Virus record (IMG/VR): IMGVR_UViG_3300028797_000119
Strand: one strand, 5' to 3'
From: an uncultured virus (IMG/VR IMGVR_UViG_3300028797_000119)
Taxonomy: Duplodnaviria > Heunggongvirae > Uroviricota > Caudoviricetes
DNA: 62,432 nt
Made by a program: the position numbers and the translations under genes. Positions 1 to 62,432 of this stretch are shown here, piece after piece. Numbering within the stretch: position 1 is the stretch's first letter; each line of letters begins with the position of its first letter. The notes beneath the pieces are model-generated. The model did not search any database. It had not been told where the DNA came from and was given only the letters and a program-made list of their open reading frames with translations.

Positions 1-192
1 AATCCATACGATCTTGTAGGTGATTCGAGTGGCTCGGTACTTCACCTCGACGCGGACTTTCTCGACGTTCAAGGCGAACCGCTTGTTAATGGGGTATTCG
101 ACGGCGTATTCCTTGTTCGTGGAATCGTCGCTTACTGGTTTCATGCCGCAGTCGAAGGCGGCAAGCTTGAATTTTTCTTCAAAGGCGGACAT
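1..192 (-). CDS. hypothetical protein (5' part; runs off window)
   Basis: ATG at 192 after AGGAAG; open frame MSAFEEKFKLAAFDCG... to window edge. Confidence 0.55.
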   Translation of the reverse strand, partial: MSAFEEKFKLAAFDCGMKPVSDDSTNKEYAVEYPINKRFALNVEKVRVEVKYRATRITYKIVWI

Positions 193-281
193 ATTATCTT
201 CCTGTTATGCGTTTCTTGGTTGGTTTGACAATCTTGGTGCTGTTCTTACTCATTATCGTTCCTTTTCGTCGAAATGTAAAA

Positions 282-977
282 TTAAACCACAAAATTTTTC
301 ACAAGGTTCTTGGTTTCAGTCGTCGTGAGCTTGAAACCCCTGAGCTTCGGCCAAATCGAACGGCCACGACGCTGTACGCCCACCTTCTTGGCCGTGAAAG
401 TCAATTTACCGCCGTGCCAGTGAGAAACAATTCTCGTGTCGAGGTTGTAGTGGCAAATATTTTCGCAGCCGAAAAAAGGTCTGTGGTGGTTGATGGCGTC
501 GCCTTGGGTGCCGACCGTGTGGTCAATCTCGAACGACCCACATTCCCTAAAGTCCACTCCGCTCACTTGGATGACGACTGGGATGTTGGCCGTCGGCTGT
601 CCGGCGAGGATGCATCTGATGCGAACGTGGGTGTACAAGTCTTGTCCAGTGAACTGGTGGCCGTTCACCGTTTCTGTACGGTGCTTGTACATTTCCAGCG
701 TTTTCTTGTCGAGCTTTTCGCGGAGGTAGTCGGCGATTGTGTAGCCGATCCATTCCTTAAATTCGCGGTCGGATTCGAGACGGACGAGACGGCAAATGCG
801 CTGGGGCTTCTTTGTCCGTTTCAAGTTGTCGAGGACGCTCATACCGTTGTAGGTCGCCTCGATTTCGTCGAACTTCATTTCCAATATGCTCCGATAGAGC
901 TGGTCGGTGTCGTTTGCCACATAGCAGTAACGAACGCGGTTGCCTTTCTGTAGGCTGATAATTCCTCGTGTACCCAT
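282..977 (-). CDS. hypothetical protein, 231 aa
   Basis: ORF with AAGGAG RBS directly downstream of repeat copy 1. Confidence 0.75.
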   Translation of the reverse strand: MGTRGIISLQKGNRVRYCYVANDTDQLYRSILEMKFDEIEATYNGMSVLDNLKRTKKPQRICRLVRLESDREFKEWIGYTIADYLREKLDKKTLEMYKHRTETVNGHQFTGQDLYTHVRIRCILAGQPTANIPVVIQVSGVDFRECGSFEIDHTVGTQGDAINHHRPFFGCENICHYNLDTRIVSHWHGGKLTFTAKKVGVQRRGRSIWPKLRGFKLTTTETKNLVKNFVV

Positions 978-1035
978 TGGTTTGTCTCCTTTTGATATAG
1001 GGGTGATAGCCGGACCGGGGAAGCCCGGCCAGTCG

Positions 1036-1344
1036 CTAGAAGTTCACCTTGTAATCCTTGTGGCCTTTTTCGCCAAAGATCTTGATGCGGTCGATTTTCT
1101 TACGGTTGCCGCAGATGGAGGCAGCAATTTCTACGAGCTTGCTCTTGCTCTTCTTGCACTTGAAAGCGAGGTCGTCGTAGGTGTTGATGGTCTTGCACAC
1201 GCACTTCTTACCCGTGTAGATATCAATGCACACGATATCGAGGCGGTGATTCTGCAAGTGGCAGAGGATGTTCGCGACTTCGCGAACCTTGTCTGAACGG
1301 GTGCAGCTGATTTCTTCGTTCTTGAGATAGTTGGGGAATTTCAT
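1036..1344 (-). CDS. hypothetical protein (MKFPNY...)
   Basis: start reassigned to ATG 1344 following AAGGAG and repeat copy 2. Confidence 0.7.
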   Translation of the reverse strand: MKFPNYLKNEEISCTRSDKVREVANILCHLQNHRLDIVCIDIYTGKKCVCKTINTYDDLAFKCKKSKSKLVEIAASICGNRKKIDRIKIFGEKGHKDYKVNF

Positions 1345-1428
1345 CGTGGTCTCCTTGTGGTTGGTATAAAAAGTATAGACACGCTGGGGAAACCCGGACG
1401 ACCGGAGCGAGTGACTGTACAGAAATGA

Positions 1429-1457
1429 AATATAAGAACACGGTGAGCATTTGTCAA
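1429..1457 (-). promoter_or_regulatory. sigma70-type promoter TTGACA-N17-TATATT
   Basis: exact -35, 17 nt spacer and TATATT read on the minus strand. Confidence 0.75.
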
Positions 1458-1491
1458 TACCCACCGTGGGTTAAAAGTTAAATTTTACATT

Positions 1492-2043
1492 TTACTGCAC
1501 AAAGCGCGGTTTCAAGCCAGCGTCGTCCTGGATCTGGCGGTACAGTTCGGCGTACATTTTCTCGCCCATAGCGAAAATAAAGCCGTCATTACCGACGAGG
1601 CGGTTGAATTTCGTCCGTCCGAGCCTAACAGAGCGAAGGTTCTTAGGTTCGAACTTGATGGATTCGCCATTCGCTCGCAAGTGTCGGAGGATTTCGCCGA
1701 TGGCCTCACGGTTGGTCGTACGCTTCTCGTACATCACGATAACCGTCGTATCGCCGTACATATGGCTATCGACGACCGACGAGCCTTTGATGTTGATGTA
1801 GGTCATACGGTAGCCGAGGTCAACATTGAGCTTCTTTGGGTAGTCCAGACGGTACATTTGGATGGGCTTGGGGGTGGCAGCTTGCCAGTCCTTGATCAAT
1901 TCGGCCTGAATCTCGCCGTAGCACTTGGTCTGGTCGTTCTCGTCGAGGCCGTGGTGACGGGCGATGTTATCGACGACAGACTGGATAGCCTTGCCGACAC
2001 GCGTTTTGACGCCTTTCATATAGCGTGACAGTTCGTAGCTCAT
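1492..2043 (-). CDS. hypothetical protein, 183 aa
   Basis: ORF with AAGGAGTTAA RBS and repeat. Confidence 0.75.
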   Translation of the reverse strand: MSYELSRYMKGVKTRVGKAIQSVVDNIARHHGLDENDQTKCYGEIQAELIKDWQAATPKPIQMYRLDYPKKLNVDLGYRMTYINIKGSSVVDSHMYGDTTVIVMYEKRTTNREAIGEILRHLRANGESIKFEPKNLRSVRLGRTKFNRLVGNDGFIFAMGEKMYAELYRQIQDDAGLKPRFVQ

Positions 2044-2122
2044 TTTAACTCCTTGTGGTTGGTTTCTTCTTGTATAGGGAAGATAACCGGCTGGGGGAAA
2101 CCCAGACCGGTTCAGACAGTCC

Positions 2123-2515
2123 CTAGTGCGGATCGACCGCCGGTCTGCCGGCTCGTGCGAAGCTCACGTCGATTTCCCATACGTTGTACTGTTCAGCGAT
2201 AGGAACCGAGGCGTTCGGCGTGTGTTCCGGAACAAGCTTGCGCGTGGCAAAGAGGCTGATTTCGGCTCCGTACACCCACTTGTCGCCGTACTTCACGACC
2301 ACCGTGCAACCGAGGTGGTAAAGCTTCTCGCCGGATTCCGTACAGCCGTAGCAAGGAAGATGGACGATGGAATGGGCGTACACCTCGCACTTGTTGTGCC
2401 GTGTGTAGTATTCAGTCGCGGCCTTCTGAATATCGGCGTGGATTTCCTCCGTCGTCATGCTCAACGGATTCTCTTCATCGAGAGATGCGATTTCGGCTCG
2501 TAATTGTTCAAGCAT
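2123..2515 (-). CDS. hypothetical protein, 130 aa
   Basis: ORF with RBS and repeat. Confidence 0.75.
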   Translation of the reverse strand: MLEQLRAEIASLDEENPLSMTTEEIHADIQKAATEYYTRHNKCEVYAHSIVHLPCYGCTESGEKLYHLGCTVVVKYGDKWVYGAEISLFATRKLVPEHTPNASVPIAEQYNVWEIDVSFARAGRPAVDPH

Positions 2516-2604
2516 TTTCTAACTCCTTTTCTGATATAAGAAAAATAACCGGTTAAGGGAAACCCGGTCCAGGCCGGTCAGTGTTCCCAAAGTGTTCCCA
2601 AGAT

Positions 2605-2638
2605 AAAAGAGGCTGCCGTGGACGGCAACCCCCTTTTT
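2605..2638. terminator. intrinsic terminator (possibly bidirectional)
   Basis: AAAAGAGGCTGCCGTGGACGGCAACCCCCTTTTT hairpin flanked by A and T tracts. Confidence 0.6.
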
Positions 2639-2643
2639 AAAAT

Positions 2644-3204
2644 TTATTCGATGAAAATATCGGCGGTGAGCAAGAAATTCACTGGGATATTGTCGTGATG
2701 GAAGGAAAGACGCTTCTTGCTCTTCGGCAAAGTACCCCAGAAGATAAATTCATCGCCGACCTTGAACTTGTACGGGCCAGCTTGGAACTCGTGCTTGACT
2801 GGGTAACGCTTGCCCACGACGAGGCTCTGGGCGAAGGCTGCCAGCTTGTCCTTCTGAGCCTTGGCCTCGGCTGCCTTCTTGTCGCAGTAGTCGAGCCATT
2901 CCTTGAGGTCGTCTGACGGAGTGAGGCCACGGGCGGCGTATTCCTTCTTGAGCCAGCGAGCGACGCTCTGATTGATCACGCTCGGACAAGACGACGCGCT
3001 GATGGCCTTGTACCAAACATACCCTTCCTTGTCCTTGTGCATCAAGAGCACGTCGGCGCACGGCTTATTGGTTTCCTTGACGATGAACTTGACCCAAGCA
3101 CCGGTCGTTCCGACGACTTCGGCCGGCGTAGTTGGGGTTGATCGAATTAACATAAGATTCGACCTGTTCCTTGGTAGTACGGCAATATTCGCAGCAGTAA
3201 CCCA
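2644..3204 (-). pseudogene. hypothetical gene with apparent 1-nt frameshift near 3121-3130
   Basis: RBS-linked ATG at 3204 (MGYCCEYCRTT...NPNYA) stops after 46 codons; the long frame (...AEVVGTTGAWVKF...) continues in the adjacent frame. Confidence 0.55.
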
Positions 3205-3282
3205 TTTTAACTCCTTGTGGTTGGTTGTTTCTTGTATAGAAGAAATAACCGGTCCGGGGAAACCCGGACCAGTCGAGCCAGT

Positions 3283-3681
3283 TTAACGGTCGAGCATTTC
3301 CGCCACGCTTTCTTGGAGCTTGTCGTAGCTTGTCCAGTTGTTCGGACCGCCTCGGTAGTCCTTTTCGCTTTCTGCCGTTCGGTAGTACATTTGGCCATAC
3401 CAGTCGTTCCAGCGAGCATCATCGCAGTGAACATAGACGTACTTGCCGTTCTTGCCGAAGAACGCAGACCAGTCGAAGTGGTTGGGTTCGAACTTGAGCG
3501 TAGCACCGATGGCCTTTGCCATCGCCTTGAGTTCCTTGCGGACGATGGGGATGAAGTATTTGCGGAAGAAGTTCGCGTGGGTATAGTCGCCCCAGTATTT
3601 TTCCGGAACATCGCAGTTCTCGAAGTCGTAGTCCTTGAAGGCAGCCACGGTCTTTTCGGTAGGGATTACACAACTTTTCAT
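3283..3681 (-). CDS. hypothetical protein, 132 aa
   Basis: ORF with RBS and repeat. Confidence 0.75.
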   Translation of the reverse strand: MKSCVIPTEKTVAAFKDYDFENCDVPEKYWGDYTHANFFRKYFIPIVRKELKAMAKAIGATLKFEPNHFDWSAFFGKNGKYVYVHCDDARWNDWYGQMYYRTAESEKDYRGGPNNWTSYDKLQESVAEMLDR

Positions 3682-3762
3682 TTTTAACTCCTTGTGGTTG
3701 GTTCTTTCTTGTATAGAAGAAATAGCCGGTCTGGGGACACCCGGAGACCGGCGAACATTCGG

Positions 3763-4179
3763 CTAGGCGTAAACCGGCTCTCCGAACAGACAGCACTGGA
3801 TGAACACATTGTCCGCGATGGAGTCGCCGTTGCCGTTCAGATAGTCGGCGAACGATTCCTTTGCGTTCTCGATGAACCCATCCACGCCACGTTCCAAGGC
3901 GGCCAGATCGAGCGTGTACGGCGTGTTATCGTCGTCTTCTACATCGTAGAAGGTCAGCTTTCCACCACGGTACACGATGCTTTCCAGCACTTCCTCGTAG
4001 GTGATTTCGTACGGCTTACCCTCGTTGTCGTGCTGGATGATGAGAGCTGCCTTGGCGTTCTTGTAGTCTTCGTCGCTGTATTCATAGCGCAGTACGCCCG
4101 GATTGCTGCCGAACCCGCTCAGAATGTCCAACAAGGACGTTTCGCAGAGGGAACAGAATTTCTGAAAGTCGATATTCAT
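3763..4179 (-). CDS. hypothetical acidic protein, 138 aa
   Basis: ORF with RBS and repeat. Confidence 0.75.
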   Translation of the reverse strand: MNIDFQKFCSLCETSLLDILSGFGSNPGVLRYEYSDEDYKNAKAALIIQHDNEGKPYEITYEEVLESIVYRGGKLTFYDVEDDDNTPYTLDLAALERGVDGFIENAKESFADYLNGNGDSIADNVFIQCCLFGEPVYA

Positions 4180-4250
4180 CTTTAACTCCTTTGTTTCTTG
4201 TATAGAAGAAATAACCGGGCTGGGGACACCCGGTTATTCCAAGCCAGTCG

Positions 4251-4391
4251 CTACGGAAGAACGACCACTATCTTTTTCTTCGGGTCGATGCTGTCCACCA
4301 CCCTTATATCGTCTCGTTTCTGCAATTCGTCAAGCGTACAGCCGAACTTCTTGCGGATTTCTGCCTTTGTCAAGGGAAACGCCCAAGCCAT
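4251..4391 (-). CDS. small hypothetical protein, 46 aa (MAWAFPLTKAEIRKKFG...)
   Basis: AGGAGG RBS; fills the gap between neighbouring genes; not in ORF track. Confidence 0.6.
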   Translation of the reverse strand: MAWAFPLTKAEIRKKFGCTLDELQKRDDIRVVDSIDPKKKIVVVLP

Positions 4392-4411
4392 AAAAACCTC
4401 CTTTTTGAAAA

Positions 4412-4948
4412 TTATTTTACCCATTCAGAAGCTCGGTTCCAGCCGTTATCGCCAACTTTGTTAATCGGCTGGTCAAGGGTGAACCCTATCAGACCGAGGA
4501 TAGAAGTGGCAGCCACATCGCCAGCGAACTGGATGACTTCTTGGAGCTTGGGGTCGTCGAGGCCAGTGATGTTCTCAAGCTTCTCGTCACGACCGCAAAA
4601 GACTTCCAGTCCGTACTGCCAGCAGTCGTATTCGTCAACCTTGCTCGGCTTGATTCCGCTCGTGTCGGCAACGCTCTTCTTTATCTTCTTGCCCAGCGTT
4701 TTCACATCAGGAACGAGGAAGAGGAAGACATTGAAGTCGCCGTCCTTTGTGTCAACCGAGGGAGAACACGCTTGGACATCCTTGACCCACACGCCAAGCT
4801 TGACCTTGCACTTCTTGCCGCCGTCCAGTTCGATTTCCGTCGTCTTCTTGCTCACGAAAATCCATTCCTCGTCGCCGGTGTCGTGACGGTCGAGAGTCTT
4901 TTCGATGGGTTCCAGTTCCTTTGCGCTTTCAATTCCGAAGTATTTCAT
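4412..4948 (-). CDS. hypothetical protein, 178 aa
   Basis: ORF with RBS and repeat. Confidence 0.75.
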   Translation of the reverse strand: MKYFGIESAKELEPIEKTLDRHDTGDEEWIFVSKKTTEIELDGGKKCKVKLGVWVKDVQACSPSVDTKDGDFNVFLFLVPDVKTLGKKIKKSVADTSGIKPSKVDEYDCWQYGLEVFCGRDEKLENITGLDDPKLQEVIQFAGDVAATSILGLIGFTLDQPINKVGDNGWNRASEWVK

Positions 4949-5018
4949 CTTAGCTCCTTTGTTTCTTGTATAGTGGAAATAACCGGTCTGGGGACGCCCG
5001 GACCGGTCCAGACAGTTC

Positions 5019-5312
5019 CTACTTTGCGACCCAGTTTACTTTGCCGTTGCTGAACGCGACAATGTAGAAGTCGGAATTATTAGTTTCCCATCCGTTTGCA
5101 CCCTTTAGAAGCGACCGCAAATCGTTGATGCTTTCGCAATAGTAGAAAATATCTTCGTCGTTACAATCGGTTTCGGACAATCCCACCGCGATAGCAGTTT
5201 CAAGTGTGCTTTGGTCGTCCTTATAGACAATCGTAACATCAATGATTTCGTCACCGATTTCAGCAAGTGCGCATTCGGTTTCGGTGTCCATAGGTTGGTT
5301 CATATCTACCAT
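5019..5312 (-). CDS. hypothetical acidic protein, 97 aa
   Basis: ORF with RBS and repeat. Confidence 0.7.
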   Translation of the reverse strand: MVDMNQPMDTETECALAEIGDEIIDVTIVYKDDQSTLETAIAVGLSETDCNDEDIFYYCESINDLRSLLKGANGWETNNSDFYIVAFSNGKVNWVAK

Positions 5313-5383
5313 GATTGGCTCCTTTGGTTGTGTAATGTATAGGATAACTGGACTGGGGAAGCCCAGTCCGGTCCGTACAGTTA

Positions 5384-5674
5384 CTAGACTTCCAGCGGTT
5401 CACCCTCGAACTTGCTGACCAGTTCCACATACTGTTCGTTGCAATGACGGCACGACACGTGGAACGAATCCATGTTCAGCGGATTATAGACCGTGTAGCG
5501 ACCCCATTTACCGAAGTGGACGGTGGAAACATAATCGCCACGCTTTTCGGCTTCGTCATGAAGCTTTACCATATGCTTTGCAGCGGTCAATCGGCTGGAA
5601 AATGCATAGATATTCTTAAATGTTTCCTTACCGTATTGTTTGCGGATTACATAAAAGATACGTTTCTTTGCCAT
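5384..5674 (-). CDS. hypothetical protein, 96 aa
   Basis: ORF with RBS and repeat. Confidence 0.7.
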   Translation of the reverse strand: MAKKRIFYVIRKQYGKETFKNIYAFSSRLTAAKHMVKLHDEAEKRGDYVSTVHFGKWGRYTVYNPLNMDSFHVSCRHCNEQYVELVSKFEGEPLEV

Positions 5675-5742
5675 ATTAACTCCTTTTCTGTATATATCGG
5701 ATAACCGGTCTGGGGAAGTCCGGACCGGTCTGGAAAGTTCCG

Positions 5743-6150
5743 CTAGACAACTTCGGCGGTATCGTCGTTCGGAGTGCGTTCTTGCGCCTTGTGGAAGATA
5801 CCGCAGTAGATGTCGTCAGAGCCACGAACAACTACGGAAGCGGACTTCAGACAGCCATACACCGCCTTGATTTCATCGTGAGTACGGAGTTTAAGCGTGT
5901 CTGGGTTTTCTTTATCCACATTACCCCATCCCATTTCGCCATCTTCCTTTTGGAATATCGTTTCGCCGTTCAATTCGACTTTGTAGATGTTATACGCTTC
6001 AAGGTCGCTTTGCATACGCTCCCAAATCGTAGCGGACGCCGATTCTACTGGGTCTTTGCCGTTCTCGTCAGAATAGAGACGAGTGCCAAAAAGCGTGTTC
6101 TCGTAAAGAGAGTCGCGAGTGTCGTTCGAGGTTAATACTACGAATTTCAT
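5743..6150 (-). CDS. hypothetical acidic protein, 135 aa
   Basis: ORF with RBS and repeat. Confidence 0.7.
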   Translation of the reverse strand: MKFVVLTSNDTRDSLYENTLFGTRLYSDENGKDPVESASATIWERMQSDLEAYNIYKVELNGETIFQKEDGEMGWGNVDKENPDTLKLRTHDEIKAVYGCLKSASVVVRGSDDIYCGIFHKAQERTPNDDTAEVV

Positions 6151-6219
6151 ATCTGTCTCCTATTGGTTGTTTCTTGTATAGGAGCGATATCCAGTCCGGG
6201 GAGACCCGGACCGGTCTGG

Positions 6220-6507
6220 TCATTCCTCGACGAACTTGGTGTGAGGGTAATGATCGGTAATGAATTTCTTGATTTCCTCTAGCTCGGCTTCGGTGATTCC
6301 GATTTCCTTGATGTTTCCGAACCAATTACATTCACCGTTCACGCATTCGCACACGGTTCCGATATTGTGACGACTGAAAAAAATACTAAACCACTGGTCG
6401 TAACCGCCACGGTTGCACTGCCAATAGCCAAATACCGCGTGTTTACCGTCTTTGCAGAAACGCGAAAACATTTGTTTGAACTGTGTGACAAGTTTCATCT
6501 GTGCCAT
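6220..6507 (-). CDS. hypothetical protein (MAQMKLVTQF...)
   Basis: start reassigned to ATG 6507 after AAGGAG. Confidence 0.65.
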   Translation of the reverse strand: MAQMKLVTQFKQMFSRFCKDGKHAVFGYWQCNRGGYDQWFSIFFSRHNIGTVCECVNGECNWFGNIKEIGITEAELEEIKKFITDHYPHTKFVEE

Positions 6508-6577
6508 AAAAAGCTCCTTTAAAGAAAAGAAAATGGGTGAGGCGGCAACCCAACCGCCCCACCCCACGAGGCGGAGG

Positions 6578-6994
6578 CTACATCCAGTCCTCGTTGTGCA
6601 TTTTGCGGAGTTCGCCGAGCGTCTTCTTGAACGGTTCCACCATGATGTCACGTTCCAGCGGAAGTCCGTACGGAGGGAAGCGGAGTCCGAACAGTTCCTT
6701 GAGGGAGGTGCCGCCGAGTTCGAGACCGTAGCCGAGCGACTGGGCGCAATACACAACCATGTTTTCGTCGATGTTCGATTCGTCGATACTGGTCGGAACC
6801 GTCTTGCCAGTCTTCTCGTCGGTCTTGTATTCCTTAAAGAAGCTGTCGTCTTCGAGGACATAGCAGACAAACGCAGCGCCGCCGAAGTAACGAGCGATTA
6901 CCTTCTTGTTGTCGCGGTCGACGCCGTCTTCAGAACCGTATGGGGTCTTTGCGATAGCTTCGATGATGGGCTTGGTGAGCATTTTCTGTGCCAT
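6578..6994 (-). CDS. DUF2958-like protein
   Basis: VIARYF...LGYGLELG..SL.EL...GLPLERD pattern recalled from DUF2958; ATG 6994 after RBS. Confidence 0.55.
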   Translation of the reverse strand: MAQKMLTKPIIEAIAKTPYGSEDGVDRDNKKVIARYFGGAAFVCYVLEDDSFFKEYKTDEKTGKTVPTSIDESNIDENMVVYCAQSLGYGLELGGTSLKELFGLRFPPYGLPLERDIMVEPFKKTLGELRKMHNEDWM

Positions 6995-7083
6995 AGGTCT
7001 TAACTCCTTTTGAGTGGTTGGTTGTTTCTTGTATAGGATAGATAGCCGGACCAGGGAGACCCGGCCACCATCAGACAGTTCGA

Positions 7084-7416
7084 CTACACCAGAGTGCATC
7101 CCGGAGTCGGTTTCAGACGGCTCTCGGTGATACGGTAGACGGTGTCGAGCGCACAGTTACGGCCATAGCAACCGTAGATTTTCCACACATAGTAGCCAGC
7201 TTTCTTAATCTGGCCGATGGCTTCCTTGAGAGCTTCGTCATTGTAGTCTGACGCATACAGTTCCACCCACTTGTCGGCACACCCAGCTGGCGTATTGCCT
7301 ACCCAGCCTTTCGTATTGAACAAGAGACGGCTGTTGAACTGCGTCACGATTCGTTTGACTTCGGCCTTGAGAAGCTTTTTAGTCTTGTCTGCCGTGTTTT
7401 TGATAACCTTTACCAT
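7084..7416 (-). CDS. hypothetical protein, 110 aa
   Basis: ORF with RBS and repeat. Confidence 0.7.
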   Translation of the reverse strand: MVKVIKNTADKTKKLLKAEVKRIVTQFNSRLLFNTKGWVGNTPAGCADKWVELYASDYNDEALKEAIGQIKKAGYYVWKIYGCYGRNCALDTVYRITESRLKPTPGCTLV

Positions 7417-7500
7417 ATTAACTCCTTTTCTTGTATAAAAAGAATAACCGGGCTGGGGATGCCCGGATTTATCCAGCCAGTGAACTAATTAACGAAATCG

Positions 7501-7526
7501 AATAAAAGGGGCGAACCCCTTATTTT
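7501..7526. terminator. intrinsic terminator
   Basis: AATAAAAGGGGCGAACCCCTTATTTT hairpin after the radC stop. Confidence 0.6.
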
Positions 7527-8118
7527 AATGTTTCATTGTACTTTCAAAAATTTCCGGATTTGAACGGCATATAGAATAACAACCGCTTCTTGATACTATT
7601 ACATGGTCTAGTAGGTTAATTTGCATTATTCGACAAGCGGCTGCCAAAACCCTAGTAATACTCATATCTTCGGGTGATGGGCTAATATTTCCGCTTGGGT
7701 GATTATGACAAAGCGCAATGCTTATTGCATTATCCATAACGGCATGGCGGAGCACTTCTCTAGGGTGGAACGGCGTTTGGTTGGCAAGACCCTTACTAAC
7801 CTCATGACACCCTATTTCATGGTTCGCCGAGTCAAGGGTAAGCACACAGAGGTGTTCTTGATTCTCGTATTTGAGGTGACAGAAACGTCTGGCAATATCG
7901 TCCGGGTCACTGAACGTCGTCGCGCTGGTACCGACCATGTAGGTCGCCGACAATTCCATGCACGCGAGAACCTTGTTAGCGGTCGCTTCGCCGATGCCTT
8001 TAATCTTGGTAAGCTCGCCGACCGTGGGTATTGTCTGGCGGCTTTCCAAATATTGGCATACATCATACGCAACGGTTTCGTCGCCCAGTATTGTTGTCAT
8101 AAGCTTGTAAGTATTCAT
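7525..8118 (-). CDS. radC: RadC-like JAB/MPN domain protein with HhH motif
   Basis: KIKGIGEATA HhH; E...HPREV...HNHPSG..SPS.ED...LLDHVIV JAB motif. Confidence 0.9.
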   Translation of the reverse strand: MNTYKLMTTILGDETVAYDVCQYLESRQTIPTVGELTKIKGIGEATANKVLACMELSATYMVGTSATTFSDPDDIARRFCHLKYENQEHLCVLTLDSANHEIGCHEVSKGLANQTPFHPREVLRHAVMDNAISIALCHNHPSGNISPSPEDMSITRVLAAACRIMQINLLDHVIVSRSGCYSICRSNPEIFESTMKH

Positions 8119-8180
8119 CTTAACTCCTTTGTTGTTTCTTGTATAAGAAGAATAACCGGGCTGGGGACGCCCGGTCGATC

Positions 8181-8468
8181 TTAGCCAGTCTTCTTACCGT
8201 AGAGCGGTATCACATCGCTATAAAGCGGAGCAAGGCCAGCCGAAGTGCGTATCTCGTCTATCTTTATGTTGATATCCTGGACTTGCCCCATCATAAGATT
8301 TATGGTGTCCGTAAGGTGGTTAAAAATTATTGTGTGATACTTGTCGGTTCCGTAAAAAGAAACCACCTTGTCGCGTGTTTCCTTGAGTTCGATGACTCGG
8401 TTCACAATTTTCGTCTTGTTTAAAACTAAAGTCGTGACCATTTCAGATTGAAATTTATTCATAGCCAT
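8181..8468 (-). CDS. hypothetical protein
   Basis: ATG 8468 after AAGGA; downstream of terminator 8481-8512. Confidence 0.6.
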   Translation of the reverse strand: MAMNKFQSEMVTTLVLNKTKIVNRVIELKETRDKVVSFYGTDKYHTIIFNHLTDTINLMMGQVQDINIKIDEIRTSAGLAPLYSDVIPLYGKKTG

Positions 8469-8480
8469 AGTAAAATCCTT

Positions 8481-8512
8481 TAAAAAAAGGGGGAGTGTCG
8501 CCACTCCCCCTA
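8481..8512 (-). terminator. intrinsic terminator
   Basis: GGGGGAGTGGCGACACTCCCCCTTTTTT on minus. Confidence 0.75.
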
Positions 8513-8529
8513 AGTGGAGTTAAGAAAAT

Positions 8530-9177
8530 TTATTCCATATCGGCTGCGGAATATTCTTGGAACATCAGCACACCGCCTTCAGTATCACATTCGTCATACT
8601 TGTGGTTCAAAATTCTTTCCTTGGCCTCGCCCGTGGTGATTCGGTGGGAACTTGCTCCCTTGAAAGCAAATCCATAGCGGTAGCCACACGGCTTGCCTTC
8701 GTTAATCCATTTCACCTTGTCAACCATAGTGGTATTGTGGGTGGAATGGCAGAAGGAAGTTTTTCCGGGTGCCTTGAAGAACTGCACAACCACGGAACCA
8801 TCGTCGCAAGTCTTAGTCTTGATGTAGTAGCCGTCGGACGGAGCCGTTTCAACCGTGGGCGACTTGGTGACGATGGCCTTGACACTCCACAGAGCTTCAA
8901 TCGGATTCTCCATTGCGGTGCCGTTCGCCCAAGCCAAGCCGAGCTTGGTGCCTTCGAGCGTGACCTTGGGGGTGGCGAACAGATAGGCTTTCTTGCCGCT
9001 CTTGAGCAAGTCGGCGAACACCTTGAGTTCGGCCACGGTCGGTTCCTTGAGCGGTTCGGCCTTGGGAACCGCCTTTGCAGCTGCCTTAGCTGCCGCCTTT
9101 TCGGCTGCCTTGGCGACCATATTCTGACGCTTGGTGAGCGTCTTCTTGTTAGCCGTAGTAAGCGTTACCATTCCCAT
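8530..9177 (-). CDS. hypothetical protein, Ala/Lys-rich N-terminus, 215 aa
   Basis: ORF with RBS and repeat. Confidence 0.75.
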   Translation of the reverse strand: MGMVTLTTANKKTLTKRQNMVAKAAEKAAAKAAAKAVPKAEPLKEPTVAELKVFADLLKSGKKAYLFATPKVTLEGTKLGLAWANGTAMENPIEALWSVKAIVTKSPTVETAPSDGYYIKTKTCDDGSVVVQFFKAPGKTSFCHSTHNTTMVDKVKWINEGKPCGYRYGFAFKGASSHRITTGEAKERILNHKYDECDTEGGVLMFQEYSAADME

Positions 9178-9325
9178 ATCTTAACTCCTTTGTAATGGGT
9201 GATTCGTTTCTTGTATAGGGTAGATACTCGGTAGGGGGAAACCCGGTCCGGTCCAGTAAGTCCGCAGTGGATTTCCATCAACAAAAAGGGTGGCCCCATC
9301 GGTTTGGGAACCAACCCTAGCGGAG

Positions 9326-10393
9326 TTAAGGGAGTGCGTTCAGTTCGTCTTCGGTGGGGTCTCTCCACACCCTTTTAGACCAATTCACCATAGCCGTGTC
9401 AAGCTTGCAAGTACCGCAGACCTTGACCCACTTGGTAATGGTCTTTTCTTCGGTCTCGGTCGCCTTGCGAAGTCCGTCACGCCACGCGGCTCCGCTGAAC
9501 TTGTAATCCTTGGGTATAGCCGTGTCGCAATACCCCTTGATATAGTAGTGAACGGCTCCGCTTGGGTCACGAGTGATTGAAAAATCACCATAGCGGCACA
9601 TACAGAAGTCAATAAAGGTGTGCCACTTGTCCAAGTCTTTCAAGCTCTCGGCACGTTCGGCCAAGCTCGGCATAAGTTTCTTGTAGAAAGTTTTTTCGGA
9701 GACTTCCGTGCCGACCGCCTTTTCAGAACTACATCTAAATTTGTAGCCTTGCAAACCATCGTTGCTACCAAAATAAACATTATTTACATTGGAGTGCCAA
9801 CCCCTATAAGAACCGCACCACAAAGGCGTGCTAGAGTTCCAAGTGGCATTTCCCTTGTTTTCAAGGCCGCCAAACCACTGAATCAAATATTTGTGCTTGC
9901 GTTTCAAGTTGGACAAGAAACCACGCACCTTGAAAATGCTCTTGCAAAATTCACGGAGTTCAATAACCGCCTTGTCTTCGGCTTCGTTCTTGGCAACTTG
10001 TGCTGGAACCAATGCAGAGAGCAGTTCGATAGCCATTTCACACTGACTAAGGTCAATGCTCTTCACTTCGGCCAATTCCGTAGGGTCGCCGTGTGTGCAG
10101 ATTTCGGGGTAGGTGTCGCGAGATTCGCTAATGGTGCGGACTCCGCTCTGAAAGCGGCCATTGGAGTGGTGGGTCTTGAGTACCTTGCCGTTGTGGACTC
10201 CGATAATGCCTTCGGGATTGCTAGAGCTGTGGTCTCCGCTGAAGACCATCACGTTACCTTCTCGGTCAATGGCCACCTCCTTCCAACCATACACATCGTG
10301 GGGAAACGGATTGACTCGTGCGCCTTGGCGGAAGATGTTGCCGAACTTACGCTTGCAACGCTCGTGAAATGCGATAAAGTCTGAACTCAACAT
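9326..10393 (-). CDS. hypothetical protein, 355 aa
   Basis: ORF with RBS and repeat. Confidence 0.8.
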   Translation of the reverse strand: MLSSDFIAFHERCKRKFGNIFRQGARVNPFPHDVYGWKEVAIDREGNVMVFSGDHSSSNPEGIIGVHNGKVLKTHHSNGRFQSGVRTISESRDTYPEICTHGDPTELAEVKSIDLSQCEMAIELLSALVPAQVAKNEAEDKAVIELREFCKSIFKVRGFLSNLKRKHKYLIQWFGGLENKGNATWNSSTPLWCGSYRGWHSNVNNVYFGSNDGLQGYKFRCSSEKAVGTEVSEKTFYKKLMPSLAERAESLKDLDKWHTFIDFCMCRYGDFSITRDPSGAVHYYIKGYCDTAIPKDYKFSGAAWRDGLRKATETEEKTITKWVKVCGTCKLDTAMVNWSKRVWRDPTEDELNALP

Positions 10394-10476
10394 ATCTTAA
10401 CTCCTTGTTGTTGTTTCGTTCCTTGTATAGGAATGATAGCCGGTCCGGGGAAGCCCGGACCGATCTGGTCATTGCA

Positions 10477-10800
10477 CTAGGAAAGCTCTCGCTTTAAGCT
10501 CACTAGAACCAAGGCCAAGCCGTGCCAAGTGTCATCGTCAGAATAGCGCGATTCCCATTCGTCTCCGTCCTTGTAAGAGACCCCTAGAGCTATGTTCTTG
10601 TTGCCGTCCTTGCGGTGGCAAGCGAACAGCTCAACATCGTGCTTGTCGAGCTTTGCGCTAATCCTAAAGTCAACCCCTTGACACCCATACGAGACCTTGA
10701 CAAATCCGTACGTGCTGAGACCGTTAACCAAGTTGCTAGTGCGTTTCTCGAAGTCAGCCTTTGCAGCTTCAATCGTATCAATGGCGTCTATCATTTCCAT
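10477..10800 (-). CDS. hypothetical protein, 107 aa
   Basis: ORF with RBS and repeat. Confidence 0.7.
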   Translation of the reverse strand: MEMIDAIDTIEAAKADFEKRTSNLVNGLSTYGFVKVSYGCQGVDFRISAKLDKHDVELFACHRKDGNKNIALGVSYKDGDEWESRYSDDDTWHGLALVLVSLKRELS

Positions 10801-10860
10801 ATTAACTCCTTTGCTTGTATAGGAACGATAGGCAGTCCGGGGAAGCCCGGACCGGACCAG

Positions 10861-10995
10861 TCATTTCCGCTTCTTGAACCGGCCGTAGAGATCGGCGTTG
10901 TTGCAAGATGCGGTGACGATGGGCTTAACTAGAGGCAAACCGCTAATAAAGCCAGCTGTACGTAAAAACTTGGTTTTACTAAACCGTATGAACAT
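10861..10995 (-). CDS. small basic protein, 44 aa (MFIRFSKTK...)
   Basis: AAGGAG RBS before ATG 10995. Confidence 0.5.
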   Translation of the reverse strand: MFIRFSKTKFLRTAGFISGLPLVKPIVTASCNNADLYGRFKKRK

Positions 10996-11005
10996 AGATA
11001 CTCCT

Positions 11006-11062
11006 TTAGCCGCAGATGCGCTTCTTTGATGGTTTAACGATGCGAGTTGTGGTTTTTGCCAT
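11006..11062 (-). CDS. possible 18-aa basic peptide (MAKTTTRIVKPSKKRICG)
   Basis: AAGGAAAC RBS; stop abuts the next RBS. Confidence 0.35.
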   Translation of the reverse strand: MAKTTTRIVKPSKKRICG

Positions 11063-11153
11063 AGTGTTTCCTTTGTTATACGTAGATTCAGAAAAATAAA
11101 ATCGTTGGGAAGCCCAGTGGAGTCTGGGCATTCCCGTTTGGAGTTAAGAAAAT

Positions 11154-11684
11154 TTAAAGTACGTCCTTGCCGTCCCAGTGGTTGACTTGAATCACGACCC
11201 AGCGAGCGATAAAGTGGAGGCACACCCTCAAAACCTTTTCTTCCTCGCCGTCTATCACCTCGTCTTCGTGCATAAAGCCGATGACCTCTTCGAGGTTGTG
11301 GTATGCACCGCCTTCGATGTCGTCGTCGGAGCTTTGCACATCGACGGTCGCCGAGGTCGTGTCGCCGTCCGCATCGCAAGCGGCTGCTGGGTCGGCGTAG
11401 TTGTAGTGCGGAGGTTCGTACCAGCCTTCCTCTTCGACCACGCCCACCTCTTCGAAGTCACCGTCGGCCATCCAGTTAACCAGCGAGGCGATGGCGGTTT
11501 CCACTCGGTCGGCGTTCGCTCCGTTCGCCTCGGCGATTGCTCGGCAGTGTTCACGCAGCTCCGTGCTGTTGCCGATGGTTATGACATAGTTGTCCCAGTT
11601 GTCTCGGTCAATCCTAGACGGATAGGCAAGCTCGGTCTTGCTGAAGCCGTAGTAAAGTCTCTGTGTTTCGGTTGTGGTTGACAT
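11154..11684 (-). CDS. highly acidic hypothetical protein, 176 aa
   Basis: ORF with RBS and repeat; Asp/Glu-rich. Confidence 0.75.
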   Translation of the reverse strand: MSTTTETQRLYYGFSKTELAYPSRIDRDNWDNYVITIGNSTELREHCRAIAEANGANADRVETAIASLVNWMADGDFEEVGVVEEEGWYEPPHYNYADPAAACDADGDTTSATVDVQSSDDDIEGGAYHNLEEVIGFMHEDEVIDGEEEKVLRVCLHFIARWVVIQVNHWDGKDVL

Positions 11685-11802
11685 ATCGCTTAACTCCTTT
11701 CTGATATAGGTACGATAGGCAAGAAAGGGAAGCCCGGCCAGATCCGGTCAGTCCCGGACCGGACTTCCCCCAAGAAACACCCCCTTTGAAGGGGGTTGGG
11801 AG

Positions 11803-12237
11803 TTAAACATACTTCTGTATGGTCTTCTTGTCGGCTCCGCTTGCAACTAGCTTTATGAGTTCCAAAGCCTCCCAAACGGCTCCGATTTGGCAATCCATAG
11901 CTCGCTCGTATTCACGCTTGCAAGCCTTGTCTCGTTTCGTGTAAAGGCGGTTGCAGATATCCTCGTTTGACACTAGGAACATAGCACCATAGCAAGCACG
12001 GCGCACTATGTCCTTGGCGTCCTTGGTGCGGTCGCTCGCCTTGAACTTGTAGCCGTCACAATGGTGGGTCACGTGGCCGATGGAAATTTCAGAATATTCC
12101 GTGTCCTTGGTCACTCCCTCTTGGTCGCCGTTACAAAGTTTTTCCATCATTTCCACGGCGTAGGTGAGAATACCCTTGTGCCATTTGTCACGGAACTTGA
12201 GTGTCTTGAGAATTGCCAAAATTTCAAAAACTTTCAT
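11803..12237 (-). CDS. hypothetical protein, 144 aa
   Basis: ORF with RBS and repeat. Confidence 0.75.
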   Translation of the reverse strand: MKVFEILAILKTLKFRDKWHKGILTYAVEMMEKLCNGDQEGVTKDTEYSEISIGHVTHHCDGYKFKASDRTKDAKDIVRRACYGAMFLVSNEDICNRLYTKRDKACKREYERAMDCQIGAVWEALELIKLVASGADKKTIQKYV

Positions 12238-12314
12238 CTTAACTCCTTTGTTGTTCAGTTCTTGTATAGAGGTAATGGGAGGCTGGGGGAAACCCAGCCA
12301 GTCCCAGTTAGTCC

Positions 12315-12710
12315 CTAGGCCGCCTTGTAGACGAGGTAATAGCAGTTGCTAATGCAGTGCCATTTGTAGCCGTAACGGTCGAGGAACTTGGTGAAACGGT
12401 TACGGAGCGTTTGGTTCGTCGAATAGTGGAGCGCATAGTTCAAGGCTCCCTCGGCGACCATACCGATGACCGTCGTCGCCCCAAGCTGCTTGGTGAGGTT
12501 ATCGACAACCTCACGGCCTTCCGTCAAGCACTTGCAGAACTCGAACCCGTCGAGGCGGATAACCTTGTCGGTGCGAGATTCAATGTCCCAGCGACGGTCG
12601 AGGAATCCGTTGCCGTTGTCATAGGTGCTTACATCGCAGATTCCAGCCTTGATGCACCAGTTCAAAATCTTTATGGGCATCGGTTCACGAGATGTAATAA
12701 TTTTTTTCAT
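12315..12710 (-). CDS. hypothetical protein, 131 aa
   Basis: ORF with RBS and repeat. Confidence 0.75.
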   Translation of the reverse strand: MKKIITSREPMPIKILNWCIKAGICDVSTYDNGNGFLDRRWDIESRTDKVIRLDGFEFCKCLTEGREVVDNLTKQLGATTVIGMVAEGALNYALHYSTNQTLRNRFTKFLDRYGYKWHCISNCYYLVYKAA

Positions 12711-12776
12711 CGTCTTAACTCCTTTTCTTGTATAGAGTGAATAGGACGGATGGGGAAACCCGTCCTACCTCGGCCA

Positions 12777-13271
12777 TTACTGCTGCTGGTGGGTTCTGCG
12801 CCATTCGGCAATAGCCCATTCACTGTTATCTTGGAAAAATCCGTGTTCGGCGATTTTTTCGGCGCGGTCTCCGCTGAAGGTGGCCACGCGGAACTTGATG
12901 GCGTCAATCAAGGCGAGTTCGAACGCCTTCTGTTCCTCTTCGGCAATCTCGGCACGGAGCGTGGTGTTGATGCTGCCGTGGGTGCGTCCGCTGCCGTCCG
13001 CGTACTTGAACACGATACTCAAGTCGGTGCCGTTATAGACGAACAACATATGCTGGCGGAGGCGTTCACGGAGCTTGCACTGCGGCATCGAGGTGGTCAC
13101 CTTGTATTCGGCTGCCATATCACGACTGAGGACGCCCCAAATGTCGTACTTGATGAGTCCGAGCGTTTCTGCTCGGTAGAACAGTTCCACGCCGTGATAC
13201 CACTTGACTTGGCTCAATACGTCGTTCGCCTTGCTTGCGAAGTCCTTGATTTCGTTTGCTGTAAAACCCAT
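12777..13271 (-). CDS. hypothetical protein, 164 aa
   Basis: ORF with RBS and repeat. Confidence 0.75.
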   Translation of the reverse strand: MGFTANEIKDFASKANDVLSQVKWYHGVELFYRAETLGLIKYDIWGVLSRDMAAEYKVTTSMPQCKLRERLRQHMLFVYNGTDLSIVFKYADGSGRTHGSINTTLRAEIAEEEQKAFELALIDAIKFRVATFSGDRAEKIAEHGFFQDNSEWAIAEWRRTHQQQ

Positions 13272-13353
13272 AGCTTAACTCCTTTAAGGTTGTTCGTTTC
13301 TTGTATAGAGGTGATGGGAGGCTGGGGGAAACCCAGCCAGTCCCAGCCAGTCC

Positions 13354-13584
13354 CTAGACCATTCTCGCTAGGGTCGTGTTCCGTCCGACAATTACATAGC
13401 GGTTGCCGTCGTTGTCTTGGAGTTCGGCACCGTTCAAGCCGTTCACGCCCACGGACACGCTCACGGTGGCTACACCCTTGTGGCGGATTTCGTTCAGCTG
13501 GGCTTCGTCCCATTGGTTGATGTTGGTGGCTAACCCATCTCGCTCCAAAGAGCGGAGGTACTTCTGCGTTACTCGGTTTGACAT
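13354..13584 (-). CDS. hypothetical protein (MSNRVTQKY...)
   Basis: ATG 13584 after AAGGAGTTAG. Confidence 0.7.
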   Translation of the reverse strand: MSNRVTQKYLRSLERDGLATNINQWDEAQLNEIRHKGVATVSVSVGVNGLNGAELQDNDGNRYVIVGRNTTLARMV

Positions 13585-13713
13585 AGCTAACTCCTTTGCT
13601 TGTATAGGTTGGATAGCCGACTGGGGGAATCCCAGCCGGACCAAGTCAGTCCCCTATCCGGGAACCGCCCCAAAGAACCGCCGTGGAGCGTGGCGGTTTG
13701 GGGTAGGTGCTTA

Positions 13714-13974
13714 CTACTTGCGGATGCTGTCGGCTGCCTCGTGGAGCTTCTTGGATGCCGCCGTGGCCGCTTCGGCTGCCTTGTCCTTGGCGACCGCAGT
13801 TGCCTTGTCCGCCGCCTTGCTCGCTTCGGTTTTGATGGTCGCCGCCGCTTCGCTCGCCGCCGTGGTAGCTAGTTCTGTAGTAGCCTTGCCAACTTTCTTG
13901 GCCGCTTCAGCTGTCTTTTCTCCGCACGCAATCAAGGCGCATGCGGTCACGATTAAAATTAAGAATTTTTTCAT
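13714..13974 (-). CDS. putative Ala/Lys-rich lipoprotein
   Basis: MKKFLILIVTACALIAC lipobox-like signal. Confidence 0.65.
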   Translation of the reverse strand: MKKFLILIVTACALIACGEKTAEAAKKVGKATTELATTAASEAAATIKTEASKAADKATAVAKDKAAEAATAASKKLHEAADSIRK

Positions 13975-13998
13975 TGTTTTTTCTCCGTTGGTTATGGT

Positions 13999-14334
13999 TT
14001 ACCACTTGATTTCATCAGCTACATAAGCGATAATATTTTGAAGTGCGTCCTCGGCATCCTCGGCAAGTTCGTAAAGGTTTATTTTGGTGTTTGAGGTGTT
14101 GGCGAAGATTCCCCCCTCGCCATCGGTCTCAATATACCCCTTACCCTTGGGCGTGTAGAGTTCGTAAGTCACACCGCCGTCAAAGTGGTGGGTGATGACT
14201 ATCGCCTTGTCCTCGGTGCGGAAGCAGTGGATGTGGGTCTCGCCGATGAACTCCTCGCAAATGGGGAGGTCTTGGGCGAAGAGGGAAGCGGTAGCAATGG
14301 CTACCGCAGTGAGTGCTGTCTTGAGGGATTTCAT
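13999..14334 (-). CDS. putative secreted protein
   Basis: signal peptide MKSLKTALTAVAIATASLFA. Confidence 0.65.
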   Translation of the reverse strand: MKSLKTALTAVAIATASLFAQDLPICEEFIGETHIHCFRTEDKAIVITHHFDGGVTYELYTPKGKGYIETDGEGGIFANTSNTKINLYELAEDAEDALQNIIAYVADEIKW

Positions 14335-14543
14335 TAGCGGTTATCCTCCACTGTGATGCCGCCGTCGGCGGTCGGTCTGAACATCAGATAGCATTCGGAC
14401 TGCTTGTAGAGACCCTCGGCAACGAGGATTTCCTCAAGCTCGTCGGTCTGAATGTCCTTGGGTAAGGTTCTGCGGTAGAAGCGGACGGACGCTGTGCTGT
14501 AATCCATAACCGCTAGGTCAAATTCTCGTGTTTCCTTGCTCAT
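14334..14543 (-). CDS. hypothetical protein (MSKETREF...)
   Basis: ATG 14543 after AAGGAGTTAA and repeat. Confidence 0.65.
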   Translation of the reverse strand: MSKETREFDLAVMDYSTASVRFYRRTLPKDIQTDELEEILVAEGLYKQSECYLMFRPTADGGITVEDNR

Positions 14544-14639
14544 TGGCTTAACTCCTTGGTAATGTTTCTTACATACGAGAAATCTCCGTCGAGGGGAAGC
14601 CCGGCCTCGAACAGTCAGTCCTATTCCCGGACCGATCAG

Positions 14640-14783
14640 AAAAATGGGGTGCAGACACCTCGTCCGCACCCCTTGGGAGTTAAGCAAAGGCAAGTAAGGG
14701 GGGAGCACCTTGCTCCCCCTAGGGAGTTAAGCAAACTTAAAAGCGGTGGGAACGGTTCCCACCGCTGGGGAGTTAAGCAAAAT
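14640..14783 (-). repeat. three tandem units of TTTGCTTAACTCCC + GC hairpin
   Basis: GGGAGTTAAGCAAA on + at about 14675, 14722 and 14768, each next to a different stem-loop. Confidence 0.8.
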
Positions 14784-14942
14784 TTAAAACTGCGAAAGCA
14801 AATAATTCAATGCGATATTAGTCAAGGCGAACACGCCCAAAAAACCTATTAAAACCGACACAGCCGAACCGCTTTTAAATACCTTAATAGTGACCATGAA
14901 CGACACCACAAGACAAAGAATTATTTTCCACGTCAAAACCAT
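14784..14942 (-). CDS. small membrane protein, 52 aa (2 TM)
   Basis: MVLTWKIILCLVVSFMVTIK...LIGFLGVFALTNIALNYLL; not in ORF track. Confidence 0.55.
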   Translation of the reverse strand: MVLTWKIILCLVVSFMVTIKVFKSGSAVSVLIGFLGVFALTNIALNYLLSQF

Positions 14943-14990
14943 AAATCCCCCTTGGGAAAGGGGGTGCGTAGCACCCCCAACTTTTTATTT

Positions 14991-15905
14991 TTAGTCCTTT
15001 CCGTAAATCCGTTTTACAGCTGCGGTCGCTTTGGTCATCGCCCATTCAACAATCGTTGGGTCGCTTTTCAAAGATTTTGCCCAACTCTGAAGATACGCTA
15101 CATTATTTTTGTCCGTCTTAGGCGTATTCCAACCATTGTCGTGCAAAATAATTGCGGAGCAAAGTTCTGCGACCAATTCCTCTTTGGAGTAAAGGTGGTC
15201 ACCGAAAACATTTTTAATATCTCGCTTCAGTCGGTGTTCTGCACCAGTGGAATGACCTAGTTCGTGGAACAAGGTTCCGTAATACCCCTCGCTAGATTTA
15301 AAATTCTCTATGTTGGGGACATTAACCAAGTCTTCGCTCGGTCGGTAGAAAGCTCGGTTCTGATTTTCGTGAACAAATTTAATTCCCTCACGAGAAATAT
15401 ATTCGACTGCAATCTTTTCAGCATCGGCGATTTGGTTGATGTGCTTCTTTTCAACCTTTTTCGTGTACTTTGTCGGACAATCCACTTGAGTTCCAACTCG
15501 CCAAACCTTGGAAGTCTTGAGGAAGAAATACGCTCCCTTGACTGGGTTGCCGTCCTTGTCCTTGATGACATTGCCGTCGGCGTCCTTCTTGTCGTATTCA
15601 AGACGCTTGCGGAACACGATGACCGTCGGAACTTGCTTGCTACCATCTTCGGTTTCGATGAACTTGCCACCACGAGCCTTCAGTTCGTTGAAGGTTACAA
15701 ATTCGCCTGGTTCGTGACCACCGAGCATGCAAAGGATAGTGTTAAGAATGCCGTAGCTCTTACCGCTGGAACCGACATATCCGCTTTCGGTTTTCACCCA
15801 CGGTCTATCCCAAGGGACGATACCGCTTTCCAACGCCTTAACAAATGTTGCCGTAAGGTCGCGACAAATCTGTTCGTTAATAGATTTTACTTTTGCGCTT
15901 GCCAT
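14991..15905 (-). CDS. ardC: ArdC-like ssDNA-binding antirestriction protein with zincin-like domain
   Basis: GIVPWDRPW, Y.GILN, AFYRPSED, YYGTLFHELGHSTG, YSKEELVAE, AYLQSW motifs. Confidence 0.92.
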   Translation of the reverse strand: MASAKVKSINEQICRDLTATFVKALESGIVPWDRPWVKTESGYVGSSGKSYGILNTILCMLGGHEPGEFVTFNELKARGGKFIETEDGSKQVPTVIVFRKRLEYDKKDADGNVIKDKDGNPVKGAYFFLKTSKVWRVGTQVDCPTKYTKKVEKKHINQIADAEKIAVEYISREGIKFVHENQNRAFYRPSEDLVNVPNIENFKSSEGYYGTLFHELGHSTGAEHRLKRDIKNVFGDHLYSKEELVAELCSAIILHDNGWNTPKTDKNNVAYLQSWAKSLKSDPTIVEWAMTKATAAVKRIYGKD

Positions 15906-16042
15906 AGTGCTTAACTCCTTGATTTTTCGTAAGCCTCATCGCTTACATATATGAAATAGACGTAATGGGGAAGCACAGACCGGTTCAGTCAGTGGCTTCG
16001 CTCACTTGCCCAAGGGAAAGCCGTCTAAAGACGGCTTGAGGT

Positions 16043-16321
16043 CTAGTGCTGTTGTGCGTAGTACGCTTGTATCGTCGCAAAGAGACCGTCAAAGCGATGG
16101 TCTTCGGCTTCTTTCTCGGTCAATAAGCGCCATATCCCCTTGACCTTGGTTATGACGTACCCAACCAGCTGGAACCTATCGACCATAGTGTCAAAGTAGA
16201 TATGACCATCTTGGTTATCCACAACAACATCAAGGAACGCACCCTTGCGACCGTGGCGCTCCCACTGCGCTTTTGCGAGCTTGCGCAAATACGCATAATT
16301 CAATTTGAAACACTTATTCAT
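16043..16321 (-). CDS. hypothetical protein (MNKCFKL...)
   Basis: ATG 16321 after AAGGAGTTAAGC. Confidence 0.65.
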   Translation of the reverse strand: MNKCFKLNYAYLRKLAKAQWERHGRKGAFLDVVVDNQDGHIYFDTMVDRFQLVGYVITKVKGIWRLLTEKEAEDHRFDGLFATIQAYYAQQH

Positions 16322-16486
16322 GCTTAACTCCTTGATTTTCGTAAGCCTCATCGACTTACATATGTGAGATAGACGGATTGGGGAAGCACAGACCTGTTCA
16401 GTCAGTGCCTTTGGGGCAAACACAAAAAATCAAGGCTCGTGGGCGCCTAAAATCTGTATACGTACATTACACCCATTACACTATTC

Positions 16487-16640
16487 AAACGGCTCCACGA
16501 TACCAAAAAACAATAAAAACGGCTCTATTTGTGTTGCCCATAGCCTTAAAACTATAAAATTGTGCGGATATGCCAACAACACGAAAAACGGCTCCAAAAA
16601 CGCATTTTAGAGCCTTAAAATTTAACTATTTGCGGATACA
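16487..16640. repeat. degenerate ~69-bp direct repeat in AT-rich non-coding DNA
   Basis: blocks ACGGCTC, AGCCTTAAAA and TGCGGATA recur at a 68-69 nt offset. Confidence 0.55.
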
Positions 16641-16725
16641 TAAAACCAAAAACAAAAAGCCTAAAACCATAGGTTTTAGGCTCGAAAATTATATAAAACG
16701 GAAAAAGGGGGTTTTACCCCCTTGT

Positions 16726-17502
16726 TTAACCCTTTTGGGAAAGCTCCCATTCTTTGTGCTTACGTTCAAATTCTTTTTCAGTCTTTTCGATGTAAGCGTC
16801 ACGCATTTGAATAAGTTCTGCATCGGTGTAGAATTTATCGTCACAGAAGAATTTTTCCTTGATGTCAACGCCATTCACCAAAATCTTGCAGTTTTCAAAC
16901 TTGACTTCGATGAACTCGCGCAAAGAAATTTCTTCGCCGTCCTTGTCAAGAATTGCGTTGCCGTTGCCGTCCTTGAAAACAGATTTTGTTACGAGACCTT
17001 CCGTCCAAAGCTTGAAGTCATCGGACTTTGCCCACGGCAACAAAACATATTTTGAAGTGGGGTGACCGTCAACAATCCACTTTGCCTTCGGCTTTTCCTT
17101 TCCGTCTTGGGTCGGATATGCCGTGAAGTAAATGGTCTGCAAATCCATGCCGAGGTAAATCAGTTCCTTGTAGAGAGGGAACTTGTGCGGTTTGCGGTAC
17201 TTCGGTTCGTACATCGCACCCTCGAAGCCGTTGCGGTCGAGCTTCTTCTCTTGCATCTTGGTGTAAGAGAGGGAACCACCGAGCTGAATCGGATAGGTCT
17301 GTTCCTTGATGACCGAGCGGAAGGGGTTCGGTGCGCCAACGGTCGGTATCTTCAGACCCATTTCATCCATCTTGGCACAGACTTCGGGGAACTGAGACAA
17401 GTCGCGAGCCTTCTTGACCATATAGGTCATATAATCGCCACTGTATTCCATACGTGCGAATGTATTTTTGACAATGGCTTCTTCATTGACTTTGAACATC
17501 AT
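16726..17502 (-). CDS. hypothetical protein, 258 aa
   Basis: ORF with RBS and repeat. Confidence 0.8.
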   Translation of the reverse strand: MMFKVNEEAIVKNTFARMEYSGDYMTYMVKKARDLSQFPEVCAKMDEMGLKIPTVGAPNPFRSVIKEQTYPIQLGGSLSYTKMQEKKLDRNGFEGAMYEPKYRKPHKFPLYKELIYLGMDLQTIYFTAYPTQDGKEKPKAKWIVDGHPTSKYVLLPWAKSDDFKLWTEGLVTKSVFKDGNGNAILDKDGEEISLREFIEVKFENCKILVNGVDIKEKFFCDDKFYTDAELIQMRDAYIEKTEKEFERKHKEWELSQKG

Positions 17503-18266
17503 AAGCTTAACTCCTTTATTTTCGTAAGCCTCATTGCTTACATCATTGGGATAGGCGGTTAGGGGAAACCCAACCGAACCTAGGCAGTGTGGAGTTACCG
17601 CTCATGGATTCGTGGGTCTTAGGCAACCGCCTTTCGACATACGAGCGATACGCCGTAGGGGGACGCCCGGACCGGTCCAGTCAGTACGAGCAGACTTTCT
17701 GGAGACGATTTTCGCCGTAAGGGAGTTTTCAAGGCTCTTTCGTGCTAGGGTGCTACGTTTGCCCACCGCTCCCCCATCGTGGGACATGGTGGCTCGCTGT
17801 GGCGACCGCTGACCCATACCCCCCACGGCTGACCCTTGACCCCATACCTATCCACCCCCATCAGTTAGCCAGGGCTAAGTTAGTCTTGGCTAATTTCGCC
17901 GTAAGGCACGTTTGAGCAGTAGTTTCTGCTTGTGGTTTACGCTCGCGGCCTGTGGCAGACCAGTAGGGAGGAGCAGGGAGTCCGGGGAGCAGTCGGGACT
18001 GGTTGAGACCAGTTGGGAGCAGCCGAGACCAGTTCCCTTGGTTCGGGATAACCCGGACTGGGTCATAGCTGCTGGGAGCGGTCATCCGGGGTTGACGGAA
18101 AATTTTTCAAATATTATTTATTGTCACATAAAAATAAAAATTGGGAACATAAACTAGTTGAAAAATTTCGGTGCGTACTACATAGGGGGTATTTTCATCT
18201 ATATAAGGCCCGAACACCGAAAAAAAAATTTTAGGGGGGGGGTACAACCACCCTTATAGGAGATCT

Positions 18267-20093
18267 ATGTACAAGAATAAATGGACACGAGATACCATCG
18301 CAGAGGCACTTAAAGACTGCACTAGCGGACGCGACTTCAAGAAACGATATAGTAGCGCATTCGAAGCAATGAAGCGTCACGGTTGGGATGACTTAAAGAC
18401 ATTGTTGCCGACCCATTCGTCAAACCTAGGCGATACGGAACAAGCACAAGTCAATAAATCGGCGATATGGACTAGAGAAAGCCTAGCTGCCGTTATAAAG
18501 ACGTGTACTAGCGGAAAGGAGTTCAAGCGTCGATACGCCGGTGCTTACGACGCTTTAAGGAGAAATGGGTGGAAAGACTTATTGGGTTTGCTTCCTACCC
18601 ACACACCCGGTTACATACATCCAGCGTCTAGGCCGAAATACACCAAGTCCTATATCAAGGAACTTGTATCTAGTTGCCACAGCCAGTTTGAGTTCAGGAA
18701 CCAATATCCGCAAGCGAACGCCAAGCTTCTGAAAAATAAGTGGAATTACTTGCTAGACGGCTTGCCTTACTATGCAGAACGAAAGGACGAGCTTCCGGTC
18801 TGGTGTGTATACAAGTGGACGTTCATAGAGACCGGGGCGGTTTATATTGGGTTGACAAGCAATTACGACCGTCGAATCAAGGAAGAGTATCGATACAAGG
18901 ACACCAGTCCGGTCAAGCAGTACATAGATGACACCGGCTGCAGTTTCAAGATAGAACGTCTGGAAACTGGACTGTATAGCCACGAGGCGGCTGAATTAGA
19001 GCGGAAATACATAGCCGAATACCGGTCAACCGGTGTTACGGTGCTGAACAGGAACCCCGGCGGCAGTCTAGGCGGATATAACCTCAAGACAGACGACCCA
19101 AGGAGCGACGACGACATACTGAACGAAATCTTTTCGAAGTACAAGAGCTACAAGGAGTTAATGCATACCGGTCGTGCCTTGTACAAGATAGTGCAGAAAC
19201 GGAAGCTGTATGAACGCGTGTGGAAGCGGTTGCCCAAGGAGCCTTCCGTCAAGTACGGCATTGACTATTTGAGCAGTATCATAGATAAATGTACCACGTT
19301 CGCCGAGTTCAAGTCCAAATATCCACATGAGTACAAATATATGTCGCATAAGGGCATATGCCATATGCTAAGCAGTTTAGACCGTACTGTGGCACTCCCC
19401 AAGCCGGACGGATTTGACGATACGGTAGCTTTAGTGAACGCGAGAAAACTGACACGAAAAGCCGCAGCACAATGTCTAGGTATAACCGTAAAACGGCTGA
19501 CTGGGCTTGGACGTGGCATATTGAAACCAGTCCAAGAGATTCGCGAACTAACTAGGATGGAGAACGACGCGCTCCGTCTGGCCAAGAAGAACGAGAGGAT
19601 ACAAGCCAAGCGACAGTCTAAGCGAGCCGAGCTGCTGGAACTGGTCGAGAGCAAGTATACGAAACTGTCCGAGCTAAGGAACGACAAGAACCTATATGCC
19701 CAAGTCAAGCGATACGGGTTGTACAGTACCGTTTCGGCGAAGCTGGAGCATAAGAACCGGAACGCGTTAACCCGTGACGATGTATCGCTTGCCGTGAGCA
19801 AGTGCCTGACCTATGCCCAGTTTATGAAGGACTATCCATCGGAATACGTTGCCGCTCGACGGAACCATTGGGAAGACTTGCTGGAACCGCTGAGCCGAAG
19901 CTATACGAAGTCAGCCGACATCACATTGGAACGCATCAAGGAGTGCATAAGCCAGTGTGCAAGCCGTACCGAGTTCAACAAGCGGTTTAGCAGCGAATCC
20001 AACGCGGCAAAAAAGCGTGGAATATATGACGAGCTTGTCAAGGGTATGCCGAAGCAAACCGGTAAGGTAAAACCATTAGCCGACCCAGTATAG
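18267..20093 (+). CDS. GIY-YIG family endonuclease with tandem helical repeats
   Basis: CVYKWTF...VYIGLT...R...E...LN motif near aa 180-270; repeated WT/YT...C.S..EF...Y..A...GW units. Confidence 0.8.
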   Translation: MYKNKWTRDTIAEALKDCTSGRDFKKRYSSAFEAMKRHGWDDLKTLLPTHSSNLGDTEQAQVNKSAIWTRESLAAVIKTCTSGKEFKRRYAGAYDALRRNGWKDLLGLLPTHTPGYIHPASRPKYTKSYIKELVSSCHSQFEFRNQYPQANAKLLKNKWNYLLDGLPYYAERKDELPVWCVYKWTFIETGAVYIGLTSNYDRRIKEEYRYKDTSPVKQYIDDTGCSFKIERLETGLYSHEAAELERKYIAEYRSTGVTVLNRNPGGSLGGYNLKTDDPRSDDDILNEIFSKYKSYKELMHTGRALYKIVQKRKLYERVWKRLPKEPSVKYGIDYLSSIIDKCTTFAEFKSKYPHEYKYMSHKGICHMLSSLDRTVALPKPDGFDDTVALVNARKLTRKAAAQCLGITVKRLTGLGRGILKPVQEIRELTRMENDALRLAKKNERIQAKRQSKRAELLELVESKYTKLSELRNDKNLYAQVKRYGLYSTVSAKLEHKNRNALTRDDVSLAVSKCLTYAQFMKDYPSEYVAARRNHWEDLLEPLSRSYTKSADITLERIKECISQCASRTEFNKRFSSESNAAKKRGIYDELVKGMPKQTGKVKPLADPV

Positions 20094-21416
20094 CTACCAG
20101 CCATACGATACTGCGTCGTCGAATTCGAGGAACCCGTGTATACCGGATGCGCAAGTCTCGTCGTTGTCGGCGAACTGGTGTACCGGGGTCACGGTCTTGT
20201 TCAGCCAGTATTTGAAGTCGTCGTCCCTGAAGGAGGTGACTAGGTAGCGTTTCAGGAGTCGGTGGAGTTTCGAGAGCTTAATCTCCTTATGTTCCATATC
20301 GTAGAAACCGGCCACAACGGCCTCGGAGACCCTTATCTTCTTCGAGACAGGGGCGTAGTGTCTCAGTGCCGTGCTTGGTACGGAGAGCTTGACGATGACC
20401 TCTTCCGGTCGGCTGCGGTCCTTGGAGAGGGGGTTTGCGCTGAGAATGCTGATTCGGGCCTTCTTGTACAGGACCATAGGACGGTCGGGGAATCCGTGGG
20501 ACTTGGTCAGTGCGGTGTTGCGCAGTTCGTCCTGACTGGAGGGGTTATACGGTTCCAGTAGGGTGGATTCCACGGCCTTGAGCATATCCACGGTGGATCC
20601 GGTCGTACAGAGCTGTCTTATAAGGGACTCGATTATGACTAGGGTACCTATATGGGAACGCGAAACGTCTACAGTGTAGATTGAGTCCTGTATGGATACG
20701 ATTCTATTGGTGGCTAGGCTGGAGTCGGTGATGCGGACCGCCGCGAACGAGCCGTTGGTGCCGTTCTTGACGATGAGCATGTGATACGAGCCTGACGGCG
20801 GGTGTTCGAGGTCTTCGTGGACGAAGGAGACCGATACGTGGGTGGTCTGGTCGATGTCCGCGTTGTAGGGGAGCTTGGAGACGAAGTGGAGGTTCGTGGA
20901 GGACATCACGCGGAACTGGAGGATGTCGCAGTCGTCCACCCTAACGTCGGAGTCGGACTGTCCCAGTACGAGGATGGTAAAGGCGTCGGATCTGGTGAGG
21001 TTGATGTCGGCGAAGGGTTCGACGGTGAAGCAGGTCCGGTCGGCGGCCTTGAACGAGCAGTTCTCGAACTCTACCTTCTTCTCGGCTTCGACCGTTATGA
21101 AGGAGGCGTCGGAGTCGGGGGTGGTGACGAAGGTGCAGTTCCTGAAGACGAACGTGTCCGGGAGGTACCTGTCCTTGAGGCCGATGGAAAGGTTCTTGAC
21201 CTTCAGGGTGAGGTTTTCTATGACGAAGGCTGGTCTGGAGTTAGCCTTGGACTCGGCATCTGAGACAGCCGAGACGGACGCGGTCACGTTCTTGAAGTAT
21301 ACGTCTTCTCTCTTGGCGTATTTTTCGATGAACTGGTCGAAGGGGAGGTTGTTGTCGATGGTGACCGGGCGGTCTTCCTTGGACTTCTTGGACAGCTTGA
21401 TTTTCTTCTTGGACAT
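20094..21416 (-). CDS. beta-helix-like protein with C-terminal DUF5758-like domain (paralog 1)
   Basis: ends KIRVSEAVV...CASGIHGFL. Confidence 0.7.
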   Translation of the reverse strand: MSKKKIKLSKKSKEDRPVTIDNNLPFDQFIEKYAKREDVYFKNVTASVSAVSDAESKANSRPAFVIENLTLKVKNLSIGLKDRYLPDTFVFRNCTFVTTPDSDASFITVEAEKKVEFENCSFKAADRTCFTVEPFADINLTRSDAFTILVLGQSDSDVRVDDCDILQFRVMSSTNLHFVSKLPYNADIDQTTHVSVSFVHEDLEHPPSGSYHMLIVKNGTNGSFAAVRITDSSLATNRIVSIQDSIYTVDVSRSHIGTLVIIESLIRQLCTTGSTVDMLKAVESTLLEPYNPSSQDELRNTALTKSHGFPDRPMVLYKKARISILSANPLSKDRSRPEEVIVKLSVPSTALRHYAPVSKKIRVSEAVVAGFYDMEHKEIKLSKLHRLLKRYLVTSFRDDDFKYWLNKTVTPVHQFADNDETCASGIHGFLEFDDAVSYGW

Positions 21417-21419
21417 AGG

Positions 21420-21749
21420 TTACCCTTTGTACGGCGTTGGAAATTTCCAGTATTGGAGGTCTTCTAGGTACTTCCTGAACTCTTCCGGGGGTAGCGGGTT
21501 GTCCTTCATCCGCCGGAACGGCAGGGAGTAGATTTCCCGCATCTTGTCGAGGATCTTCTGGGAGACGTGGTGGTTGGTTCTGGGGTCGATGTGGCCGTGG
21601 CATTCGCCGAAGTTGCAGATGCAGTCCTCGCAGATGCATTCGGCTTGGTATTCGCAGTCGAAATCGTCCCCGTTTGGCGAATACGTGTGGTAGCCGAGGC
21701 ACGGGAGCGCGAGCAGTTCCAGCGCTTTCTTCTCTGTGTACGTCTTCAT
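21420..21749 (-). CDS. Cys-rich hypothetical protein
   Basis: C..Y...C.CEDC.C...C cluster; fits operon spacing. Confidence 0.65.
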   Translation of the reverse strand: MKTYTEKKALELLALPCLGYHTYSPNGDDFDCEYQAECICEDCICNFGECHGHIDPRTNHHVSQKILDKMREIYSLPFRRMKDNPLPPEEFRKYLEDLQYWKFPTPYKG

Positions 21750-21752
21750 ATC

Positions 21753-23108
21753 CTACCCTGGGTATTTCCTTGCCTCTTCCGGGGTGAGGAAGCCGTGGAT
21801 TCCGGAAGCGCAGTCAGCGTCGGACTCGTCGAACGGCTGCGTCGGCTTGGCGACCTTGCCGAGCCTGTAGGTGAACTTGCTGTCGTACGTGCTAATGAAC
21901 TTCCGGAGGTAGTTGTGGCGTACGGGGTTCATATAACAGTCGAATATGGCGACGACAATTGCCTCGGAGACCCTGAACTTCCACGCCGACGCGTGTTTCT
22001 TGGCTTCCTTGGGGACTTCGAGCTTGAGGATGACACCCCTCAACAGGTCGATCTCGGGTTTCTCCCACAGCCAGTTCATGAACGCCTTCTTGTAGAGCGT
22101 GGCCGGGAGGTCTGGGAAGCCGATGGACTCGGTCGCGGCCAGTATGGAGAACTTGGAGTTGTTGCAGAATTCCTTGCAGACCGACTTTACGGCCTTGAGC
22201 ACGGTGACGTCGCTTTGGGTGAAGATGGCGTTGACGAGGACTGAATCGCGGATATCTATCCGGTTGATGCTGGACGAGTTGACGTAGAGTCGGGTCGTCG
22301 CCGTGTCGGCTATATGGACAATCGTGTTCTCGTTGAGTCTGCAGTTCTTGATTGACAGTTCCGAGGACGAACTTCTTCCGCAGCGGAAGGAGACCATCGG
22401 GCCGCTTATGTTCTGTTCCATCAGATTCTCAAGTTCGAGGGATCCGCACTCGTCGGCGTGGATTATCTTCGGCGCGAACCCCTCGCCGACGTAGGCTTGG
22501 TCGAGTGACTTTAGGGTGAGTGTAGCGATTCCGTGTGCGTGGTCGAAATTGGCCGTCGTGAGTCCGGAGCAGTATTTCGACTCGGTTCCGACCACTTGGA
22601 GGTTGGACGTGCAGTTAGGGTAGGAGAAATACGCCTTGGCGTCGAACTCCAAGTTCACCTGTGTCCTGTTGAAGAACGTGCAGTCCTCGAAACGGACTTC
22701 GCAACAGGGCTTTACCCACAGGAGCATCATCGACGAAGACATATCCTTGGGTTTGAATATGCAGTTCTTGAACACTATGACGTGGTGGCCCTGTTCGAAC
22801 TTGGTGTCCGTCAGTGTGATCGTGATTGAGACTAGCTTTTGGGACCCGTCGTCGGTGAACACCTTGTCGCGGATGACCACGCCTTGGTCATTGTCGAGCG
22901 AGGAACCGTGCTTGTCGACGAACGATGCGAATGCGGCGCGGTCGTTTCCAACCACGGCGGTGAAGTCGCCGTCCGCAAGCAGTTCGTCGGTCAGTTCGAG
23001 GGTGCTCCCGGTGAATTTCGGGTTGTCGAGACGGACCTCGTCGGGGTACTTGATGACGTGGATATGCTTAACCTTGTTCTTGGACAGTTTGATTTTATTC
23101 TTGGACAT
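21753..23108 (-). CDS. beta-helix-like protein with DUF5758-like C-terminus (paralog 2)
   Basis: MSKNKIKLSK start; KFRVSEAIV...CASGIHGFL. Confidence 0.7.
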   Translation of the reverse strand: MSKNKIKLSKNKVKHIHVIKYPDEVRLDNPKFTGSTLELTDELLADGDFTAVVGNDRAAFASFVDKHGSSLDNDQGVVIRDKVFTDDGSQKLVSITITLTDTKFEQGHHVIVFKNCIFKPKDMSSSMMLLWVKPCCEVRFEDCTFFNRTQVNLEFDAKAYFSYPNCTSNLQVVGTESKYCSGLTTANFDHAHGIATLTLKSLDQAYVGEGFAPKIIHADECGSLELENLMEQNISGPMVSFRCGRSSSSELSIKNCRLNENTIVHIADTATTRLYVNSSSINRIDIRDSVLVNAIFTQSDVTVLKAVKSVCKEFCNNSKFSILAATESIGFPDLPATLYKKAFMNWLWEKPEIDLLRGVILKLEVPKEAKKHASAWKFRVSEAIVVAIFDCYMNPVRHNYLRKFISTYDSKFTYRLGKVAKPTQPFDESDADCASGIHGFLTPEEARKYPG

Positions 23109-23114
23109 ATGTTA

Positions 23115-24473
23115 TCAACCGTAGTTAATGGCCTCTTCTTGTGTAAGGAAGCCGTGAATACCGGAACCGCAGTCCGCGTCGGACGTGTCGAATGCGAACT
23201 TTGGCTTGACCGTCTTGCCGATCTGATACTTGAAGCTCTTGTCGTGGAGAGAGCGGACCGTCGTGAAGATGTCCGGTTCGTACGGTTTGAGCGCGTGGGT
23301 CTGGTCGTCGAAGGTGTACATGCAGATCACGACGGCCTCGTTGACGCGAATCTTGCCAGATGCGAGGTCAATGTGTCGTTCGGCGCTGCGAGGCACGTCG
23401 AGTTCAACGATGACTTCGGTCTTGCATACACTGAAGTCTTTGATTAAAGCATCGAACTTGGAAAATGCATATACTTTCTTGTAGAGGGTCAGCGAGTTGA
23501 ACTGGCCGTAGCCGACCGACTCGGTCGGAAATAGGTTTAGGTTTTCGTGCGTATATGTCTTTAGGTCGTTATCTTTGACGAAGACGCACTTGGAACAAGC
23601 CATCTTGTCGACATTGGATTTGGAGTCGGCATAGAGCAAACTGACTAGGCTTCTGGTTATGCGTATTTTTTCTAAATTCGAATTGATCGCATTGAAGCAC
23701 ACCTTGGAAGAATCGATGTACAACGGTTCATTGATTTCACAGTTCTTGAAGTACAGGACGTTATCGCGGTAGCCAGCGTACATGCCCGCTATGATGAAAG
23801 TGGTGCTGTTGGATTGTATCTTGCAGTCGGTGAATGTGATATTGCAAGAGTCGCATATACAGAATTTTTTCGGCAAGCCTTTGGCATTTACTATATCGAC
23901 AATGGAGAAGTAGCCGAGCTTTAGGAAGAGCTGTTCGTTATAATCTAGTCCGTCCAGTCGGCAAGACGAATCCCTTGCATCGGAGTCGACGAGCACGTCG
24001 TCCGCGAAGTTACAGTCGATAAATGCGATGAGTTTCTTTGTGCGGATCTGAGCACCGTGGTAAAACTTGCAACTTTTGAAGACGCAGTTCTCGTTGAGGC
24101 AGAGGCTCGCTGCGGTGTGCGCATTCGGGTTCGCCTTGTCCAGCATAGTGTAGAACTGGCAGCGTTGGAACTGGATAACCCACATCGAGTCCTTGTCGCC
24201 TTCGAGGGAACCCTTGAGGAGGGTCAGATATACACCGGTTTCCGGATGGTGCTGCTTCGTCAGCTCGGAAACGTCGAAAATGCAGTCGCGGACGGTCAAC
24301 ACGTTGGCCGACACTTTGAAACCGACCCCTTCCTTGGACAGGTATTCGTAATCCTTCACAAACTTGTATTCGCCGTTCTTTACGATAAAGTCGGCAAGCG
24401 ACTCGTATGACTGCGGCGTGACGAGCGTGTACACGCTGTCCTTTTCGAGCCTTATCTGCTTCTTTTTCGACAT
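23115..24473 (-). CDS. beta-helix-like protein with DUF5758-like C-terminus (paralog 3)
   Basis: start reassigned to MSKKKQIRL (ATG 24473); KIRVNEAVV...CGSGIHGFL. Confidence 0.7.
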   Translation of the reverse strand: MSKKKQIRLEKDSVYTLVTPQSYESLADFIVKNGEYKFVKDYEYLSKEGVGFKVSANVLTVRDCIFDVSELTKQHHPETGVYLTLLKGSLEGDKDSMWVIQFQRCQFYTMLDKANPNAHTAASLCLNENCVFKSCKFYHGAQIRTKKLIAFIDCNFADDVLVDSDARDSSCRLDGLDYNEQLFLKLGYFSIVDIVNAKGLPKKFCICDSCNITFTDCKIQSNSTTFIIAGMYAGYRDNVLYFKNCEINEPLYIDSSKVCFNAINSNLEKIRITRSLVSLLYADSKSNVDKMACSKCVFVKDNDLKTYTHENLNLFPTESVGYGQFNSLTLYKKVYAFSKFDALIKDFSVCKTEVIVELDVPRSAERHIDLASGKIRVNEAVVICMYTFDDQTHALKPYEPDIFTTVRSLHDKSFKYQIGKTVKPKFAFDTSDADCGSGIHGFLTQEEAINYG

Positions 24474-24491
24474 ATATCCTCGTTTTTCCTT

Positions 24492-24537
24492 AAATATAGC
24501 AATCGGTGTTGAATTTGTAACTGTATATGCTATATTT
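24492..24537. promoter_or_regulatory. divergent extended -10 promoters (TGCTATATTT on both strands)
   Basis: AAATATAGCA at about 24492 and TGCTATATTT at about 24528 between divergent genes. Confidence 0.6.
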
Positions 24538-24549
24538 AATGTCGAAAGT

Positions 24550-25137
24550 ATGAACATTTTACATTTGATAACCTTGGGTGCGGCGGCGTTCAACGTGGTA
24601 AGGAAGGTCCTTGGGAAGAGGGACCTGACCACGAACATATACAGCAGCCACATAACGTCCATCGACTCGTACAAGCTATACAAAAAGTACGACATCAATA
24701 TGAAGCCGATGTTTGTGGCGTTTTTGATGGGTGACAAATTGTTGTACTCATTCATCAATATTTATGTTCCGGATGTTATAGTGAAGAGCAAGGCGTGGCC
24801 ATCCAGCGACTACTATTTCGACGTGGCGGTAGCCGCCCAGAAGGCCATTATGGAAGACCAGTTCGGACACAACCGTCTAGGGAAAGGCCACGACCTGTGT
24901 CTGGTCGAGAGTATACCGTCGAACGTAATGAATACGTGCCGGTCGAAGAATGGGTATCGGCTGAAAAGGGGGTTCCGTCGAATTAAGGACGAGTACAGCG
25001 TTTACAACCTCGCGCACTATGTGGGTGGCCGTCCGCAGCTTCGCGGAATGATTCTGGAGATTGTCCGGTTTATGTACAACAAGTACGTTATCGACGGCGT
25101 GATACCTAGGGACTGTGTGACTGGGCTGGACGTATGA
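24550..25137 (+). CDS. membrane-anchored paralog family member 1
   Basis: MNILHLITLGAAAFNVVRK... Confidence 0.7.
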   Translation: MNILHLITLGAAAFNVVRKVLGKRDLTTNIYSSHITSIDSYKLYKKYDINMKPMFVAFLMGDKLLYSFINIYVPDVIVKSKAWPSSDYYFDVAVAAQKAIMEDQFGHNRLGKGHDLCLVESIPSNVMNTCRSKNGYRLKRGFRRIKDEYSVYNLAHYVGGRPQLRGMILEIVRFMYNKYVIDGVIPRDCVTGLDV

Positions 25138-25709
25138 AGCGGATATTTCCAATTGTGGCGATCGTCCTCACGGTTGTGAACGCGGTCCGGAAGATTATGG
25201 ACAAGCGTCAGATGATTACGACGCTGTACAGCAAGAACTGGGCCGGAATGTGTGGCAAGAAGCTTCAGGAGATGAACGTCCAAAGGGAGACCTTCATCAT
25301 CGGTCTCCGTATACAGAGCAATGTAAAGGCGATCTTCGACGAAAAGTTCTATACTTGGTGGGAAATCCAGATTCCTAGCACGGCACCGGGCGGACTCTAT
25401 GAATACGGACAGAAGATAGAGGACTGGGGAAACGAGCAGATTGTCGACGGAAGGCTAGGCAAGAATGTCCGCGTAGAGCTTTTCGCCAGTATTCCTTGGC
25501 ACGCGAAGGAGAAGGCCAAAGAATTCCGGAAAGGCGGACAAGGCTATGTCACAATGACTATAAGAGACCAATACTCCATACCTTGTTTCGCCAAGACGCA
25601 CGGATTTCCGTCGGCGTTCGTCTATGGCGTGATTAAGGATTTCACGGTTGGATTGTACAGACGTATGACAATGGACGGACTATATCCGCCCGACGTATTT
25701 TTAGCATGA
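25134..25709 (+). CDS. membrane-anchored paralog family member 2
   Basis: hydrophobic N-terminus + NAVRK; ATGA overlap. Confidence 0.75.
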   Translation: MKRIFPIVAIVLTVVNAVRKIMDKRQMITTLYSKNWAGMCGKKLQEMNVQRETFIIGLRIQSNVKAIFDEKFYTWWEIQIPSTAPGGLYEYGQKIEDWGNEQIVDGRLGKNVRVELFASIPWHAKEKAKEFRKGGQGYVTMTIRDQYSIPCFAKTHGFPSAFVYGVIKDFTVGLYRRMTMDGLYPPDVFLA

Positions 25710-26230
25710 AAAGATTGATGACATTTGCCGCATTGACTATGTGCGTCTGGAACATCTTCCGCAAGGTGAAGGAACGGAACCGTATCGTTATGCGCACACT
25801 GGTTCCGAGCTGGCGATGCAATGTCGCCCGTTTGCTTAAAAAGGACAAGGTCGATTGCATTTACACATATATTGTATTCGACGCCTACGACAAGTACGGA
25901 GCGTGGAAACAATTTATTACGCAACAACACGTATACGCGCCGATCAACTTCGCTGGCGAGAATAACAACTTCGACGAGGTTTATTTTGCACTTCCGACGG
26001 AAATTGGCCATCGGTCATCCGAGTCGTTGGGTGTATACGTAGCACATGTTCGGCTAATAAACAATGCGTACACACACCTTTCGACGTTGACCCCACAAGA
26101 ACCAAAAATAATCGCCAATGAGATGGGCATATCGTTCAAAAGATTCTGTGCCGGTATGCACGAAATACGTGCCACCATTTACCGATGGATGTACCAGCAA
26201 GGTTATATTCCAAAAGATGTAGTGGAGTAG
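25706..26230 (+). CDS. membrane-anchored paralog family member 3
   Basis: hydrophobic N-terminus + NIFRK; ATGA overlap. Confidence 0.75.
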   Translation: MKRLMTFAALTMCVWNIFRKVKERNRIVMRTLVPSWRCNVARLLKKDKVDCIYTYIVFDAYDKYGAWKQFITQQHVYAPINFAGENNNFDEVYFALPTEIGHRSSESLGVYVAHVRLINNAYTHLSTLTPQEPKIIANEMGISFKRFCAGMHEIRATIYRWMYQQGYIPKDVVE

Positions 26231-26232
26231 AT

Positions 26233-26835
26233 ATGACATTATACAAGATGCTTCAATATCTGGTGTACCTTGGGTTCGGCGTCGGAGCGATTCGCCGATC
26301 TGTAAAGAACTATGGCAAACTGCTCGATCGCCACATCAAATCTCGAAACCAGCCGTTAACCGTAGATGGCCGCCATCGTACCCGACTGGTTTTAGCTTTC
26401 CAGAACAAGCGGACCGGGAAGGTTATCTACACTGACCACGCGTTCGATGTACGATATAGCAACAAGTACGAACTTCAGTACATCAAGGACTCGTCGGAAA
26501 CCACGATGAATACTGTACTAGAGAAAGTTGAGTTTCCGTCGCGCTATTTCCACTGCGTTAGGTACGCGAAAGAGTACAACATAAAGTTCGTTACTCACAT
26601 CCCACACGACAAGGAGGAATTCTTTGTCGGAAAGAACGATGCCGGCGTGCGTATTAAGCCTTCTTATTCGGCGATGCGCATATTTAAATCGAAATTGGTG
26701 GCTGGGTATTCTGTGCATCCGGCTATAATTTTTGATTTCTTTAATCTATTAGTAACTATCGCTCGTGAATTGTACCAGAGAAAACGTAACCGTGTGAATA
26801 GCGACATCACCAGCAAATCCCTAATGAGTATCTAA
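26233..26835 (+). CDS. membrane-anchored protein (family member 4)
   Basis: MTLYKMLQYLVYLGFGVGAIRR. Confidence 0.7.
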   Translation: MTLYKMLQYLVYLGFGVGAIRRSVKNYGKLLDRHIKSRNQPLTVDGRHRTRLVLAFQNKRTGKVIYTDHAFDVRYSNKYELQYIKDSSETTMNTVLEKVEFPSRYFHCVRYAKEYNIKFVTHIPHDKEEFFVGKNDAGVRIKPSYSAMRIFKSKLVAGYSVHPAIIFDFFNLLVTIARELYQRKRNRVNSDITSKSLMSI

Positions 26836-27311
26836 TGATTCGCAACGCCAGTAAACGATTGTATATGATAGCTTGGGTGGCTTTCCTTTGGTTAGGAATA
26901 GCCAATTCTATTCGATTGCTGAAAACTCGCGTATACCATTTTCCGATTCCGTGGAAACCCAAAACACGCAAATTGAAGCGCGGTACCTTCTTTATATGTG
27001 CCAGACGATTCGGAGTCGTTAAATATATCGGGCTATACAAATATGACTTTATTACGGAAGCCAAGCGTAACGACATAATGTACAGTGTCAACAAAAATCT
27101 CGACATGGTATGCGACAGGTTAGGAACACCGTGGAGAGTCTTTGTTATGCATCCGCAAGGCAAATCTAACATCCCCAACGTGACTATCTCCGATATGACG
27201 TTTGGGATGATGAAAACGCTTCGTCAGATGGCAATAAACGGCATCAACGCCGAAATACTTACCCGTATTCCAGACTGCTGTGTAGATACACGATCTTCAG
27301 TCCGTGGCTAG
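26835..27311 (+). CDS. membrane-anchored protein (family member 5)
   Basis: hydrophobic N-terminus + NSIRL; TAATG overlap. Confidence 0.65.
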   Translation: MIRNASKRLYMIAWVAFLWLGIANSIRLLKTRVYHFPIPWKPKTRKLKRGTFFICARRFGVVKYIGLYKYDFITEAKRNDIMYSVNKNLDMVCDRLGTPWRVFVMHPQGKSNIPNVTISDMTFGMMKTLRQMAINGINAEILTRIPDCCVDTRSSVRG

Positions 27312-27324
27312 GTGGACTTAAAAA

Positions 27325-27633
27325 ATGATTCGACTCGTTAAAAATGTGCTCGTAGTAGTCGCGTTGGCGGCAGCAGCCCGGAAGATATGGAAAAGGTGGT
27401 CGTTGGCGACCACCGATCCATCCAAGTTTTCCAATATAGCCAGAATCGAGTATCTGAGAGCGAGAATAAAGAATATGCAAGGTCTTTCGCCTATGGGCAT
27501 CGCGATGGCCATACAGTGCGGTCGACTAATGTATGAGGCCGGTATGGTCAACCCGAAGGCCGAGAAGCGTAGGCGCAAGATGAAGAAGAAATCTAATAAA
27601 CGCAAACCTTCCCGTACTCGGATTCCGGGATGA
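27325..27633 (+). CDS. small basic membrane-anchored protein (family member 6)
   Basis: VLVVVALAAAARKIWKR. Confidence 0.6.
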   Translation: MIRLVKNVLVVVALAAAARKIWKRWSLATTDPSKFSNIARIEYLRARIKNMQGLSPMGIAMAIQCGRLMYEAGMVNPKAEKRRRKMKKKSNKRKPSRTRIPG

Positions 27634-28072
27634 TGTCGATGAGCAGCTGGTAACAGCCTCCGGTCGTCGTCAGAACGGACGTGGTCTGCAGCAAGTTGAT
27701 TTCGGAGCCGTTGTCGACCTTCCACTTGATAGGCATAGAATACTTCGTACCTTGTATGTAGATGGCCGTAATGTCGGACGATGACTTGAGGCGTTCAATG
27801 GCGGCCTCACCGTCTGCGTTTCGGCTGTCGACGCCTTCGCCGAACATCCCGGTGATATAGCGTCTGCGGAACAGCTGCGACCTGTTAAGGTCAAGCGAAA
27901 TCTTGAAAGATTTCAAGTTCCGTTCGTAGTCGATGCGTTGTTGCTTCGGGTCCCATTCATACTTTTCACTTTCCACCTCGAACGACATCGAAACGACAGC
28001 GGCTGGGTCAACCATAACCGAGTCGCAGTTCATAAAGACAATCTCGAAATCGACAATGTTATTGATCGACAT
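27593..28072 (-). CDS. hypothetical protein, 159 aa
   Basis: ORF in minus-strand operon. Confidence 0.7.
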   Translation of the reverse strand: MSINNIVDFEIVFMNCDSVMVDPAAVVSMSFEVESEKYEWDPKQQRIDYERNLKSFKISLDLNRSQLFRRRYITGMFGEGVDSRNADGEAAIERLKSSSDITAIYIQGTKYSMPIKWKVDNGSEINLLQTTSVLTTTGGCYQLLIDIIPESEYGKVCVY

Positions 28073-28439
28073 AACCGTATTCCTTGCATACTTCAGTGAC
28101 CGACGTGACGCTCCACTTCGACAATGTATACTGTTCGGTCGGGTCGGTCACGTTTTTGATTCTGTACTTATTGGCGGAAGAACCGAACGCTTGTGGCTTA
28201 ATCACTTGATATTTAGCCAGATCCCACTCTGTACATTTGTCACGGTGACTAAAGGTAGACTCGCAGATGACAGATACCAACTTGGTACATACCTTTTCTT
28301 TCGGTTTCTCGGTCTCCGGAAAGTAAGTTTCCTTCAACCAGAAACCCCCAGATAACAGTGCGACACAACCGGCGATAATGGCTATGAGCGTGACCCAGTC
28401 ACGACATTTCCACATATTTTGGATTTTACCGTCTGCCAT
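28059..28439 (-). CDS. membrane-anchored hypothetical protein
   Basis: N-terminal TM; P.P..VC.......C.E pattern shared with 28441..28803. Confidence 0.65.
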   Translation of the reverse strand: MADGKIQNMWKCRDWVTLIAIIAGCVALLSGGFWLKETYFPETEKPKEKVCTKLVSVICESTFSHRDKCTEWDLAKYQVIKPQAFGSSANKYRIKNVTDPTEQYTLSKWSVTSVTEVCKEYGYVDQ

Positions 28440-28440
28440 C

Positions 28441-28803
28441 CTACGGCTCCTTCGGCTTGATGGAGTCCGTGCAGACGATATCAGCTCTCATATAGTCTCT
28501 GGACTTGTACATATAGGTTTCCGTCGGGTCGCTGCGCTTGACCACGCGTTTTCCGTGGAACGGGCTGTGCATCGTCTCTACTATGTATTCCTTGATCGGG
28601 TAAGTCTTGCAGATTCCCTTACCGGATGTCGTTACGTGTTCGTCGCCGAACACGCCTTTCTTGGTTTCATAGAGACAAATCGTGAACACCTCGTTTTCGC
28701 ACACCGGTTTCGGAGTGGGGTCGGCGAACGCGATGATACCGGCTGTAACGGCGGCACCACAAGCTGCGCCTACAATAAATGCAAGAACAGTATTACTGGA
28801 CAT
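28441..28803 (-). CDS. membrane-anchored hypothetical protein
   Basis: MSSNTVLAFIVGAACGAAVTAGIIAFA. Confidence 0.65.
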   Translation of the reverse strand: MSSNTVLAFIVGAACGAAVTAGIIAFADPTPKPVCENEVFTICLYETKKGVFGDEHVTTSGKGICKTYPIKEYIVETMHSPFHGKRVVKRSDPTETYMYKSRDYMRADIVCTDSIKPKEP

Positions 28804-28804
28804 A

Positions 28805-29416
28805 TTATTTTCCCCTTTGTATGTGGTCAATGATTTCGGCGGCGAAACGCTGGTACGGCTCGCCGTAGTTCTGGGACGTTCCGGTCAGTTTCACATAACC
28901 GGGGAGATTCTTGACGAATTCTTCGGACTGCAGAACAAGGCGTTCGAACACCTCGGCACTGGTCATACCTCGATGACGGAGGCGTTTCGACTGTTCGCCT
29001 TTGTCAACCGGTATAAAGAACGTGTTGCAGATGTTCAGCCGTTTCGCGAGGTTTATGCTCGGTTCAAGCGGAGGAATCTCGACGAATACCAGATCGCCGT
29101 TTTCGTTGTCTAGGAGATATTCCGCGAAGCAGTCGGTGAGATAGGTTTCGAATCGGATATACGCCTTGCGGTAATTTTCGTCGAACATACGTTTCTTGAT
29201 TTTACGGATGTCAAGAGTGTTGTCGCTGTTGATTACATCGTTGCCGAATTCTTCGGCCAGTTTATGGCGAACCTTCGGCCAGTTATAGAGTTCCTTCTTC
29301 GCGACATCGTCAGACTTGACGACACGGTAGCCGAGAGAACTGAGGTGGTTACATACGGTTGACTTACCGGCACCGATTTCACCGGTCACTATCGCGAACT
29401 TACTTTTGCTTGCCAT
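28805..29416 (-). CDS. coaE: dephospho-CoA kinase
   Basis: AIVTGEIGAGKSTV...GY.V..SD.VAK; VEIPPL; adjacent to coaD. Confidence 0.85.
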   Translation of the reverse strand: MASKSKFAIVTGEIGAGKSTVCNHLSSLGYRVVKSDDVAKKELYNWPKVRHKLAEEFGNDVINSDNTLDIRKIKKRMFDENYRKAYIRFETYLTDCFAEYLLDNENGDLVFVEIPPLEPSINLAKRLNICNTFFIPVDKGEQSKRLRHRGMTSAEVFERLVLQSEEFVKNLPGYVKLTGTSQNYGEPYQRFAAEIIDHIQRGK

Positions 29417-29972
29417 TGTACGCCTCGTATACCTGATAAAGGATGTCGTTGTAGGGTTTCAAGTTTTCCGACGGAATCACCTTGTAGGAAGTCGCGTCAG
29501 ACCAGCCGAACGCCATCGCGAACTTGTCATATGGGAACAGTTTGGCAACTTCGCGAAGGTTAGTCGACGATACGCTATTGAATGCTTGTGCTGTCAAGTA
29601 GACTGTTTCCATATGGTTCGAACTATCAGCAAGCATATCGTTGTAATACTGCTGCTCCATTTCATATGCAAAGTCGGTTGCATTGCGGAGGCCGCGAACT
29701 ATGTATTTCTGCGCATTGAGCGGTAGGCCTTTATAAACATCAACCAACGGAGTTCCAGACGGAAGAACTCCGGTGAAGACATTTGGCAAGTCAGATGTGA
29801 TAGTGTTAATCCACTGTACGCGTTGATCAATTGATACATTATATTTCTTGTTCGGGTTATCTGCAACCATTACATTAACGATATCGAACAGACGTGAAGC
29901 CTTTCGAATAATGGCGAGATGGCCGATTGTGACCGGGTTGAACGAGCCGGGATAAATTGCAACTTTAGACAT
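29400..29972 (-). CDS. coaD: phosphopantetheine adenylyltransferase
   Basis: AIYPGSFNPVTIGH...IVRGLRN..DF.YE...VSST. Confidence 0.92.
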   Translation of the reverse strand: MSKVAIYPGSFNPVTIGHLAIIRKASRLFDIVNVMVADNPNKKYNVSIDQRVQWINTITSDLPNVFTGVLPSGTPLVDVYKGLPLNAQKYIVRGLRNATDFAYEMEQQYYNDMLADSSNHMETVYLTAQAFNSVSSTNLREVAKLFPYDKFAMAFGWSDATSYKVIPSENLKPYNDILYQVYEAYNGKQK

Positions 29973-30798
29973 TGGATTCCTTCTGTCTCTGATGATCTTC
30001 GATTTGTTCTCTGAGCGACTTTGCGCTGCGCAACAATTCACCAGCGGCCTGTAATCCATAGTCGAAGCAACCTTTAGGCCAATCTTCGACATTTCCGTTG
30101 CCGTCAATATGGATTTTCTGGCCATTGTACTTGAAATAGAAGCCGGTGTAATGGTTTTTGCATATCTGGACGCGCACGTTGTCCAGCGCAGCCGAGTTTT
30201 GGATTTCTCCGATGGGTTGTCCGTCAGGAGAATAAAGAATTACCGTAGGGTCGATCTCGTTGTCGATACGGATTGCGAGACGGCTCGGATTGAATACTTC
30301 CAGCTCGTAGTGCGGATGCTTCTCGTCAGTCACCGTGACTAGGTCGTCGATAAGGACGACATGGTCCTTACCCTTGTAGCTCTTGGCAAAATCTTCGGCC
30401 ACCGATACCTTCGTGTAACCGTATTGAGCCATCGCACCGGGCTGTAGCAGCCTATCGCGGAGTTCGTCGATGATTTCCGGAGCATTGACCAAGTTGAGGG
30501 TCAGCAAGTTGTCCCAGAGAGTATTCGTGACCCTCTCGATCGCGTCAAGCTTCGTGTATACGCGGCCATAGTGTGCGGCGTCGACCTTAATCGCGTCGAG
30601 GATTTTCAAGAGAAGTTCGTCGTCGATGTCGGCGAGGGTCTTCCAACCCCAAGTATAGATGAATACTCGGTAGTCTTGGTTGTCCTTTGTGCGGTCGGCA
30701 ATGAGCTTCGCAATCTGGGAACAGTTGAACGTAAGGAAATTGCGCGACTTCAAGTCATCGAGAACGGTTCCCTCGATATCAATAAAAAATTTAAGCAT
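29965..30798 (-). CDS. HAD-like hypothetical protein
   Basis: FFIDIEGTVLD N-terminus and VLIDD motif. Confidence 0.55.
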   Translation of the reverse strand: MLKFFIDIEGTVLDDLKSRNFLTFNCSQIAKLIADRTKDNQDYRVFIYTWGWKTLADIDDELLLKILDAIKVDAAHYGRVYTKLDAIERVTNTLWDNLLTLNLVNAPEIIDELRDRLLQPGAMAQYGYTKVSVAEDFAKSYKGKDHVVLIDDLVTVTDEKHPHYELEVFNPSRLAIRIDNEIDPTVILYSPDGQPIGEIQNSAALDNVRVQICKNHYTGFYFKYNGQKIHIDGNGNVEDWPKGCFDYGLQAAGELLRSAKSLREQIEDHQRQKESNV

Positions 30799-31001
30799 TG
30801 TCCGTAGACTCCTTATTCGCAAGCGGTTCGTCGGGCTTATAGTCTTTCTTGGCTATGTTGGCTCCGACTGGGTGGATAATGGGGTCTTCGTGATGCAGCG
30901 GATATGACGGCGTGCCTGTCGTATTATTCGTGTCCATTTAAACCTCTTTTGGCTTCAATATAGCAATTTGCAGCGATTTTGTCAATGACGTAAATAACGT
31001 A

Positions 31002-31030
31002 TTGACAAGTTGGTAAAAATTTCCTATATT
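31002..31030 (+). promoter_or_regulatory. sigma70-type promoter TTGACA-N17-TATATT for cca
   Basis: direct reading of sequence. Confidence 0.75.
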
Positions 31031-31046
31031 TAGCGTCGAGGTAATT

Positions 31047-32360
31047 ATGAAAATCGACTTAGCAAAATATTCAACCAATAACGAGTTAAATTTGGCGATG
31101 ATGTTGATTGCACAAATCAACTCGTATGGCTATGAAGCCTATGCCGTTGGTGGCTGTGTCCGCGACCTTGTTCGCTATGAACTGGGTCAAACAGATACCC
31201 CAAATATTCACGATGTGGATATTGCCACGAATATGCCCATCGAGAAATTGCAAGAAAAATTCACTACGCGTAGTAATAATGGCGAAGCTCACGGTACTAT
31301 CCTAGTCTTGTTTCGCGCTGGACTCGAATTTGCTGGTTATGACCCAGTTCCATTCGAAGTAACCCAGTTCCGTACTGACGGCGACTATTCCGACGGTCGC
31401 CACCCGGACACCGTCACCTTCGCCAAGACCTTCAAGGAAGACGCATCGCGCCGCGACCTTACCATCAACGCGCTTGGTATGGACTGCGACGGCGAAGTAA
31501 TCGACTATTTCGGCGGTATTAAGGATATCGAACACCGATTCATCCGTACAGTCGGCGATCCCAATGCCAGATTTACAGAAGATGCTCTCCGCATCATCCG
31601 CGCAATCCGTTTTGCCATTGTTTTCGGCTATCTGCTCGAAGACACGACTCGTGCGGTTATCAAAGCGAAGGCACATCTTGTCGCGTCATTGTCCGCCGAG
31701 CGCATCCGCAAGGAATTCCTGACTGTGGCTGAAAAGGGTAATATCGCCTCGTTCTACTCGCTTCTCGATTCGACCAATGTTGAGCAGCACATCCCGGCTC
31801 TTCAGAAATGCTTTGGCGATGTACTTCATTCCAAGTTGCCCATGCTGTACCGATACAACAAGGATACGGATTCGGTGTCCGCGTCGGTGAACAAGGACAA
31901 TGTCGTGCCTCTGATCGCGTTCCAGTCGTTCAATGCCGATGAGACAATGGACAAGTTTGTGGCGACACGCGAGGAGCGTCGTATGCTCAAATATTACCAA
32001 GACTTCACTTCCTATTTCAACACGGCTGACCCAACAATCCACTACCCGTGGACCAAGCTGGTCGAGTTCGTCGAAGGTGATTACAAGAATGTACTCTGGT
32101 ACTGCAGTCCGTACCACTTCTCGGACGATTTCTATCAGCAGCTTGCCATAGCGAAGTTCTTGTCCCAGAACAAGCCGGATTTCAAGGCGATTTCCGAACA
32201 CATTAAAGAAATGGGTATCGCCCAAGGTCCGGATTTCGGCAAGGAATACCGTATCTTGGTAGAAGAGGCGTATGAAAAGAAAGCGAACATGCTTACGAAG
32301 GAGCTGATTACTACCATCGGTAGAAGCACAGTCCATTACAAGTTAAGCTATGTCGATTAG
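31047..32360 (+). CDS. cca: CCA-adding tRNA nucleotidyltransferase / poly(A) polymerase family
   Basis: AVGGCVRD, DVDIAT, EDASRRDLTINAL, RFTEDALRIIRAIRF, SAERI..E. Confidence 0.92.
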   Translation: MKIDLAKYSTNNELNLAMMLIAQINSYGYEAYAVGGCVRDLVRYELGQTDTPNIHDVDIATNMPIEKLQEKFTTRSNNGEAHGTILVLFRAGLEFAGYDPVPFEVTQFRTDGDYSDGRHPDTVTFAKTFKEDASRRDLTINALGMDCDGEVIDYFGGIKDIEHRFIRTVGDPNARFTEDALRIIRAIRFAIVFGYLLEDTTRAVIKAKAHLVASLSAERIRKEFLTVAEKGNIASFYSLLDSTNVEQHIPALQKCFGDVLHSKLPMLYRYNKDTDSVSASVNKDNVVPLIAFQSFNADETMDKFVATREERRMLKYYQDFTSYFNTADPTIHYPWTKLVEFVEGDYKNVLWYCSPYHFSDDFYQQLAIAKFLSQNKPDFKAISEHIKEMGIAQGPDFGKEYRILVEEAYEKKANMLTKELITTIGRSTVHYKLSYVD

Positions 32361-33185
32361 GAAAGTCTCGGCTTCCTTGAAGGAAGCGAACGGAAATTTT
32401 TCGTGAGGAAGTCCAAGGGTATTGCATATGATGCGATGCCCTTTTCCGTTTTTATCAACCCATTTCGTGTCAAGACAGCCGTGCGTGTGTCCGGCTTGCC
32501 AGATAGTGGTTTCAGGAAGCTGTTCAAGGAACTTTGCTCCGTCAAAACAGTACCAAGCCGTCTTGTAGGTATCGACGAATTGCGGCTGTATTCCCATCTG
32601 CGTGGGGAAGAAATGGGTAAGCATAACCTTCGGGGCGGCCTTTACTAGGTCGTCCATCTTAGCTTTCTCCGACTCCCAAATCTTGATGGGGTCTTGACCC
32701 ATATAGTTCCAGTGACGACCGTCATACCACTCGTTATGCCACGTCCCTACCGTGTCATATGGTCTCCCTTCGTATCGGTCGTATGTGAAGTCGCACATAC
32801 CCATCGTACCGCCGAATCCGTCCACCACGTTACCGTCCAGCAGATGCACGTTGGGATAGGCACTCAGCGCAATCTCGATCCAGGCCAACTTGTCTTCGGT
32901 GGTTTTCCAATTCATAAAGCCATCCACGTCTCCGAACGACCCACGGACGGTCAAGTCGTGGTTTCCGAAGATGATGTAGACTTGCTTGTACTTCTCCGCT
33001 ATAAATTCGCAGAACGCGACGAACGTGAAGTCATCGTCGGCGATGTCGCCAGCGATAGAAACCGCTTCAGCCGGGATGAAATATCGGCCATAAAGTTCCT
33101 CAAACGACTTGCGTAGAACCCCCTTGTTCGTTGTAAGGGGACACCACGCGTCCAAGTGGAGGTCTGATATGAAGTAGGTGAGCAT
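32343..33185 (-). CDS. calcineurin-like metallophosphoesterase
   Basis: SDLH, AGD, GNHD, TH, GHTH. Confidence 0.85.
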   Translation of the reverse strand: MLTYFISDLHLDAWCPLTTNKGVLRKSFEELYGRYFIPAEAVSIAGDIADDDFTFVAFCEFIAEKYKQVYIIFGNHDLTVRGSFGDVDGFMNWKTTEDKLAWIEIALSAYPNVHLLDGNVVDGFGGTMGMCDFTYDRYEGRPYDTVGTWHNEWYDGRHWNYMGQDPIKIWESEKAKMDDLVKAAPKVMLTHFFPTQMGIQPQFVDTYKTAWYCFDGAKFLEQLPETTIWQAGHTHGCLDTKWVDKNGKGHRIICNTLGLPHEKFPFASFKEAETFLIDIA

Positions 33186-33358
33186 TATTGTCTCTGTTTA
33201 TGGTCGATATATACGATTACGGCCAAGATGACAACCATAACCACGTTAGGTAGGCTCCAAGTGTTGAAAAGGATGTAGCCAAGCAAGTTGGCCACAATCC
33301 ATACAACTGCAAACGCAAGGACAAACTGGTCCTTCTGTTTCTCGTTCTTAAACATCAT
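33185..33358 (-). CDS. small 2-TM membrane protein
   Basis: hydrophobic ORF of about 57 aa overlapping neighbours. Confidence 0.6.
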   Translation of the reverse strand: MMFKNEKQKDQFVLAFAVVWIVANLLGYILFNTWSLPNVVMVVILAVIVYIDHKQRQ

Positions 33359-34382
33359 CCGGGTAATCCCTAGTTTCGAATTCGTGGATGTCCTTGAGAC
33401 CTTCCTTGAATACCGGGACTGCGTTGTCGAAGATGACATCCGGGAGGTTGGCGATGTGGGCAACCAGCGGATAATGCATAGCCTTTATCTTCGCACGGGT
33501 GCAGAGGACGGTTCCTTCCGGTGCCGTACGCGCCTGATGCTTAGGCGGAAGCTGTTCGATTTCTTCGGGAGTGTACGGACGCGTAGTCACGATGCGCTTG
33601 AAGTAGGTACCGCGAGCGTAGTTGAGCAGAGTGTCCTTCCAGAAGTCGTAACCCTTTTCGGCGAGCATAGCAATCTTCTGGTCGCTGTTCTTGCTGAGAA
33701 GCTGTTTCGCGCTGTAGAACTTGGGCTGCTGCGCCACGTTGCTGATGGAGTTCTTGATAGCGTCGCGTTCGCGCCAGATCAAGCAGTTGGCCACCTCGTC
33801 GCGGCTTGGAACGCCGAATACACGAGCGTCGAACGCCGGGAGCTTTCCGCTGTAGCCGGTAGCGACCAACCAGTTGTAGAACGCCACTGCTGCGGTTGAT
33901 GCTGCGAGTGTAGCAATCTTCTGGCACTTGCGGTTAAACATTTCCGTATCGTTGGGGAGGACGATCGTGATTTCGTCAGACTGCGTGTAGCCAATGATAG
34001 CGTGGAATTCTTGAACCAACGCCATAGTGGCCGCGTTCATAGCGTCCACAATACGCATATCGTACGGTTTTGTGAACTGTCTAGTGAACTTGCTGAAGCA
34101 GTGGCCGTCGACACGGATAACCGGATAGAACCCAGCCGGAACGTCGGTATAGCCGTCAAGGCGCATCGGCCATCCGCCCGGAATACGGACAACATTGCGC
34201 GACGGCCATTGTGGGTACTTTCCGGGGAAGTTGTTTCCCGTAAAAAACGACTCGTACAGCTTCATGCGGTCTCCAAGGGCGAGATTATCCCAAAGATTTG
34301 TTTCGTCATTTTCTTTTGTTTGATTATGTTGATTTTTTGTGAATAAGTTCTTCACATTGTTAATAATTTTCGTAAATAACAT
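33348..34382 (-). CDS. thg1: tRNA(His) guanylyltransferase Thg1-like 3'-5' polymerase
   Basis: VIRVDGHCFSKFT, GYTQSDEI, FDARVF, WRERDA.KNSI. Confidence 0.9.
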   Translation of the reverse strand: MLFTKIINNVKNLFTKNQHNQTKENDETNLWDNLALGDRMKLYESFFTGNNFPGKYPQWPSRNVVRIPGGWPMRLDGYTDVPAGFYPVIRVDGHCFSKFTRQFTKPYDMRIVDAMNAATMALVQEFHAIIGYTQSDEITIVLPNDTEMFNRKCQKIATLAASTAAVAFYNWLVATGYSGKLPAFDARVFGVPSRDEVANCLIWRERDAIKNSISNVAQQPKFYSAKQLLSKNSDQKIAMLAEKGYDFWKDTLLNYARGTYFKRIVTTRPYTPEEIEQLPPKHQARTAPEGTVLCTRAKIKAMHYPLVAHIANLPDVIFDNAVPVFKEGLKDIHEFETRDYPDDV

Positions 34383-34383
34383 T

Positions 34384-34857
34384 TTAATCCCTCACGGCAA
34401 TTATAATTTTTATGTTTGTACTAGCGAATACGCCCTTGATAAGAGGTGATACGACACTCCACTTGAGCATGTCGATTCCACACGCAATTTTTGGCATGTA
34501 AAGAGTCGTCAAACCGTTAGATTCCATGTAGTCTCTAAGGGCAACAAGCGACGATGCGACATGTTCGTATGTCGGCTTGTAGCACGAGCGGAGTTTAGTG
34601 ATAAGGTTTACGAGAGTATTATTACGGCTAGGTGACTTGACAGCTAATATTCCACCTACTTGAAGCATATCGCTTACGCCGTTTGGATTCGTTGAACACT
34701 TGTAACGACATAAGTTTTCCGCATTGAACATCTCTCTGTTGATAACCGGTGCGACGCCACTTCCCCAGTTGAGGTCTGCCGCGATACAATGCGCAACAAC
34801 CGTGTCGCTGTTATCCGGTGTATTTTTGATGTCCATTCTCTGTTCTGTATAATTCAT
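34384..34857 (-). CDS. macrodomain ADP-ribose glycohydrolase (TARG1/DarG/Poa1p-like)
   Basis: AHCIAAD...GSGVA, NLITK...KPTY, MPKIACGID.L.W. Confidence 0.85.
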   Translation of the reverse strand: MNYTEQRMDIKNTPDNSDTVVAHCIAADLNWGSGVAPVINREMFNAENLCRYKCSTNPNGVSDMLQVGGILAVKSPSRNNTLVNLITKLRSCYKPTYEHVASSLVALRDYMESNGLTTLYMPKIACGIDMLKWSVVSPLIKGVFASTNIKIIIAVRD

Positions 34858-34905
34858 AATGTGTTCCTTATCTGAAACGTTATACAACGTTTTCAATGTA
34901 GTAAA

Positions 34906-34934
34906 AATATAGTTTTAAAACGCCTATTTGTCAA
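34906..34934 (-). promoter_or_regulatory. sigma70-type promoter TTGACA-N17-TATATT
   Basis: direct reading; upstream of macro-thg1 operon. Confidence 0.75.
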
Positions 34935-34992
34935 CATTTTCAAATGTGCATATGCATAAACTTCAGTTAAATTGTTCGGACGGCATCGAAAG

Positions 34993-35490
34993 ATGGAATG
35001 GTCTACGTTAACAGAAAATCTGCAGATATATTCGGGTTTTATCATAGCTCTAGGATCCTTTGTTGCAACCCTTGTCGGTTTCATACGCCCAATGCGTAAA
35101 TGGTTCGTCGACAACTTCACCAATAAGAATGAAGTCGGCCAACGAATATCTAAAATAGAAACCGATCTGGCGCATGTAACCGAATTCATCACTGGACTAA
35201 AAGACGACCTCTACTCCAAGTTCGAGTCCGACCGAAATGAACAACGAATTATGAAAGAGGCAACCATAGCCTCTACAAGGAACGACCTTACGGCTATATA
35301 TAACCAAGCAATTGAAAAGGGATATATAGGCGATTACGACCGAGAGAATTTTGAAAAAATGTATAAGGTGTACTCCGACCTTGGCGGCAATTCCTATATA
35401 CACGAACTGCATAAACAAATATTGACTATGCCTTCCAAGACCGCCGCTAATAAACGTCATACTAGGAGAACTAGTTCAAAACGGGGGTAA
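34993..35490 (+). CDS. putative holin-like / lysis-associated membrane protein
   Basis: N-terminal TM, coiled coil, Y..LGGN C-terminal pattern seen in phage lysis modules. Confidence 0.5.
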   Translation: MEWSTLTENLQIYSGFIIALGSFVATLVGFIRPMRKWFVDNFTNKNEVGQRISKIETDLAHVTEFITGLKDDLYSKFESDRNEQRIMKEATIASTRNDLTAIYNQAIEKGYIGDYDRENFEKMYKVYSDLGGNSYIHELHKQILTMPSKTAANKRHTRRTSSKRG

Positions 35491-35493
35491 ATA

Positions 35494-35937
35494 ATGAGTT
35501 GCGATTGCCATAGACACGTGATGCCGATTCCGCACCCGCCTCCACATCCTTCACATCCTATACCTCACCCAGTCGGACCTGGTTGCGGCTGTTTTCCTAG
35601 ACCGCATATAAGCCAAACGCCTACATTTGTTAGACGTCCGTCCGCACCATGCGGACCGATATATTTTATTCCGAATCAGCCTCCAATACCGACTTTTGGC
35701 TGTTGTACACCACCGCCGCCACCACAAAAGGGACCGTGGGAATATGTACCGTCACGACTATACCCAGACCCGTCACACCACTGCGGTTGCCAATGCCACA
35801 GCCCGTTTCCTTATTTCACTCCGAACCAGCCGTTCGTACCACCTCCGATGCCATTTCCAACGTATCGATGTGTTCCAGAACACGGCTGTCTTCCGTTGAA
35901 ATGTTATTCTTTTCATAATTGGGGGTGTTGCAGATGA
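35494..35937 (+). CDS. Pro/Cys/His-rich low-complexity protein
   Basis: GGGGG RBS; composition. Confidence 0.55.
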   Translation: MSCDCHRHVMPIPHPPPHPSHPIPHPVGPGCGCFPRPHISQTPTFVRRPSAPCGPIYFIPNQPPIPTFGCCTPPPPPQKGPWEYVPSRLYPDPSHHCGCQCHSPFPYFTPNQPFVPPPMPFPTYRCVPEHGCLPLKCYSFHNWGCCR

Positions 35938-36290
35938 ACCATTTTAAACCACCTTTCGGTATTCCACCGTGCAATCCGCATCCCGATATGATGCACCCGT
36001 TCCACTATCCGGGAATGGCTTGCCCACCACCACGGCCGGAGCCATACTACGGAACCTTGAAGATTGTCGAGGCGGTTCCGACTACTGACCACGAGATGAC
36101 CGCCGTGCGTTATGCAGATGGCCGTTACGATATGATTGCGAACGGTTACGTTATGGAACCGGGGACGGTTACAAATAACGGTCCGCGCTGTCTACCGTGG
36201 GACGAGGATAGGGGAAACTCCAGCAATTCAGAAGGTATGGACTGCATCAACTACGAGTTCAACAACTCTGACTGCGGTGCTACTTTTTAG
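35934..36290 (+). CDS. hypothetical protein, Pro-rich N-terminus
   Basis: ATGA overlap with previous gene. Confidence 0.55.
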   Translation: MNHFKPPFGIPPCNPHPDMMHPFHYPGMACPPPRPEPYYGTLKIVEAVPTTDHEMTAVRYADGRYDMIANGYVMEPGTVTNNGPRCLPWDEDRGNSSNSEGMDCINYEFNNSDCGATF

Positions 36291-36768
36291 GTCTTGGAGC
36301 CTCACCGAACATAGAAGCGAAATCAAGGAAGCTGTCGTCGATGGCTTCCGGTTCGTTTTGTATAGAAGGCTTATGTATTTCAGTGATAGCTGAAGGTTGC
36401 TTCAACAAATCGCTCACGTCTTCGCCGTTTTGGATTTTCTCAAGGAGACGGTACGGATTCTCGCCGTTAAGAGTGAAAGCTTCCGGACCCATGTCAGTAA
36501 CAAACAGAGTATCTACGAACTCGTCAAGTTCTGGGTTAGGGTCAACCGAGTATTTAGGTGAGTTCTGACGAGAATAATTGGCTACACGAGCCATTACTGG
36601 GTTGATGCCTCCGCTGTATGGGTCAGACATAGTAACCATTTGGTTGAATCGAGTCGTTGCGTCGACCGAGCCGAGACTTGGAGATTCGCCATAGCCTCGC
36701 CCAAATAATAGAACACTTGGTGCGTCAATGCCTTCATGTAACGGTTTCTTGTTGTTCATCTGATCCAT
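36280..36768 (-). CDS. hypothetical protein
   Basis: ORF downstream of ATAAACT motif. Confidence 0.65.
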   Translation of the reverse strand: MDQMNNKKPLHEGIDAPSVLLFGRGYGESPSLGSVDATTRFNQMVTMSDPYSGGINPVMARVANYSRQNSPKYSVDPNPELDEFVDTLFVTDMGPEAFTLNGENPYRLLEKIQNGEDVSDLLKQPSAITEIHKPSIQNEPEAIDDSFLDFASMFGEAPRPKK

Positions 36769-36791
36769 ATTACTTCGCATCCTTTAACTTG

Positions 36792-36803
36792 AGTTTATAA
36801 ACT
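36792..36803. promoter_or_regulatory. palindromic AGTTTATAAACT, putative bidirectional late promoter
   Basis: lies between divergent genes; ATAAACT also at 34956(+), 51675(-), 51706(+), 55316(-). Confidence 0.55.
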
Positions 36804-36827
36804 ACGGTTAGTTATTGGAATTCTACT

Positions 36828-37214
36828 ATGCCAGAAATCGCAAATATACAGCTAAATTCAGTTTTGAAGGATGCCGTGGATACAATGATTCACGGTACCG
36901 GACTAACTAGCAAGGATAACGGCGACAGCATTGAAATCATCGACCTTAACAATCAGCACTGGGGTGCTGTGACATTAGCCGGTACCGATGAACAAGGAAA
37001 CCAGCGTTACAAGTACGATTCGACTGTATGCGGTGACGAAGTTATCAGCGATTTCGACGGTATAACGAACTACATCCACGACGACATGGCCGAGTGTTGG
37101 GATTATCAAGAAGTTCCCAAGGGGGCGTTCCGTGAGTCGATGGAGAATATCAACCCAAAGTTGCGCAAGGCACTGGTGGAAGCATACCATCTGTGCCACA
37201 AGAAAGCGGAATAA
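36828..37214 (+). CDS. hypothetical protein, 128 aa
   Basis: ORF downstream of ATAAACT. Confidence 0.65.
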   Translation: MPEIANIQLNSVLKDAVDTMIHGTGLTSKDNGDSIEIIDLNNQHWGAVTLAGTDEQGNQRYKYDSTVCGDEVISDFDGITNYIHDDMAECWDYQEVPKGAFRESMENINPKLRKALVEAYHLCHKKAE

Positions 37215-37231
37215 AAACGGTTTAAACAAAC

Positions 37232-37260
37232 AGAAAAGGCGGTCGGATGACCGCCTTCTC
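37232..37260. terminator. bidirectional terminator
   Basis: AGAAAAGGCGGTCGGATGACCGCCTTCT between convergent genes. Confidence 0.65.
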
Positions 37261-37280
37261 TAATTCGTAGGTTCAGCGAC

Positions 37281-37547
37281 TTACTTGGTCTTCTTTGCAG
37301 AAGCCTTAGCAGCCTTAGCAGCGGCCTTGAGAGCCGTCACGGTAGCCTGAAGCTTTGCAGCCTTGGCGTTGGCCTTCTGGAGCTTTGCATCAGCCTTGGC
37401 AGCAGCCTTGGAGGCGGAAGCCTTAGCAGAAGCGAGCTGCTTGGCGAGCTTAGCGTTGTCGCTGGTGAGCTTCTTCACAGAAGCCTTGAGAGCCTTAGCG
37501 TCGCAAGATGCGCCGCAAGAGCATACGGATTTATTTTCAGTAGACAT
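37281..37547 (-). CDS. Ala/Lys-rich histone-H1-like basic protein
   Basis: KAAAKA repeats. Confidence 0.65.
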   Translation of the reverse strand: MSTENKSVCSCGASCDAKALKASVKKLTSDNAKLAKQLASAKASASKAAAKADAKLQKANAKAAKLQATVTALKAAAKAAKASAKKTK

Positions 37548-37559
37548 AGGGATTATCCT

Positions 37560-38162
37560 TTATTTATGTTTGACAATATCGTCACTTGGAAATATAGCAT
37601 TGTTGCGTAAGATTGTCAACAGTTCGTCGAAATATTCTTTCGAATGTGTTGATAAGCTTTTGGGTCTCAGCAATACGCCACGTTTCACGTCGAGTAAATT
37701 ATATCTTTTGTATTCATAAAAGACGACGAACGATGCTTTTTCTAAAGAAAAAACAATGTTCATCGATTCGTCGTACATATCGCAGATCGTTCCGAACGGC
37801 TGGAAATAGTCAACCAACGCCTTTGCCACGTTGCAAGCGTCGTACAGAGACTTGAAACGGAGCTTAATGCGACCGAGCGGGCTGATATACACGTTCGATA
37901 GAGCGGACAACGACTTAAAGAAGCCATCAATGTTCGGGTATTTCCACTTGGACGGCCTTGAAAAACTGTCGTGCCATTCCGTCGTCGGAACTTTATTCAC
38001 GAAATTAAACATTCGACAAAACACGACATATTCGTCGCCGTCCTTGCGGACCTTGGCTTGCAAATATTCACGGTGTCTACGAGTCAACTCTTTACCGAAC
38101 TCCGCAAAGGTCGGCTCGTATTCACTCTCGGTATAGCATTGGTTTGGAGCTTCGCTAATCAT
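37560..38162 (-). CDS. hypothetical protein, 200 aa
   Basis: ORF in operon. Confidence 0.65.
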   Translation of the reverse strand: MISEAPNQCYTESEYEPTFAEFGKELTRRHREYLQAKVRKDGDEYVVFCRMFNFVNKVPTTEWHDSFSRPSKWKYPNIDGFFKSLSALSNVYISPLGRIKLRFKSLYDACNVAKALVDYFQPFGTICDMYDESMNIVFSLEKASFVVFYEYKRYNLLDVKRGVLLRPKSLSTHSKEYFDELLTILRNNAIFPSDDIVKHK

Positions 38163-38163
38163 A

Positions 38164-39129
38164 TCAGCCTACAAACGGTGCTTGGTCGGGGAAATGCTTG
38201 ATAATGGCTTGCTTCGTGGCCTCGATGCACTCTTCAAGACTCTTGCTGCCGTCGATGTACTCGATGGGAGAATCGATAAGGTGCTCGGTATCACGGTATG
38301 CCTGACGAATCTTTTCGAGACGGCCCGGTTCCTTCTTCAGAGCCGGTTCACGGTCATAGCAAGTTTCGAGCGGAGTTTCCATAAATATATACAAGTCAGG
38401 CTTCTTGAAGATGTTGTAGTTTGTGTACAAAGCTTCACAGAAATTGTAGATGCTTGGCGAGAAAGCCTTTGCATAAGCCAAACCAGACCAAAGATATCGG
38501 TCGAGAAGACACGGCGTGGTTTTGTATAACTGCTGTTGTGCGAGTCGTCCTTCCAAGAACAACACTTCGCGCTTTGCGTCTTGTCCTTTGTACTCGTCCG
38601 AATTGAGACGGTCAGCCTGTTCAGTAGTGAATACTGGTTCCTTCGTCCAAGAGAACCAAGGCATTTGCTTAATCAACTCTTTGGAGACCGTGGTTTTTCC
38701 AGAATTATCTACGCCTTCAAATACGATAAGACGGCTGGAACGGATAAACCCAGAACGGCAATGTCCGAGGACTTCGACCATAGGGAACATCTTAATGAGC
38801 TGCTGCTTGGAACTGTTAATGAGTTCCACAGCATCGTCGACCGTTGCCGAGTCGAAGTCTTCCGGAGTCATCTTGATAGACAAAGTGCCTTTGAGATTGG
38901 ATTTGCCGTCAAATTCCCAAGCGGTGTGGAATTCCACATACCGGTCCCCATCAGTATAACTGCCGATGTGGTACCCATTGTTCTGAAATCCGATATAACC
39001 GCCGAGGTGGTACCCATTGTACTGAAATCCGAAATTTCCGAAGCCATCGGCAAACGTATCGATTCCGAGATTCGATAGTGATTCTTTCAGTTTTTCCCAA
39101 TTTTCTTTTACTAAAACGGGTGTGCTCAT
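38164..39129 (-). CDS. tmk: thymidylate kinase with about 130-aa N-terminal extension
   Basis: LIVFEGVDNSGKTT, KEP, LLDRY..SGLAY, KPDL. Confidence 0.85.
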   Translation of the reverse strand: MSTPVLVKENWEKLKESLSNLGIDTFADGFGNFGFQYNGYHLGGYIGFQNNGYHIGSYTDGDRYVEFHTAWEFDGKSNLKGTLSIKMTPEDFDSATVDDAVELINSSKQQLIKMFPMVEVLGHCRSGFIRSSRLIVFEGVDNSGKTTVSKELIKQMPWFSWTKEPVFTTEQADRLNSDEYKGQDAKREVLFLEGRLAQQQLYKTTPCLLDRYLWSGLAYAKAFSPSIYNFCEALYTNYNIFKKPDLYIFMETPLETCYDREPALKKEPGRLEKIRQAYRDTEHLIDSPIEYIDGSKSLEECIEATKQAIIKHFPDQAPFVG

Positions 39130-39206
39130 AGTAACCTCTTGTTTTCCGGAAATATAAAAAAGGTTGAGTTTAAACTCAACCTTTCCGCTAATTACCGTCC
39201 AACCCG

Positions 39207-39995
39207 TTAACTAAAGAAGAGCTTTTGGACAGTATACTTGATAGTATTGGTTTCTTGGATAGGCCATACCTCTATAGTAAAGCCGTTCGGAGACTTGCTT
39301 GTACATACGAACTGATCCGAATTAGGGTCAATCTGGCACTGAGTGGCCGGACATATGTATTGAACCAAGTCCACGTTTTCCAATGTCTTGGATATGCCTC
39401 GATAGTCATATTCTTGGCACTTATTGACCAGTTGCGTTTTGCAGTAGTCGTGATAGTGACCACAGAAAATCACATTGGATCCAGACTCAACCATCATGTT
39501 GATGATTTTTTCTCGACTCAGCTCGTACAAGTCGTGCTTGCTCATAAAGCGATGCGACGTGGGAAGCACCGGATAATGGGTAAACACAATCGAATTGGAC
39601 AGCATCGAAGCCTTGTTGAACGGACAGATTAACTGACCACGACCACACTTGATGCCGGATTCTTCATCCCACACGGTCGGAATGAGTGAAACCGGCACTC
39701 CCTTGTAGATGAACGACTCGGTGTGCTCTTTAAATACCTTGTTGAGAACCTTCACATCGTCGTGGTTACCCGGAAGCACGGCATAGAGCTGTCCGAACTT
39801 CTCCTCGATAATTGCCTTGATCTTATTGTAGTTCTCTTCGTGGTTATTGTCAGCCAAGTCACCAGTGATGACAAGGTACGAATCCTTGTGGGCGGCATCG
39901 ATGACTTTACGGAAGTTTTCCTCTACGGTAAATTTTCCGCCATAATCACCGCCTAAGTGGATGTCGGTAATCTGGGTGAACAGTACCGGATCCAT
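39207..39995 (-). CDS. CpdA/Icc-like metallophosphoesterase
   Basis: QITDIH, VITGDL, PGNHD, THYP, CGHYH. Confidence 0.85.
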   Translation of the reverse strand: MDPVLFTQITDIHLGGDYGGKFTVEENFRKVIDAAHKDSYLVITGDLADNNHEENYNKIKAIIEEKFGQLYAVLPGNHDDVKVLNKVFKEHTESFIYKGVPVSLIPTVWDEESGIKCGRGQLICPFNKASMLSNSIVFTHYPVLPTSHRFMSKHDLYELSREKIINMMVESGSNVIFCGHYHDYCKTQLVNKCQEYDYRGISKTLENVDLVQYICPATQCQIDPNSDQFVCTSKSPNGFTIEVWPIQETNTIKYTVQKLFFS

Positions 39996-39997
39996 AA

Positions 39998-40621
39998 CTA
40001 ACCCTTGTAGACGGTCGGCACGACCTTGCAGAGCATACTGTTCGCGATAACGAACGCAGCGTCACGGGTCTTGGGGCTGTCGTCTTCGAACGAGGCCGCA
40101 GATGCACCATCAACGAGTTCGATGTCGGCGTTCGGGAACCAAGCGCGGAAGATGACAAGCTGGCTCATATTGCAGATGTCGGTGCAAGTACCGCAGATGC
40201 GGATGCGCACCTTCTTACCGGAGAGCAATGCGGCAACGGCGTCTTGGTCGGTGGAATCGATGTCGAAAAGAACCTTCGGCCAGTTGATGTAGCCAAAGTT
40301 GTGCTTGTCCACGAACTTTGCACCAGCTTCTTCGAGAGCCTTCATAATGGTCTCTTCGATTTCCCATCCTTTAGTACCGTATTCGCAGTGGAACGGCAAC
40401 AACTTGCCTTCGACGGAATCCGCGTAGGATTCCTTGAAATGGGTATCGCGAGTTGCGATAACGGTTCCCTTCCACTGGCGAATTTCTTCGACCACTGCCG
40501 GGATGACCTTCTTGGCGGTATCGTTCTTGAGAACGCCGCCGATAAAATCGTTCTGCATATCGACCACCACGAGGATGTCGATATCGTACTGCTGCTTTTC
40601 GTTTTCTTCTGCCATTTTCAT
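39998..40621 (-). CDS. pncA: nicotinamidase (isochorismatase family)
   Basis: VVDMQNDF, TRDTH, HC..GT.GW, K, GTCTDIC; in operon with pncB. Confidence 0.85.
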   Translation of the reverse strand: MKMAEENEKQQYDIDILVVVDMQNDFIGGVLKNDTAKKVIPAVVEEIRQWKGTVIATRDTHFKESYADSVEGKLLPFHCEYGTKGWEIEETIMKALEEAGAKFVDKHNFGYINWPKVLFDIDSTDQDAVAALLSGKKVRIRICGTCTDICNMSQLVIFRAWFPNADIELVDGASAASFEDDSPKTRDAAFVIANSMLCKVVPTVYKG

Positions 40622-40630
40622 CTCCTTGAT

Positions 40631-41902
40631 TTAAAGAGGCATATCGATCACACGGTATTCCGTATTTAGTTCAGGGTAAACCCGGCGACGCTTCAAGAAA
40701 GCCTCGAAAATTTTCTTGTGGTGGAAAGCGAGCGGGATATTCTTAACTTCTTCAATATCGACCCATTCAGCTTCCTTTGCATCATCGCTAGCGATTGGTT
40801 TCTGGAATGCGTGACCAGTTAAGTCGACCATTAGACCGACGTCGTATGCCCAAAAATTTTTAAATTTTGTTGAACGAGGATCGTCCGGAGTATACACACC
40901 CAGTTGGATAACTTCATTTGGTTCTACATTACCAATCTTGGTTTCTTCTTTGACTTCACGAAGTGCTACGGTTTCAATATCTTCGTGTGGATTGGAAAAG
41001 CCACCGGGGAAACACCAATAGTTATGGAACGGGAATTTCTTACGGCGAACCAAAAGAACCTTGTTTTTGTATTGCAAGACCGTAGTCGCGGTCACCGACG
41101 GTTTCGGGTATTCATCCGGCGTATACGCTTCTAGTTCGGCGGATTCAATTTGTTCATGCTGAGCCGGATTATCTTGTCCGAGGAATCCAGACCGACCGAG
41201 TTCCATCGCAACTATGATTGGAACATCTTTACCATCATACAGAGGGTTGAATTTCATGGCACGACGGACCTCGGTCGAGGACACACAAGGAACTTTCCAA
41301 TTTACATACTTTACCCGGAGTTCAGAATCATTTGGTTCTGTAATGACAATGTCAGACCGCATTATGCAAATAACATCGCATTCGCCAGACGAACGAACGT
41401 TAGGTCGGTCAACTATGAGGAATCCGCACCGATTGAGCAACCAGTCGGATTCAACCCATTCACGACGCTTGATGCTTTTCCATTCGTCGTAACCCATAAC
41501 CAAATTGATATTGATATTTTCTTCTGTGAGACCCGGATATACGTTACCCTTGATGGTATCTGCAATCAGCGTCTTCAATGTAGCCGCCATACGTTCGGTC
41601 TGTGGAAGAACAGTTATCGGAGCGTCCACACCAATTACCTCTTCTACCAAGCGACGGCGGGTTTCGAACGGAACATAATACTTTTTCTCGTCGTTATTCG
41701 TCACATAGACAATAGTCGAGAAATATTCAATCTTATCTAAGTCATTTTTTGGAACGACATTCCCTTCCTCGTCATAGCTTGTACTGCGGTCGGAAAGCGT
41801 TTGTACATAATTGACTAAGTTGCGGATGATTCCTTCGTGACCGACGGTCATCGGATCGAAGGCACCGCCATAAATGAACATATTAAGTTGTATCGGTTTC
41901 AT
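40631..41902 (-). CDS. nadD: bifunctional NaMN/NMN adenylyltransferase (NadD-like) + Nudix ADP-ribose pyrophosphatase
   Basis: YGGAFDPMTVGH, VMGYD, VSSTEVR; Nudix box PGG..NPHE....ALREVKEET; ASDDA, LAFHH. Confidence 0.85.
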   Translation of the reverse strand: MKPIQLNMFIYGGAFDPMTVGHEGIIRNLVNYVQTLSDRSTSYDEEGNVVPKNDLDKIEYFSTIVYVTNNDEKKYYVPFETRRRLVEEVIGVDAPITVLPQTERMAATLKTLIADTIKGNVYPGLTEENININLVMGYDEWKSIKRREWVESDWLLNRCGFLIVDRPNVRSSGECDVICIMRSDIVITEPNDSELRVKYVNWKVPCVSSTEVRRAMKFNPLYDGKDVPIIVAMELGRSGFLGQDNPAQHEQIESAELEAYTPDEYPKPSVTATTVLQYKNKVLLVRRKKFPFHNYWCFPGGFSNPHEDIETVALREVKEETKIGNVEPNEVIQLGVYTPDDPRSTKFKNFWAYDVGLMVDLTGHAFQKPIASDDAKEAEWVDIEEVKNIPLAFHHKKIFEAFLKRRRVYPELNTEYRVIDMPL

Positions 41903-41908
41903 ATCCTA

Positions 41909-41937
41909 AATATAGCAAAAGCCGGTTGAGTTGTCAA
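41909..41937 (-). promoter_or_regulatory. sigma70-type promoter TTGACA-N17-TATATT overlapping the pncB terminator hairpin
   Basis: AAAAGCCGGTTGAGTTGTCAACCGGCTTTT hairpin contains the -35. Confidence 0.7.
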
Positions 41938-41964
41938 CCGGCTTTTATGTGAATTTTCTTTAAT

Positions 41965-43353
41965 TTAGGCTGCCGCGCCGTAGACGTGGAGCTGGCATTC
42001 TTCGAAGCTCAAGTCGTCAATCGACTTGTAGTCGAAGGTGTCCATAATGTTGTCCACGGTCTTCTGGCTATGGCACATACCCTTGCTTGCAGTGTCCGAG
42101 ACCTTCGCCACGTCGACCCAAGTAGAACGGCTGTCGTTCGCGATGCGGATGGTCTTCATCACCATCGAGAGCGGATCCTTCTTCATACCTAAAATCGTGG
42201 CACAGAGGAACGTACCGATGCCGAACGCAATCTTGATGCGTCCGTTGAAGTGACGTGCAATCATAATAGCCTTGTCAGCGTCGAGGCTATCCGACCAGCA
42301 AGCCACCTTCGTCGTCGGGTCGATTCCGAGACGCTTGTAGTGCGCGATAAGCAATTCACCCCACTTGATCGGGTCGCCAGAGTCGTGACGAGCACCGTCG
42401 AACAGCTTGGCGTAATACTTATCAAAGTCACGCAAGAACGCGAGGAATCCGTAGTTGTCGGAGAGTGCAACTCCGAGGTCGCCGTGGAATTCCTTCGCCC
42501 AGTCTTCGAGTACACGCTGCTGAGCAAGTCGGAGCGGAATTTCCTTGATGCCCTGATAGGTGGCGTAGAGTTCGTGAGCGAAAGTACCGATTGCCTTGGT
42601 GTCGCACTTGATGGCGAGGTACACATTGCTCGTGCCGACGAAGGCCGGGCAATACTTCTTCATCGTGCGAACCATATATTCGTTCCATTCGTCGCTCACG
42701 CTGCGGCGGATGCCGAAGTCGGAAACGGTGAAGCGGAGACCTTCGCGCCAAGCGGCGTTCCACTTTTCAATGACGGCGTCAAGGTTGGCCTTGGCGACAT
42801 CCCAGTTAATTTCTTCGTCGTCGAAATAGAGGTGCTGGATAATCTGCAGCACATAGATTTCGAACCAAGATACGAGATGCTGCGGACCCTTGGAACGGAT
42901 GACGATGCATCCGGGTTCGTTCTTGTCCTTCGTGACGGTGATGAACTTGCGGTCTAGCTGGAAGCGACTGAGATAGTCGATGTAGTCAGCCGTGATCCAG
43001 GGCATAACCTTGGCAATTCCTTCGAGTTCCCACGGCTTGTAGCGGAGAGAACAGAGGTGGTCGAGTTCCTTGACGATATCGTCGTACAAGTAGGAGATGT
43101 CCACTCCCTTGGTGCGAAGACGGAATTCCCATTCAGCCTGAACCGACGGATAGCGGTGGAAGTAGAACTGACACATCGAATACTTGTATGCGTCGGTCTG
43201 CGTAAGGTGTTGGATAACCCTGCGGTCCGGATGCAGACGCTTGTAGGGTTTGTTGATGGTCATAGTCGGCGTCGACTTCGGCACCTTCTTGACCACCGTA
43301 CGGTTAGGCATCTTGGCCTTAACGACATTTATTTTGGAAGCTTTTACTGCCAT
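41965..43353 (-). CDS. pncB: nicotinate phosphoribosyltransferase
   Basis: TDAYKYSM, DFGIRR, GTSNV, GTFAHE, GARHDSGDP, SDSLD, FGIGT, KVSD..SKG. Confidence 0.93.
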   Translation of the reverse strand: MAVKASKINVVKAKMPNRTVVKKVPKSTPTMTINKPYKRLHPDRRVIQHLTQTDAYKYSMCQFYFHRYPSVQAEWEFRLRTKGVDISYLYDDIVKELDHLCSLRYKPWELEGIAKVMPWITADYIDYLSRFQLDRKFITVTKDKNEPGCIVIRSKGPQHLVSWFEIYVLQIIQHLYFDDEEINWDVAKANLDAVIEKWNAAWREGLRFTVSDFGIRRSVSDEWNEYMVRTMKKYCPAFVGTSNVYLAIKCDTKAIGTFAHELYATYQGIKEIPLRLAQQRVLEDWAKEFHGDLGVALSDNYGFLAFLRDFDKYYAKLFDGARHDSGDPIKWGELLIAHYKRLGIDPTTKVACWSDSLDADKAIMIARHFNGRIKIAFGIGTFLCATILGMKKDPLSMVMKTIRIANDSRSTWVDVAKVSDTASKGMCHSQKTVDNIMDTFDYKSIDDLSFEECQLHVYGAAA

Positions 43354-43357
43354 AGAA

Positions 43358-43588
43358 TTATTCCTTGATCATGTAGTTTGTGATATTCTTGTATATCCGT
43401 CCGTCGTCGCAATGCATGTTGGAATACTCAACGCCTCTATGAAACTTGGTGTAAAGAGTACCACTACATTCGAAACCCGGACCGACTACGGTTATGTTCG
43501 TTTTGTTCGTTCCGCACTTACATAGCTTGCATCCGAACAATCCTAAAACAGACATCAAAATCAGCAATATAATGCATTTTTTGAACAT
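43358..43588 (-). CDS. small putative lipoprotein
   Basis: LFGC lipobox. Confidence 0.5.
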   Translation of the reverse strand: MFKKCIILLILMSVLGLFGCKLCKCGTNKTNITVVGPGFECSGTLYTKFHRGVEYSNMHCDDGRIYKNITNYMIKE

Positions 43589-43650
43589 TTTTTCTCCTTA
43601 TCAACATGTAATAACCATTTGTAAACATTTTATTAACATTTTACCAACGT

Positions 43651-44115
43651 TTAGCTATTAATATAGTTAATGATGTAGTTATGCCAGTAGCGGTTTGTCC
43701 AGTCTATGAAACTATCAATCGTATCTTCTTTGACATAAGACATCCTCAAGATTTTCCTTATACACGCGTTGTCTGGTGCGTATCTGTCTATACTTCCGCT
43801 GTTTGGACCGAACATCGACCACATCCCATCAACTTTCATGTGAAGACCATTTAATACGAAGACATTCGGAAACGCACCCAGAGCTTCAGCGATGTACTTG
43901 ACTCCATCTTCACGAGTTCCACACGCGAACGCCATGACAGCGTACCTCGGTACACTAGTCTTGACAAGCGATACGCAATACAAGCGGAAAGAATCCCGAC
44001 TACTCCATATCAACTTGAGTATGCCGTAGCAACGCTGTCTATAGCGAGATATTGAAATACTCAAGGAAATTGACATGATGAAACATATCAGCATGTACAT
44101 AATAGCACGCGACAT
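43651..44115 (-). CDS. membrane-anchored hypothetical protein
   Basis: hydrophobic N-terminus. Confidence 0.55.
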   Translation of the reverse strand: MSRAIMYMLICFIMSISLSISISRYRQRCYGILKLIWSSRDSFRLYCVSLVKTSVPRYAVMAFACGTREDGVKYIAEALGAFPNVFVLNGLHMKVDGMWSMFGPNSGSIDRYAPDNACIRKILRMSYVKEDTIDSFIDWTNRYWHNYIINYINS

Positions 44116-44657
44116 TATTTTGATTTAACCTCGGCAACAAGTCGGTTCGTTTCTTCGTCCATCTTCATCCTATTCATCAATGCGGTCAACTCCGGCTTAA
44201 GGCCGTCCTTTTCGAGCTGCTTCAGTCGGTCGATTTCGCCTTGGAAGATTCCGATGGTTTCGTCGACCTTCTCTTGGAGTTCGTCCACTGTGAAAACGTG
44301 GATGTTTTCCGGAACAGTGTCGATGGGTCCGAGACAGTTGTCTTGCCCGATGATATGGATGACCGCGCTAATCTTGTCCCCAGACTTGACGAAATATGTG
44401 TCGGTGGCCGCAGCGCCTTGTCCAAAGCGGTCTTCATATATGTGCGGCTTCAAGACGGCTTGTAGAATAGGCACGTTGAACTTGAAAAAACCACGGAAAG
44501 CATAAGGCAAGCTTTCTTCGCCCAGTTGCAACTGGTTCTCGATAGCCTTGGCCATCTTTTTTTTGTCAAATTTACGGAGAGCCTTCAGCTGTTCACCAAA
44601 AAGTTCTTCGAGCGCAGCGGAAGTATAAAGGGTCTTTTTCTCGGTATTATCAGCCAT
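44115..44657 (-). CDS. hypothetical protein, 180 aa
   Basis: ORF with GAGG RBS. Confidence 0.7.
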   Translation of the reverse strand: MADNTEKKTLYTSAALEELFGEQLKALRKFDKKKMAKAIENQLQLGEESLPYAFRGFFKFNVPILQAVLKPHIYEDRFGQGAAATDTYFVKSGDKISAVIHIIGQDNCLGPIDTVPENIHVFTVDELQEKVDETIGIFQGEIDRLKQLEKDGLKPELTALMNRMKMDEETNRLVAEVKSK

Positions 44658-44929
44658 AAATTCCTCTAGGGGTTGACAAAAATATAGGAATTTGCTAAAC
44701 TGTTGTCAAGTGCAAGGATGTAAATTATGAAGACAAAAGCATCAGAAAGCGCGTCGCAGCGCAAAGAGAGGGTTGCCGGGACCGGCAACGGTGCCACCTT
44801 GCGAACTAGGGTGGTACAAATCAAGTCGAAGTATTGCAGAAAAGAGAAGCACAAGGGACAGTCCATCGCAAGAGCGATGGATTTCGCTTTTTATGGACGT
44901 TCTAAACTACAAGTAGCTATATTTGCAGT

Positions 44930-45577
44930 ATGAGACGAAAGCAAGTTAAATACGACCTCACCGAGGTTGACGTTGGCCGCGCAATCAAGGAAGCCAACCT
45001 TTTCAAGAATATGGAATACGCCGAAGAAGTCGGCATCGGTTCATCCGGGTCTTGTGACCTAGTGTATTTCAACGACGGCGAAGTGTACGCCATCGAACTC
45101 AAGAAACAAGTGAACATCAAGGTTATGGCTCAAGCTACGCGATGGCTGGAAACCGCTTCCAGAGTGTACGTTGCGTGTCCTTGCACACTGAGCCAAGACG
45201 CTCGCCAAGTCCTCCGTACGATGGGTATCGGCTACATTATGGTTTCGGAATTCCAAGGAATCCTTGACGACAAGCCGCAGCTCCACGCCAGAATCGCACT
45301 GCAAGCGGAGCCGCTTCCCGGAAACTTGGATTTCTGGCTTCCGGAACTCAAGCATATGGACAAAAAGCTTGAAGCCGGTACGCAGACCGGCTCCAGATCG
45401 ACATCATTTTCTCGTTTCATTGCCCGTGCGAAGGAATACTTCGCCGAGCATCCAGAGGCCACGCTGAAGGACATCGCAACGAAGGTCCCCAACCATTACT
45501 CGTCGTACTACTCCTGTATGGGCGCACTGAGAAAGTACGCCAAGTGGGGTATCATCGAAAAGTGCTGGAAAGACTAG
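44930..45577 (+). CDS. putative PD-(D/E)XK nuclease-like protein
   Basis: EV...CDLV...AIELK...QA...VYVA pattern. Confidence 0.6.
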   Translation: MRRKQVKYDLTEVDVGRAIKEANLFKNMEYAEEVGIGSSGSCDLVYFNDGEVYAIELKKQVNIKVMAQATRWLETASRVYVACPCTLSQDARQVLRTMGIGYIMVSEFQGILDDKPQLHARIALQAEPLPGNLDFWLPELKHMDKKLEAGTQTGSRSTSFSRFIARAKEYFAEHPEATLKDIATKVPNHYSSYYSCMGALRKYAKWGIIEKCWKD

Positions 45578-46056
45578 AGCTTCCAAGCGACGGCGTTCAC
45601 GCCTTCTTGGATAAGCTGCTGCTTCAGCAAAGCCAACGCGCAAGAACTTTCCGGTAGACGGTTTGTCTCAACCATTAAAAGCGGACCGTACTGTCTCGGC
45701 GTCGGACAGAAGATGAACGACACGATAAGTATCGGCAACAATACCAACGCCGTATCGAAGGTATAAGTAGCCGCAGTAAGTATCTTAGGGGTTTCTGCGG
45801 CAGTTACGGCAATTCCCGATATGAGCGTGGTAATCATATCGACAACCATCAGAGCCAACAGCAGCTCCTTTGCGATACCGGAGCGGTGGATCAGTTTCTG
45901 GTAATAAGCGCATTTTTCCAAAGTCACCGGGTCAACTACCGGTCTTGGCTGTTGCATCGGCAATCGCTGAGACGATGTTGCCGTATTGGTTTGCGTTTTC
46001 TGGGGCTTCTGTAGATCCATTTGTATTGCTGCCATTTCGACGTTTTTCCTCTTCAA
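45574..46056 (-). CDS. 2-TM membrane protein
   Basis: two hydrophobic segments. Confidence 0.55.
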   Translation of the reverse strand: MKRKNVEMAAIQMDLQKPQKTQTNTATSSQRLPMQQPRPVVDPVTLEKCAYYQKLIHRSGIAKELLLALMVVDMITTLISGIAVTAAETPKILTAATYTFDTALVLLPILIVSFIFCPTPRQYGPLLMVETNRLPESSCALALLKQQLIQEGVNAVAWKL

Positions 46057-46576
46057 CCATCTGTTTTAGAACGGCTCTGTCAATTTCTTGCTTGATTTCT
46101 GATTTCAATACGTCGGTGAATTCATTAAACATGTCTGGCCGTTCATCAATCAGTTCGAGCTTCAGTTCATGATATGCTCCCGCGTAATATTCCAAGCCTT
46201 GTTCAATCGTTATCTGGTGGTTTCCTTTGTGGAATGCCATCCCCGGATTAGCGGTGTGTTTCGTAACAGGAACCTTATGGAACCTGTCCTTGATAACACG
46301 GTGGACGCCTTCGTGCTCCGGCTTCTTGTCAATGTACTCATACAAGTCATCGTTGATACTTAGGTGGGTATCGGTTGACTCGTCCAAGTCGATAAGAACC
46401 ATACACCATCCTAGGATGTTCAATATGTCCGGCAGCTCGTAGTACACGGTAGATATCGCGTTGGCGGCGACCAAGCATTTCTCGCTATCATACGGATACA
46501 GCGTTATAGTTTTGCCTGACCATAAAGCCGGTTGGATGCGCCGTCCAAGAATTTTGTTAGGTATTTCCAGATTCAT
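45932..46576 (-). CDS. hypothetical protein (MNLEIPNK...)
   Basis: ORF in operon; start approximate. Confidence 0.55.
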   Translation of the reverse strand: MNLEIPNKILGRRIQPALWSGKTITLYPYDSEKCLVAANAISTVYYELPDILNILGWCMVLIDLDESTDTHLSINDDLYEYIDKKPEHEGVHRVIKDRFHKVPVTKHTANPGMAFHKGNHQITIEQGLEYYAGAYHELKLELIDERPDMFNEFTDVLKSEIKQEIDRAVLKQMVEEEKRRNGSNTNGSTEAPENANQYGNIVSAIADATAKTGS

Positions 46577-47492
46577 TATCATTAGCAGCCTCGGTCTTTT
46601 CTTTGCGATATTTGTCGGCATAAGTACCAACAACCTTAACAAGGTCGTAATAATCGTAAAGTTCGCTGATATCGTGGAACAAAGTATTCGTCTGGAATTT
46701 GTTGGTAACTTCGCCGACAATCTCGAACCATTTGATCGGATGGTCTAGGGTGTCCCTGAAGTATTCCGCCTTCTTGAGGAACGCAACCTTGTCGTTAAGC
46801 TTCGAGTAGACCACGGCTCGCTCGCCTTTCTTGGCGATAACCAAGTCCTTGAAGATAATAGGTTCACCAACCGTCGTCGCGCCGTCGACCGTGATGGTGT
46901 CTGGAAACCGGTCTGTTGTTACGCTCAACGATTCAATGTGTGCAAAATCCTTTATTTGCTGCTTAGTGAAACCATCGGCATCACTGTCGGCGTTCCATAA
47001 CTTTGCGCATTCTTGTACCGATTCGGTTCCGTATTCGGGGTCATCGGTAATGATGCATTGGTAGTCGTCCGGAACCTCGACCACACGGAGTTCATAACCA
47101 CCGTTCAGCGAGTCCATCTTTTCTGCAACATCCTTGGGAATGTACGGATTGTACGAGTCTTGTATCAAATACATCACGATCAAGTCTCTTATGTCCGACA
47201 CTCCCATAAACGGTAGTGAAATCATACCGTCGTTAGGCACGTCCTTGAATTCGGTGTTGTAGAACTTCTTGTAAATGTTCCACCACTCGGTGTACAAAGG
47301 TTCGCATTCGCATCGGTCGGAGTCTGTATAGTATACCCAAACATAGTCCTCGGTCTCGCCATTCGGTTTAGTATAAGGATTCATCTCGAATGTCAAGTCG
47401 TCGTGCCGACGGTGTCTGCAAATTATGTACTCAAGTGCGGCCTTGGTCAGCTTCGCGCCGCCAATACCCGGTCCAATCAAGAATTGTTGCAT
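46557..47492 (-). CDS. hypothetical protein, 311 aa
   Basis: AGGAG RBS; TGCTATATT promoter upstream. Confidence 0.7.
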   Translation of the reverse strand: MQQFLIGPGIGGAKLTKAALEYIICRHRRHDDLTFEMNPYTKPNGETEDYVWVYYTDSDRCECEPLYTEWWNIYKKFYNTEFKDVPNDGMISLPFMGVSDIRDLIVMYLIQDSYNPYIPKDVAEKMDSLNGGYELRVVEVPDDYQCIITDDPEYGTESVQECAKLWNADSDADGFTKQQIKDFAHIESLSVTTDRFPDTITVDGATTVGEPIIFKDLVIAKKGERAVVYSKLNDKVAFLKKAEYFRDTLDHPIKWFEIVGEVTNKFQTNTLFHDISELYDYYDLVKVVGTYADKYRKEKTEAANDNESGNT

Positions 47493-47543
47493 AAAACTCC
47501 TAAAAGAGGCGCTTGCGATTGCAAATGCCTCTTAAATATAGCA

Positions 47544-48056
47544 TTAGATTTCAGTCATATCAACTGGGTTGGTGTCGATTTGCTCGGCGGTGAGAACCAT
47601 CGGAATAAGCACCTTCTTGCCAGAAGTCGGCTCGACTTCCTTGTACTTCACGTACGGGTTCATCTCGAAGTCGGAATCCTTGTCGTAATTCTTCAAGATT
47701 TCGAGCGTGCAGCAAGCGTTTTCGACGAGGCCATCATCCGTGGACTTCGTGGAGTGAGTGAAAGAGACACTTCGTAATATACCCTTGAACGTGGTAATGG
47801 TTTGCAACTCGGTTCCGAAGGTTACATCGATGTAGATACCGTACTCCTTGAGGTCGCGCTTGTGGCTCCACACGCCGTTGGCATTGTCGGTAACGTCTTT
47901 GAGCTGTTCAACGCCGCATTCGTCGGTGAGTACGCGACCGATTTCGCGCACCTCGGCTGGTATGCTAACCTTGAACTTGAGCTGTGTAAGTGCGGTGTCC
48001 TTGACGACAACGGTTGCTTTGCTGTTGAGAATGCCTGTAAGGGAAAATAGTGACAT
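47544..48056 (-). CDS. hypothetical protein (MSLFSLT...)
   Basis: GGAG RBS. Confidence 0.65.
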   Translation of the reverse strand: MSLFSLTGILNSKATVVVKDTALTQLKFKVSIPAEVREIGRVLTDECGVEQLKDVTDNANGVWSHKRDLKEYGIYIDVTFGTELQTITTFKGILRSVSFTHSTKSTDDGLVENACCTLEILKNYDKDSDFEMNPYVKYKEVEPTSGKKVLIPMVLTAEQIDTNPVDMTEI

Positions 48057-48169
48057 TATGTTTCTCCATGTGTTCTGTTTCTTCCGGAGAATATAGAACA
48101 ATGGAATTTTAATTGCAAATGCATACATATAACATTGACAATCGCATTGCAATTTATTAAATTCAACTT

Positions 48170-48532
48170 ATGTTCAAAGTTCTCAAATACCGCATCAGCC
48201 TAATCAAGTATACTCTGGAACACCGAAATGCTCTCCAGAAACTTGCCAAGAAACACGGGTATTCGTTCCCCTTACACGACTTGGACAAGGTTATTCTCTA
48301 TCTGTTCCTTGGAAAGCACTATACACAAGTTCTACACCGGTATTGGTCTAGCCACCATTATCGCAACGGAGACATCAAGGACAAGGTTCAAGCAGCCTTC
48401 GACTGGGAATCAGCTCGTTTCACGAAGCCGGACAAGCCTCTCGACGCGTTCGACACTTGGCTCAAATACTACCCCAACGTAAATATGGCTCCCACCCTCA
48501 AGAAGTTAGGATTCTACCATGAAACGCATTAA
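48170..48532 (+). CDS. HD-like / DUF5662-related small protein
   Basis: H...HDLDK...HR...HH...DWE. Confidence 0.55.
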   Translation: MFKVLKYRISLIKYTLEHRNALQKLAKKHGYSFPLHDLDKVILYLFLGKHYTQVLHRYWSSHHYRNGDIKDKVQAAFDWESARFTKPDKPLDAFDTWLKYYPNVNMAPTLKKLGFYHETH

Positions 48533-49049
48533 GCACAGAATTTACGTGGGTGGCCCGTTTACGTTCAAGTACAGCGAAGTGACCCCCGAACTTATCCGCA
48601 GCGACTTCCGTTACGGAATCGTCGGCGAGCCGTTCATCGAACAGCACAACGACATCGAAGACCTCGGAAACGTCGAATACACCGGTCCGTTCTACTATTA
48701 CAAGAAGGGTCTCAACTCCGAGGCGGTTGTAGAGTCCGAAGTGGAAGCAATCCGCCGTTCCGACATAGTCTTCCTCGTGTTCCCCGAAGACGGTCAAGCT
48801 CCCGGAACCGTGGCCGAACTCATTTTCGCCGCGACGCTCAACAAGCGCATCGAAGTATTCTATGTACCAACCAAGGAACAGACCGAAGAAGACGTGTCTT
48901 CGGATAACATTGCCACTCAGATTCATCACCAATACTGGTATCCGTTCCACCAAGCGCGTATTATCAACCCGAACATCACCTTCCACAAGTGCAACAGTAC
49001 CGAACACGCCACGGACTGGTGCGCAACCATTATCAAAACAATCAAATAG
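48519..49049 (+). CDS. nucleoside 2-deoxyribosyltransferase-like protein
   Basis: IYVGGPF, EAIRRSD, PGTVAEL.FA. Confidence 0.65.
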   Translation: MKRIKHRIYVGGPFTFKYSEVTPELIRSDFRYGIVGEPFIEQHNDIEDLGNVEYTGPFYYYKKGLNSEAVVESEVEAIRRSDIVFLVFPEDGQAPGTVAELIFAATLNKRIEVFYVPTKEQTEEDVSSDNIATQIHHQYWYPFHQARIINPNITFHKCNSTEHATDWCATIIKTIK

Positions 49050-49059
49050 GACACTAAAC

Positions 49060-49659
49060 ATGACATCGGATCAGCTCGAAATCTTAGCTACCGTTTTTGG
49101 ACTAATCCAAGGAATCTTGGTAATGCTTAACAAGCGTGCCAACTGGCTAGTCTACGTTATCCAGCTTGGCTTCCTTATCGCATTCTCATATGTAAACCGT
49201 TTGTATGGTGACATGGTACAGAGCGGCATCATGGTTGCAATCTGTGCATACGCATTCATACAATGGGGAAAACCGGAATCTGCGATTTCCTACCTGAAGT
49301 CGTCCCATGCGATTACAGTGTCCGTTTTGGTGATTGTCGGAACTCTTGTCGGTTATGTCATACTGGCACAGACCGACGACCCGCTGCCGCATCTCGACTC
49401 CTTCACGACAGTGACGACATTCGTCGCTCTTGCCTTGATGGCTCTGCGCAAGATAGAATCCTGGATTGTCTGGTTCGTCAACGACATAGCCTATATCGTA
49501 GAATACTATATGCTTCCAGACCAAGCCGTGTATCTGCTCGCTCTGTATACCATCTGGACGGCTATGGCAGTATTCTCTTTTATCAACTGGACTCGTGAAT
49601 ACAACAAGCGTGGAGGTAACATGTCAACTACCCACGCCCTAAAGGGCGGGAGCTTGTAA
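49060..49659 (+). CDS. pnuC: nicotinamide riboside transporter PnuC
   Basis: multi-TM; DSFTT, LMALRKIESWIVW.VND; last about 12 codons supplied by the inserted element. Confidence 0.88.
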   Translation: MTSDQLEILATVFGLIQGILVMLNKRANWLVYVIQLGFLIAFSYVNRLYGDMVQSGIMVAICAYAFIQWGKPESAISYLKSSHAITVSVLVIVGTLVGYVILAQTDDPLPHLDSFTTVTTFVALALMALRKIESWIVWFVNDIAYIVEYYMLPDQAVYLLALYTIWTAMAVFSFINWTREYNKRGGNMSTTHALKGGSL

Positions 49660-50000
49660 AGCTCCGTCATGTTGCCACGCGGAGGCTTACATACGATTGG
49701 CCGGTTGGCTGGCGGCCTGCCCGATAGGTATGACGAGCATACGAACCGGGATGGTTAGACTGCATTTCAGCAATCCGCTATACTCATAATGCATCTTGAA
49801 TCCGTTATGTATGTGGCTACCGAATCCAATCAAACCGTTTCCTCACCTAGCCACGAGCCTCTTTTGGACTTTTTGATGAGTGCCTTTTATTTCAGCAAGA
49901 CTTTCAGCGTTGTGTACAATATAGTTTATAATTTTCTATTTGGCAAGTGGGCATTCCTATGCCGCCCTAAAGGGACGGCATCTTCCTGCCCACACTTTTT
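49623..50000 (-). mobile_element. non-autonomous IS200/IS605-family derivative (both ends, no ORF)
   Basis: GTCAACTACCCACGCCCTAAAGGGCGGGAGCTTG end at 49623; TGCCGCCCTAAAGGGACGGCA hairpin at about 49960; flanking GTGAA (TTCAC on -) at 50001. Confidence 0.75.
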
Positions 50001-50168
50001 GTGAACGGCGGTGCGTCGTAACCGTTCCAGTCTTGTTCAAGCTTCCGGTATTCGTCTATGCGATGGTTCATCGTGGTCAGCCATTTGTCCATACGGCGAA
50101 CCATATTGATTCACAATGCCAGAATCACATAGGCGAGCAGCACCAGCCCGTAATACGGAGTCATCATA

Positions 50169-50657
50169 TCAACTATTCAGAAGAGTTTCGCGAACCTTGG
50201 TTATGACTTTCCCAAGCAAGTTCTGGCCATTCCAGTTCGTGTCGTCGTGGAGACGAGCGTCACCCATTCCGAGCTTGATTCCCCAGATGCCGTCATACGG
50301 AGACGCTTCGACAAACGTCTTTCCATCGAACTTTGGATCGAGAAGCTTTTTCTTCAACTTTTCGTTCTGGGAATACTTAGCCATGTTGACGTCAAACATA
50401 ACGTCAAAACGAACCTTGTCCCATTCGGAGTCGACGTAGTTCTTGACTTCACGACCTAGATTCTTGGCTTCCATCGGCGTAGTAGCAGCAAGAATCTTCA
50501 TTGCGGTCTCTTGGTCGTTGAACTTGATAGCCTTCTCCCACATGAAAGCCTGTTCGGAGCAGAAGAATTGTTGACCCTTGTAGGTGAAACTTGTACGGAA
50601 GAAGTTGCTAGGCCATTCCGTGTAGAAAAATGCGTATTTATCAGTTATATCTATCAT
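50169..50657 (-). CDS. NADAR (YbiA-like) family protein
   Basis: SNF, SEQAFM.EKA..F.D, K.LGREV, VEASPYD.IWGI, GQNLLG. Confidence 0.9.
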   Translation of the reverse strand: MIDITDKYAFFYTEWPSNFFRTSFTYKGQQFFCSEQAFMWEKAIKFNDQETAMKILAATTPMEAKNLGREVKNYVDSEWDKVRFDVMFDVNMAKYSQNEKLKKKLLDPKFDGKTFVEASPYDGIWGIKLGMGDARLHDDTNWNGQNLLGKVITKVRETLLNS

Positions 50658-50693
50658 AACTGCAAATATAGCAATCAATCATGTCTTATGCAA

Positions 50694-51656
50694 CTATTCG
50701 AAAGCTTTGCGTATGAATTCGACCAGCTTCTGCCACCAAGTCTTCTGTGGAACGACCACCGGTTGAGCCGCCTTGTCGACGATTACTAAATCCCCCTTGG
50801 GAGTTTCCTCAACATGGTAGTCATGCTTAGGTTCCTCCTTTGGTTCTTCGGCTTTAGGTTCTTCGGGTTTAGGTTCGACCTTCGGCTCTTCCTCGGGCGG
50901 TTCCGGTTCAGACCGCTTGGTTATGTTTCCAAGGACGTCCTTAATCTGGAAGACCATTTCGGGAGGAAGGTCATACTTGTCCTTGCGGACATTGCTGTGA
51001 CAGAATATCCCACGGAACGATACCGCTTCCTCGGCAGTCTCGAACACGTCGCCGATGCAATCCTTGAATGTAAGTGGAATGTTGTGGCGTTCTGACAGAT
51101 ATACCATCAGACGGGCGACCGCTTCTTTTTGACGGTCAGACATCTTTGCGTAAAAGTCATATCCACGGTACGAGACCGCGTCCACGAGTGAGTCGTCTGT
51201 CGTGTAGGTATTTCCGTATGCGTCCACGTACTTATCGTCTTTCAGGCGTAACGGACCGTAATTCGAAATCTCGATACCGATGGACTGCTTCGACATGACG
51301 GAATTACCGCCGATTGCCGTAGAACCGAGGTGGTAGCTCCAAAAATCGTCCGGGAACAGTCTGTAGACGAATCCTAGACGGTCTACGACGTACTGGACTG
51401 ACATGTGGTTATTCTCTTTGGTAAGGGTAGCAATGTCGCCCGGAAGAACGCCTACGGTAAAGTGGAGGCATATCTGCTTCTTTTCCGTCTTTGTCTGGTA
51501 GTAGTACGACTTGAACGAGGTGGATAACGGAGTAATCGTGAATCCGTTTCCGATATCGATCTTGTTTCCGGCAGTGAACTGCTTTGCGGTAGAGTCAATC
51601 AGTTTTAGCGCGAACTTCGACTCGCGTTCTGAAATTGTTTCTGGTGTCATATCCAC
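50694..51656 (-). CDS. N-acetylmuramoyl-L-alanine amidase (Amidase_2), putative endolysin
   Basis: ICLHFTVG, SVQYVVDR.G, SYHLG, SIGIEI, GIFCHSNV; PE-rich linker. Confidence 0.8.
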   Translation of the reverse strand: MDMTPETISERESKFALKLIDSTAKQFTAGNKIDIGNGFTITPLSTSFKSYYYQTKTEKKQICLHFTVGVLPGDIATLTKENNHMSVQYVVDRLGFVYRLFPDDFWSYHLGSTAIGGNSVMSKQSIGIEISNYGPLRLKDDKYVDAYGNTYTTDDSLVDAVSYRGYDFYAKMSDRQKEAVARLMVYLSERHNIPLTFKDCIGDVFETAEEAVSFRGIFCHSNVRKDKYDLPPEMVFQIKDVLGNITKRSEPEPPEEEPKVEPKPEEPKAEEPKEEPKHDYHVEETPKGDLVIVDKAAQPVVVPQKTWWQKLVEFIRKAFE

Positions 51657-51737
51657 CTCGCATCATTTTAATGGAGTTTATGAATACGAAACTACATCAA
51701 TTCTTATAAACTCCGAGTAAAGGTTTTTGGTAACGAT

Positions 51738-52904
51738 ATGCTCTTCGATATTGGATGCAATTTGCTTGAAGCGTTCGACATGATATACGAACGAACTGGA
51801 GAAGAAAATCCAAATGCGATTTTCGAAACCCGTAACACAAACACGAACGAAGCACAACCGAAGTTTTCAGCTACTGATATCAGTGATTTGTTCGGTCCGG
51901 CGACCGATGAAGGAAAATCGAACCGAGTAAAGCTCGCCAAGCTTGTGTATGGCGACGGAGACAGCTTTACCATACAAGCAAGCGATGCGGTACCGTGGAC
52001 GCTCGTATTCAACAAGGACGGCGATAATGTAGTGTCTTTTGACGAAGAAACAAAAACGGTTACTATTAACGCCAAGCGAGCCGCATATAAGAAAAAGGTC
52101 GCCGACTTCCTCGCAAAAGGCTTGCAGAATAAAGAGTATACCAATATCGACAAGGCTCACAAGAACACGTTCCAAGACGCCATCAACCAAATGGAAGGAA
52201 TTATCAAGAAGGCGCTGAAAGGCGAAGATGTCAGCATTTCCGCACTTGACAAGGCGGCGCAAGAGCTTGCGGAAAAGCGTAAATCATCTCGTAACAAGAA
52301 TACGCAAACGACAACCAACCAGACTGCGGAACCCATTGAACAACAAGATGGAAATAACAATGCACAGCAAGATCAGCAAGTCGCATCAACTAACCAACAG
52401 CAAGCTCAACCAGATAGTAACCAGCCCAAAACACAGAATCAGATGTACAAGGAATTTGTTACCAAGTTCAAGGATGAATTTACCGACAGAATACCGGCTG
52501 ACTGCAATGACCCTAACATGAACCAGAGCGACATTGACGACAAGGCAGCTGAATACTTCAACGAAATTCAATCGCCAATCTTGGATAATGCCGACGACAA
52601 TACTCGCAATACAGCATACCGTTATGTACAAGCAGCTATCACCAAGCATGTTCGTTCGCTAAACGGCAACATGCCTAGCCAAAATAATCAGAATTTCGAT
52701 AGGCCAAACAATAGCAGTGATGACAATTTCATATGGGGCGAGACCGATGACGACGGTGACCTTAACAATCAAAAACCAAAAAAGACTACTAATGACAACA
52801 CTAACCAAGATACGAACTCGGATGCGAATCAAGAAAAAGATACAAGTTATGGGCAACGTATTATAAATACAGCAGACGCATACAAAAAGAACTTCACATT
52901 CTAA
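51738..52904 (+). CDS. hypothetical Q/N/D-rich protein (possibly virion-associated)
   Basis: 388-aa ORF with ATAAACT upstream. Confidence 0.7.
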   Translation: MLFDIGCNLLEAFDMIYERTGEENPNAIFETRNTNTNEAQPKFSATDISDLFGPATDEGKSNRVKLAKLVYGDGDSFTIQASDAVPWTLVFNKDGDNVVSFDEETKTVTINAKRAAYKKKVADFLAKGLQNKEYTNIDKAHKNTFQDAINQMEGIIKKALKGEDVSISALDKAAQELAEKRKSSRNKNTQTTTNQTAEPIEQQDGNNNAQQDQQVASTNQQQAQPDSNQPKTQNQMYKEFVTKFKDEFTDRIPADCNDPNMNQSDIDDKAAEYFNEIQSPILDNADDNTRNTAYRYVQAAITKHVRSLNGNMPSQNNQNFDRPNNSSDDNFIWGETDDDGDLNNQKPKKTTNDNTNQDTNSDANQEKDTSYGQRIINTADAYKKNFTF

Positions 52905-52907
52905 ATT

Positions 52908-52938
52908 AAAAACGCCGCTGTTAAGCGGCGTTCTTTTT
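52908..52938. terminator. bidirectional terminator
   Basis: AAAAACGCCGCTGTTAAGCGGCGTTCTTTT. Confidence 0.7.
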
Positions 52939-55291
52939 ATACTGGGTTTCGTTTGAACTCTTCCGAGTGATTCTTGATTTTACTCTGTACTGAACCAGAG
53001 ATTTCGAAGAATCGATTGAGGAACTGATTAGAGAATGTGACTTCATTATCATTGGCGTGTTCTTGGTCATAAGTAACTGGAATTTCAGCCTGATTCTGCT
53101 CATAAAATACATCGCTATTTCCGTCATTCTTCCCGTTAGTCATGTGAGGTATAGCGATGAAAGCACCACCAGTTCCGTAATCCACAATGAAAGACACCGA
53201 TATAAGCGAATTGTCGTGCTGATTTCTATTTACAATATTTTCGCTCAGTTCATACGGTTCTCCATACTTCAGGAATGTATTGTCGAATGCTTGCCTACAC
53301 TGGTTTAGCTTTTCCATTGCATTAGACTTGTCGACATCTTGTCCGGCATTAACTATACGCTGATTGCGGCGCTTGATATCGGCGTCTTGACTTACAACAC
53401 CGGCTGCCTTGTTACCAGACATAATATGTTTGATGGTTCCATATTCTGTACCAGTCAATACCGGTATTAGCGCCTCGGAAATCATGTCGAACTCTTCTGT
53501 ATTTGGGTTAGACATAATTTGATTGATATTCTGACCATCCAAATTTATCGATACAAAGTTTCGATTCAATACTTTCTTTTTATAGCCAAATTGTACATGA
53601 TGAGTTTCAGAGTTATCGTCAAGAACAGTAATCTGGGCCTTCATAATGTTAGATGCCGATAAATCAGATGTAACCGTTATTTCGCAAGATGCACCAAGAG
53701 TTCCCCCAAAAGATATCGGTTTGAAATCAAGCTTAGTGTGAATATTTACTTGATCAAAATATTTATCCAAACTATGTGACAGCTCGTTCATCATAGAGTC
53801 TAATCCGTCTATGAAGTCAAATCCGGCTCCATATGCTGTGCATAGATTTTGAGCAATTGAAAGTGCTTCTGTGGCACTATGTACGACCATAGTAGAATAT
53901 TCCAAACGATTTCTAAAGGTCGACATATATCGAATCTCGACATCATCCTTGTTGTTCACGTTAATGAAATTGTTATTACTATAGTCATCAATTTCAGAAA
54001 GGTGTAAAATTACGACTGGTGTGTTGATAGGGGAAACCGTAAACGCAATAGCTCGTGCACCCAATGAACTAGGAACTCTAACAATACGTGCTTTGACTTC
54101 GCTATCACTTTCGTAATCGCTAGCAAAATCCGTAATAGATTTGTCGTGTACCATGTTAGTCTTTCGCATATTATAAAATAATGCGGATAAATTGTCTGGG
54201 TATGCTATTTTATTGCCTAAGAATAAGTTGAGATTGCCCGGCTTTGCGTTTTCGATGTCATTATCTTTCTCGATAGTTGCGGAAACCGTCGACCCGACCC
54301 AATCATTCAACCCGGCAAAATTTGATAACTTAGTCTTCGACTTTACTGAACTTAATCGCTGCTTTCCATTTTCATCCGGCTTCGTATAACGAACCATCAT
54401 AACATTACCATCGGCAATGCCGACTCTATAAAACAATTCAGCATGGTCTCCGTTTTGTAGATAACCCACATCAACTAGAAGTTCGCTAGATTGACTCAGA
54501 GGAGTATATAGCAGTTTCTTAATATATGGATCACTCGGATTACCAATAGTACCGTGCTTCTTAGTACGTGTATCGATAACTACGATGTCATCAGTATTGA
54601 TATTATCGACTGCGGAATCCTTGTTATAAATATACTTAACCGCACTAAACGGATCAATTACTTTCTGCAAAAGCTTAACAAACTCGATTCGATTCTTTTC
54701 AAATGCAGAATCAATCTGTTCTTGAGATACTGGAATGCCGTTGGTTTCGAAATAATTCGATAATGCGTCCGAATAAATCTTCTTTAAATAGTCATCGCTT
54801 TTGGTTTGTAAAGTGGCTTTAATTTTAGGAATATCTTCTTCTTTGGCGTTTAAGTTTTTTATTACCAATTTTAGCAAAACTGGCATATCAAGCATCTTTC
54901 GAAGAGAAAACTTTGGGAACTGTTCATAATAAGGTACACCACGAACGGATTCCATGTTCTTTTCCGATGTCATCAATGTAATAAGCATTGAACGAAGTGT
55001 CACATTTCTCTTAGCAACTTCAGCCTCAAACCATTGAATATCCGCATCGGACAACTTTCCGTCTTCTGAAACCGTAATTTGTCGATAAGTTTTGTCATCG
55101 TCAAATCCGATGAACTGTCCTCTTGAATTGAATACGATCTTAAATACTGGTTTAGGATTACCAGGTATGATAAAAGGTATAATGGTGTCTGTCATATGCA
55201 TGACATCCATTTTTATGTCACTGCTTCCGCATATGGGAAGACCCATGATTTGTTTGGCTACTCGATCAATAAGTTTTGGGTTTACAGGCAT
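52937..55291 (-). CDS. large hypothetical protein, 784 aa (possibly structural)
   Basis: long ORF with ATAAACT upstream. Confidence 0.75.
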   Translation of the reverse strand: MPVNPKLIDRVAKQIMGLPICGSSDIKMDVMHMTDTIIPFIIPGNPKPVFKIVFNSRGQFIGFDDDKTYRQITVSEDGKLSDADIQWFEAEVAKRNVTLRSMLITLMTSEKNMESVRGVPYYEQFPKFSLRKMLDMPVLLKLVIKNLNAKEEDIPKIKATLQTKSDDYLKKIYSDALSNYFETNGIPVSQEQIDSAFEKNRIEFVKLLQKVIDPFSAVKYIYNKDSAVDNINTDDIVVIDTRTKKHGTIGNPSDPYIKKLLYTPLSQSSELLVDVGYLQNGDHAELFYRVGIADGNVMMVRYTKPDENGKQRLSSVKSKTKLSNFAGLNDWVGSTVSATIEKDNDIENAKPGNLNLFLGNKIAYPDNLSALFYNMRKTNMVHDKSITDFASDYESDSEVKARIVRVPSSLGARAIAFTVSPINTPVVILHLSEIDDYSNNNFINVNNKDDVEIRYMSTFRNRLEYSTMVVHSATEALSIAQNLCTAYGAGFDFIDGLDSMMNELSHSLDKYFDQVNIHTKLDFKPISFGGTLGASCEITVTSDLSASNIMKAQITVLDDNSETHHVQFGYKKKVLNRNFVSINLDGQNINQIMSNPNTEEFDMISEALIPVLTGTEYGTIKHIMSGNKAAGVVSQDADIKRRNQRIVNAGQDVDKSNAMEKLNQCRQAFDNTFLKYGEPYELSENIVNRNQHDNSLISVSFIVDYGTGGAFIAIPHMTNGKNDGNSDVFYEQNQAEIPVTYDQEHANDNEVTFSNQFLNRFFEISGSVQSKIKNHSEEFKRNPV

Positions 55292-55356
55292 AGGAACTTC
55301 TCTATTGCTATTTGCAGTTTATAAGTTCCTATACAAAATTAGACCGTTTATACGGT

Positions 55357-56241
55357 TTAATCACATAGAATTTCGGAACGTGGCTTGAACTCGATTGGCT
55401 TGTCGTTAACCTTGTGAAGATTCAATAAAAAGATAAGCTGTTCTCGGTGAGCTTCTAGAAAATTTATGAACGCTGAATGCTTGTATTTCGCGGATTCGCG
55501 GTCATGGTACTGATGCATAACGCCATTGTTTCCAATCGGCAATGCGATTACTGGGAGTCCAGTATAAAAACATTCCATTCCGAGAAATCCGTCTTCTCCA
55601 CCCCATGTACCAAGAAAATCACTATGAAACGTCTCGCATCGGTCATACAATAGACCGTTTAACCGACGTAGATGCGTAATTGCAGCTGTGTTCAAACCAA
55701 AATTGCAAGTCCAAACCACACCAGAATCTACGAAATACGCCTCGTTCGTTACTACGGTCGGCTCGTCGCAAAATATGGACACCTCACTTTGCGGAATCAT
55801 CCGTTGATCCATCCAATCATATATTGATTCTTTGCGTTGTCCGACCGATATAACGGAATCCGTTTGCGCCAATATAGACATGTGGTCTTTAATCAAGTCT
55901 GGTTCCGGAAAACAGTCACCGTCTATAAACACGATAGCGTCATAACCATTCGCTAGCATGTAGTCAATAGCCACTTCACGTACATGGCCAGCGAAGAACT
56001 GTTCTTCTCCATATTCCATCTGCGGATGCCCGATATGTTCCGGACGATCTCGTACGACTACTTGCTCGATTAGTGAATTTCTGGACAGTATATTTCGACA
56101 GTCCACCATGTCTTTGGCGGATGGCCGATCTTGCAGATATAGAACCTTGTCAGGTTTCACTGACATGGCCTCGATGTGCTTGGCCATAGGTTCTAGGTAC
56201 TTAATCTGGTCTTTATTTGGAATTGCTAATAATGTTTTCAT
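55357..56241 (-). CDS. GT-A (family 2-like) glycosyltransferase
   Basis: MKTLLAIPNK start, VFIDGDC DxD, WGGED, H. Confidence 0.75.
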   Translation of the reverse strand: MKTLLAIPNKDQIKYLEPMAKHIEAMSVKPDKVLYLQDRPSAKDMVDCRNILSRNSLIEQVVVRDRPEHIGHPQMEYGEEQFFAGHVREVAIDYMLANGYDAIVFIDGDCFPEPDLIKDHMSILAQTDSVISVGQRKESIYDWMDQRMIPQSEVSIFCDEPTVVTNEAYFVDSGVVWTCNFGLNTAAITHLRRLNGLLYDRCETFHSDFLGTWGGEDGFLGMECFYTGLPVIALPIGNNGVMHQYHDRESAKYKHSAFINFLEAHREQLIFLLNLHKVNDKPIEFKPRSEILCD

Positions 56242-56387
56242 TTGGGCAGTATTCACTTCGTACTGTTTCAAATCCGACATCAGATTCTTGCCGGCGAATA
56301 CGGTCAAACTGAATTCCTTCACCAAAACGGGTTTCCGAATTCTGGATTTTGTCCATAGTTCCTCCTGTTGGGAAGGTTCAGCCTTCC

Positions 56388-56864
56388 CTATTGTATATTT
56401 TTAGTTTTCTTATCGCAGAAAACGTCCGCTGTATTTTTCATCAAGTTGTATAGCTGTTTAGACAACTTAAACCGTTTCTTGTTTACCAACAGTGATTTGT
56501 ATATGCTACCGTCCTTTCCTCGCCGAACCGATGCACACCAGTCACAGAACATCTCAATGAGCTGGAACAAGTTCATATCGTCAACCTTTTGAAAATGCTC
56601 CGGATGGTGGTCATTTACCGCATAGTGATGGTCTAAGCAAACCTTCATATTCTTTTTAGACCGTTTGTATTCCGGCGAGTTGTAGACCATGTTTCCAAGA
56701 TTCTTCGTATTCTTATCAAAGTCGGCTTTTTCCGGCGGCAACAGTTTCGTACGGTCATGAAAGTGGCCTCGTTTCAAAAGTTCGGCTGAAAACTTCGACA
56801 TATTCGTGAAAACCAAGTCGATATGCTTAAATGTAGCTGGGGTAGAATCGTAAATTTTTTTCAT
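56388..56864 (-). CDS. DUF5662-like HD-fold protein
   Basis: H...HDRTK...HHY..N.HHPEHF...EM.CDW. Confidence 0.7.
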   Translation of the reverse strand: MKKIYDSTPATFKHIDLVFTNMSKFSAELLKRGHFHDRTKLLPPEKADFDKNTKNLGNMVYNSPEYKRSKKNMKVCLDHHYAVNDHHPEHFQKVDDMNLFQLIEMFCDWCASVRRGKDGSIYKSLLVNKKRFKLSKQLYNLMKNTADVFCDKKTKNIQ

Positions 56865-56894
56865 ACGCTAAATATAATATAATTATTTTTATTT

Positions 56895-58349
56895 GTGAAC
56901 TACCCACCGCCTAAAGGCGGTGAGCTTCGAGTTTTCACTTCAACGGAGCCACTTGTGTCCTATCGGCAATACCGACAGGCATAGAGGAGGCTACCTCAGC
57001 GGAGGCGTGTTCCACACACTCGGCTCTCTTTGACGAGCCAATCATCAAGACCACACGGGCAGAATGGGTATCCCTGTCCATAGTATATCCGCAGTCGCAC
57101 TTGTAGATTCTGTCTGCAAGCGTCGGATGGTTTATGCAGCCACACATCGGACATAGCTTGGTAGTGGGTTCCCACTTTGAAATCTTGAAACTGCGACCGC
57201 TGTCTTCGAGAGCGACAAGCCGCTGTTTCAAAGAACCGAGGCATGAAGTCTGGACGGACTTACCGAACCACCCCTTTTGCCAGTTCTTAATCTGCTCGTC
57301 TTGAAAGTATATGACATCGTAGTCGGTTACCAGCACATGGTATATCTTGTTGGCAATATCCTTCCGTCTATTTGCCAAATGTTCATATTCCCTGGCCAGT
57401 TGACACTTACATCTCCATCGCCGCTTGGAGTCCTTCTCGGTCTTGTGCCTATTCAGCATTCGTGAAAGGTACTTTAGGTACTCCGATTCTTGCACTTTGC
57501 AGTTGTATTTGTCACCGTTAGATGTTGTTATGGAATCCTTTATGCCGAAATCAAGGCCAACCTCTCGATTGGTAGGATTCCTCGTTGATTTCGGTAGCAT
57601 AATGCTAATCTTTACATAGTAGCCCGATGCTTTGCGTACTAGCTTTGCATCGGCTATTTCAAACTTTTCAAACTGATGTAGTTGGTTTAATCCATTGACA
57701 CGGATTTTCTTGAATCCTGGTATAGTTATACGGCACCCATCAATAATCTGCGTGAACCCGGTAATGATAGGAATACAATCCACTTGCCGCTTGAACTTCA
57801 GTGCACCTATCTTCCGTCCATGTGCTTTGGACTTCGCCAAGTTCACTATGTCGGTCTTCTTCTGGGCTACCGTAGCACGGTGAAGCACCGACGGTAAGGT
57901 GATTGTCGAGGTTATCGGGTTCTTGTCCTTGTCGTAATGTATCACATCCTTGTGCTCGGTGTACTTGTAGTCGAACATACTGTTGTCTGGATTGTCCTTC
58001 GACAATGACAGCATATCGTTGATTACCCACTTCGCTTCCTTGAAGCAGTTGGATAACTTATCGAACACCGATTTCGGGTTGTGCCGTATAGAAACTTTAA
58101 GCTCGAATACACGGCAGACTTGTGTCTGCCGTCTAGCCTTCGTTGCTGACATGCTCGCTCGTATCTTGGCTTTCGTATCTTCGCTTCTTACCAGTTCCAT
58201 AACAAGTTTCTTGACTTCAATTAAAGTTTATAGTATCTTAACTCAAATATACAATAATTATGAGTCTTTCGAATGTTATTTATTTCTTACATTTGTTACG
58301 GCGGGTCTTACCCACACCCTAAAGGGTGTGAGCTTGCGACCGCCTATTT
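56895..58349 (-). mobile_element. IS200/IS605-family (tnpB-only, IS1341-like) element
   Basis: subterminal CTAAAG hairpins at both ends; right end ...GGTAGTTCAC; TTGAC target at 58350-58354. Confidence 0.85.
56935..58200 (-). CDS. tnpB: TnpB RNA-guided RuvC protein
   Basis: VGLDFGIK, FQDE, PTTKLCPMCG...CDCG..MDRD. Confidence 0.9.
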   Translation of the reverse strand: MELVRSEDTKAKIRASMSATKARRQTQVCRVFELKVSIRHNPKSVFDKLSNCFKEAKWVINDMLSLSKDNPDNSMFDYKYTEHKDVIHYDKDKNPITSTITLPSVLHRATVAQKKTDIVNLAKSKAHGRKIGALKFKRQVDCIPIITGFTQIIDGCRITIPGFKKIRVNGLNQLHQFEKFEIADAKLVRKASGYYVKISIMLPKSTRNPTNREVGLDFGIKDSITTSNGDKYNCKVQESEYLKYLSRMLNRHKTEKDSKRRWRCKCQLAREYEHLANRRKDIANKIYHVLVTDYDVIYFQDEQIKNWQKGWFGKSVQTSCLGSLKQRLVALEDSGRSFKISKWEPTTKLCPMCGCINHPTLADRIYKCDCGYTMDRDTHSARVVLMIGSSKRAECVEHASAEVASSMPVGIADRTQVAPLK

Positions 58350-58363
58350 GTCAATAGGTTAAA

Positions 58364-58399
58364 CAAAAAGCACCGTACGATAAAATCGCACGGTGCTTT
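58364..58399 (-). terminator. intrinsic terminator of the ter operon
   Basis: AAAAAGCACCGT...ACGGTGCTTT. Confidence 0.65.
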
Positions 58400-58416
58400 G
58401 CCGCTATATGGATTGT

Positions 58417-58821
58417 TTAAGCGGTTTTCTGGTCATGCATCGCGTCGTTCTTCAACGCCAACCAGTTGAAGAAACCAGCGATAGGCCATACAAGGATTAC
58501 CGTTAGTGTGGCGACGATAATGAATACCGAGTAAGTAGCGAAATACGGATGCGCGTAACGGAAAACGTTCACCGATTTTTCTTGCTTGAACGCGTCACAC
58601 GTCATGTTCTGTATCACCACTTGCGTCCCATCAATTTCAATTACTGTAGAAGGAATATGGACTACACCTTGTGTATTGTGGAACTTGTCGACGGTAAACT
58701 CCTTGATACATTTGCCTCCAGTCACGTCGCTGGTACAAAGACGTACCAACCCATAAGCCGCCGGGACTGCCAAACATATGTATACGACCAATGAGATGAT
58801 AATCAGAACTTTTTTAGTCAT
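58417..58821 (-). CDS. 2-TM membrane protein
   Basis: MTKKVLIIISL...; overlaps terD stop. Confidence 0.65.
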   Translation of the reverse strand: MTKKVLIIISLVVYICLAVPAAYGLVRLCTSDVTGGKCIKEFTVDKFHNTQGVVHIPSTVIEIDGTQVVIQNMTCDAFKQEKSVNVFRYAHPYFATYSVFIIVATLTVILVWPIAGFFNWLALKNDAMHDQKTA

Positions 58822-59429
58822 CAGTCGTCCCCACCATCGGTTTCGAGACCACGGTCTTGACAGAGCTTGTTCAAGCCAGCGTTGGTATAGTCTTGGCCAG
58901 CGGCCTTGAACGACCAAGTATTTCCGGTCTTGATAAGCTGAGCCATCAACATCGCGGTTGCTTTCGGATAGTCATCCTTCAAGTCGAAGCGGAGTTCTTC
59001 GTTTCCATCAGGACGGAACCTTTCGTCGGTGGAGACCACGCGGCAATAGGCATTCTTGACCATACCGAAAGTCTGGTGACGCTTCTTCCACTTGTATATA
59101 GTCACAGTGATGTCAATCGTCGTGATGTGGTCAGGAATCTTGTCGAAATCGATGAAGAGGTTTTCATCATCGGAAGAACCGGATCCACCAGATAGACTGT
59201 CGCCACCATAACGAATACCACCACTATAATGGGTCTTGTCCTCAGATTCCATTCCGTAGAAAATGATGTCGTCATCAGACGCACACTTTCCGTCAGAACC
59301 GAGAAGGAATGCGGACGCATCAAGGTCAACTTGCTGCGCACCGCAAGACCAGCCAAGACCAATCATGGCATACTTCACACCCTTCGAGAGAGCGATGACG
59401 TTGCCTTTCTTAGCCAATTTAACTGCCAT
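58821..59429 (-). CDS. terD: TerD-family protein
   Basis: GLGW..DLDASA...GD.L.G...DDE...W.FKA.G. Confidence 0.9.
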   Translation of the reverse strand: MAVKLAKKGNVIALSKGVKYAMIGLGWSCGAQQVDLDASAFLLGSDGKCASDDDIIFYGMESEDKTHYSGGIRYGGDSLSGGSGSSDDENLFIDFDKIPDHITTIDITVTIYKWKKRHQTFGMVKNAYCRVVSTDERFRPDGNEELRFDLKDDYPKATAMLMAQLIKTGNTWSFKAAGQDYTNAGLNKLCQDRGLETDGGDD

Positions 59430-59443
59430 TGTTTGCCTTCTTA

Positions 59444-60007
59444 TTACTTGAACTGATTGATGAAATCACCGAGAGAGCACTTGGCACCTTCGCCAATAGC
59501 TTTCATCTTCCATTCACCGTTGTGGCGGTAGATGTCAGCCATACGGATTCCGGTAGCGCCAGAGTAGTCTTCGGTAAGGTCGAAGCGGAGTTCTTCTTCG
59601 TTCTTGCCACCAGTGGTGTTAACGAGACGGACATAGGCGTTGTTCACTTGACCGAAGTTCTGCTTACGCTGTTCGGCGTTATAGATGTTGACCACGACCA
59701 CGATGCGTTCGATGTTAGCCGGCATCTTGGAGAAGTCAATCTTGATAGATTCATCGTCACCGTCGCCGGCACCCGTGAGGTTGTCACCGCTGTGGACGAT
59801 AGCACCACTAGGATGCTTCTTGTTGTTGAAGTAGATGACATCGGAGTCGGACGAAATCTTGCCGTTTGCCGTGAGCGCAATCACGGAAGCGTCAAGGTCA
59901 AATGCGTCACCGGAACCGGATTTCGCATCCCAGCCCAAGCCAATCAAGGCAGTCTGGGTGTTTTTGTCGAGAGCGTGGTTTTCACCTTTGGTAAGATTGA
60001 TGGACAT
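59444..60007 (-). CDS. terD: TerD-family protein
   Basis: GLGWD, FDLDAS, HSGDNLTGAGDGDDE, QNFGQV.NAYVR. Confidence 0.93.
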   Translation of the reverse strand: MSINLTKGENHALDKNTQTALIGLGWDAKSGSGDAFDLDASVIALTANGKISSDSDVIYFNNKKHPSGAIVHSGDNLTGAGDGDDESIKIDFSKMPANIERIVVVVNIYNAEQRKQNFGQVNNAYVRLVNTTGGKNEEELRFDLTEDYSGATGIRMADIYRHNGEWKMKAIGEGAKCSLGDFINQFK

Positions 60008-60023
60008 AGTTGTACCTCTTTTG

Positions 60024-60725
60024 TTATTTGTTGATAAATTTGTGGATTTGATTGACGACTTCCATCGGATAGTTTGCCTTGAGAGAGTCGCCGATTGCTG
60101 TGAACGACCATTCCTTGCCTTCGCGAGTAATTTTGCCGAGAATCAACGCAGTGTCGTTTTCATCGAGCTGACTGAGGTCGTAACGACACATTTCTTCACC
60201 GCTGACCGCATTAACGATGCGAAGATAAGCCTTGGTAAGGTCTTTGAACGACTGCTTCCTGGAGGAGGCTTGATAGATGTTCATGAAGACAACGATGCTT
60301 TCAGTATCTTTATGGACTTTGTTCAGTTCGATGTCGATGACTTCATCATCTTGTTCACCGTTGCTTCCAGTCAAGTTGTCGCCGCCGTGCTTCACACCAA
60401 GAACTTCCTTGTTGTGATAGCATACTATTGCATCATGGTCAGGTATAGGACCAATCGGAGACCCGTTCTTGTCGAGCAACACGCAAGAAGCGTCCAAGTC
60501 GTATTCGCCGTTGCTACGACGAGTGATGGTTTCCGTAACCGTTTTGGTGACGAGTTCTTGACCGAAAATCTTGCGGAATAAATTTCCGATTGACTTGACC
60601 GGAACTTCGTGTGTCACTGTGCGAGTACCTTTGGCGATTTCCCAACCCATACCGACGAAGATATGGGTGAGGGAATCGGTGTCTTTCTTCAGCTTAATGC
60701 TGCCACCTTTACTGAGCTTAATCAT
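60024..60725 (-). CDS. terD: TerD/TerZ-family protein
   Basis: MIKLSKG, GMGW, YDLDAS, GDNLTG...DDE. Confidence 0.88.
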   Translation of the reverse strand: MIKLSKGGSIKLKKDTDSLTHIFVGMGWEIAKGTRTVTHEVPVKSIGNLFRKIFGQELVTKTVTETITRRSNGEYDLDASCVLLDKNGSPIGPIPDHDAIVCYHNKEVLGVKHGGDNLTGSNGEQDDEVIDIELNKVHKDTESIVVFMNIYQASSRKQSFKDLTKAYLRIVNAVSGEEMCRYDLSQLDENDTALILGKITREGKEWSFTAIGDSLKANYPMEVVNQIHKFINK

Positions 60726-60727
60726 TT

Positions 60728-62432
60728 TTACTTCCTCGTAAGAGCCAGTTTCGCCAGAGAGGCGACCGGAATGATGGTGAAGGATAACACGGCGATGATT
60801 CCCCATTCAGCGGCACCAAACGGAACACAGCTGAACATCTTGGAAATGGTCTGGCAAACCGGGTTATTGAACTCGCCGATGTTGATGATGCCAGCCTGAA
60901 CAATGGCGATAATCGCAAGCACCTTCAAGAAGCCGGGGTTCTCGCTGAGGCGAGAGAAGATTGCGAAACGGTCAGAACGTACGTTGAAACCATTCCACAA
61001 GGCCGACCAGATAAAGAATGCGAAGAATGCGGTGTTCATCTGGAGTACAGAATCAAAGCGCGTTGTGAAGAACGGAACCTTGAGGAACACGAATCCAACT
61101 GCGATAATCCAGAATGCAGGGATAATCACGGATCCAATCATAGACTTGTCGATGATGGAATCTTCACGGTTACGCGGTTTTTCGGTCATGTAATTTGGAA
61201 GAGCTGGCTCTGAACCAAGCATCATTGATCCGAGACCGTCCATCACGAGGTTCACGAAGAGGAGGTGGACAACGGTAAGTGGCGGTTCACAACCAAATAG
61301 CGGAGCCAAGAGTGTCACGCCTACGGCGGCCACGTTAATAGTCAACTGGAACTTCACGAACTTCAAGATGTTGTGGAAGATGGTACGACCAAACCAGACA
61401 GCGTCCTTAATCGAGTTGAAATTGTCATCCAATATAATCAAGTCACCAGCTTCCTTGGCAGCTTCAGTACCAGATCCCATAGCGAATCCAACGTCAGCAC
61501 GCTTCAATGCCGGGGAGTCGTTCACTCCATCGCCAGTCATACCGCAGACGAGACCCATTTCCTGAGAGATGCGCACCATGCGAGACTTGTCAGTCGGCAA
61601 AGCACGAGCGATGACACGGATATCCTTGAGAATCTTCTTGATGTCTTCGTCAGACATAGCGGCAAGGTCGGTGGATGAAAGCACCACGTCCTTGTCACTG
61701 CGGACAAGACCGGCGTCCTTTGCGATTGCGCGAGCGGTTTCGAGACGGTCACCAGTAATCATCACAACTTGGATGCCAGCCTTTTGCATAGCTTCGATTG
61801 CGGTCTTTGCTTCCGGACGGACATCGTCGCGGATAGCGGCAACCGCCACGAGTGTCAAGTTGTCGTGGATGACGTTTTCTTCGAGTTCAGCTTCACAGTA
61901 GGCAAAGGCAAGCATACGCATAGCCTTGTTAGCCATTTCGTCAATTTTTGCATTAATAGCAGCTATGTCGACGTCACCAATGTTTCCATTGACATCCATA
62001 TACTTAGTGCATTTAGCAAGGATTTTTTCGGGCGCACCCTTGTATACAAGAGTACCGTCAGACAATTTAGCTTGGCTGAACTTGTTGGCCGAATTAAAAC
62101 CTTGCATAGCCGTCACGCCTACAGAGCATGCTTCGAAATTATCCTTACCGATATATTTCATCAAGGCATGTTCCGTCGCGTTACCACCGAGAACGTTACC
62201 CTTTCGGTCAAAAGTGGATTGCGTGTTACGAGCGATGCAGTTAATTAGCTTATCGGACATACCAGTGCTTGCTGCTTTTCCATCAAACAGTTCGACAACT
62301 TCGAGGTTACCCTTGGTAATAGTGCCCGTTTTGTCTGAGAACTGGATATTGACAGCACCAGCGGTTTCGATTCCTTGAGCCTTGCGCACTAAGACGTTAT
62401 GGTCAAGTAGCTTGGACGTATTTTGCATCAGC
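60728..62432 (-). CDS. P-type ATPase, Ca2+-transporting (PMCA-like); N-terminus outside window
   Basis: DKTGTIT, KGAPE, MITGD, MTGDGVNDSPALK. Confidence 0.92.
   Translation of the reverse strand, partial: LMQNTSKLLDHNVLVRKAQGIETAGAVNIQFSDKTGTITKGNLEVVELFDGKAASTGMSDKLINCIARNTQSTFDRKGNVLGGNATEHALMKYIGKDNFEACSVGVTAMQGFNSANKFSQAKLSDGTLVYKGAPEKILAKCTKYMDVNGNIGDVDIAAINAKIDEMANKAMRMLAFAYCEAELEENVIHDNLTLVAVAAIRDDVRPEAKTAIEAMQKAGIQVVMITGDRLETARAIAKDAGLVRSDKDVVLSSTDLAAMSDEDIKKILKDIRVIARALPTDKSRMVRISQEMGLVCGMTGDGVNDSPALKRADVGFAMGSGTEAAKEAGDLIILDDNFNSIKDAVWFGRTIFHNILKFVKFQLTINVAAVGVTLLAPLFGCEPPLTVVHLLFVNLVMDGLGSMMLGSEPALPNYMTEKPRNREDSIIDKSMIGSVIIPAFWIIAVGFVFLKVPFFTTRFDSVLQMNTAFFAFFIWSALWNGFNVRSDRFAIFSRLSENPGFLKVLAIIAIVQAGIINIGEFNNPVCQTISKMFSCVPFGAAEWGIIAVLSFTIIPVASLAKLALTRK

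What the first reader, a model, noticed from the sequence alone, without database searches (positions are those of the whole stretch)
978..17690. 17-kb array of single-gene cassettes, each led by a conserved hairpin-promoter-RBS element
Seen: about 27 copies of an element reading (minus strand) ...CCGGTCCGGG-nn-TCCCC-N8-TAT-N6-TATACAAGAAA...AAGGAGTTAA-ATG. It often fills the whole gap from the previous stop codon to the next ATG. Spacing from TCCCC to TATACA is 17 nt in the copies checked (1017, 1386, 2093, 3256, 4222, 4990, 5712). The genes between copies are short, unrelated, co-oriented and mostly unknown. No copy was seen beyond 17.7 kb. Known analogues: PeSL regulatory cassettes of T4-like phages, integron attC arrays and phage early host-takeover regions. 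Inference: a cassette system that both expresses early and anti-defence genes and allows them to be shuffled or excised by recombination between elements. The TCCCC '-35' differs from the TTGACA promoters used elsewhere in the window, which suggests a dedicated sigma factor, RNAP or activator.
Basis: partly seen in the sequence, partly recalled or inferred. Interest (0 to 1): 0.9.

Follow-up and report, generated by a model that had tools for sequence, protein, structure and literature searches.

The report
Promoter-hairpin gene cassette array in phage
A giant rumen phage carries a long row of small unknown genes, each led by the same short control element, and related phages differ by whole genes gained or lost exactly at these elements, a larger and unusual version of a gene-shuffling system already known from T4-like phages.

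Summary
27 co-oriented copies of a ~62-nt element lie on the minus strand at 988-17691 and nowhere else in the window. The window's left edge cuts the array.

The window is part of a ~355-kb phage with a T4-like gene set. Its relatives carry the same one-strand, one-region arrays of 28, 41 and 56 copies.

Related arrays keep the cassette order but differ by whole cassettes. 88 of 118 homology breakpoints fall in the element, which covers 15.6% of the array. Junction elements are chimeras with variable switch points, so the recombination is homologous. No integrase or resolvase was found.

The closest known system is the PeSL/PmSL terminator-promoter cassettes of T4-like phages. This is a new variant: the box is not sigma-70-like, although the phage has canonical TTGACA/TGnTATATT and TATAAACT promoters elsewhere.

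TATACA lies 6 nt or less from the Shine-Dalgarno core in 11 of 26 copies. The start is more likely the purine after TAT.

Promoter activity, the proposed role of the phage sigma factor and excised circles were not tested.

The parts
1..17691 (-). Whole cassette array as held in the window: 27 elements and 33 co-oriented ORFs. The window's left edge truncates it.
   Evidence: In relatives, more cassettes (n7, n13, n14, n17, n19-21, n30) follow cassette W26.
17630..17691 (-). Element 1, the array head. TATGTC type. No gene upstream and no SD directly behind it. Element 2 follows 35 nt later.
   Evidence: (PWM 49.4). The same tandem head is present in G001.
17533..17594 (-). Element 2, GATGTAAG type, with a leader hairpin. 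ATG at 17502.
   Evidence: (45.2).
16351..16412 (-). Element 3, TATGTAAG type, with a leader hairpin and a weak upstream hairpin. ATG at 16321.
   Evidence: (55.6).
15938..15999 (-). Element 4, TATGTAAG type, with a leader hairpin and no upstream hairpin. ATG at 15905 (ArdC-like gene).
   Evidence: (52.6).
14564..14625 (-). Element 5, TATGTAAG type. ATG at 14543. The cassette holds three ORFs.
   Evidence: 50.4.
13595..13656 (-). Element 6. ATG at 13572.
   Evidence: 61.3; hairpin -19.3.
13296..13357 (-). Element 7. ATG at 13271.
   Evidence: 66.5; -20.7.
12723..12784 (-). Element 8. ATG at 12710.
   Evidence: 51.3; -15.9.
12257..12318 (-). Element 9. ATG at 12237.
   Evidence: 58.0; -20.7.
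11697..11758 (-). Element 10, with a weak hairpin. ATG at 11684.
   Evidence: 58.8; -6.1.
10810..10871 (-). Element 11. ATG at 10800.
   Evidence: 70.2; -17.3.
10418..10479 (-). Element 12. ATG at 10393.
   Evidence: 69.1; -20.3.
9206..9267 (-). Element 13. ATG at 9177. Two-gene cassette.
   Evidence: 68.2; -8.0.
8134..8195 (-). Element 14. ATG at 8118 (RadC-like gene). This cassette is absent from G001.
   Evidence: (65.2).
7426..7487 (-). Element 15. ATG at 7416.
   Evidence: 60.9.
7024..7085 (-). Element 16. ATG at 6994. Two-gene cassette.
   Evidence: 62.7.
6169..6230 (-). Element 17. ATG at 6150. The upstream stop codon TGA lies inside the AATGACC motif.
   Evidence: 66.9.
5683..5744 (-). 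Element 18. ATG at 5674. This cassette is absent from G001 and several other relatives.
   Evidence: (58.2).
5326..5387 (-). Element 19, the one copy whose TATAC lies 4 nt closer. ATG at 5312.
   Evidence: 42.7.
4961..5022 (-). Element 20, the best match to the consensus. ATG at 4948. Two-gene cassette.
   Evidence: 75.9.
4193..4254 (-). Element 21. ATG at 4179.
   Evidence: 64.4.
3704..3765 (-). Element 22. ATG at 3681.
   Evidence: 55.8.
3227..3288 (-). Element 23. ATG at 3205.
   Evidence: 71.7; -22.9.
2527..2588 (-). Element 24, TCCCT/TATATC variant, preceded by a canonical terminator. ATG at 2515.
   Evidence: (61.7).
2065..2126 (-). Element 25. ATG at 2043.
   Evidence: 72.8.
1357..1418 (-). 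Element 26, with a weak hairpin, preceded by a sigma-70-like promoter. ATG at 1344.
   Evidence: (41.2).
988..1049 (-). Element 27. ATG at 977.
   Evidence: 52.0.
1429..1457 (-). The only strong sigma-70-type promoter match inside the array (TTGACA-17-TATATT).
   Evidence: 11 of 12 consensus positions.
14646..14776 (-). Three tandem units of TTTGCTTAACTCC plus a GC hairpin and T-run (canonical terminators with an anti-RBS motif), just ahead of element 5.
17700..18266 (.). Non-coding head region between the array and the divergent GIY-YIG gene. It holds three ~20-25-nt iterons at 17947-18079 and no strong sigma-70-type match on the array strand.

Best explanation
The array is a hyperplastic region built from PeSL-type composite regulatory cassettes in a huge phage with a T4-like gene set.

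Anatomy of one unit:
- It starts at or within about 25 nt of the previous stop codon.
- First comes an ACTGnCTGG motif.
- Next is a GC-rich stem-loop whose apex carries a conserved box: GGGyTTCCCC here, GGGGCTCCTC and GGGGCTGCCTC in two sister clades.
- Then follow a pyrimidine/T-rich tract, TAT, 6 nt and TAT-purine.
- A CA-rich leader of 17-41 nt comes next, then a perfect AAGGAGTTAA Shine-Dalgarno and the ATG.

Proposed working (inferred):
- The stem-loop is transcribed as the 3' end of the previous cassette's RNA and attenuates or stabilises it.
- The box and the TAT...TAT-purine core direct a new initiation at the purine (A of TATACAAG, G of TATGTAAG).
- Each small gene is therefore an insulated, strongly translated unit.
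- The polymerase is most likely host core RNAP directed by a phage factor. The best candidate is the phage sigma-70-family protein with regions 2 and 4, which has its own sigma-70-type promoter.

Recombination:
- The ~60-90-nt units are repeated head to tail.
- The phage's own homologous recombination system (a UvsX-like recombinase is present) deletes, duplicates and swaps cassettes by crossovers anywhere inside the unit.

Shown: the repeat family, its confinement to one region and strand, cassette gain and loss with chimeric junction elements, the matched hairpin arms, and the absence of site-specific recombinases.

Inferred: promoter activity, the start point, the terminator role and the sigma assignment.
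For: Repeat family:
- 27 copies against about 3 expected by chance.
- All copies sit on one strand in one region in the window and in three relatives: 28, 41 and 56 copies.

Recombination:
- The cassette maps of 23 related stretches plus G001 are collinear but differ by whole cassettes.
- 88 of 118 internal homology ends lie in the element plus leader, which make up 15.6% of the array (these events are not independent).
- All 12 junction elements at adjacencies not seen in the window (6 adjacency types) are chimeras. The upstream-partner to downstream-partner switch falls in the left arm, right arm, TATAC or leader.
- RNA-library contigs show cassette-skipping joints inside the element: 4997/5720 and 10421/10814.

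Hairpin:
- Native arms fold better than swapped arms. Window: -14.19 against -11.09 kcal/mol, 0 of 20,000 permutations. G004: -15.06 against -11.38. G003: -15.12 against -13.93, both 0 of 5,000.
- The sense strand is more stable than the antisense in G004 (48 against 8 copies, p 5.7e-7) and in G003 (31 against 9, p 3.4e-4).

Promoter role:
- Element 1 sits in a non-coding head region with no gene upstream on its strand.
- No TG.TATATT, TTGAC-N17-19-TAWAWT or TATAAACT motif occurs in G001's 17-kb array, though 47, 35 and 58 occur genome-wide.
- Canonical terminators lie inside the array directly ahead of elements.
- Leader hairpins (GTAAGC-N6-GCTTAC) begin exactly at the G after TAT in the head cassettes of all three clades, with compensatory variants.

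Sigma:
- G001 has a sigma with Sigma70_r2 and r4 domains. A TTGCAT-N17-TATATT promoter lies upstream of its gene.
- Three of three genomes with this sigma carry arrays.

Analogy: the PeSL architecture and its tested promoter and terminator functions (PMC2839356, passages; PMC4122927, text parts 1-2).
Against: - No transcription start, end or timing was measured. The RNA data are assembled contigs, which break at repeats and cannot show ends. Eight of the listed pieces read straight through an element.
- Covariation in a fixed register is weak: 68.5% paired against 67.1% in shuffles (4 of 500 reach it), and score 0.151 against 0.137 (28 of 500) on 150 of the 199 unique copies.
- The window clade shows no sense/antisense bias (p 0.24).
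- 8 of the 27 window copies have poor hairpins.
- Some hairpin-plus-T-run 'terminators' sit between two genes of one cassette with no element behind them (6564, 8511). They must leak, which weakens the argument that terminators require internal promoters.
- Neither candidate -10 (TATnnn or TATACA) has the conserved final T of sigma-70 promoters.
- The link to the sigma rests on elimination and on co-occurrence in related genomes only.
Confidence: 0.65

Rival explanations
1. There is no internal promoter. The array is one or a few long operons, and the element is an intercistronic RNA module. A hairpin attenuates and stabilises the upstream RNA. A UAU...UAU|R site is cut by a host or phage RNase to give monocistronic mRNAs. 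A CA-rich leader with a strong SD drives translation.
For: - The hairpin carries a sense-strand signature in G003 and G004.
- Leader hairpins that start exactly at the purine fit a processed 5' end as well as a primary one.
- Contigs from RNA libraries cross elements: X19 record 2, X20 record 13 and X23 records 23, 24, 26 and 28.
- TATACA is too close to the SD to be a -10 hexamer.
Against: - Element 1 has nothing upstream on its strand to process or terminate, and the head region has no strong sigma-70-type match.
- The G001 array has none of the phage's other two promoter motifs.
- Transcription would have to pass 28-56 GC hairpins plus canonical terminators.
Confidence: 0.2
2. This is the first reader's geometry: a classical two-hexamer promoter. 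TTCCCC is the -35 and TATACA the -10, with a 17-nt spacer. A dedicated sigma reads it, and transcription starts about 7 nt after TATACA.
For: - The spacing is fixed at 17 nt in 26 of 27 copies.
- TTCCCC is kept even in copies that lack the hairpin, at 15971 and 16384.
- The phage sigma has region 4, which reads a -35.
Against: - The hexamer ends 6 nt or less from the SD core in 11 of 26 window copies, 10 of 28 in G001, 26 of 40 in G003 and 19 of 55 in G004. Such starts would fall inside or behind the conserved SD.
- In the TATGTAAG subclass the start would fall in the loop of a conserved leader hairpin that shows compensatory changes.
- The fixed spacing can also come from common descent of the repeats.
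Confidence: 0.12
3. An integron-like or transposon-like system. The hairpin is a folded single-strand recombination site, like attC or IS200/IS605 ends, cut by a dedicated recombinase that excises and inserts cassettes.
For: - Hairpin repeats flank single promoter-proximal genes.
- The hairpin apex box is conserved.
- IS605-type TnpB genes occur in the window and in G001.
Against: - No Phage_integrase, Resolvase or Y1_Tnp match is found in six-frame searches of G001, which is 93% complete. The controls rang in 14, 12 and 6 of 14 genomes.
- Crossover points vary along the element.
- Every cassette carries its own expression signals, unlike integron cassettes.
Confidence: 0.03
4. The element is a promoter for a phage-encoded RNA polymerase: T7-like with TATA at -4..-1, an N4-like hairpin promoter, or an AR9/phiKZ-like enzyme with a short box plus an initiator.
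For: - The conserved TAT lies directly at the proposed start.
- A hairpin lies upstream.
- The TAT-N6-TAT|R geometry recalls published non-canonical phage RNAP promoters. This is recalled knowledge, not from a call.
Against: - No RNA_pol, Rpb2_6 or Rpb1_2 match in G001. The T7-type control rang nowhere, so that one search is uninformative.
- No RNAP family appeared among the 286 ORFs scanned with PHROGs.
- The phage has a gp55-like late sigma and a sigma-70-family factor, which implies it uses the host core enzyme.
Confidence: 0.06

Closest known systems
PeSL (promoter-early stem-loop) cassettes of T4-like phages (Arbiol et al. 2010, PMC2839356; Comeau et al. 2014, PMC4122927)
   Same: - The order of parts matches: stop codon, stem-loop with a G-run...C-run, promoter, SD, ATG.
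- They sit between small ORFan genes in a hyperplastic region of a phage with a T4-like gene set.
- Indels and replacements between close relatives have crossovers at various points inside the element.
- No dedicated recombinase is needed.
   Different: - The promoter-like part is not sigma-70-like, although this phage has near-consensus sigma-70 promoters elsewhere.
- The surroundings are GC-rich and there is no AT-rich UP region.
- The stem-loop overlaps the position where a -35 would lie.
- The density is far higher: 27-56 consecutive units covering 5-17% of the genome, against an uninterrupted run of six PeSL-separated ORFs cited in nt-1.
- Promoter activity, terminator activity and mini-circles are untested here.
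PmSL (promoter-middle stem-loop) of Vibrio phage nt-1 (Comeau et al. 2014, PMC4122927)
   Same: A PeSL-type unit built on a promoter class that is not the early sigma-70 type and depends on phage factors.
   Different: PmSLs carry a MotA box (TGCTT) plus a -10 box. No MotA or AsiA family appeared in the PHROG scans of G001, and the box here is unrelated.
Integron attC cassette arrays
   Same: Co-oriented single-gene cassettes separated by imperfect-palindrome repeats, with variable cassette content between relatives.
   Different: There is no integrase. Crossovers are variable and homologous. Each cassette has its own expression signals instead of one shared Pc promoter.
T7 early-region RNase III sites and SPO1 host-takeover module (recalled from memory, not from a call)
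   Same: Hairpins or promoter/terminator pairs punctuate a row of small early genes.
   Different: The hairpins here have 6-13 pairs, too short for RNase III. The repeat unit is a single conserved composite element.

Membership tests
PeSL / PmSL composite terminator-promoter cassettes | [quoted passage not shown] | tested here: met
   - The stop codon lies 13-26 nt before TCCCC in 16 of 25 copies.
- By PHROG names, G001 has a UvsX-like recombinase, a gp32-type SSB, SbcCD-like nuclease, a Dda-like helicase, baseplate wedge proteins, a tail sheath and a late sigma factor.
PeSL / PmSL composite terminator-promoter cassettes | Stem-loop, often G-run...C-run, at the 5' side of the unit | tested here: met
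   - The apex reads GGG-yTTC-CCC.
- 84% of 199 unique copies fold at -9 kcal/mol or lower.
- Arm-swap tests are positive.
PeSL / PmSL composite terminator-promoter cassettes | Sigma-70-like -35/-10 promoter (PeSL) or Mot box plus -10 (PmSL) | tested here: not met
   - TTCCCC/TATACA is not the sigma-70 consensus, and TATACA is too close to the SD in 11 of 26 copies.
- Only one sigma-70-type match lies in the array.
- No Mot box is present.
PeSL / PmSL composite terminator-promoter cassettes | [quoted passage not shown] | tested here: not met
   The upstream part is GC-rich (ACTGnCTGGnCCGGTCCGGG).
PeSL / PmSL composite terminator-promoter cassettes | Shine-Dalgarno sequence and start codon at the 3' end of the unit | tested here: met
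   - AAGGAG is present for 17 of 23 array genes, against 14 of 320 elsewhere in G001.
- 18 of the 19 AAGGAGTTAA copies in G001 lie in the array.
PeSL / PmSL composite terminator-promoter cassettes | Indels and replacements between close relatives, with crossovers inside the element | tested here: met
   88 of 118 ends; 12 chimeric junctions.
PeSL / PmSL composite terminator-promoter cassettes | Measured promoter and terminator activity, and excised mini-circles | not testable with these tools
   Only assembled contigs of public runs were available, and these cannot show ends or rare circles.
Integron (attC/IntI) | Adjacent tyrosine recombinase IntI | tested here: not met
   PF00589 gives 0 matches in G001, while the control rings in 14 of 14 genomes. 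No integrase family is found in the window.
Integron (attC/IntI) | Recombination at one fixed point of the site | tested here: not met
   The switch points lie in different parts of the element in different events.
Promoters of phage-encoded RNA polymerases | A phage RNAP gene in the genome | tested here: inconclusive
   There is no match to PF00562, PF00623 or PF00940, and no PHROG RNAP family. However, the PF00940 control was silent, divergent RNAPs can escape detection, and G001 is 93% complete.

The most novel reading that the evidence does not exclude
The arrays are a recombinase-free 'cassette bank' read by a dedicated transcription mode. A phage sigma-70-family factor is made early from a host-type promoter. 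It recognises a box embedded in the terminator hairpin of the preceding cassette and starts transcription at an initiator-like TAT|R. Dozens of orphan genes (up to 56, 17% of the genome) are then switched on together as individually insulated units. Insulation extends to translation through the sense-strand TTAACTCC motif, which is complementary to the cassette RBS. The same repeats let homologous recombination trade cassettes between co-infecting relatives.
Probability: 0.25. Interest if true: 0.8.

Novelty: new variant of a known kind. Interest (0 to 1): 0.6.

Why it matters
It extends PeSL-type modular shuffling from cultured coliphages and vibriophages to uncultured ~350-kb rumen phages. 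Here the system takes its most extreme form so far in what I read and searched: 27-56 consecutive units, up to 17% of the genome.

The repeat gives a ready marker for finding the accessory (probably host-takeover or counter-defence) gene pool of these phages. The data already hold at least 68 distinct cassette types (W0-W26 plus n1-n41).

The non-sigma-70 core, set beside two other clear promoter classes and two phage sigma factors, offers a tractable three-class transcription programme to test in a huge phage that appears to lack its own RNA polymerase.

Tried and rejected
Searches that found nothing:
- Megablast of window 1-20000 against GenBank phages gave no match.
- The element pattern in 185,579 species genomes gave 0 hits.

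Data that could not be reached:
- No whole genome is held for the window.
- Metagenome contigs cannot be reached through handles, so arrays in those contigs are known only within 1.5 kb of exact pattern matches.

Host inference:
- The window's TnpB gave one 83% hit, in a 266-kb contig of a MAG labelled Bacilli.
- That contig also encodes a 32%-identical major head protein, so it is probably another huge phage. It has no element enrichment (68/81 against control 59/59) and no sigma hit.
- The host therefore remains unknown.

RNA evidence:
- Contigs from four RNA libraries (X19, X20, X21, X23) cover the cassettes at 85-99% identity.
- Ten listed contig ends fall 4-28 nt downstream of TATA and upstream of the ATG.
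- I do not count this as start-site evidence. Assemblies break at repeats, DNA carry-over is not excluded, and 109 further pieces were not shown.
- Uncovered bins in those runs carry no meaning.

Folding:
- RNAalifold on the ungapped alignment gave no consensus helix, because the stem register shifts by one between copies.
- My regex for TCCCC-to-TATA spacing was faulty (it could match one base early). The spacing statement rests.

Rejected readings:
- RNase III site: the stems are too short.
- MITE or REP-like selfish repeat: the orientation and position between stop codon and RBS are strictly fixed, and copies occur in one region only.

Full report
**1. The observation**

The pattern TCCCC-N8-TAT-N6-TATA with up to 2 mismatches hits 31 times, against 2.97 expected (0 of 100 shuffles reach 31). 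27 hits are on the minus strand between 996 and 17663.

Aligned on TCCCC, the copies share this sequence: ACTGnCTGG, about 6 nt, gtCCGGG-yT-TCCCC, nGnCCGGyTAT, 6 nt, TATACAAGAAA, 0-20 nt of CA-rich leader, AAGGAGTTAA, 1-5 nt, ATG. A PWM built from the 27 copies finds nothing else of 15 bits or more in the 62-kb window.

- In 16 of the 25 copies with an upstream gene, the stop codon lies 13-26 nt before TCCCC. Sometimes it sits inside the ACTGAC/AATGAC motif.
- The other nine gaps are 65-393 nt longer and mostly hold canonical terminators.
- The 33 ORFs between elements have no detectable paralogy.
- Only a RadC-like product (7528-8118) and an ArdC-like anti-restriction product (14994-15905) have family hits.

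**2. What genome this is**

The rest of the window encodes NAD-salvage enzymes, Thg1, a CCA-adding enzyme, TerD proteins and a TnpB. No whole genome is held for the window.

An exact-pattern scan of viral contigs found one record, a 355,392-bp contig (G001, 93% complete), which is 92-97% identical to the window. I fetched it whole.

By PHROG names, G001 has a T4-like set:
- a UvsX-like recombinase, a gp32-type SSB and SbcCD-like nuclease;
- Dda-like and DnaB-like helicases, a B-family DNA polymerase and a clamp loader;
- tail sheath and tube, baseplate wedge proteins, portal, major head protein and prohead protease;
- a gp55-like 'late sigma'.

It also encodes a sigma-70-family protein of 289 aa with Pfam regions 2 and 4, and an IF3 homologue.

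Six-frame family searches of G001 found no tyrosine recombinase, serine recombinase or Y1 transposase. They also found no RNAP beta or beta' domains. The T7-type RNAP search was uninformative because its control was silent.

**3. Distribution of the element**

- In G001 the window-trained PWM gives 28 hits. All are on one strand at 338,125-355,289, the contig end, and none is elsewhere.
- A metagenome scan returned 78 loci on 22 contigs, none identical to the window. In each of the 23 merged stretches, all PWM hits lie on one strand.
- 185,579 bacterial and archaeal species genomes hold no copy of the pattern.
- Homologues of the phage sigma led to two more near-complete huge phages.
- G003 (308 kb, sigma 69% identical) has 41 elements at 281,359-307,687.
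- G004 (348 kb, sigma 60% identical) has 56 elements at 232,226-290,552.
- In both, every copy is on one strand.
- Their consensus differs in the hairpin apex: GGGGCTCCTC in G003 and GGGGCTGCCTC in G004, against GGGyTTCCCC here. They keep ACTGG (strongly in G004, weakly in G003), the TAT, the TATAC core, the CA-rich leader and AAGGAG.

**4. Cassette dynamics**

I defined cassettes as the stretches between elements and clustered them by BLAST. The arrays are collinear with the window but differ by whole cassettes.

- G001 lacks the RadC cassette and the two cassettes at 5019-5672. It has at least five cassettes the window lacks.
- Other contigs show further deletions (W15 to W18, W15 to W19, W9 to W11, W20 to W22), replacements and an internal duplication (n1).
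- There are 27 window cassette types and 41 others.
- In relatives, more cassettes follow the window's last one, so the window edge cuts the array.

Of 118 internal BLAST alignment ends against the window array, 88 lie in the element plus 30-nt leader. These cover 15.6% of the array (binomial p 8e-46). That p-value overstates the evidence, because related contigs share events.

At 12 junctions where two window cassettes are newly adjacent, the junction element is a chimera. Its 5' part matches the element that follows the upstream cassette in the window. Its 3' part matches the element that precedes the downstream cassette. The switch lies in the left arm, the right arm, the TATAC or the leader, depending on the event.

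This is the pattern of homologous exchange between dispersed repeats, not of a site-specific enzyme.

**5. The hairpin**

- 84% of 199 unique copies fold at -9 kcal/mol or lower.
- In a fixed register the covariation signal is weak: 68.5% of cells paired against 67.1% in shuffles (4 of 500), and score 0.151 against 0.137 (28 of 500). This used the first 150 of the 199 copies. The stem register shifts by one between copies, and much of the pairing comes from a conserved palindrome.
- A register-free test is clear. Each left arm folds better with its own right arm than with the arms of other copies.
- The values are -14.19 against -11.09 for the window's 27 copies (0 of 20,000 permutations), -15.06 against -11.38 for G004, and -15.12 against -13.93 for G003 (both 0 of 5,000).
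- Eight window copies are poor hairpins, yet they keep TTCCCC.
- In G003 and G004 the sense strand folds better than the antisense: 31 against 9 copies, and 48 against 8. This is the signature of a structure used on the sense strand, most simply as RNA. The window clade shows no such bias.

**6. Is it a promoter, and where would it start?**

G001 has two other clear upstream motif classes:
- TTGaca-N17-tTGCTATATTT, a sigma-70 type with extended -10, present for example ahead of the IF3 gene;
- aTATAAACTgc, 57 copies, found ahead of structural genes, which fits the gp55-like factor.

Neither class occurs in G001's array. G003's array has one such match and G004's has seven.

Three further points bear on promoter function:
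- The array contains canonical terminators directly ahead of elements.
- Element 1 lies in a ~570-bp non-coding head region opposite a divergent gene, with no strong sigma-70-type match on its strand.
- Without promoter activity in the elements, transcription would have to cross 28-56 GC hairpins from an unidentified start.

The TATACA hexamer ends 6 nt or less before the SD core in 11 of 26 window copies, 10 of 28 in G001, 26 of 40 in G003 and 19 of 55 in G004. A start 6-8 nt past it would remove the conserved SD from the mRNA.

In the head cassettes of all three clades, a leader hairpin (GTAAGC-N6-GCTTAC) begins exactly at the G that follows TAT. Its compensatory variants include GTAAGGC/GCCTTAC, GTGAGGC/GCCTCGC and GTAGGGC/GCTCTAC.

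I therefore place the RNA 5' end at the purine after TAT (A in TATACAAG, G in TATGTAAG). This gives leaders of 17-41 nt. Whether that end is primary or processed cannot be told from sequence.

**7. Which factor**

This is inference only. Host sigma-A probably reads the TTGACA class and the gp55-like factor the TATAAACT class. By elimination, the r2+r4 phage sigma is left for the array.

- The sigma gene has a TTGCAT-N17-TATATT promoter upstream as well as a TATAAACT box, so it could be made early.
- All three genomes with this sigma have arrays.
- One distant phage-like contig has neither the sigma nor an array.
- All of this is co-inheritance, not proof.

**8. RNA libraries**

Four metatranscriptome runs from four studies hold contigs at 85-99% identity over most cassettes. 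Some contigs skip cassettes with joints inside the element. Contigs cannot show ends or exclude DNA carry-over, so I use this only as evidence of presence.

**9. Comparison with known systems**

PeSLs (PMC2839356, passages read; PMC4122927, text parts 1-2 read) are composite units with the same order of parts: stem-loop, then promoter, then SD and ATG. Their stem-loops often have a G-run...C-run. Promoter and terminator activity has been measured for them, and they take part in homologous exchanges and mini-circle formation. PmSLs show that the promoter class can differ.

The present element meets the positional, stem-loop, SD and recombination criteria. It fails the sigma-70-promoter and AT-rich criteria. 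Its activity is untested.

Two literature searches and the PeSL search listed no description of such arrays in huge gut phages. One listed paper on NAD+ systems of gastrointestinal jumbo phages (PMC11662467, listing only) may cover this phage group.

**10. Verdict**

The feature is real and striking. It is best filed as a new variant of PeSL-type regulatory cassettes. The shuffling mechanism is well supported. The transcription mechanism is plausible but unmeasured.

Noticed in passing
window 8516-8523, 9322-9329, 11140-11147, 11799-11806, 14676-14683, 14723-14730, 14769-14776 (minus strand): TTAACTCC is the exact complement of the cassette RBS core GGAGTTAA. It occurs 7 times on the sense strand of the array, at or just after stop codons (the TAA stop can lie inside it) and directly before canonical terminator hairpins. 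Both strands together give 27 hits against 1.81 expected. It may be a 3' anti-RBS that silences read-through translation, or a relic of inverted units.
   Followed up: partly
window 17541-17510, 16359-16330, 15946-15915 (minus); also G001, G003 and G004 head cassettes: A leader stem-loop GTAAGC-(G/A)ATGAG-GCTTAC starts exactly at the G after TAT in the TATGTAAG subclass. It is conserved with compensatory changes in three clades. It looks like a 5'-terminal mRNA stabiliser or an operator.
   Followed up: partly
window 17700-18266: The non-coding head region holds three ~20-25-nt iterons (GGGAGCAGYCGRGACYRGTT on the + strand) at 17947-18079 and a C9/T-run tract near 18215-18240. It could be a regulator-binding region or an origin. 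The iterons contain ACTGG-like cores similar to the 5' motif of the element.
   Followed up: partly
window 24499-58232, many sites; G001 genome-wide: Two other promoter-like classes exist. One is TTGaca-N17-tTGCTATATTT (window minus-strand TG.TATATT sites at 24501, 30965, 37599, 41917, 47543 and 50673). The other is aTATAAACTgc (window 36796+, 51705+, 58232-, 55323-, 49930-, 36799-), sometimes as a palindromic bidirectional pair.
   Followed up: partly
G001 and window, genes outside the array: Strong SD use is almost confined to the array. AAGGAG is present for 17 of 23 array genes against 14 of 320 elsewhere, and 154 of the 320 have no SD-like 4-mer (crude gene calls). G001 also encodes an IF3 homologue (264,644-265,360) behind a perfect sigma-70-type promoter.
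   Followed up: no
window 3065-3205 and 2644-3153 (minus): In the cassette behind element 23, the RBS-proximal ATG (3205) opens only a 46-aa frame. The 169-aa frame starts at 3153 in another frame without an RBS. RNA-library contigs show an 81-nt and a 33-nt skip here. This could be a frameshift, a variable insert or an assembly error.
   Followed up: no
window 56938-58200 (minus): An IS605-type TnpB is 83% identical to a copy on a 266-kb contig of a MAG labelled Bacilli. That contig also encodes a 32%-identical major head protein, so it is probably a mis-binned huge phage. It gives no reliable clue to the host.
   Followed up: partly
window 28808-49656: An auxiliary cluster encodes NAPRTase (41968-43353), an NMNAT-like/Nudix fusion (40634-41902), a PnuC transporter (48862-49656), isochorismatase, Thg1 (33351-34382), a CCA-adding enzyme (31047-32357), a CoaE-like kinase and two metallophosphoesterases. 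It matches the theme of a listed paper on NAD+ systems in gut jumbo phages (PMC11662467, listing only).
   Followed up: no
window 20097-24758 (minus): Three consecutive paralogous ORFs (440, 451 and 547 aa) each end in a DUF5758 domain, next to a 608-aa GIY-YIG protein (18267-20090) that faces the array head.
   Followed up: no
G004 242148-243857 and others: In some G004 copies the constant box GGGGCTGC pairs with a downstream GCAGCCCY, instead of sitting at the apex of a stem formed by the flanks. Hairpin formation is kept by two different architectures around the same box.
   Followed up: no
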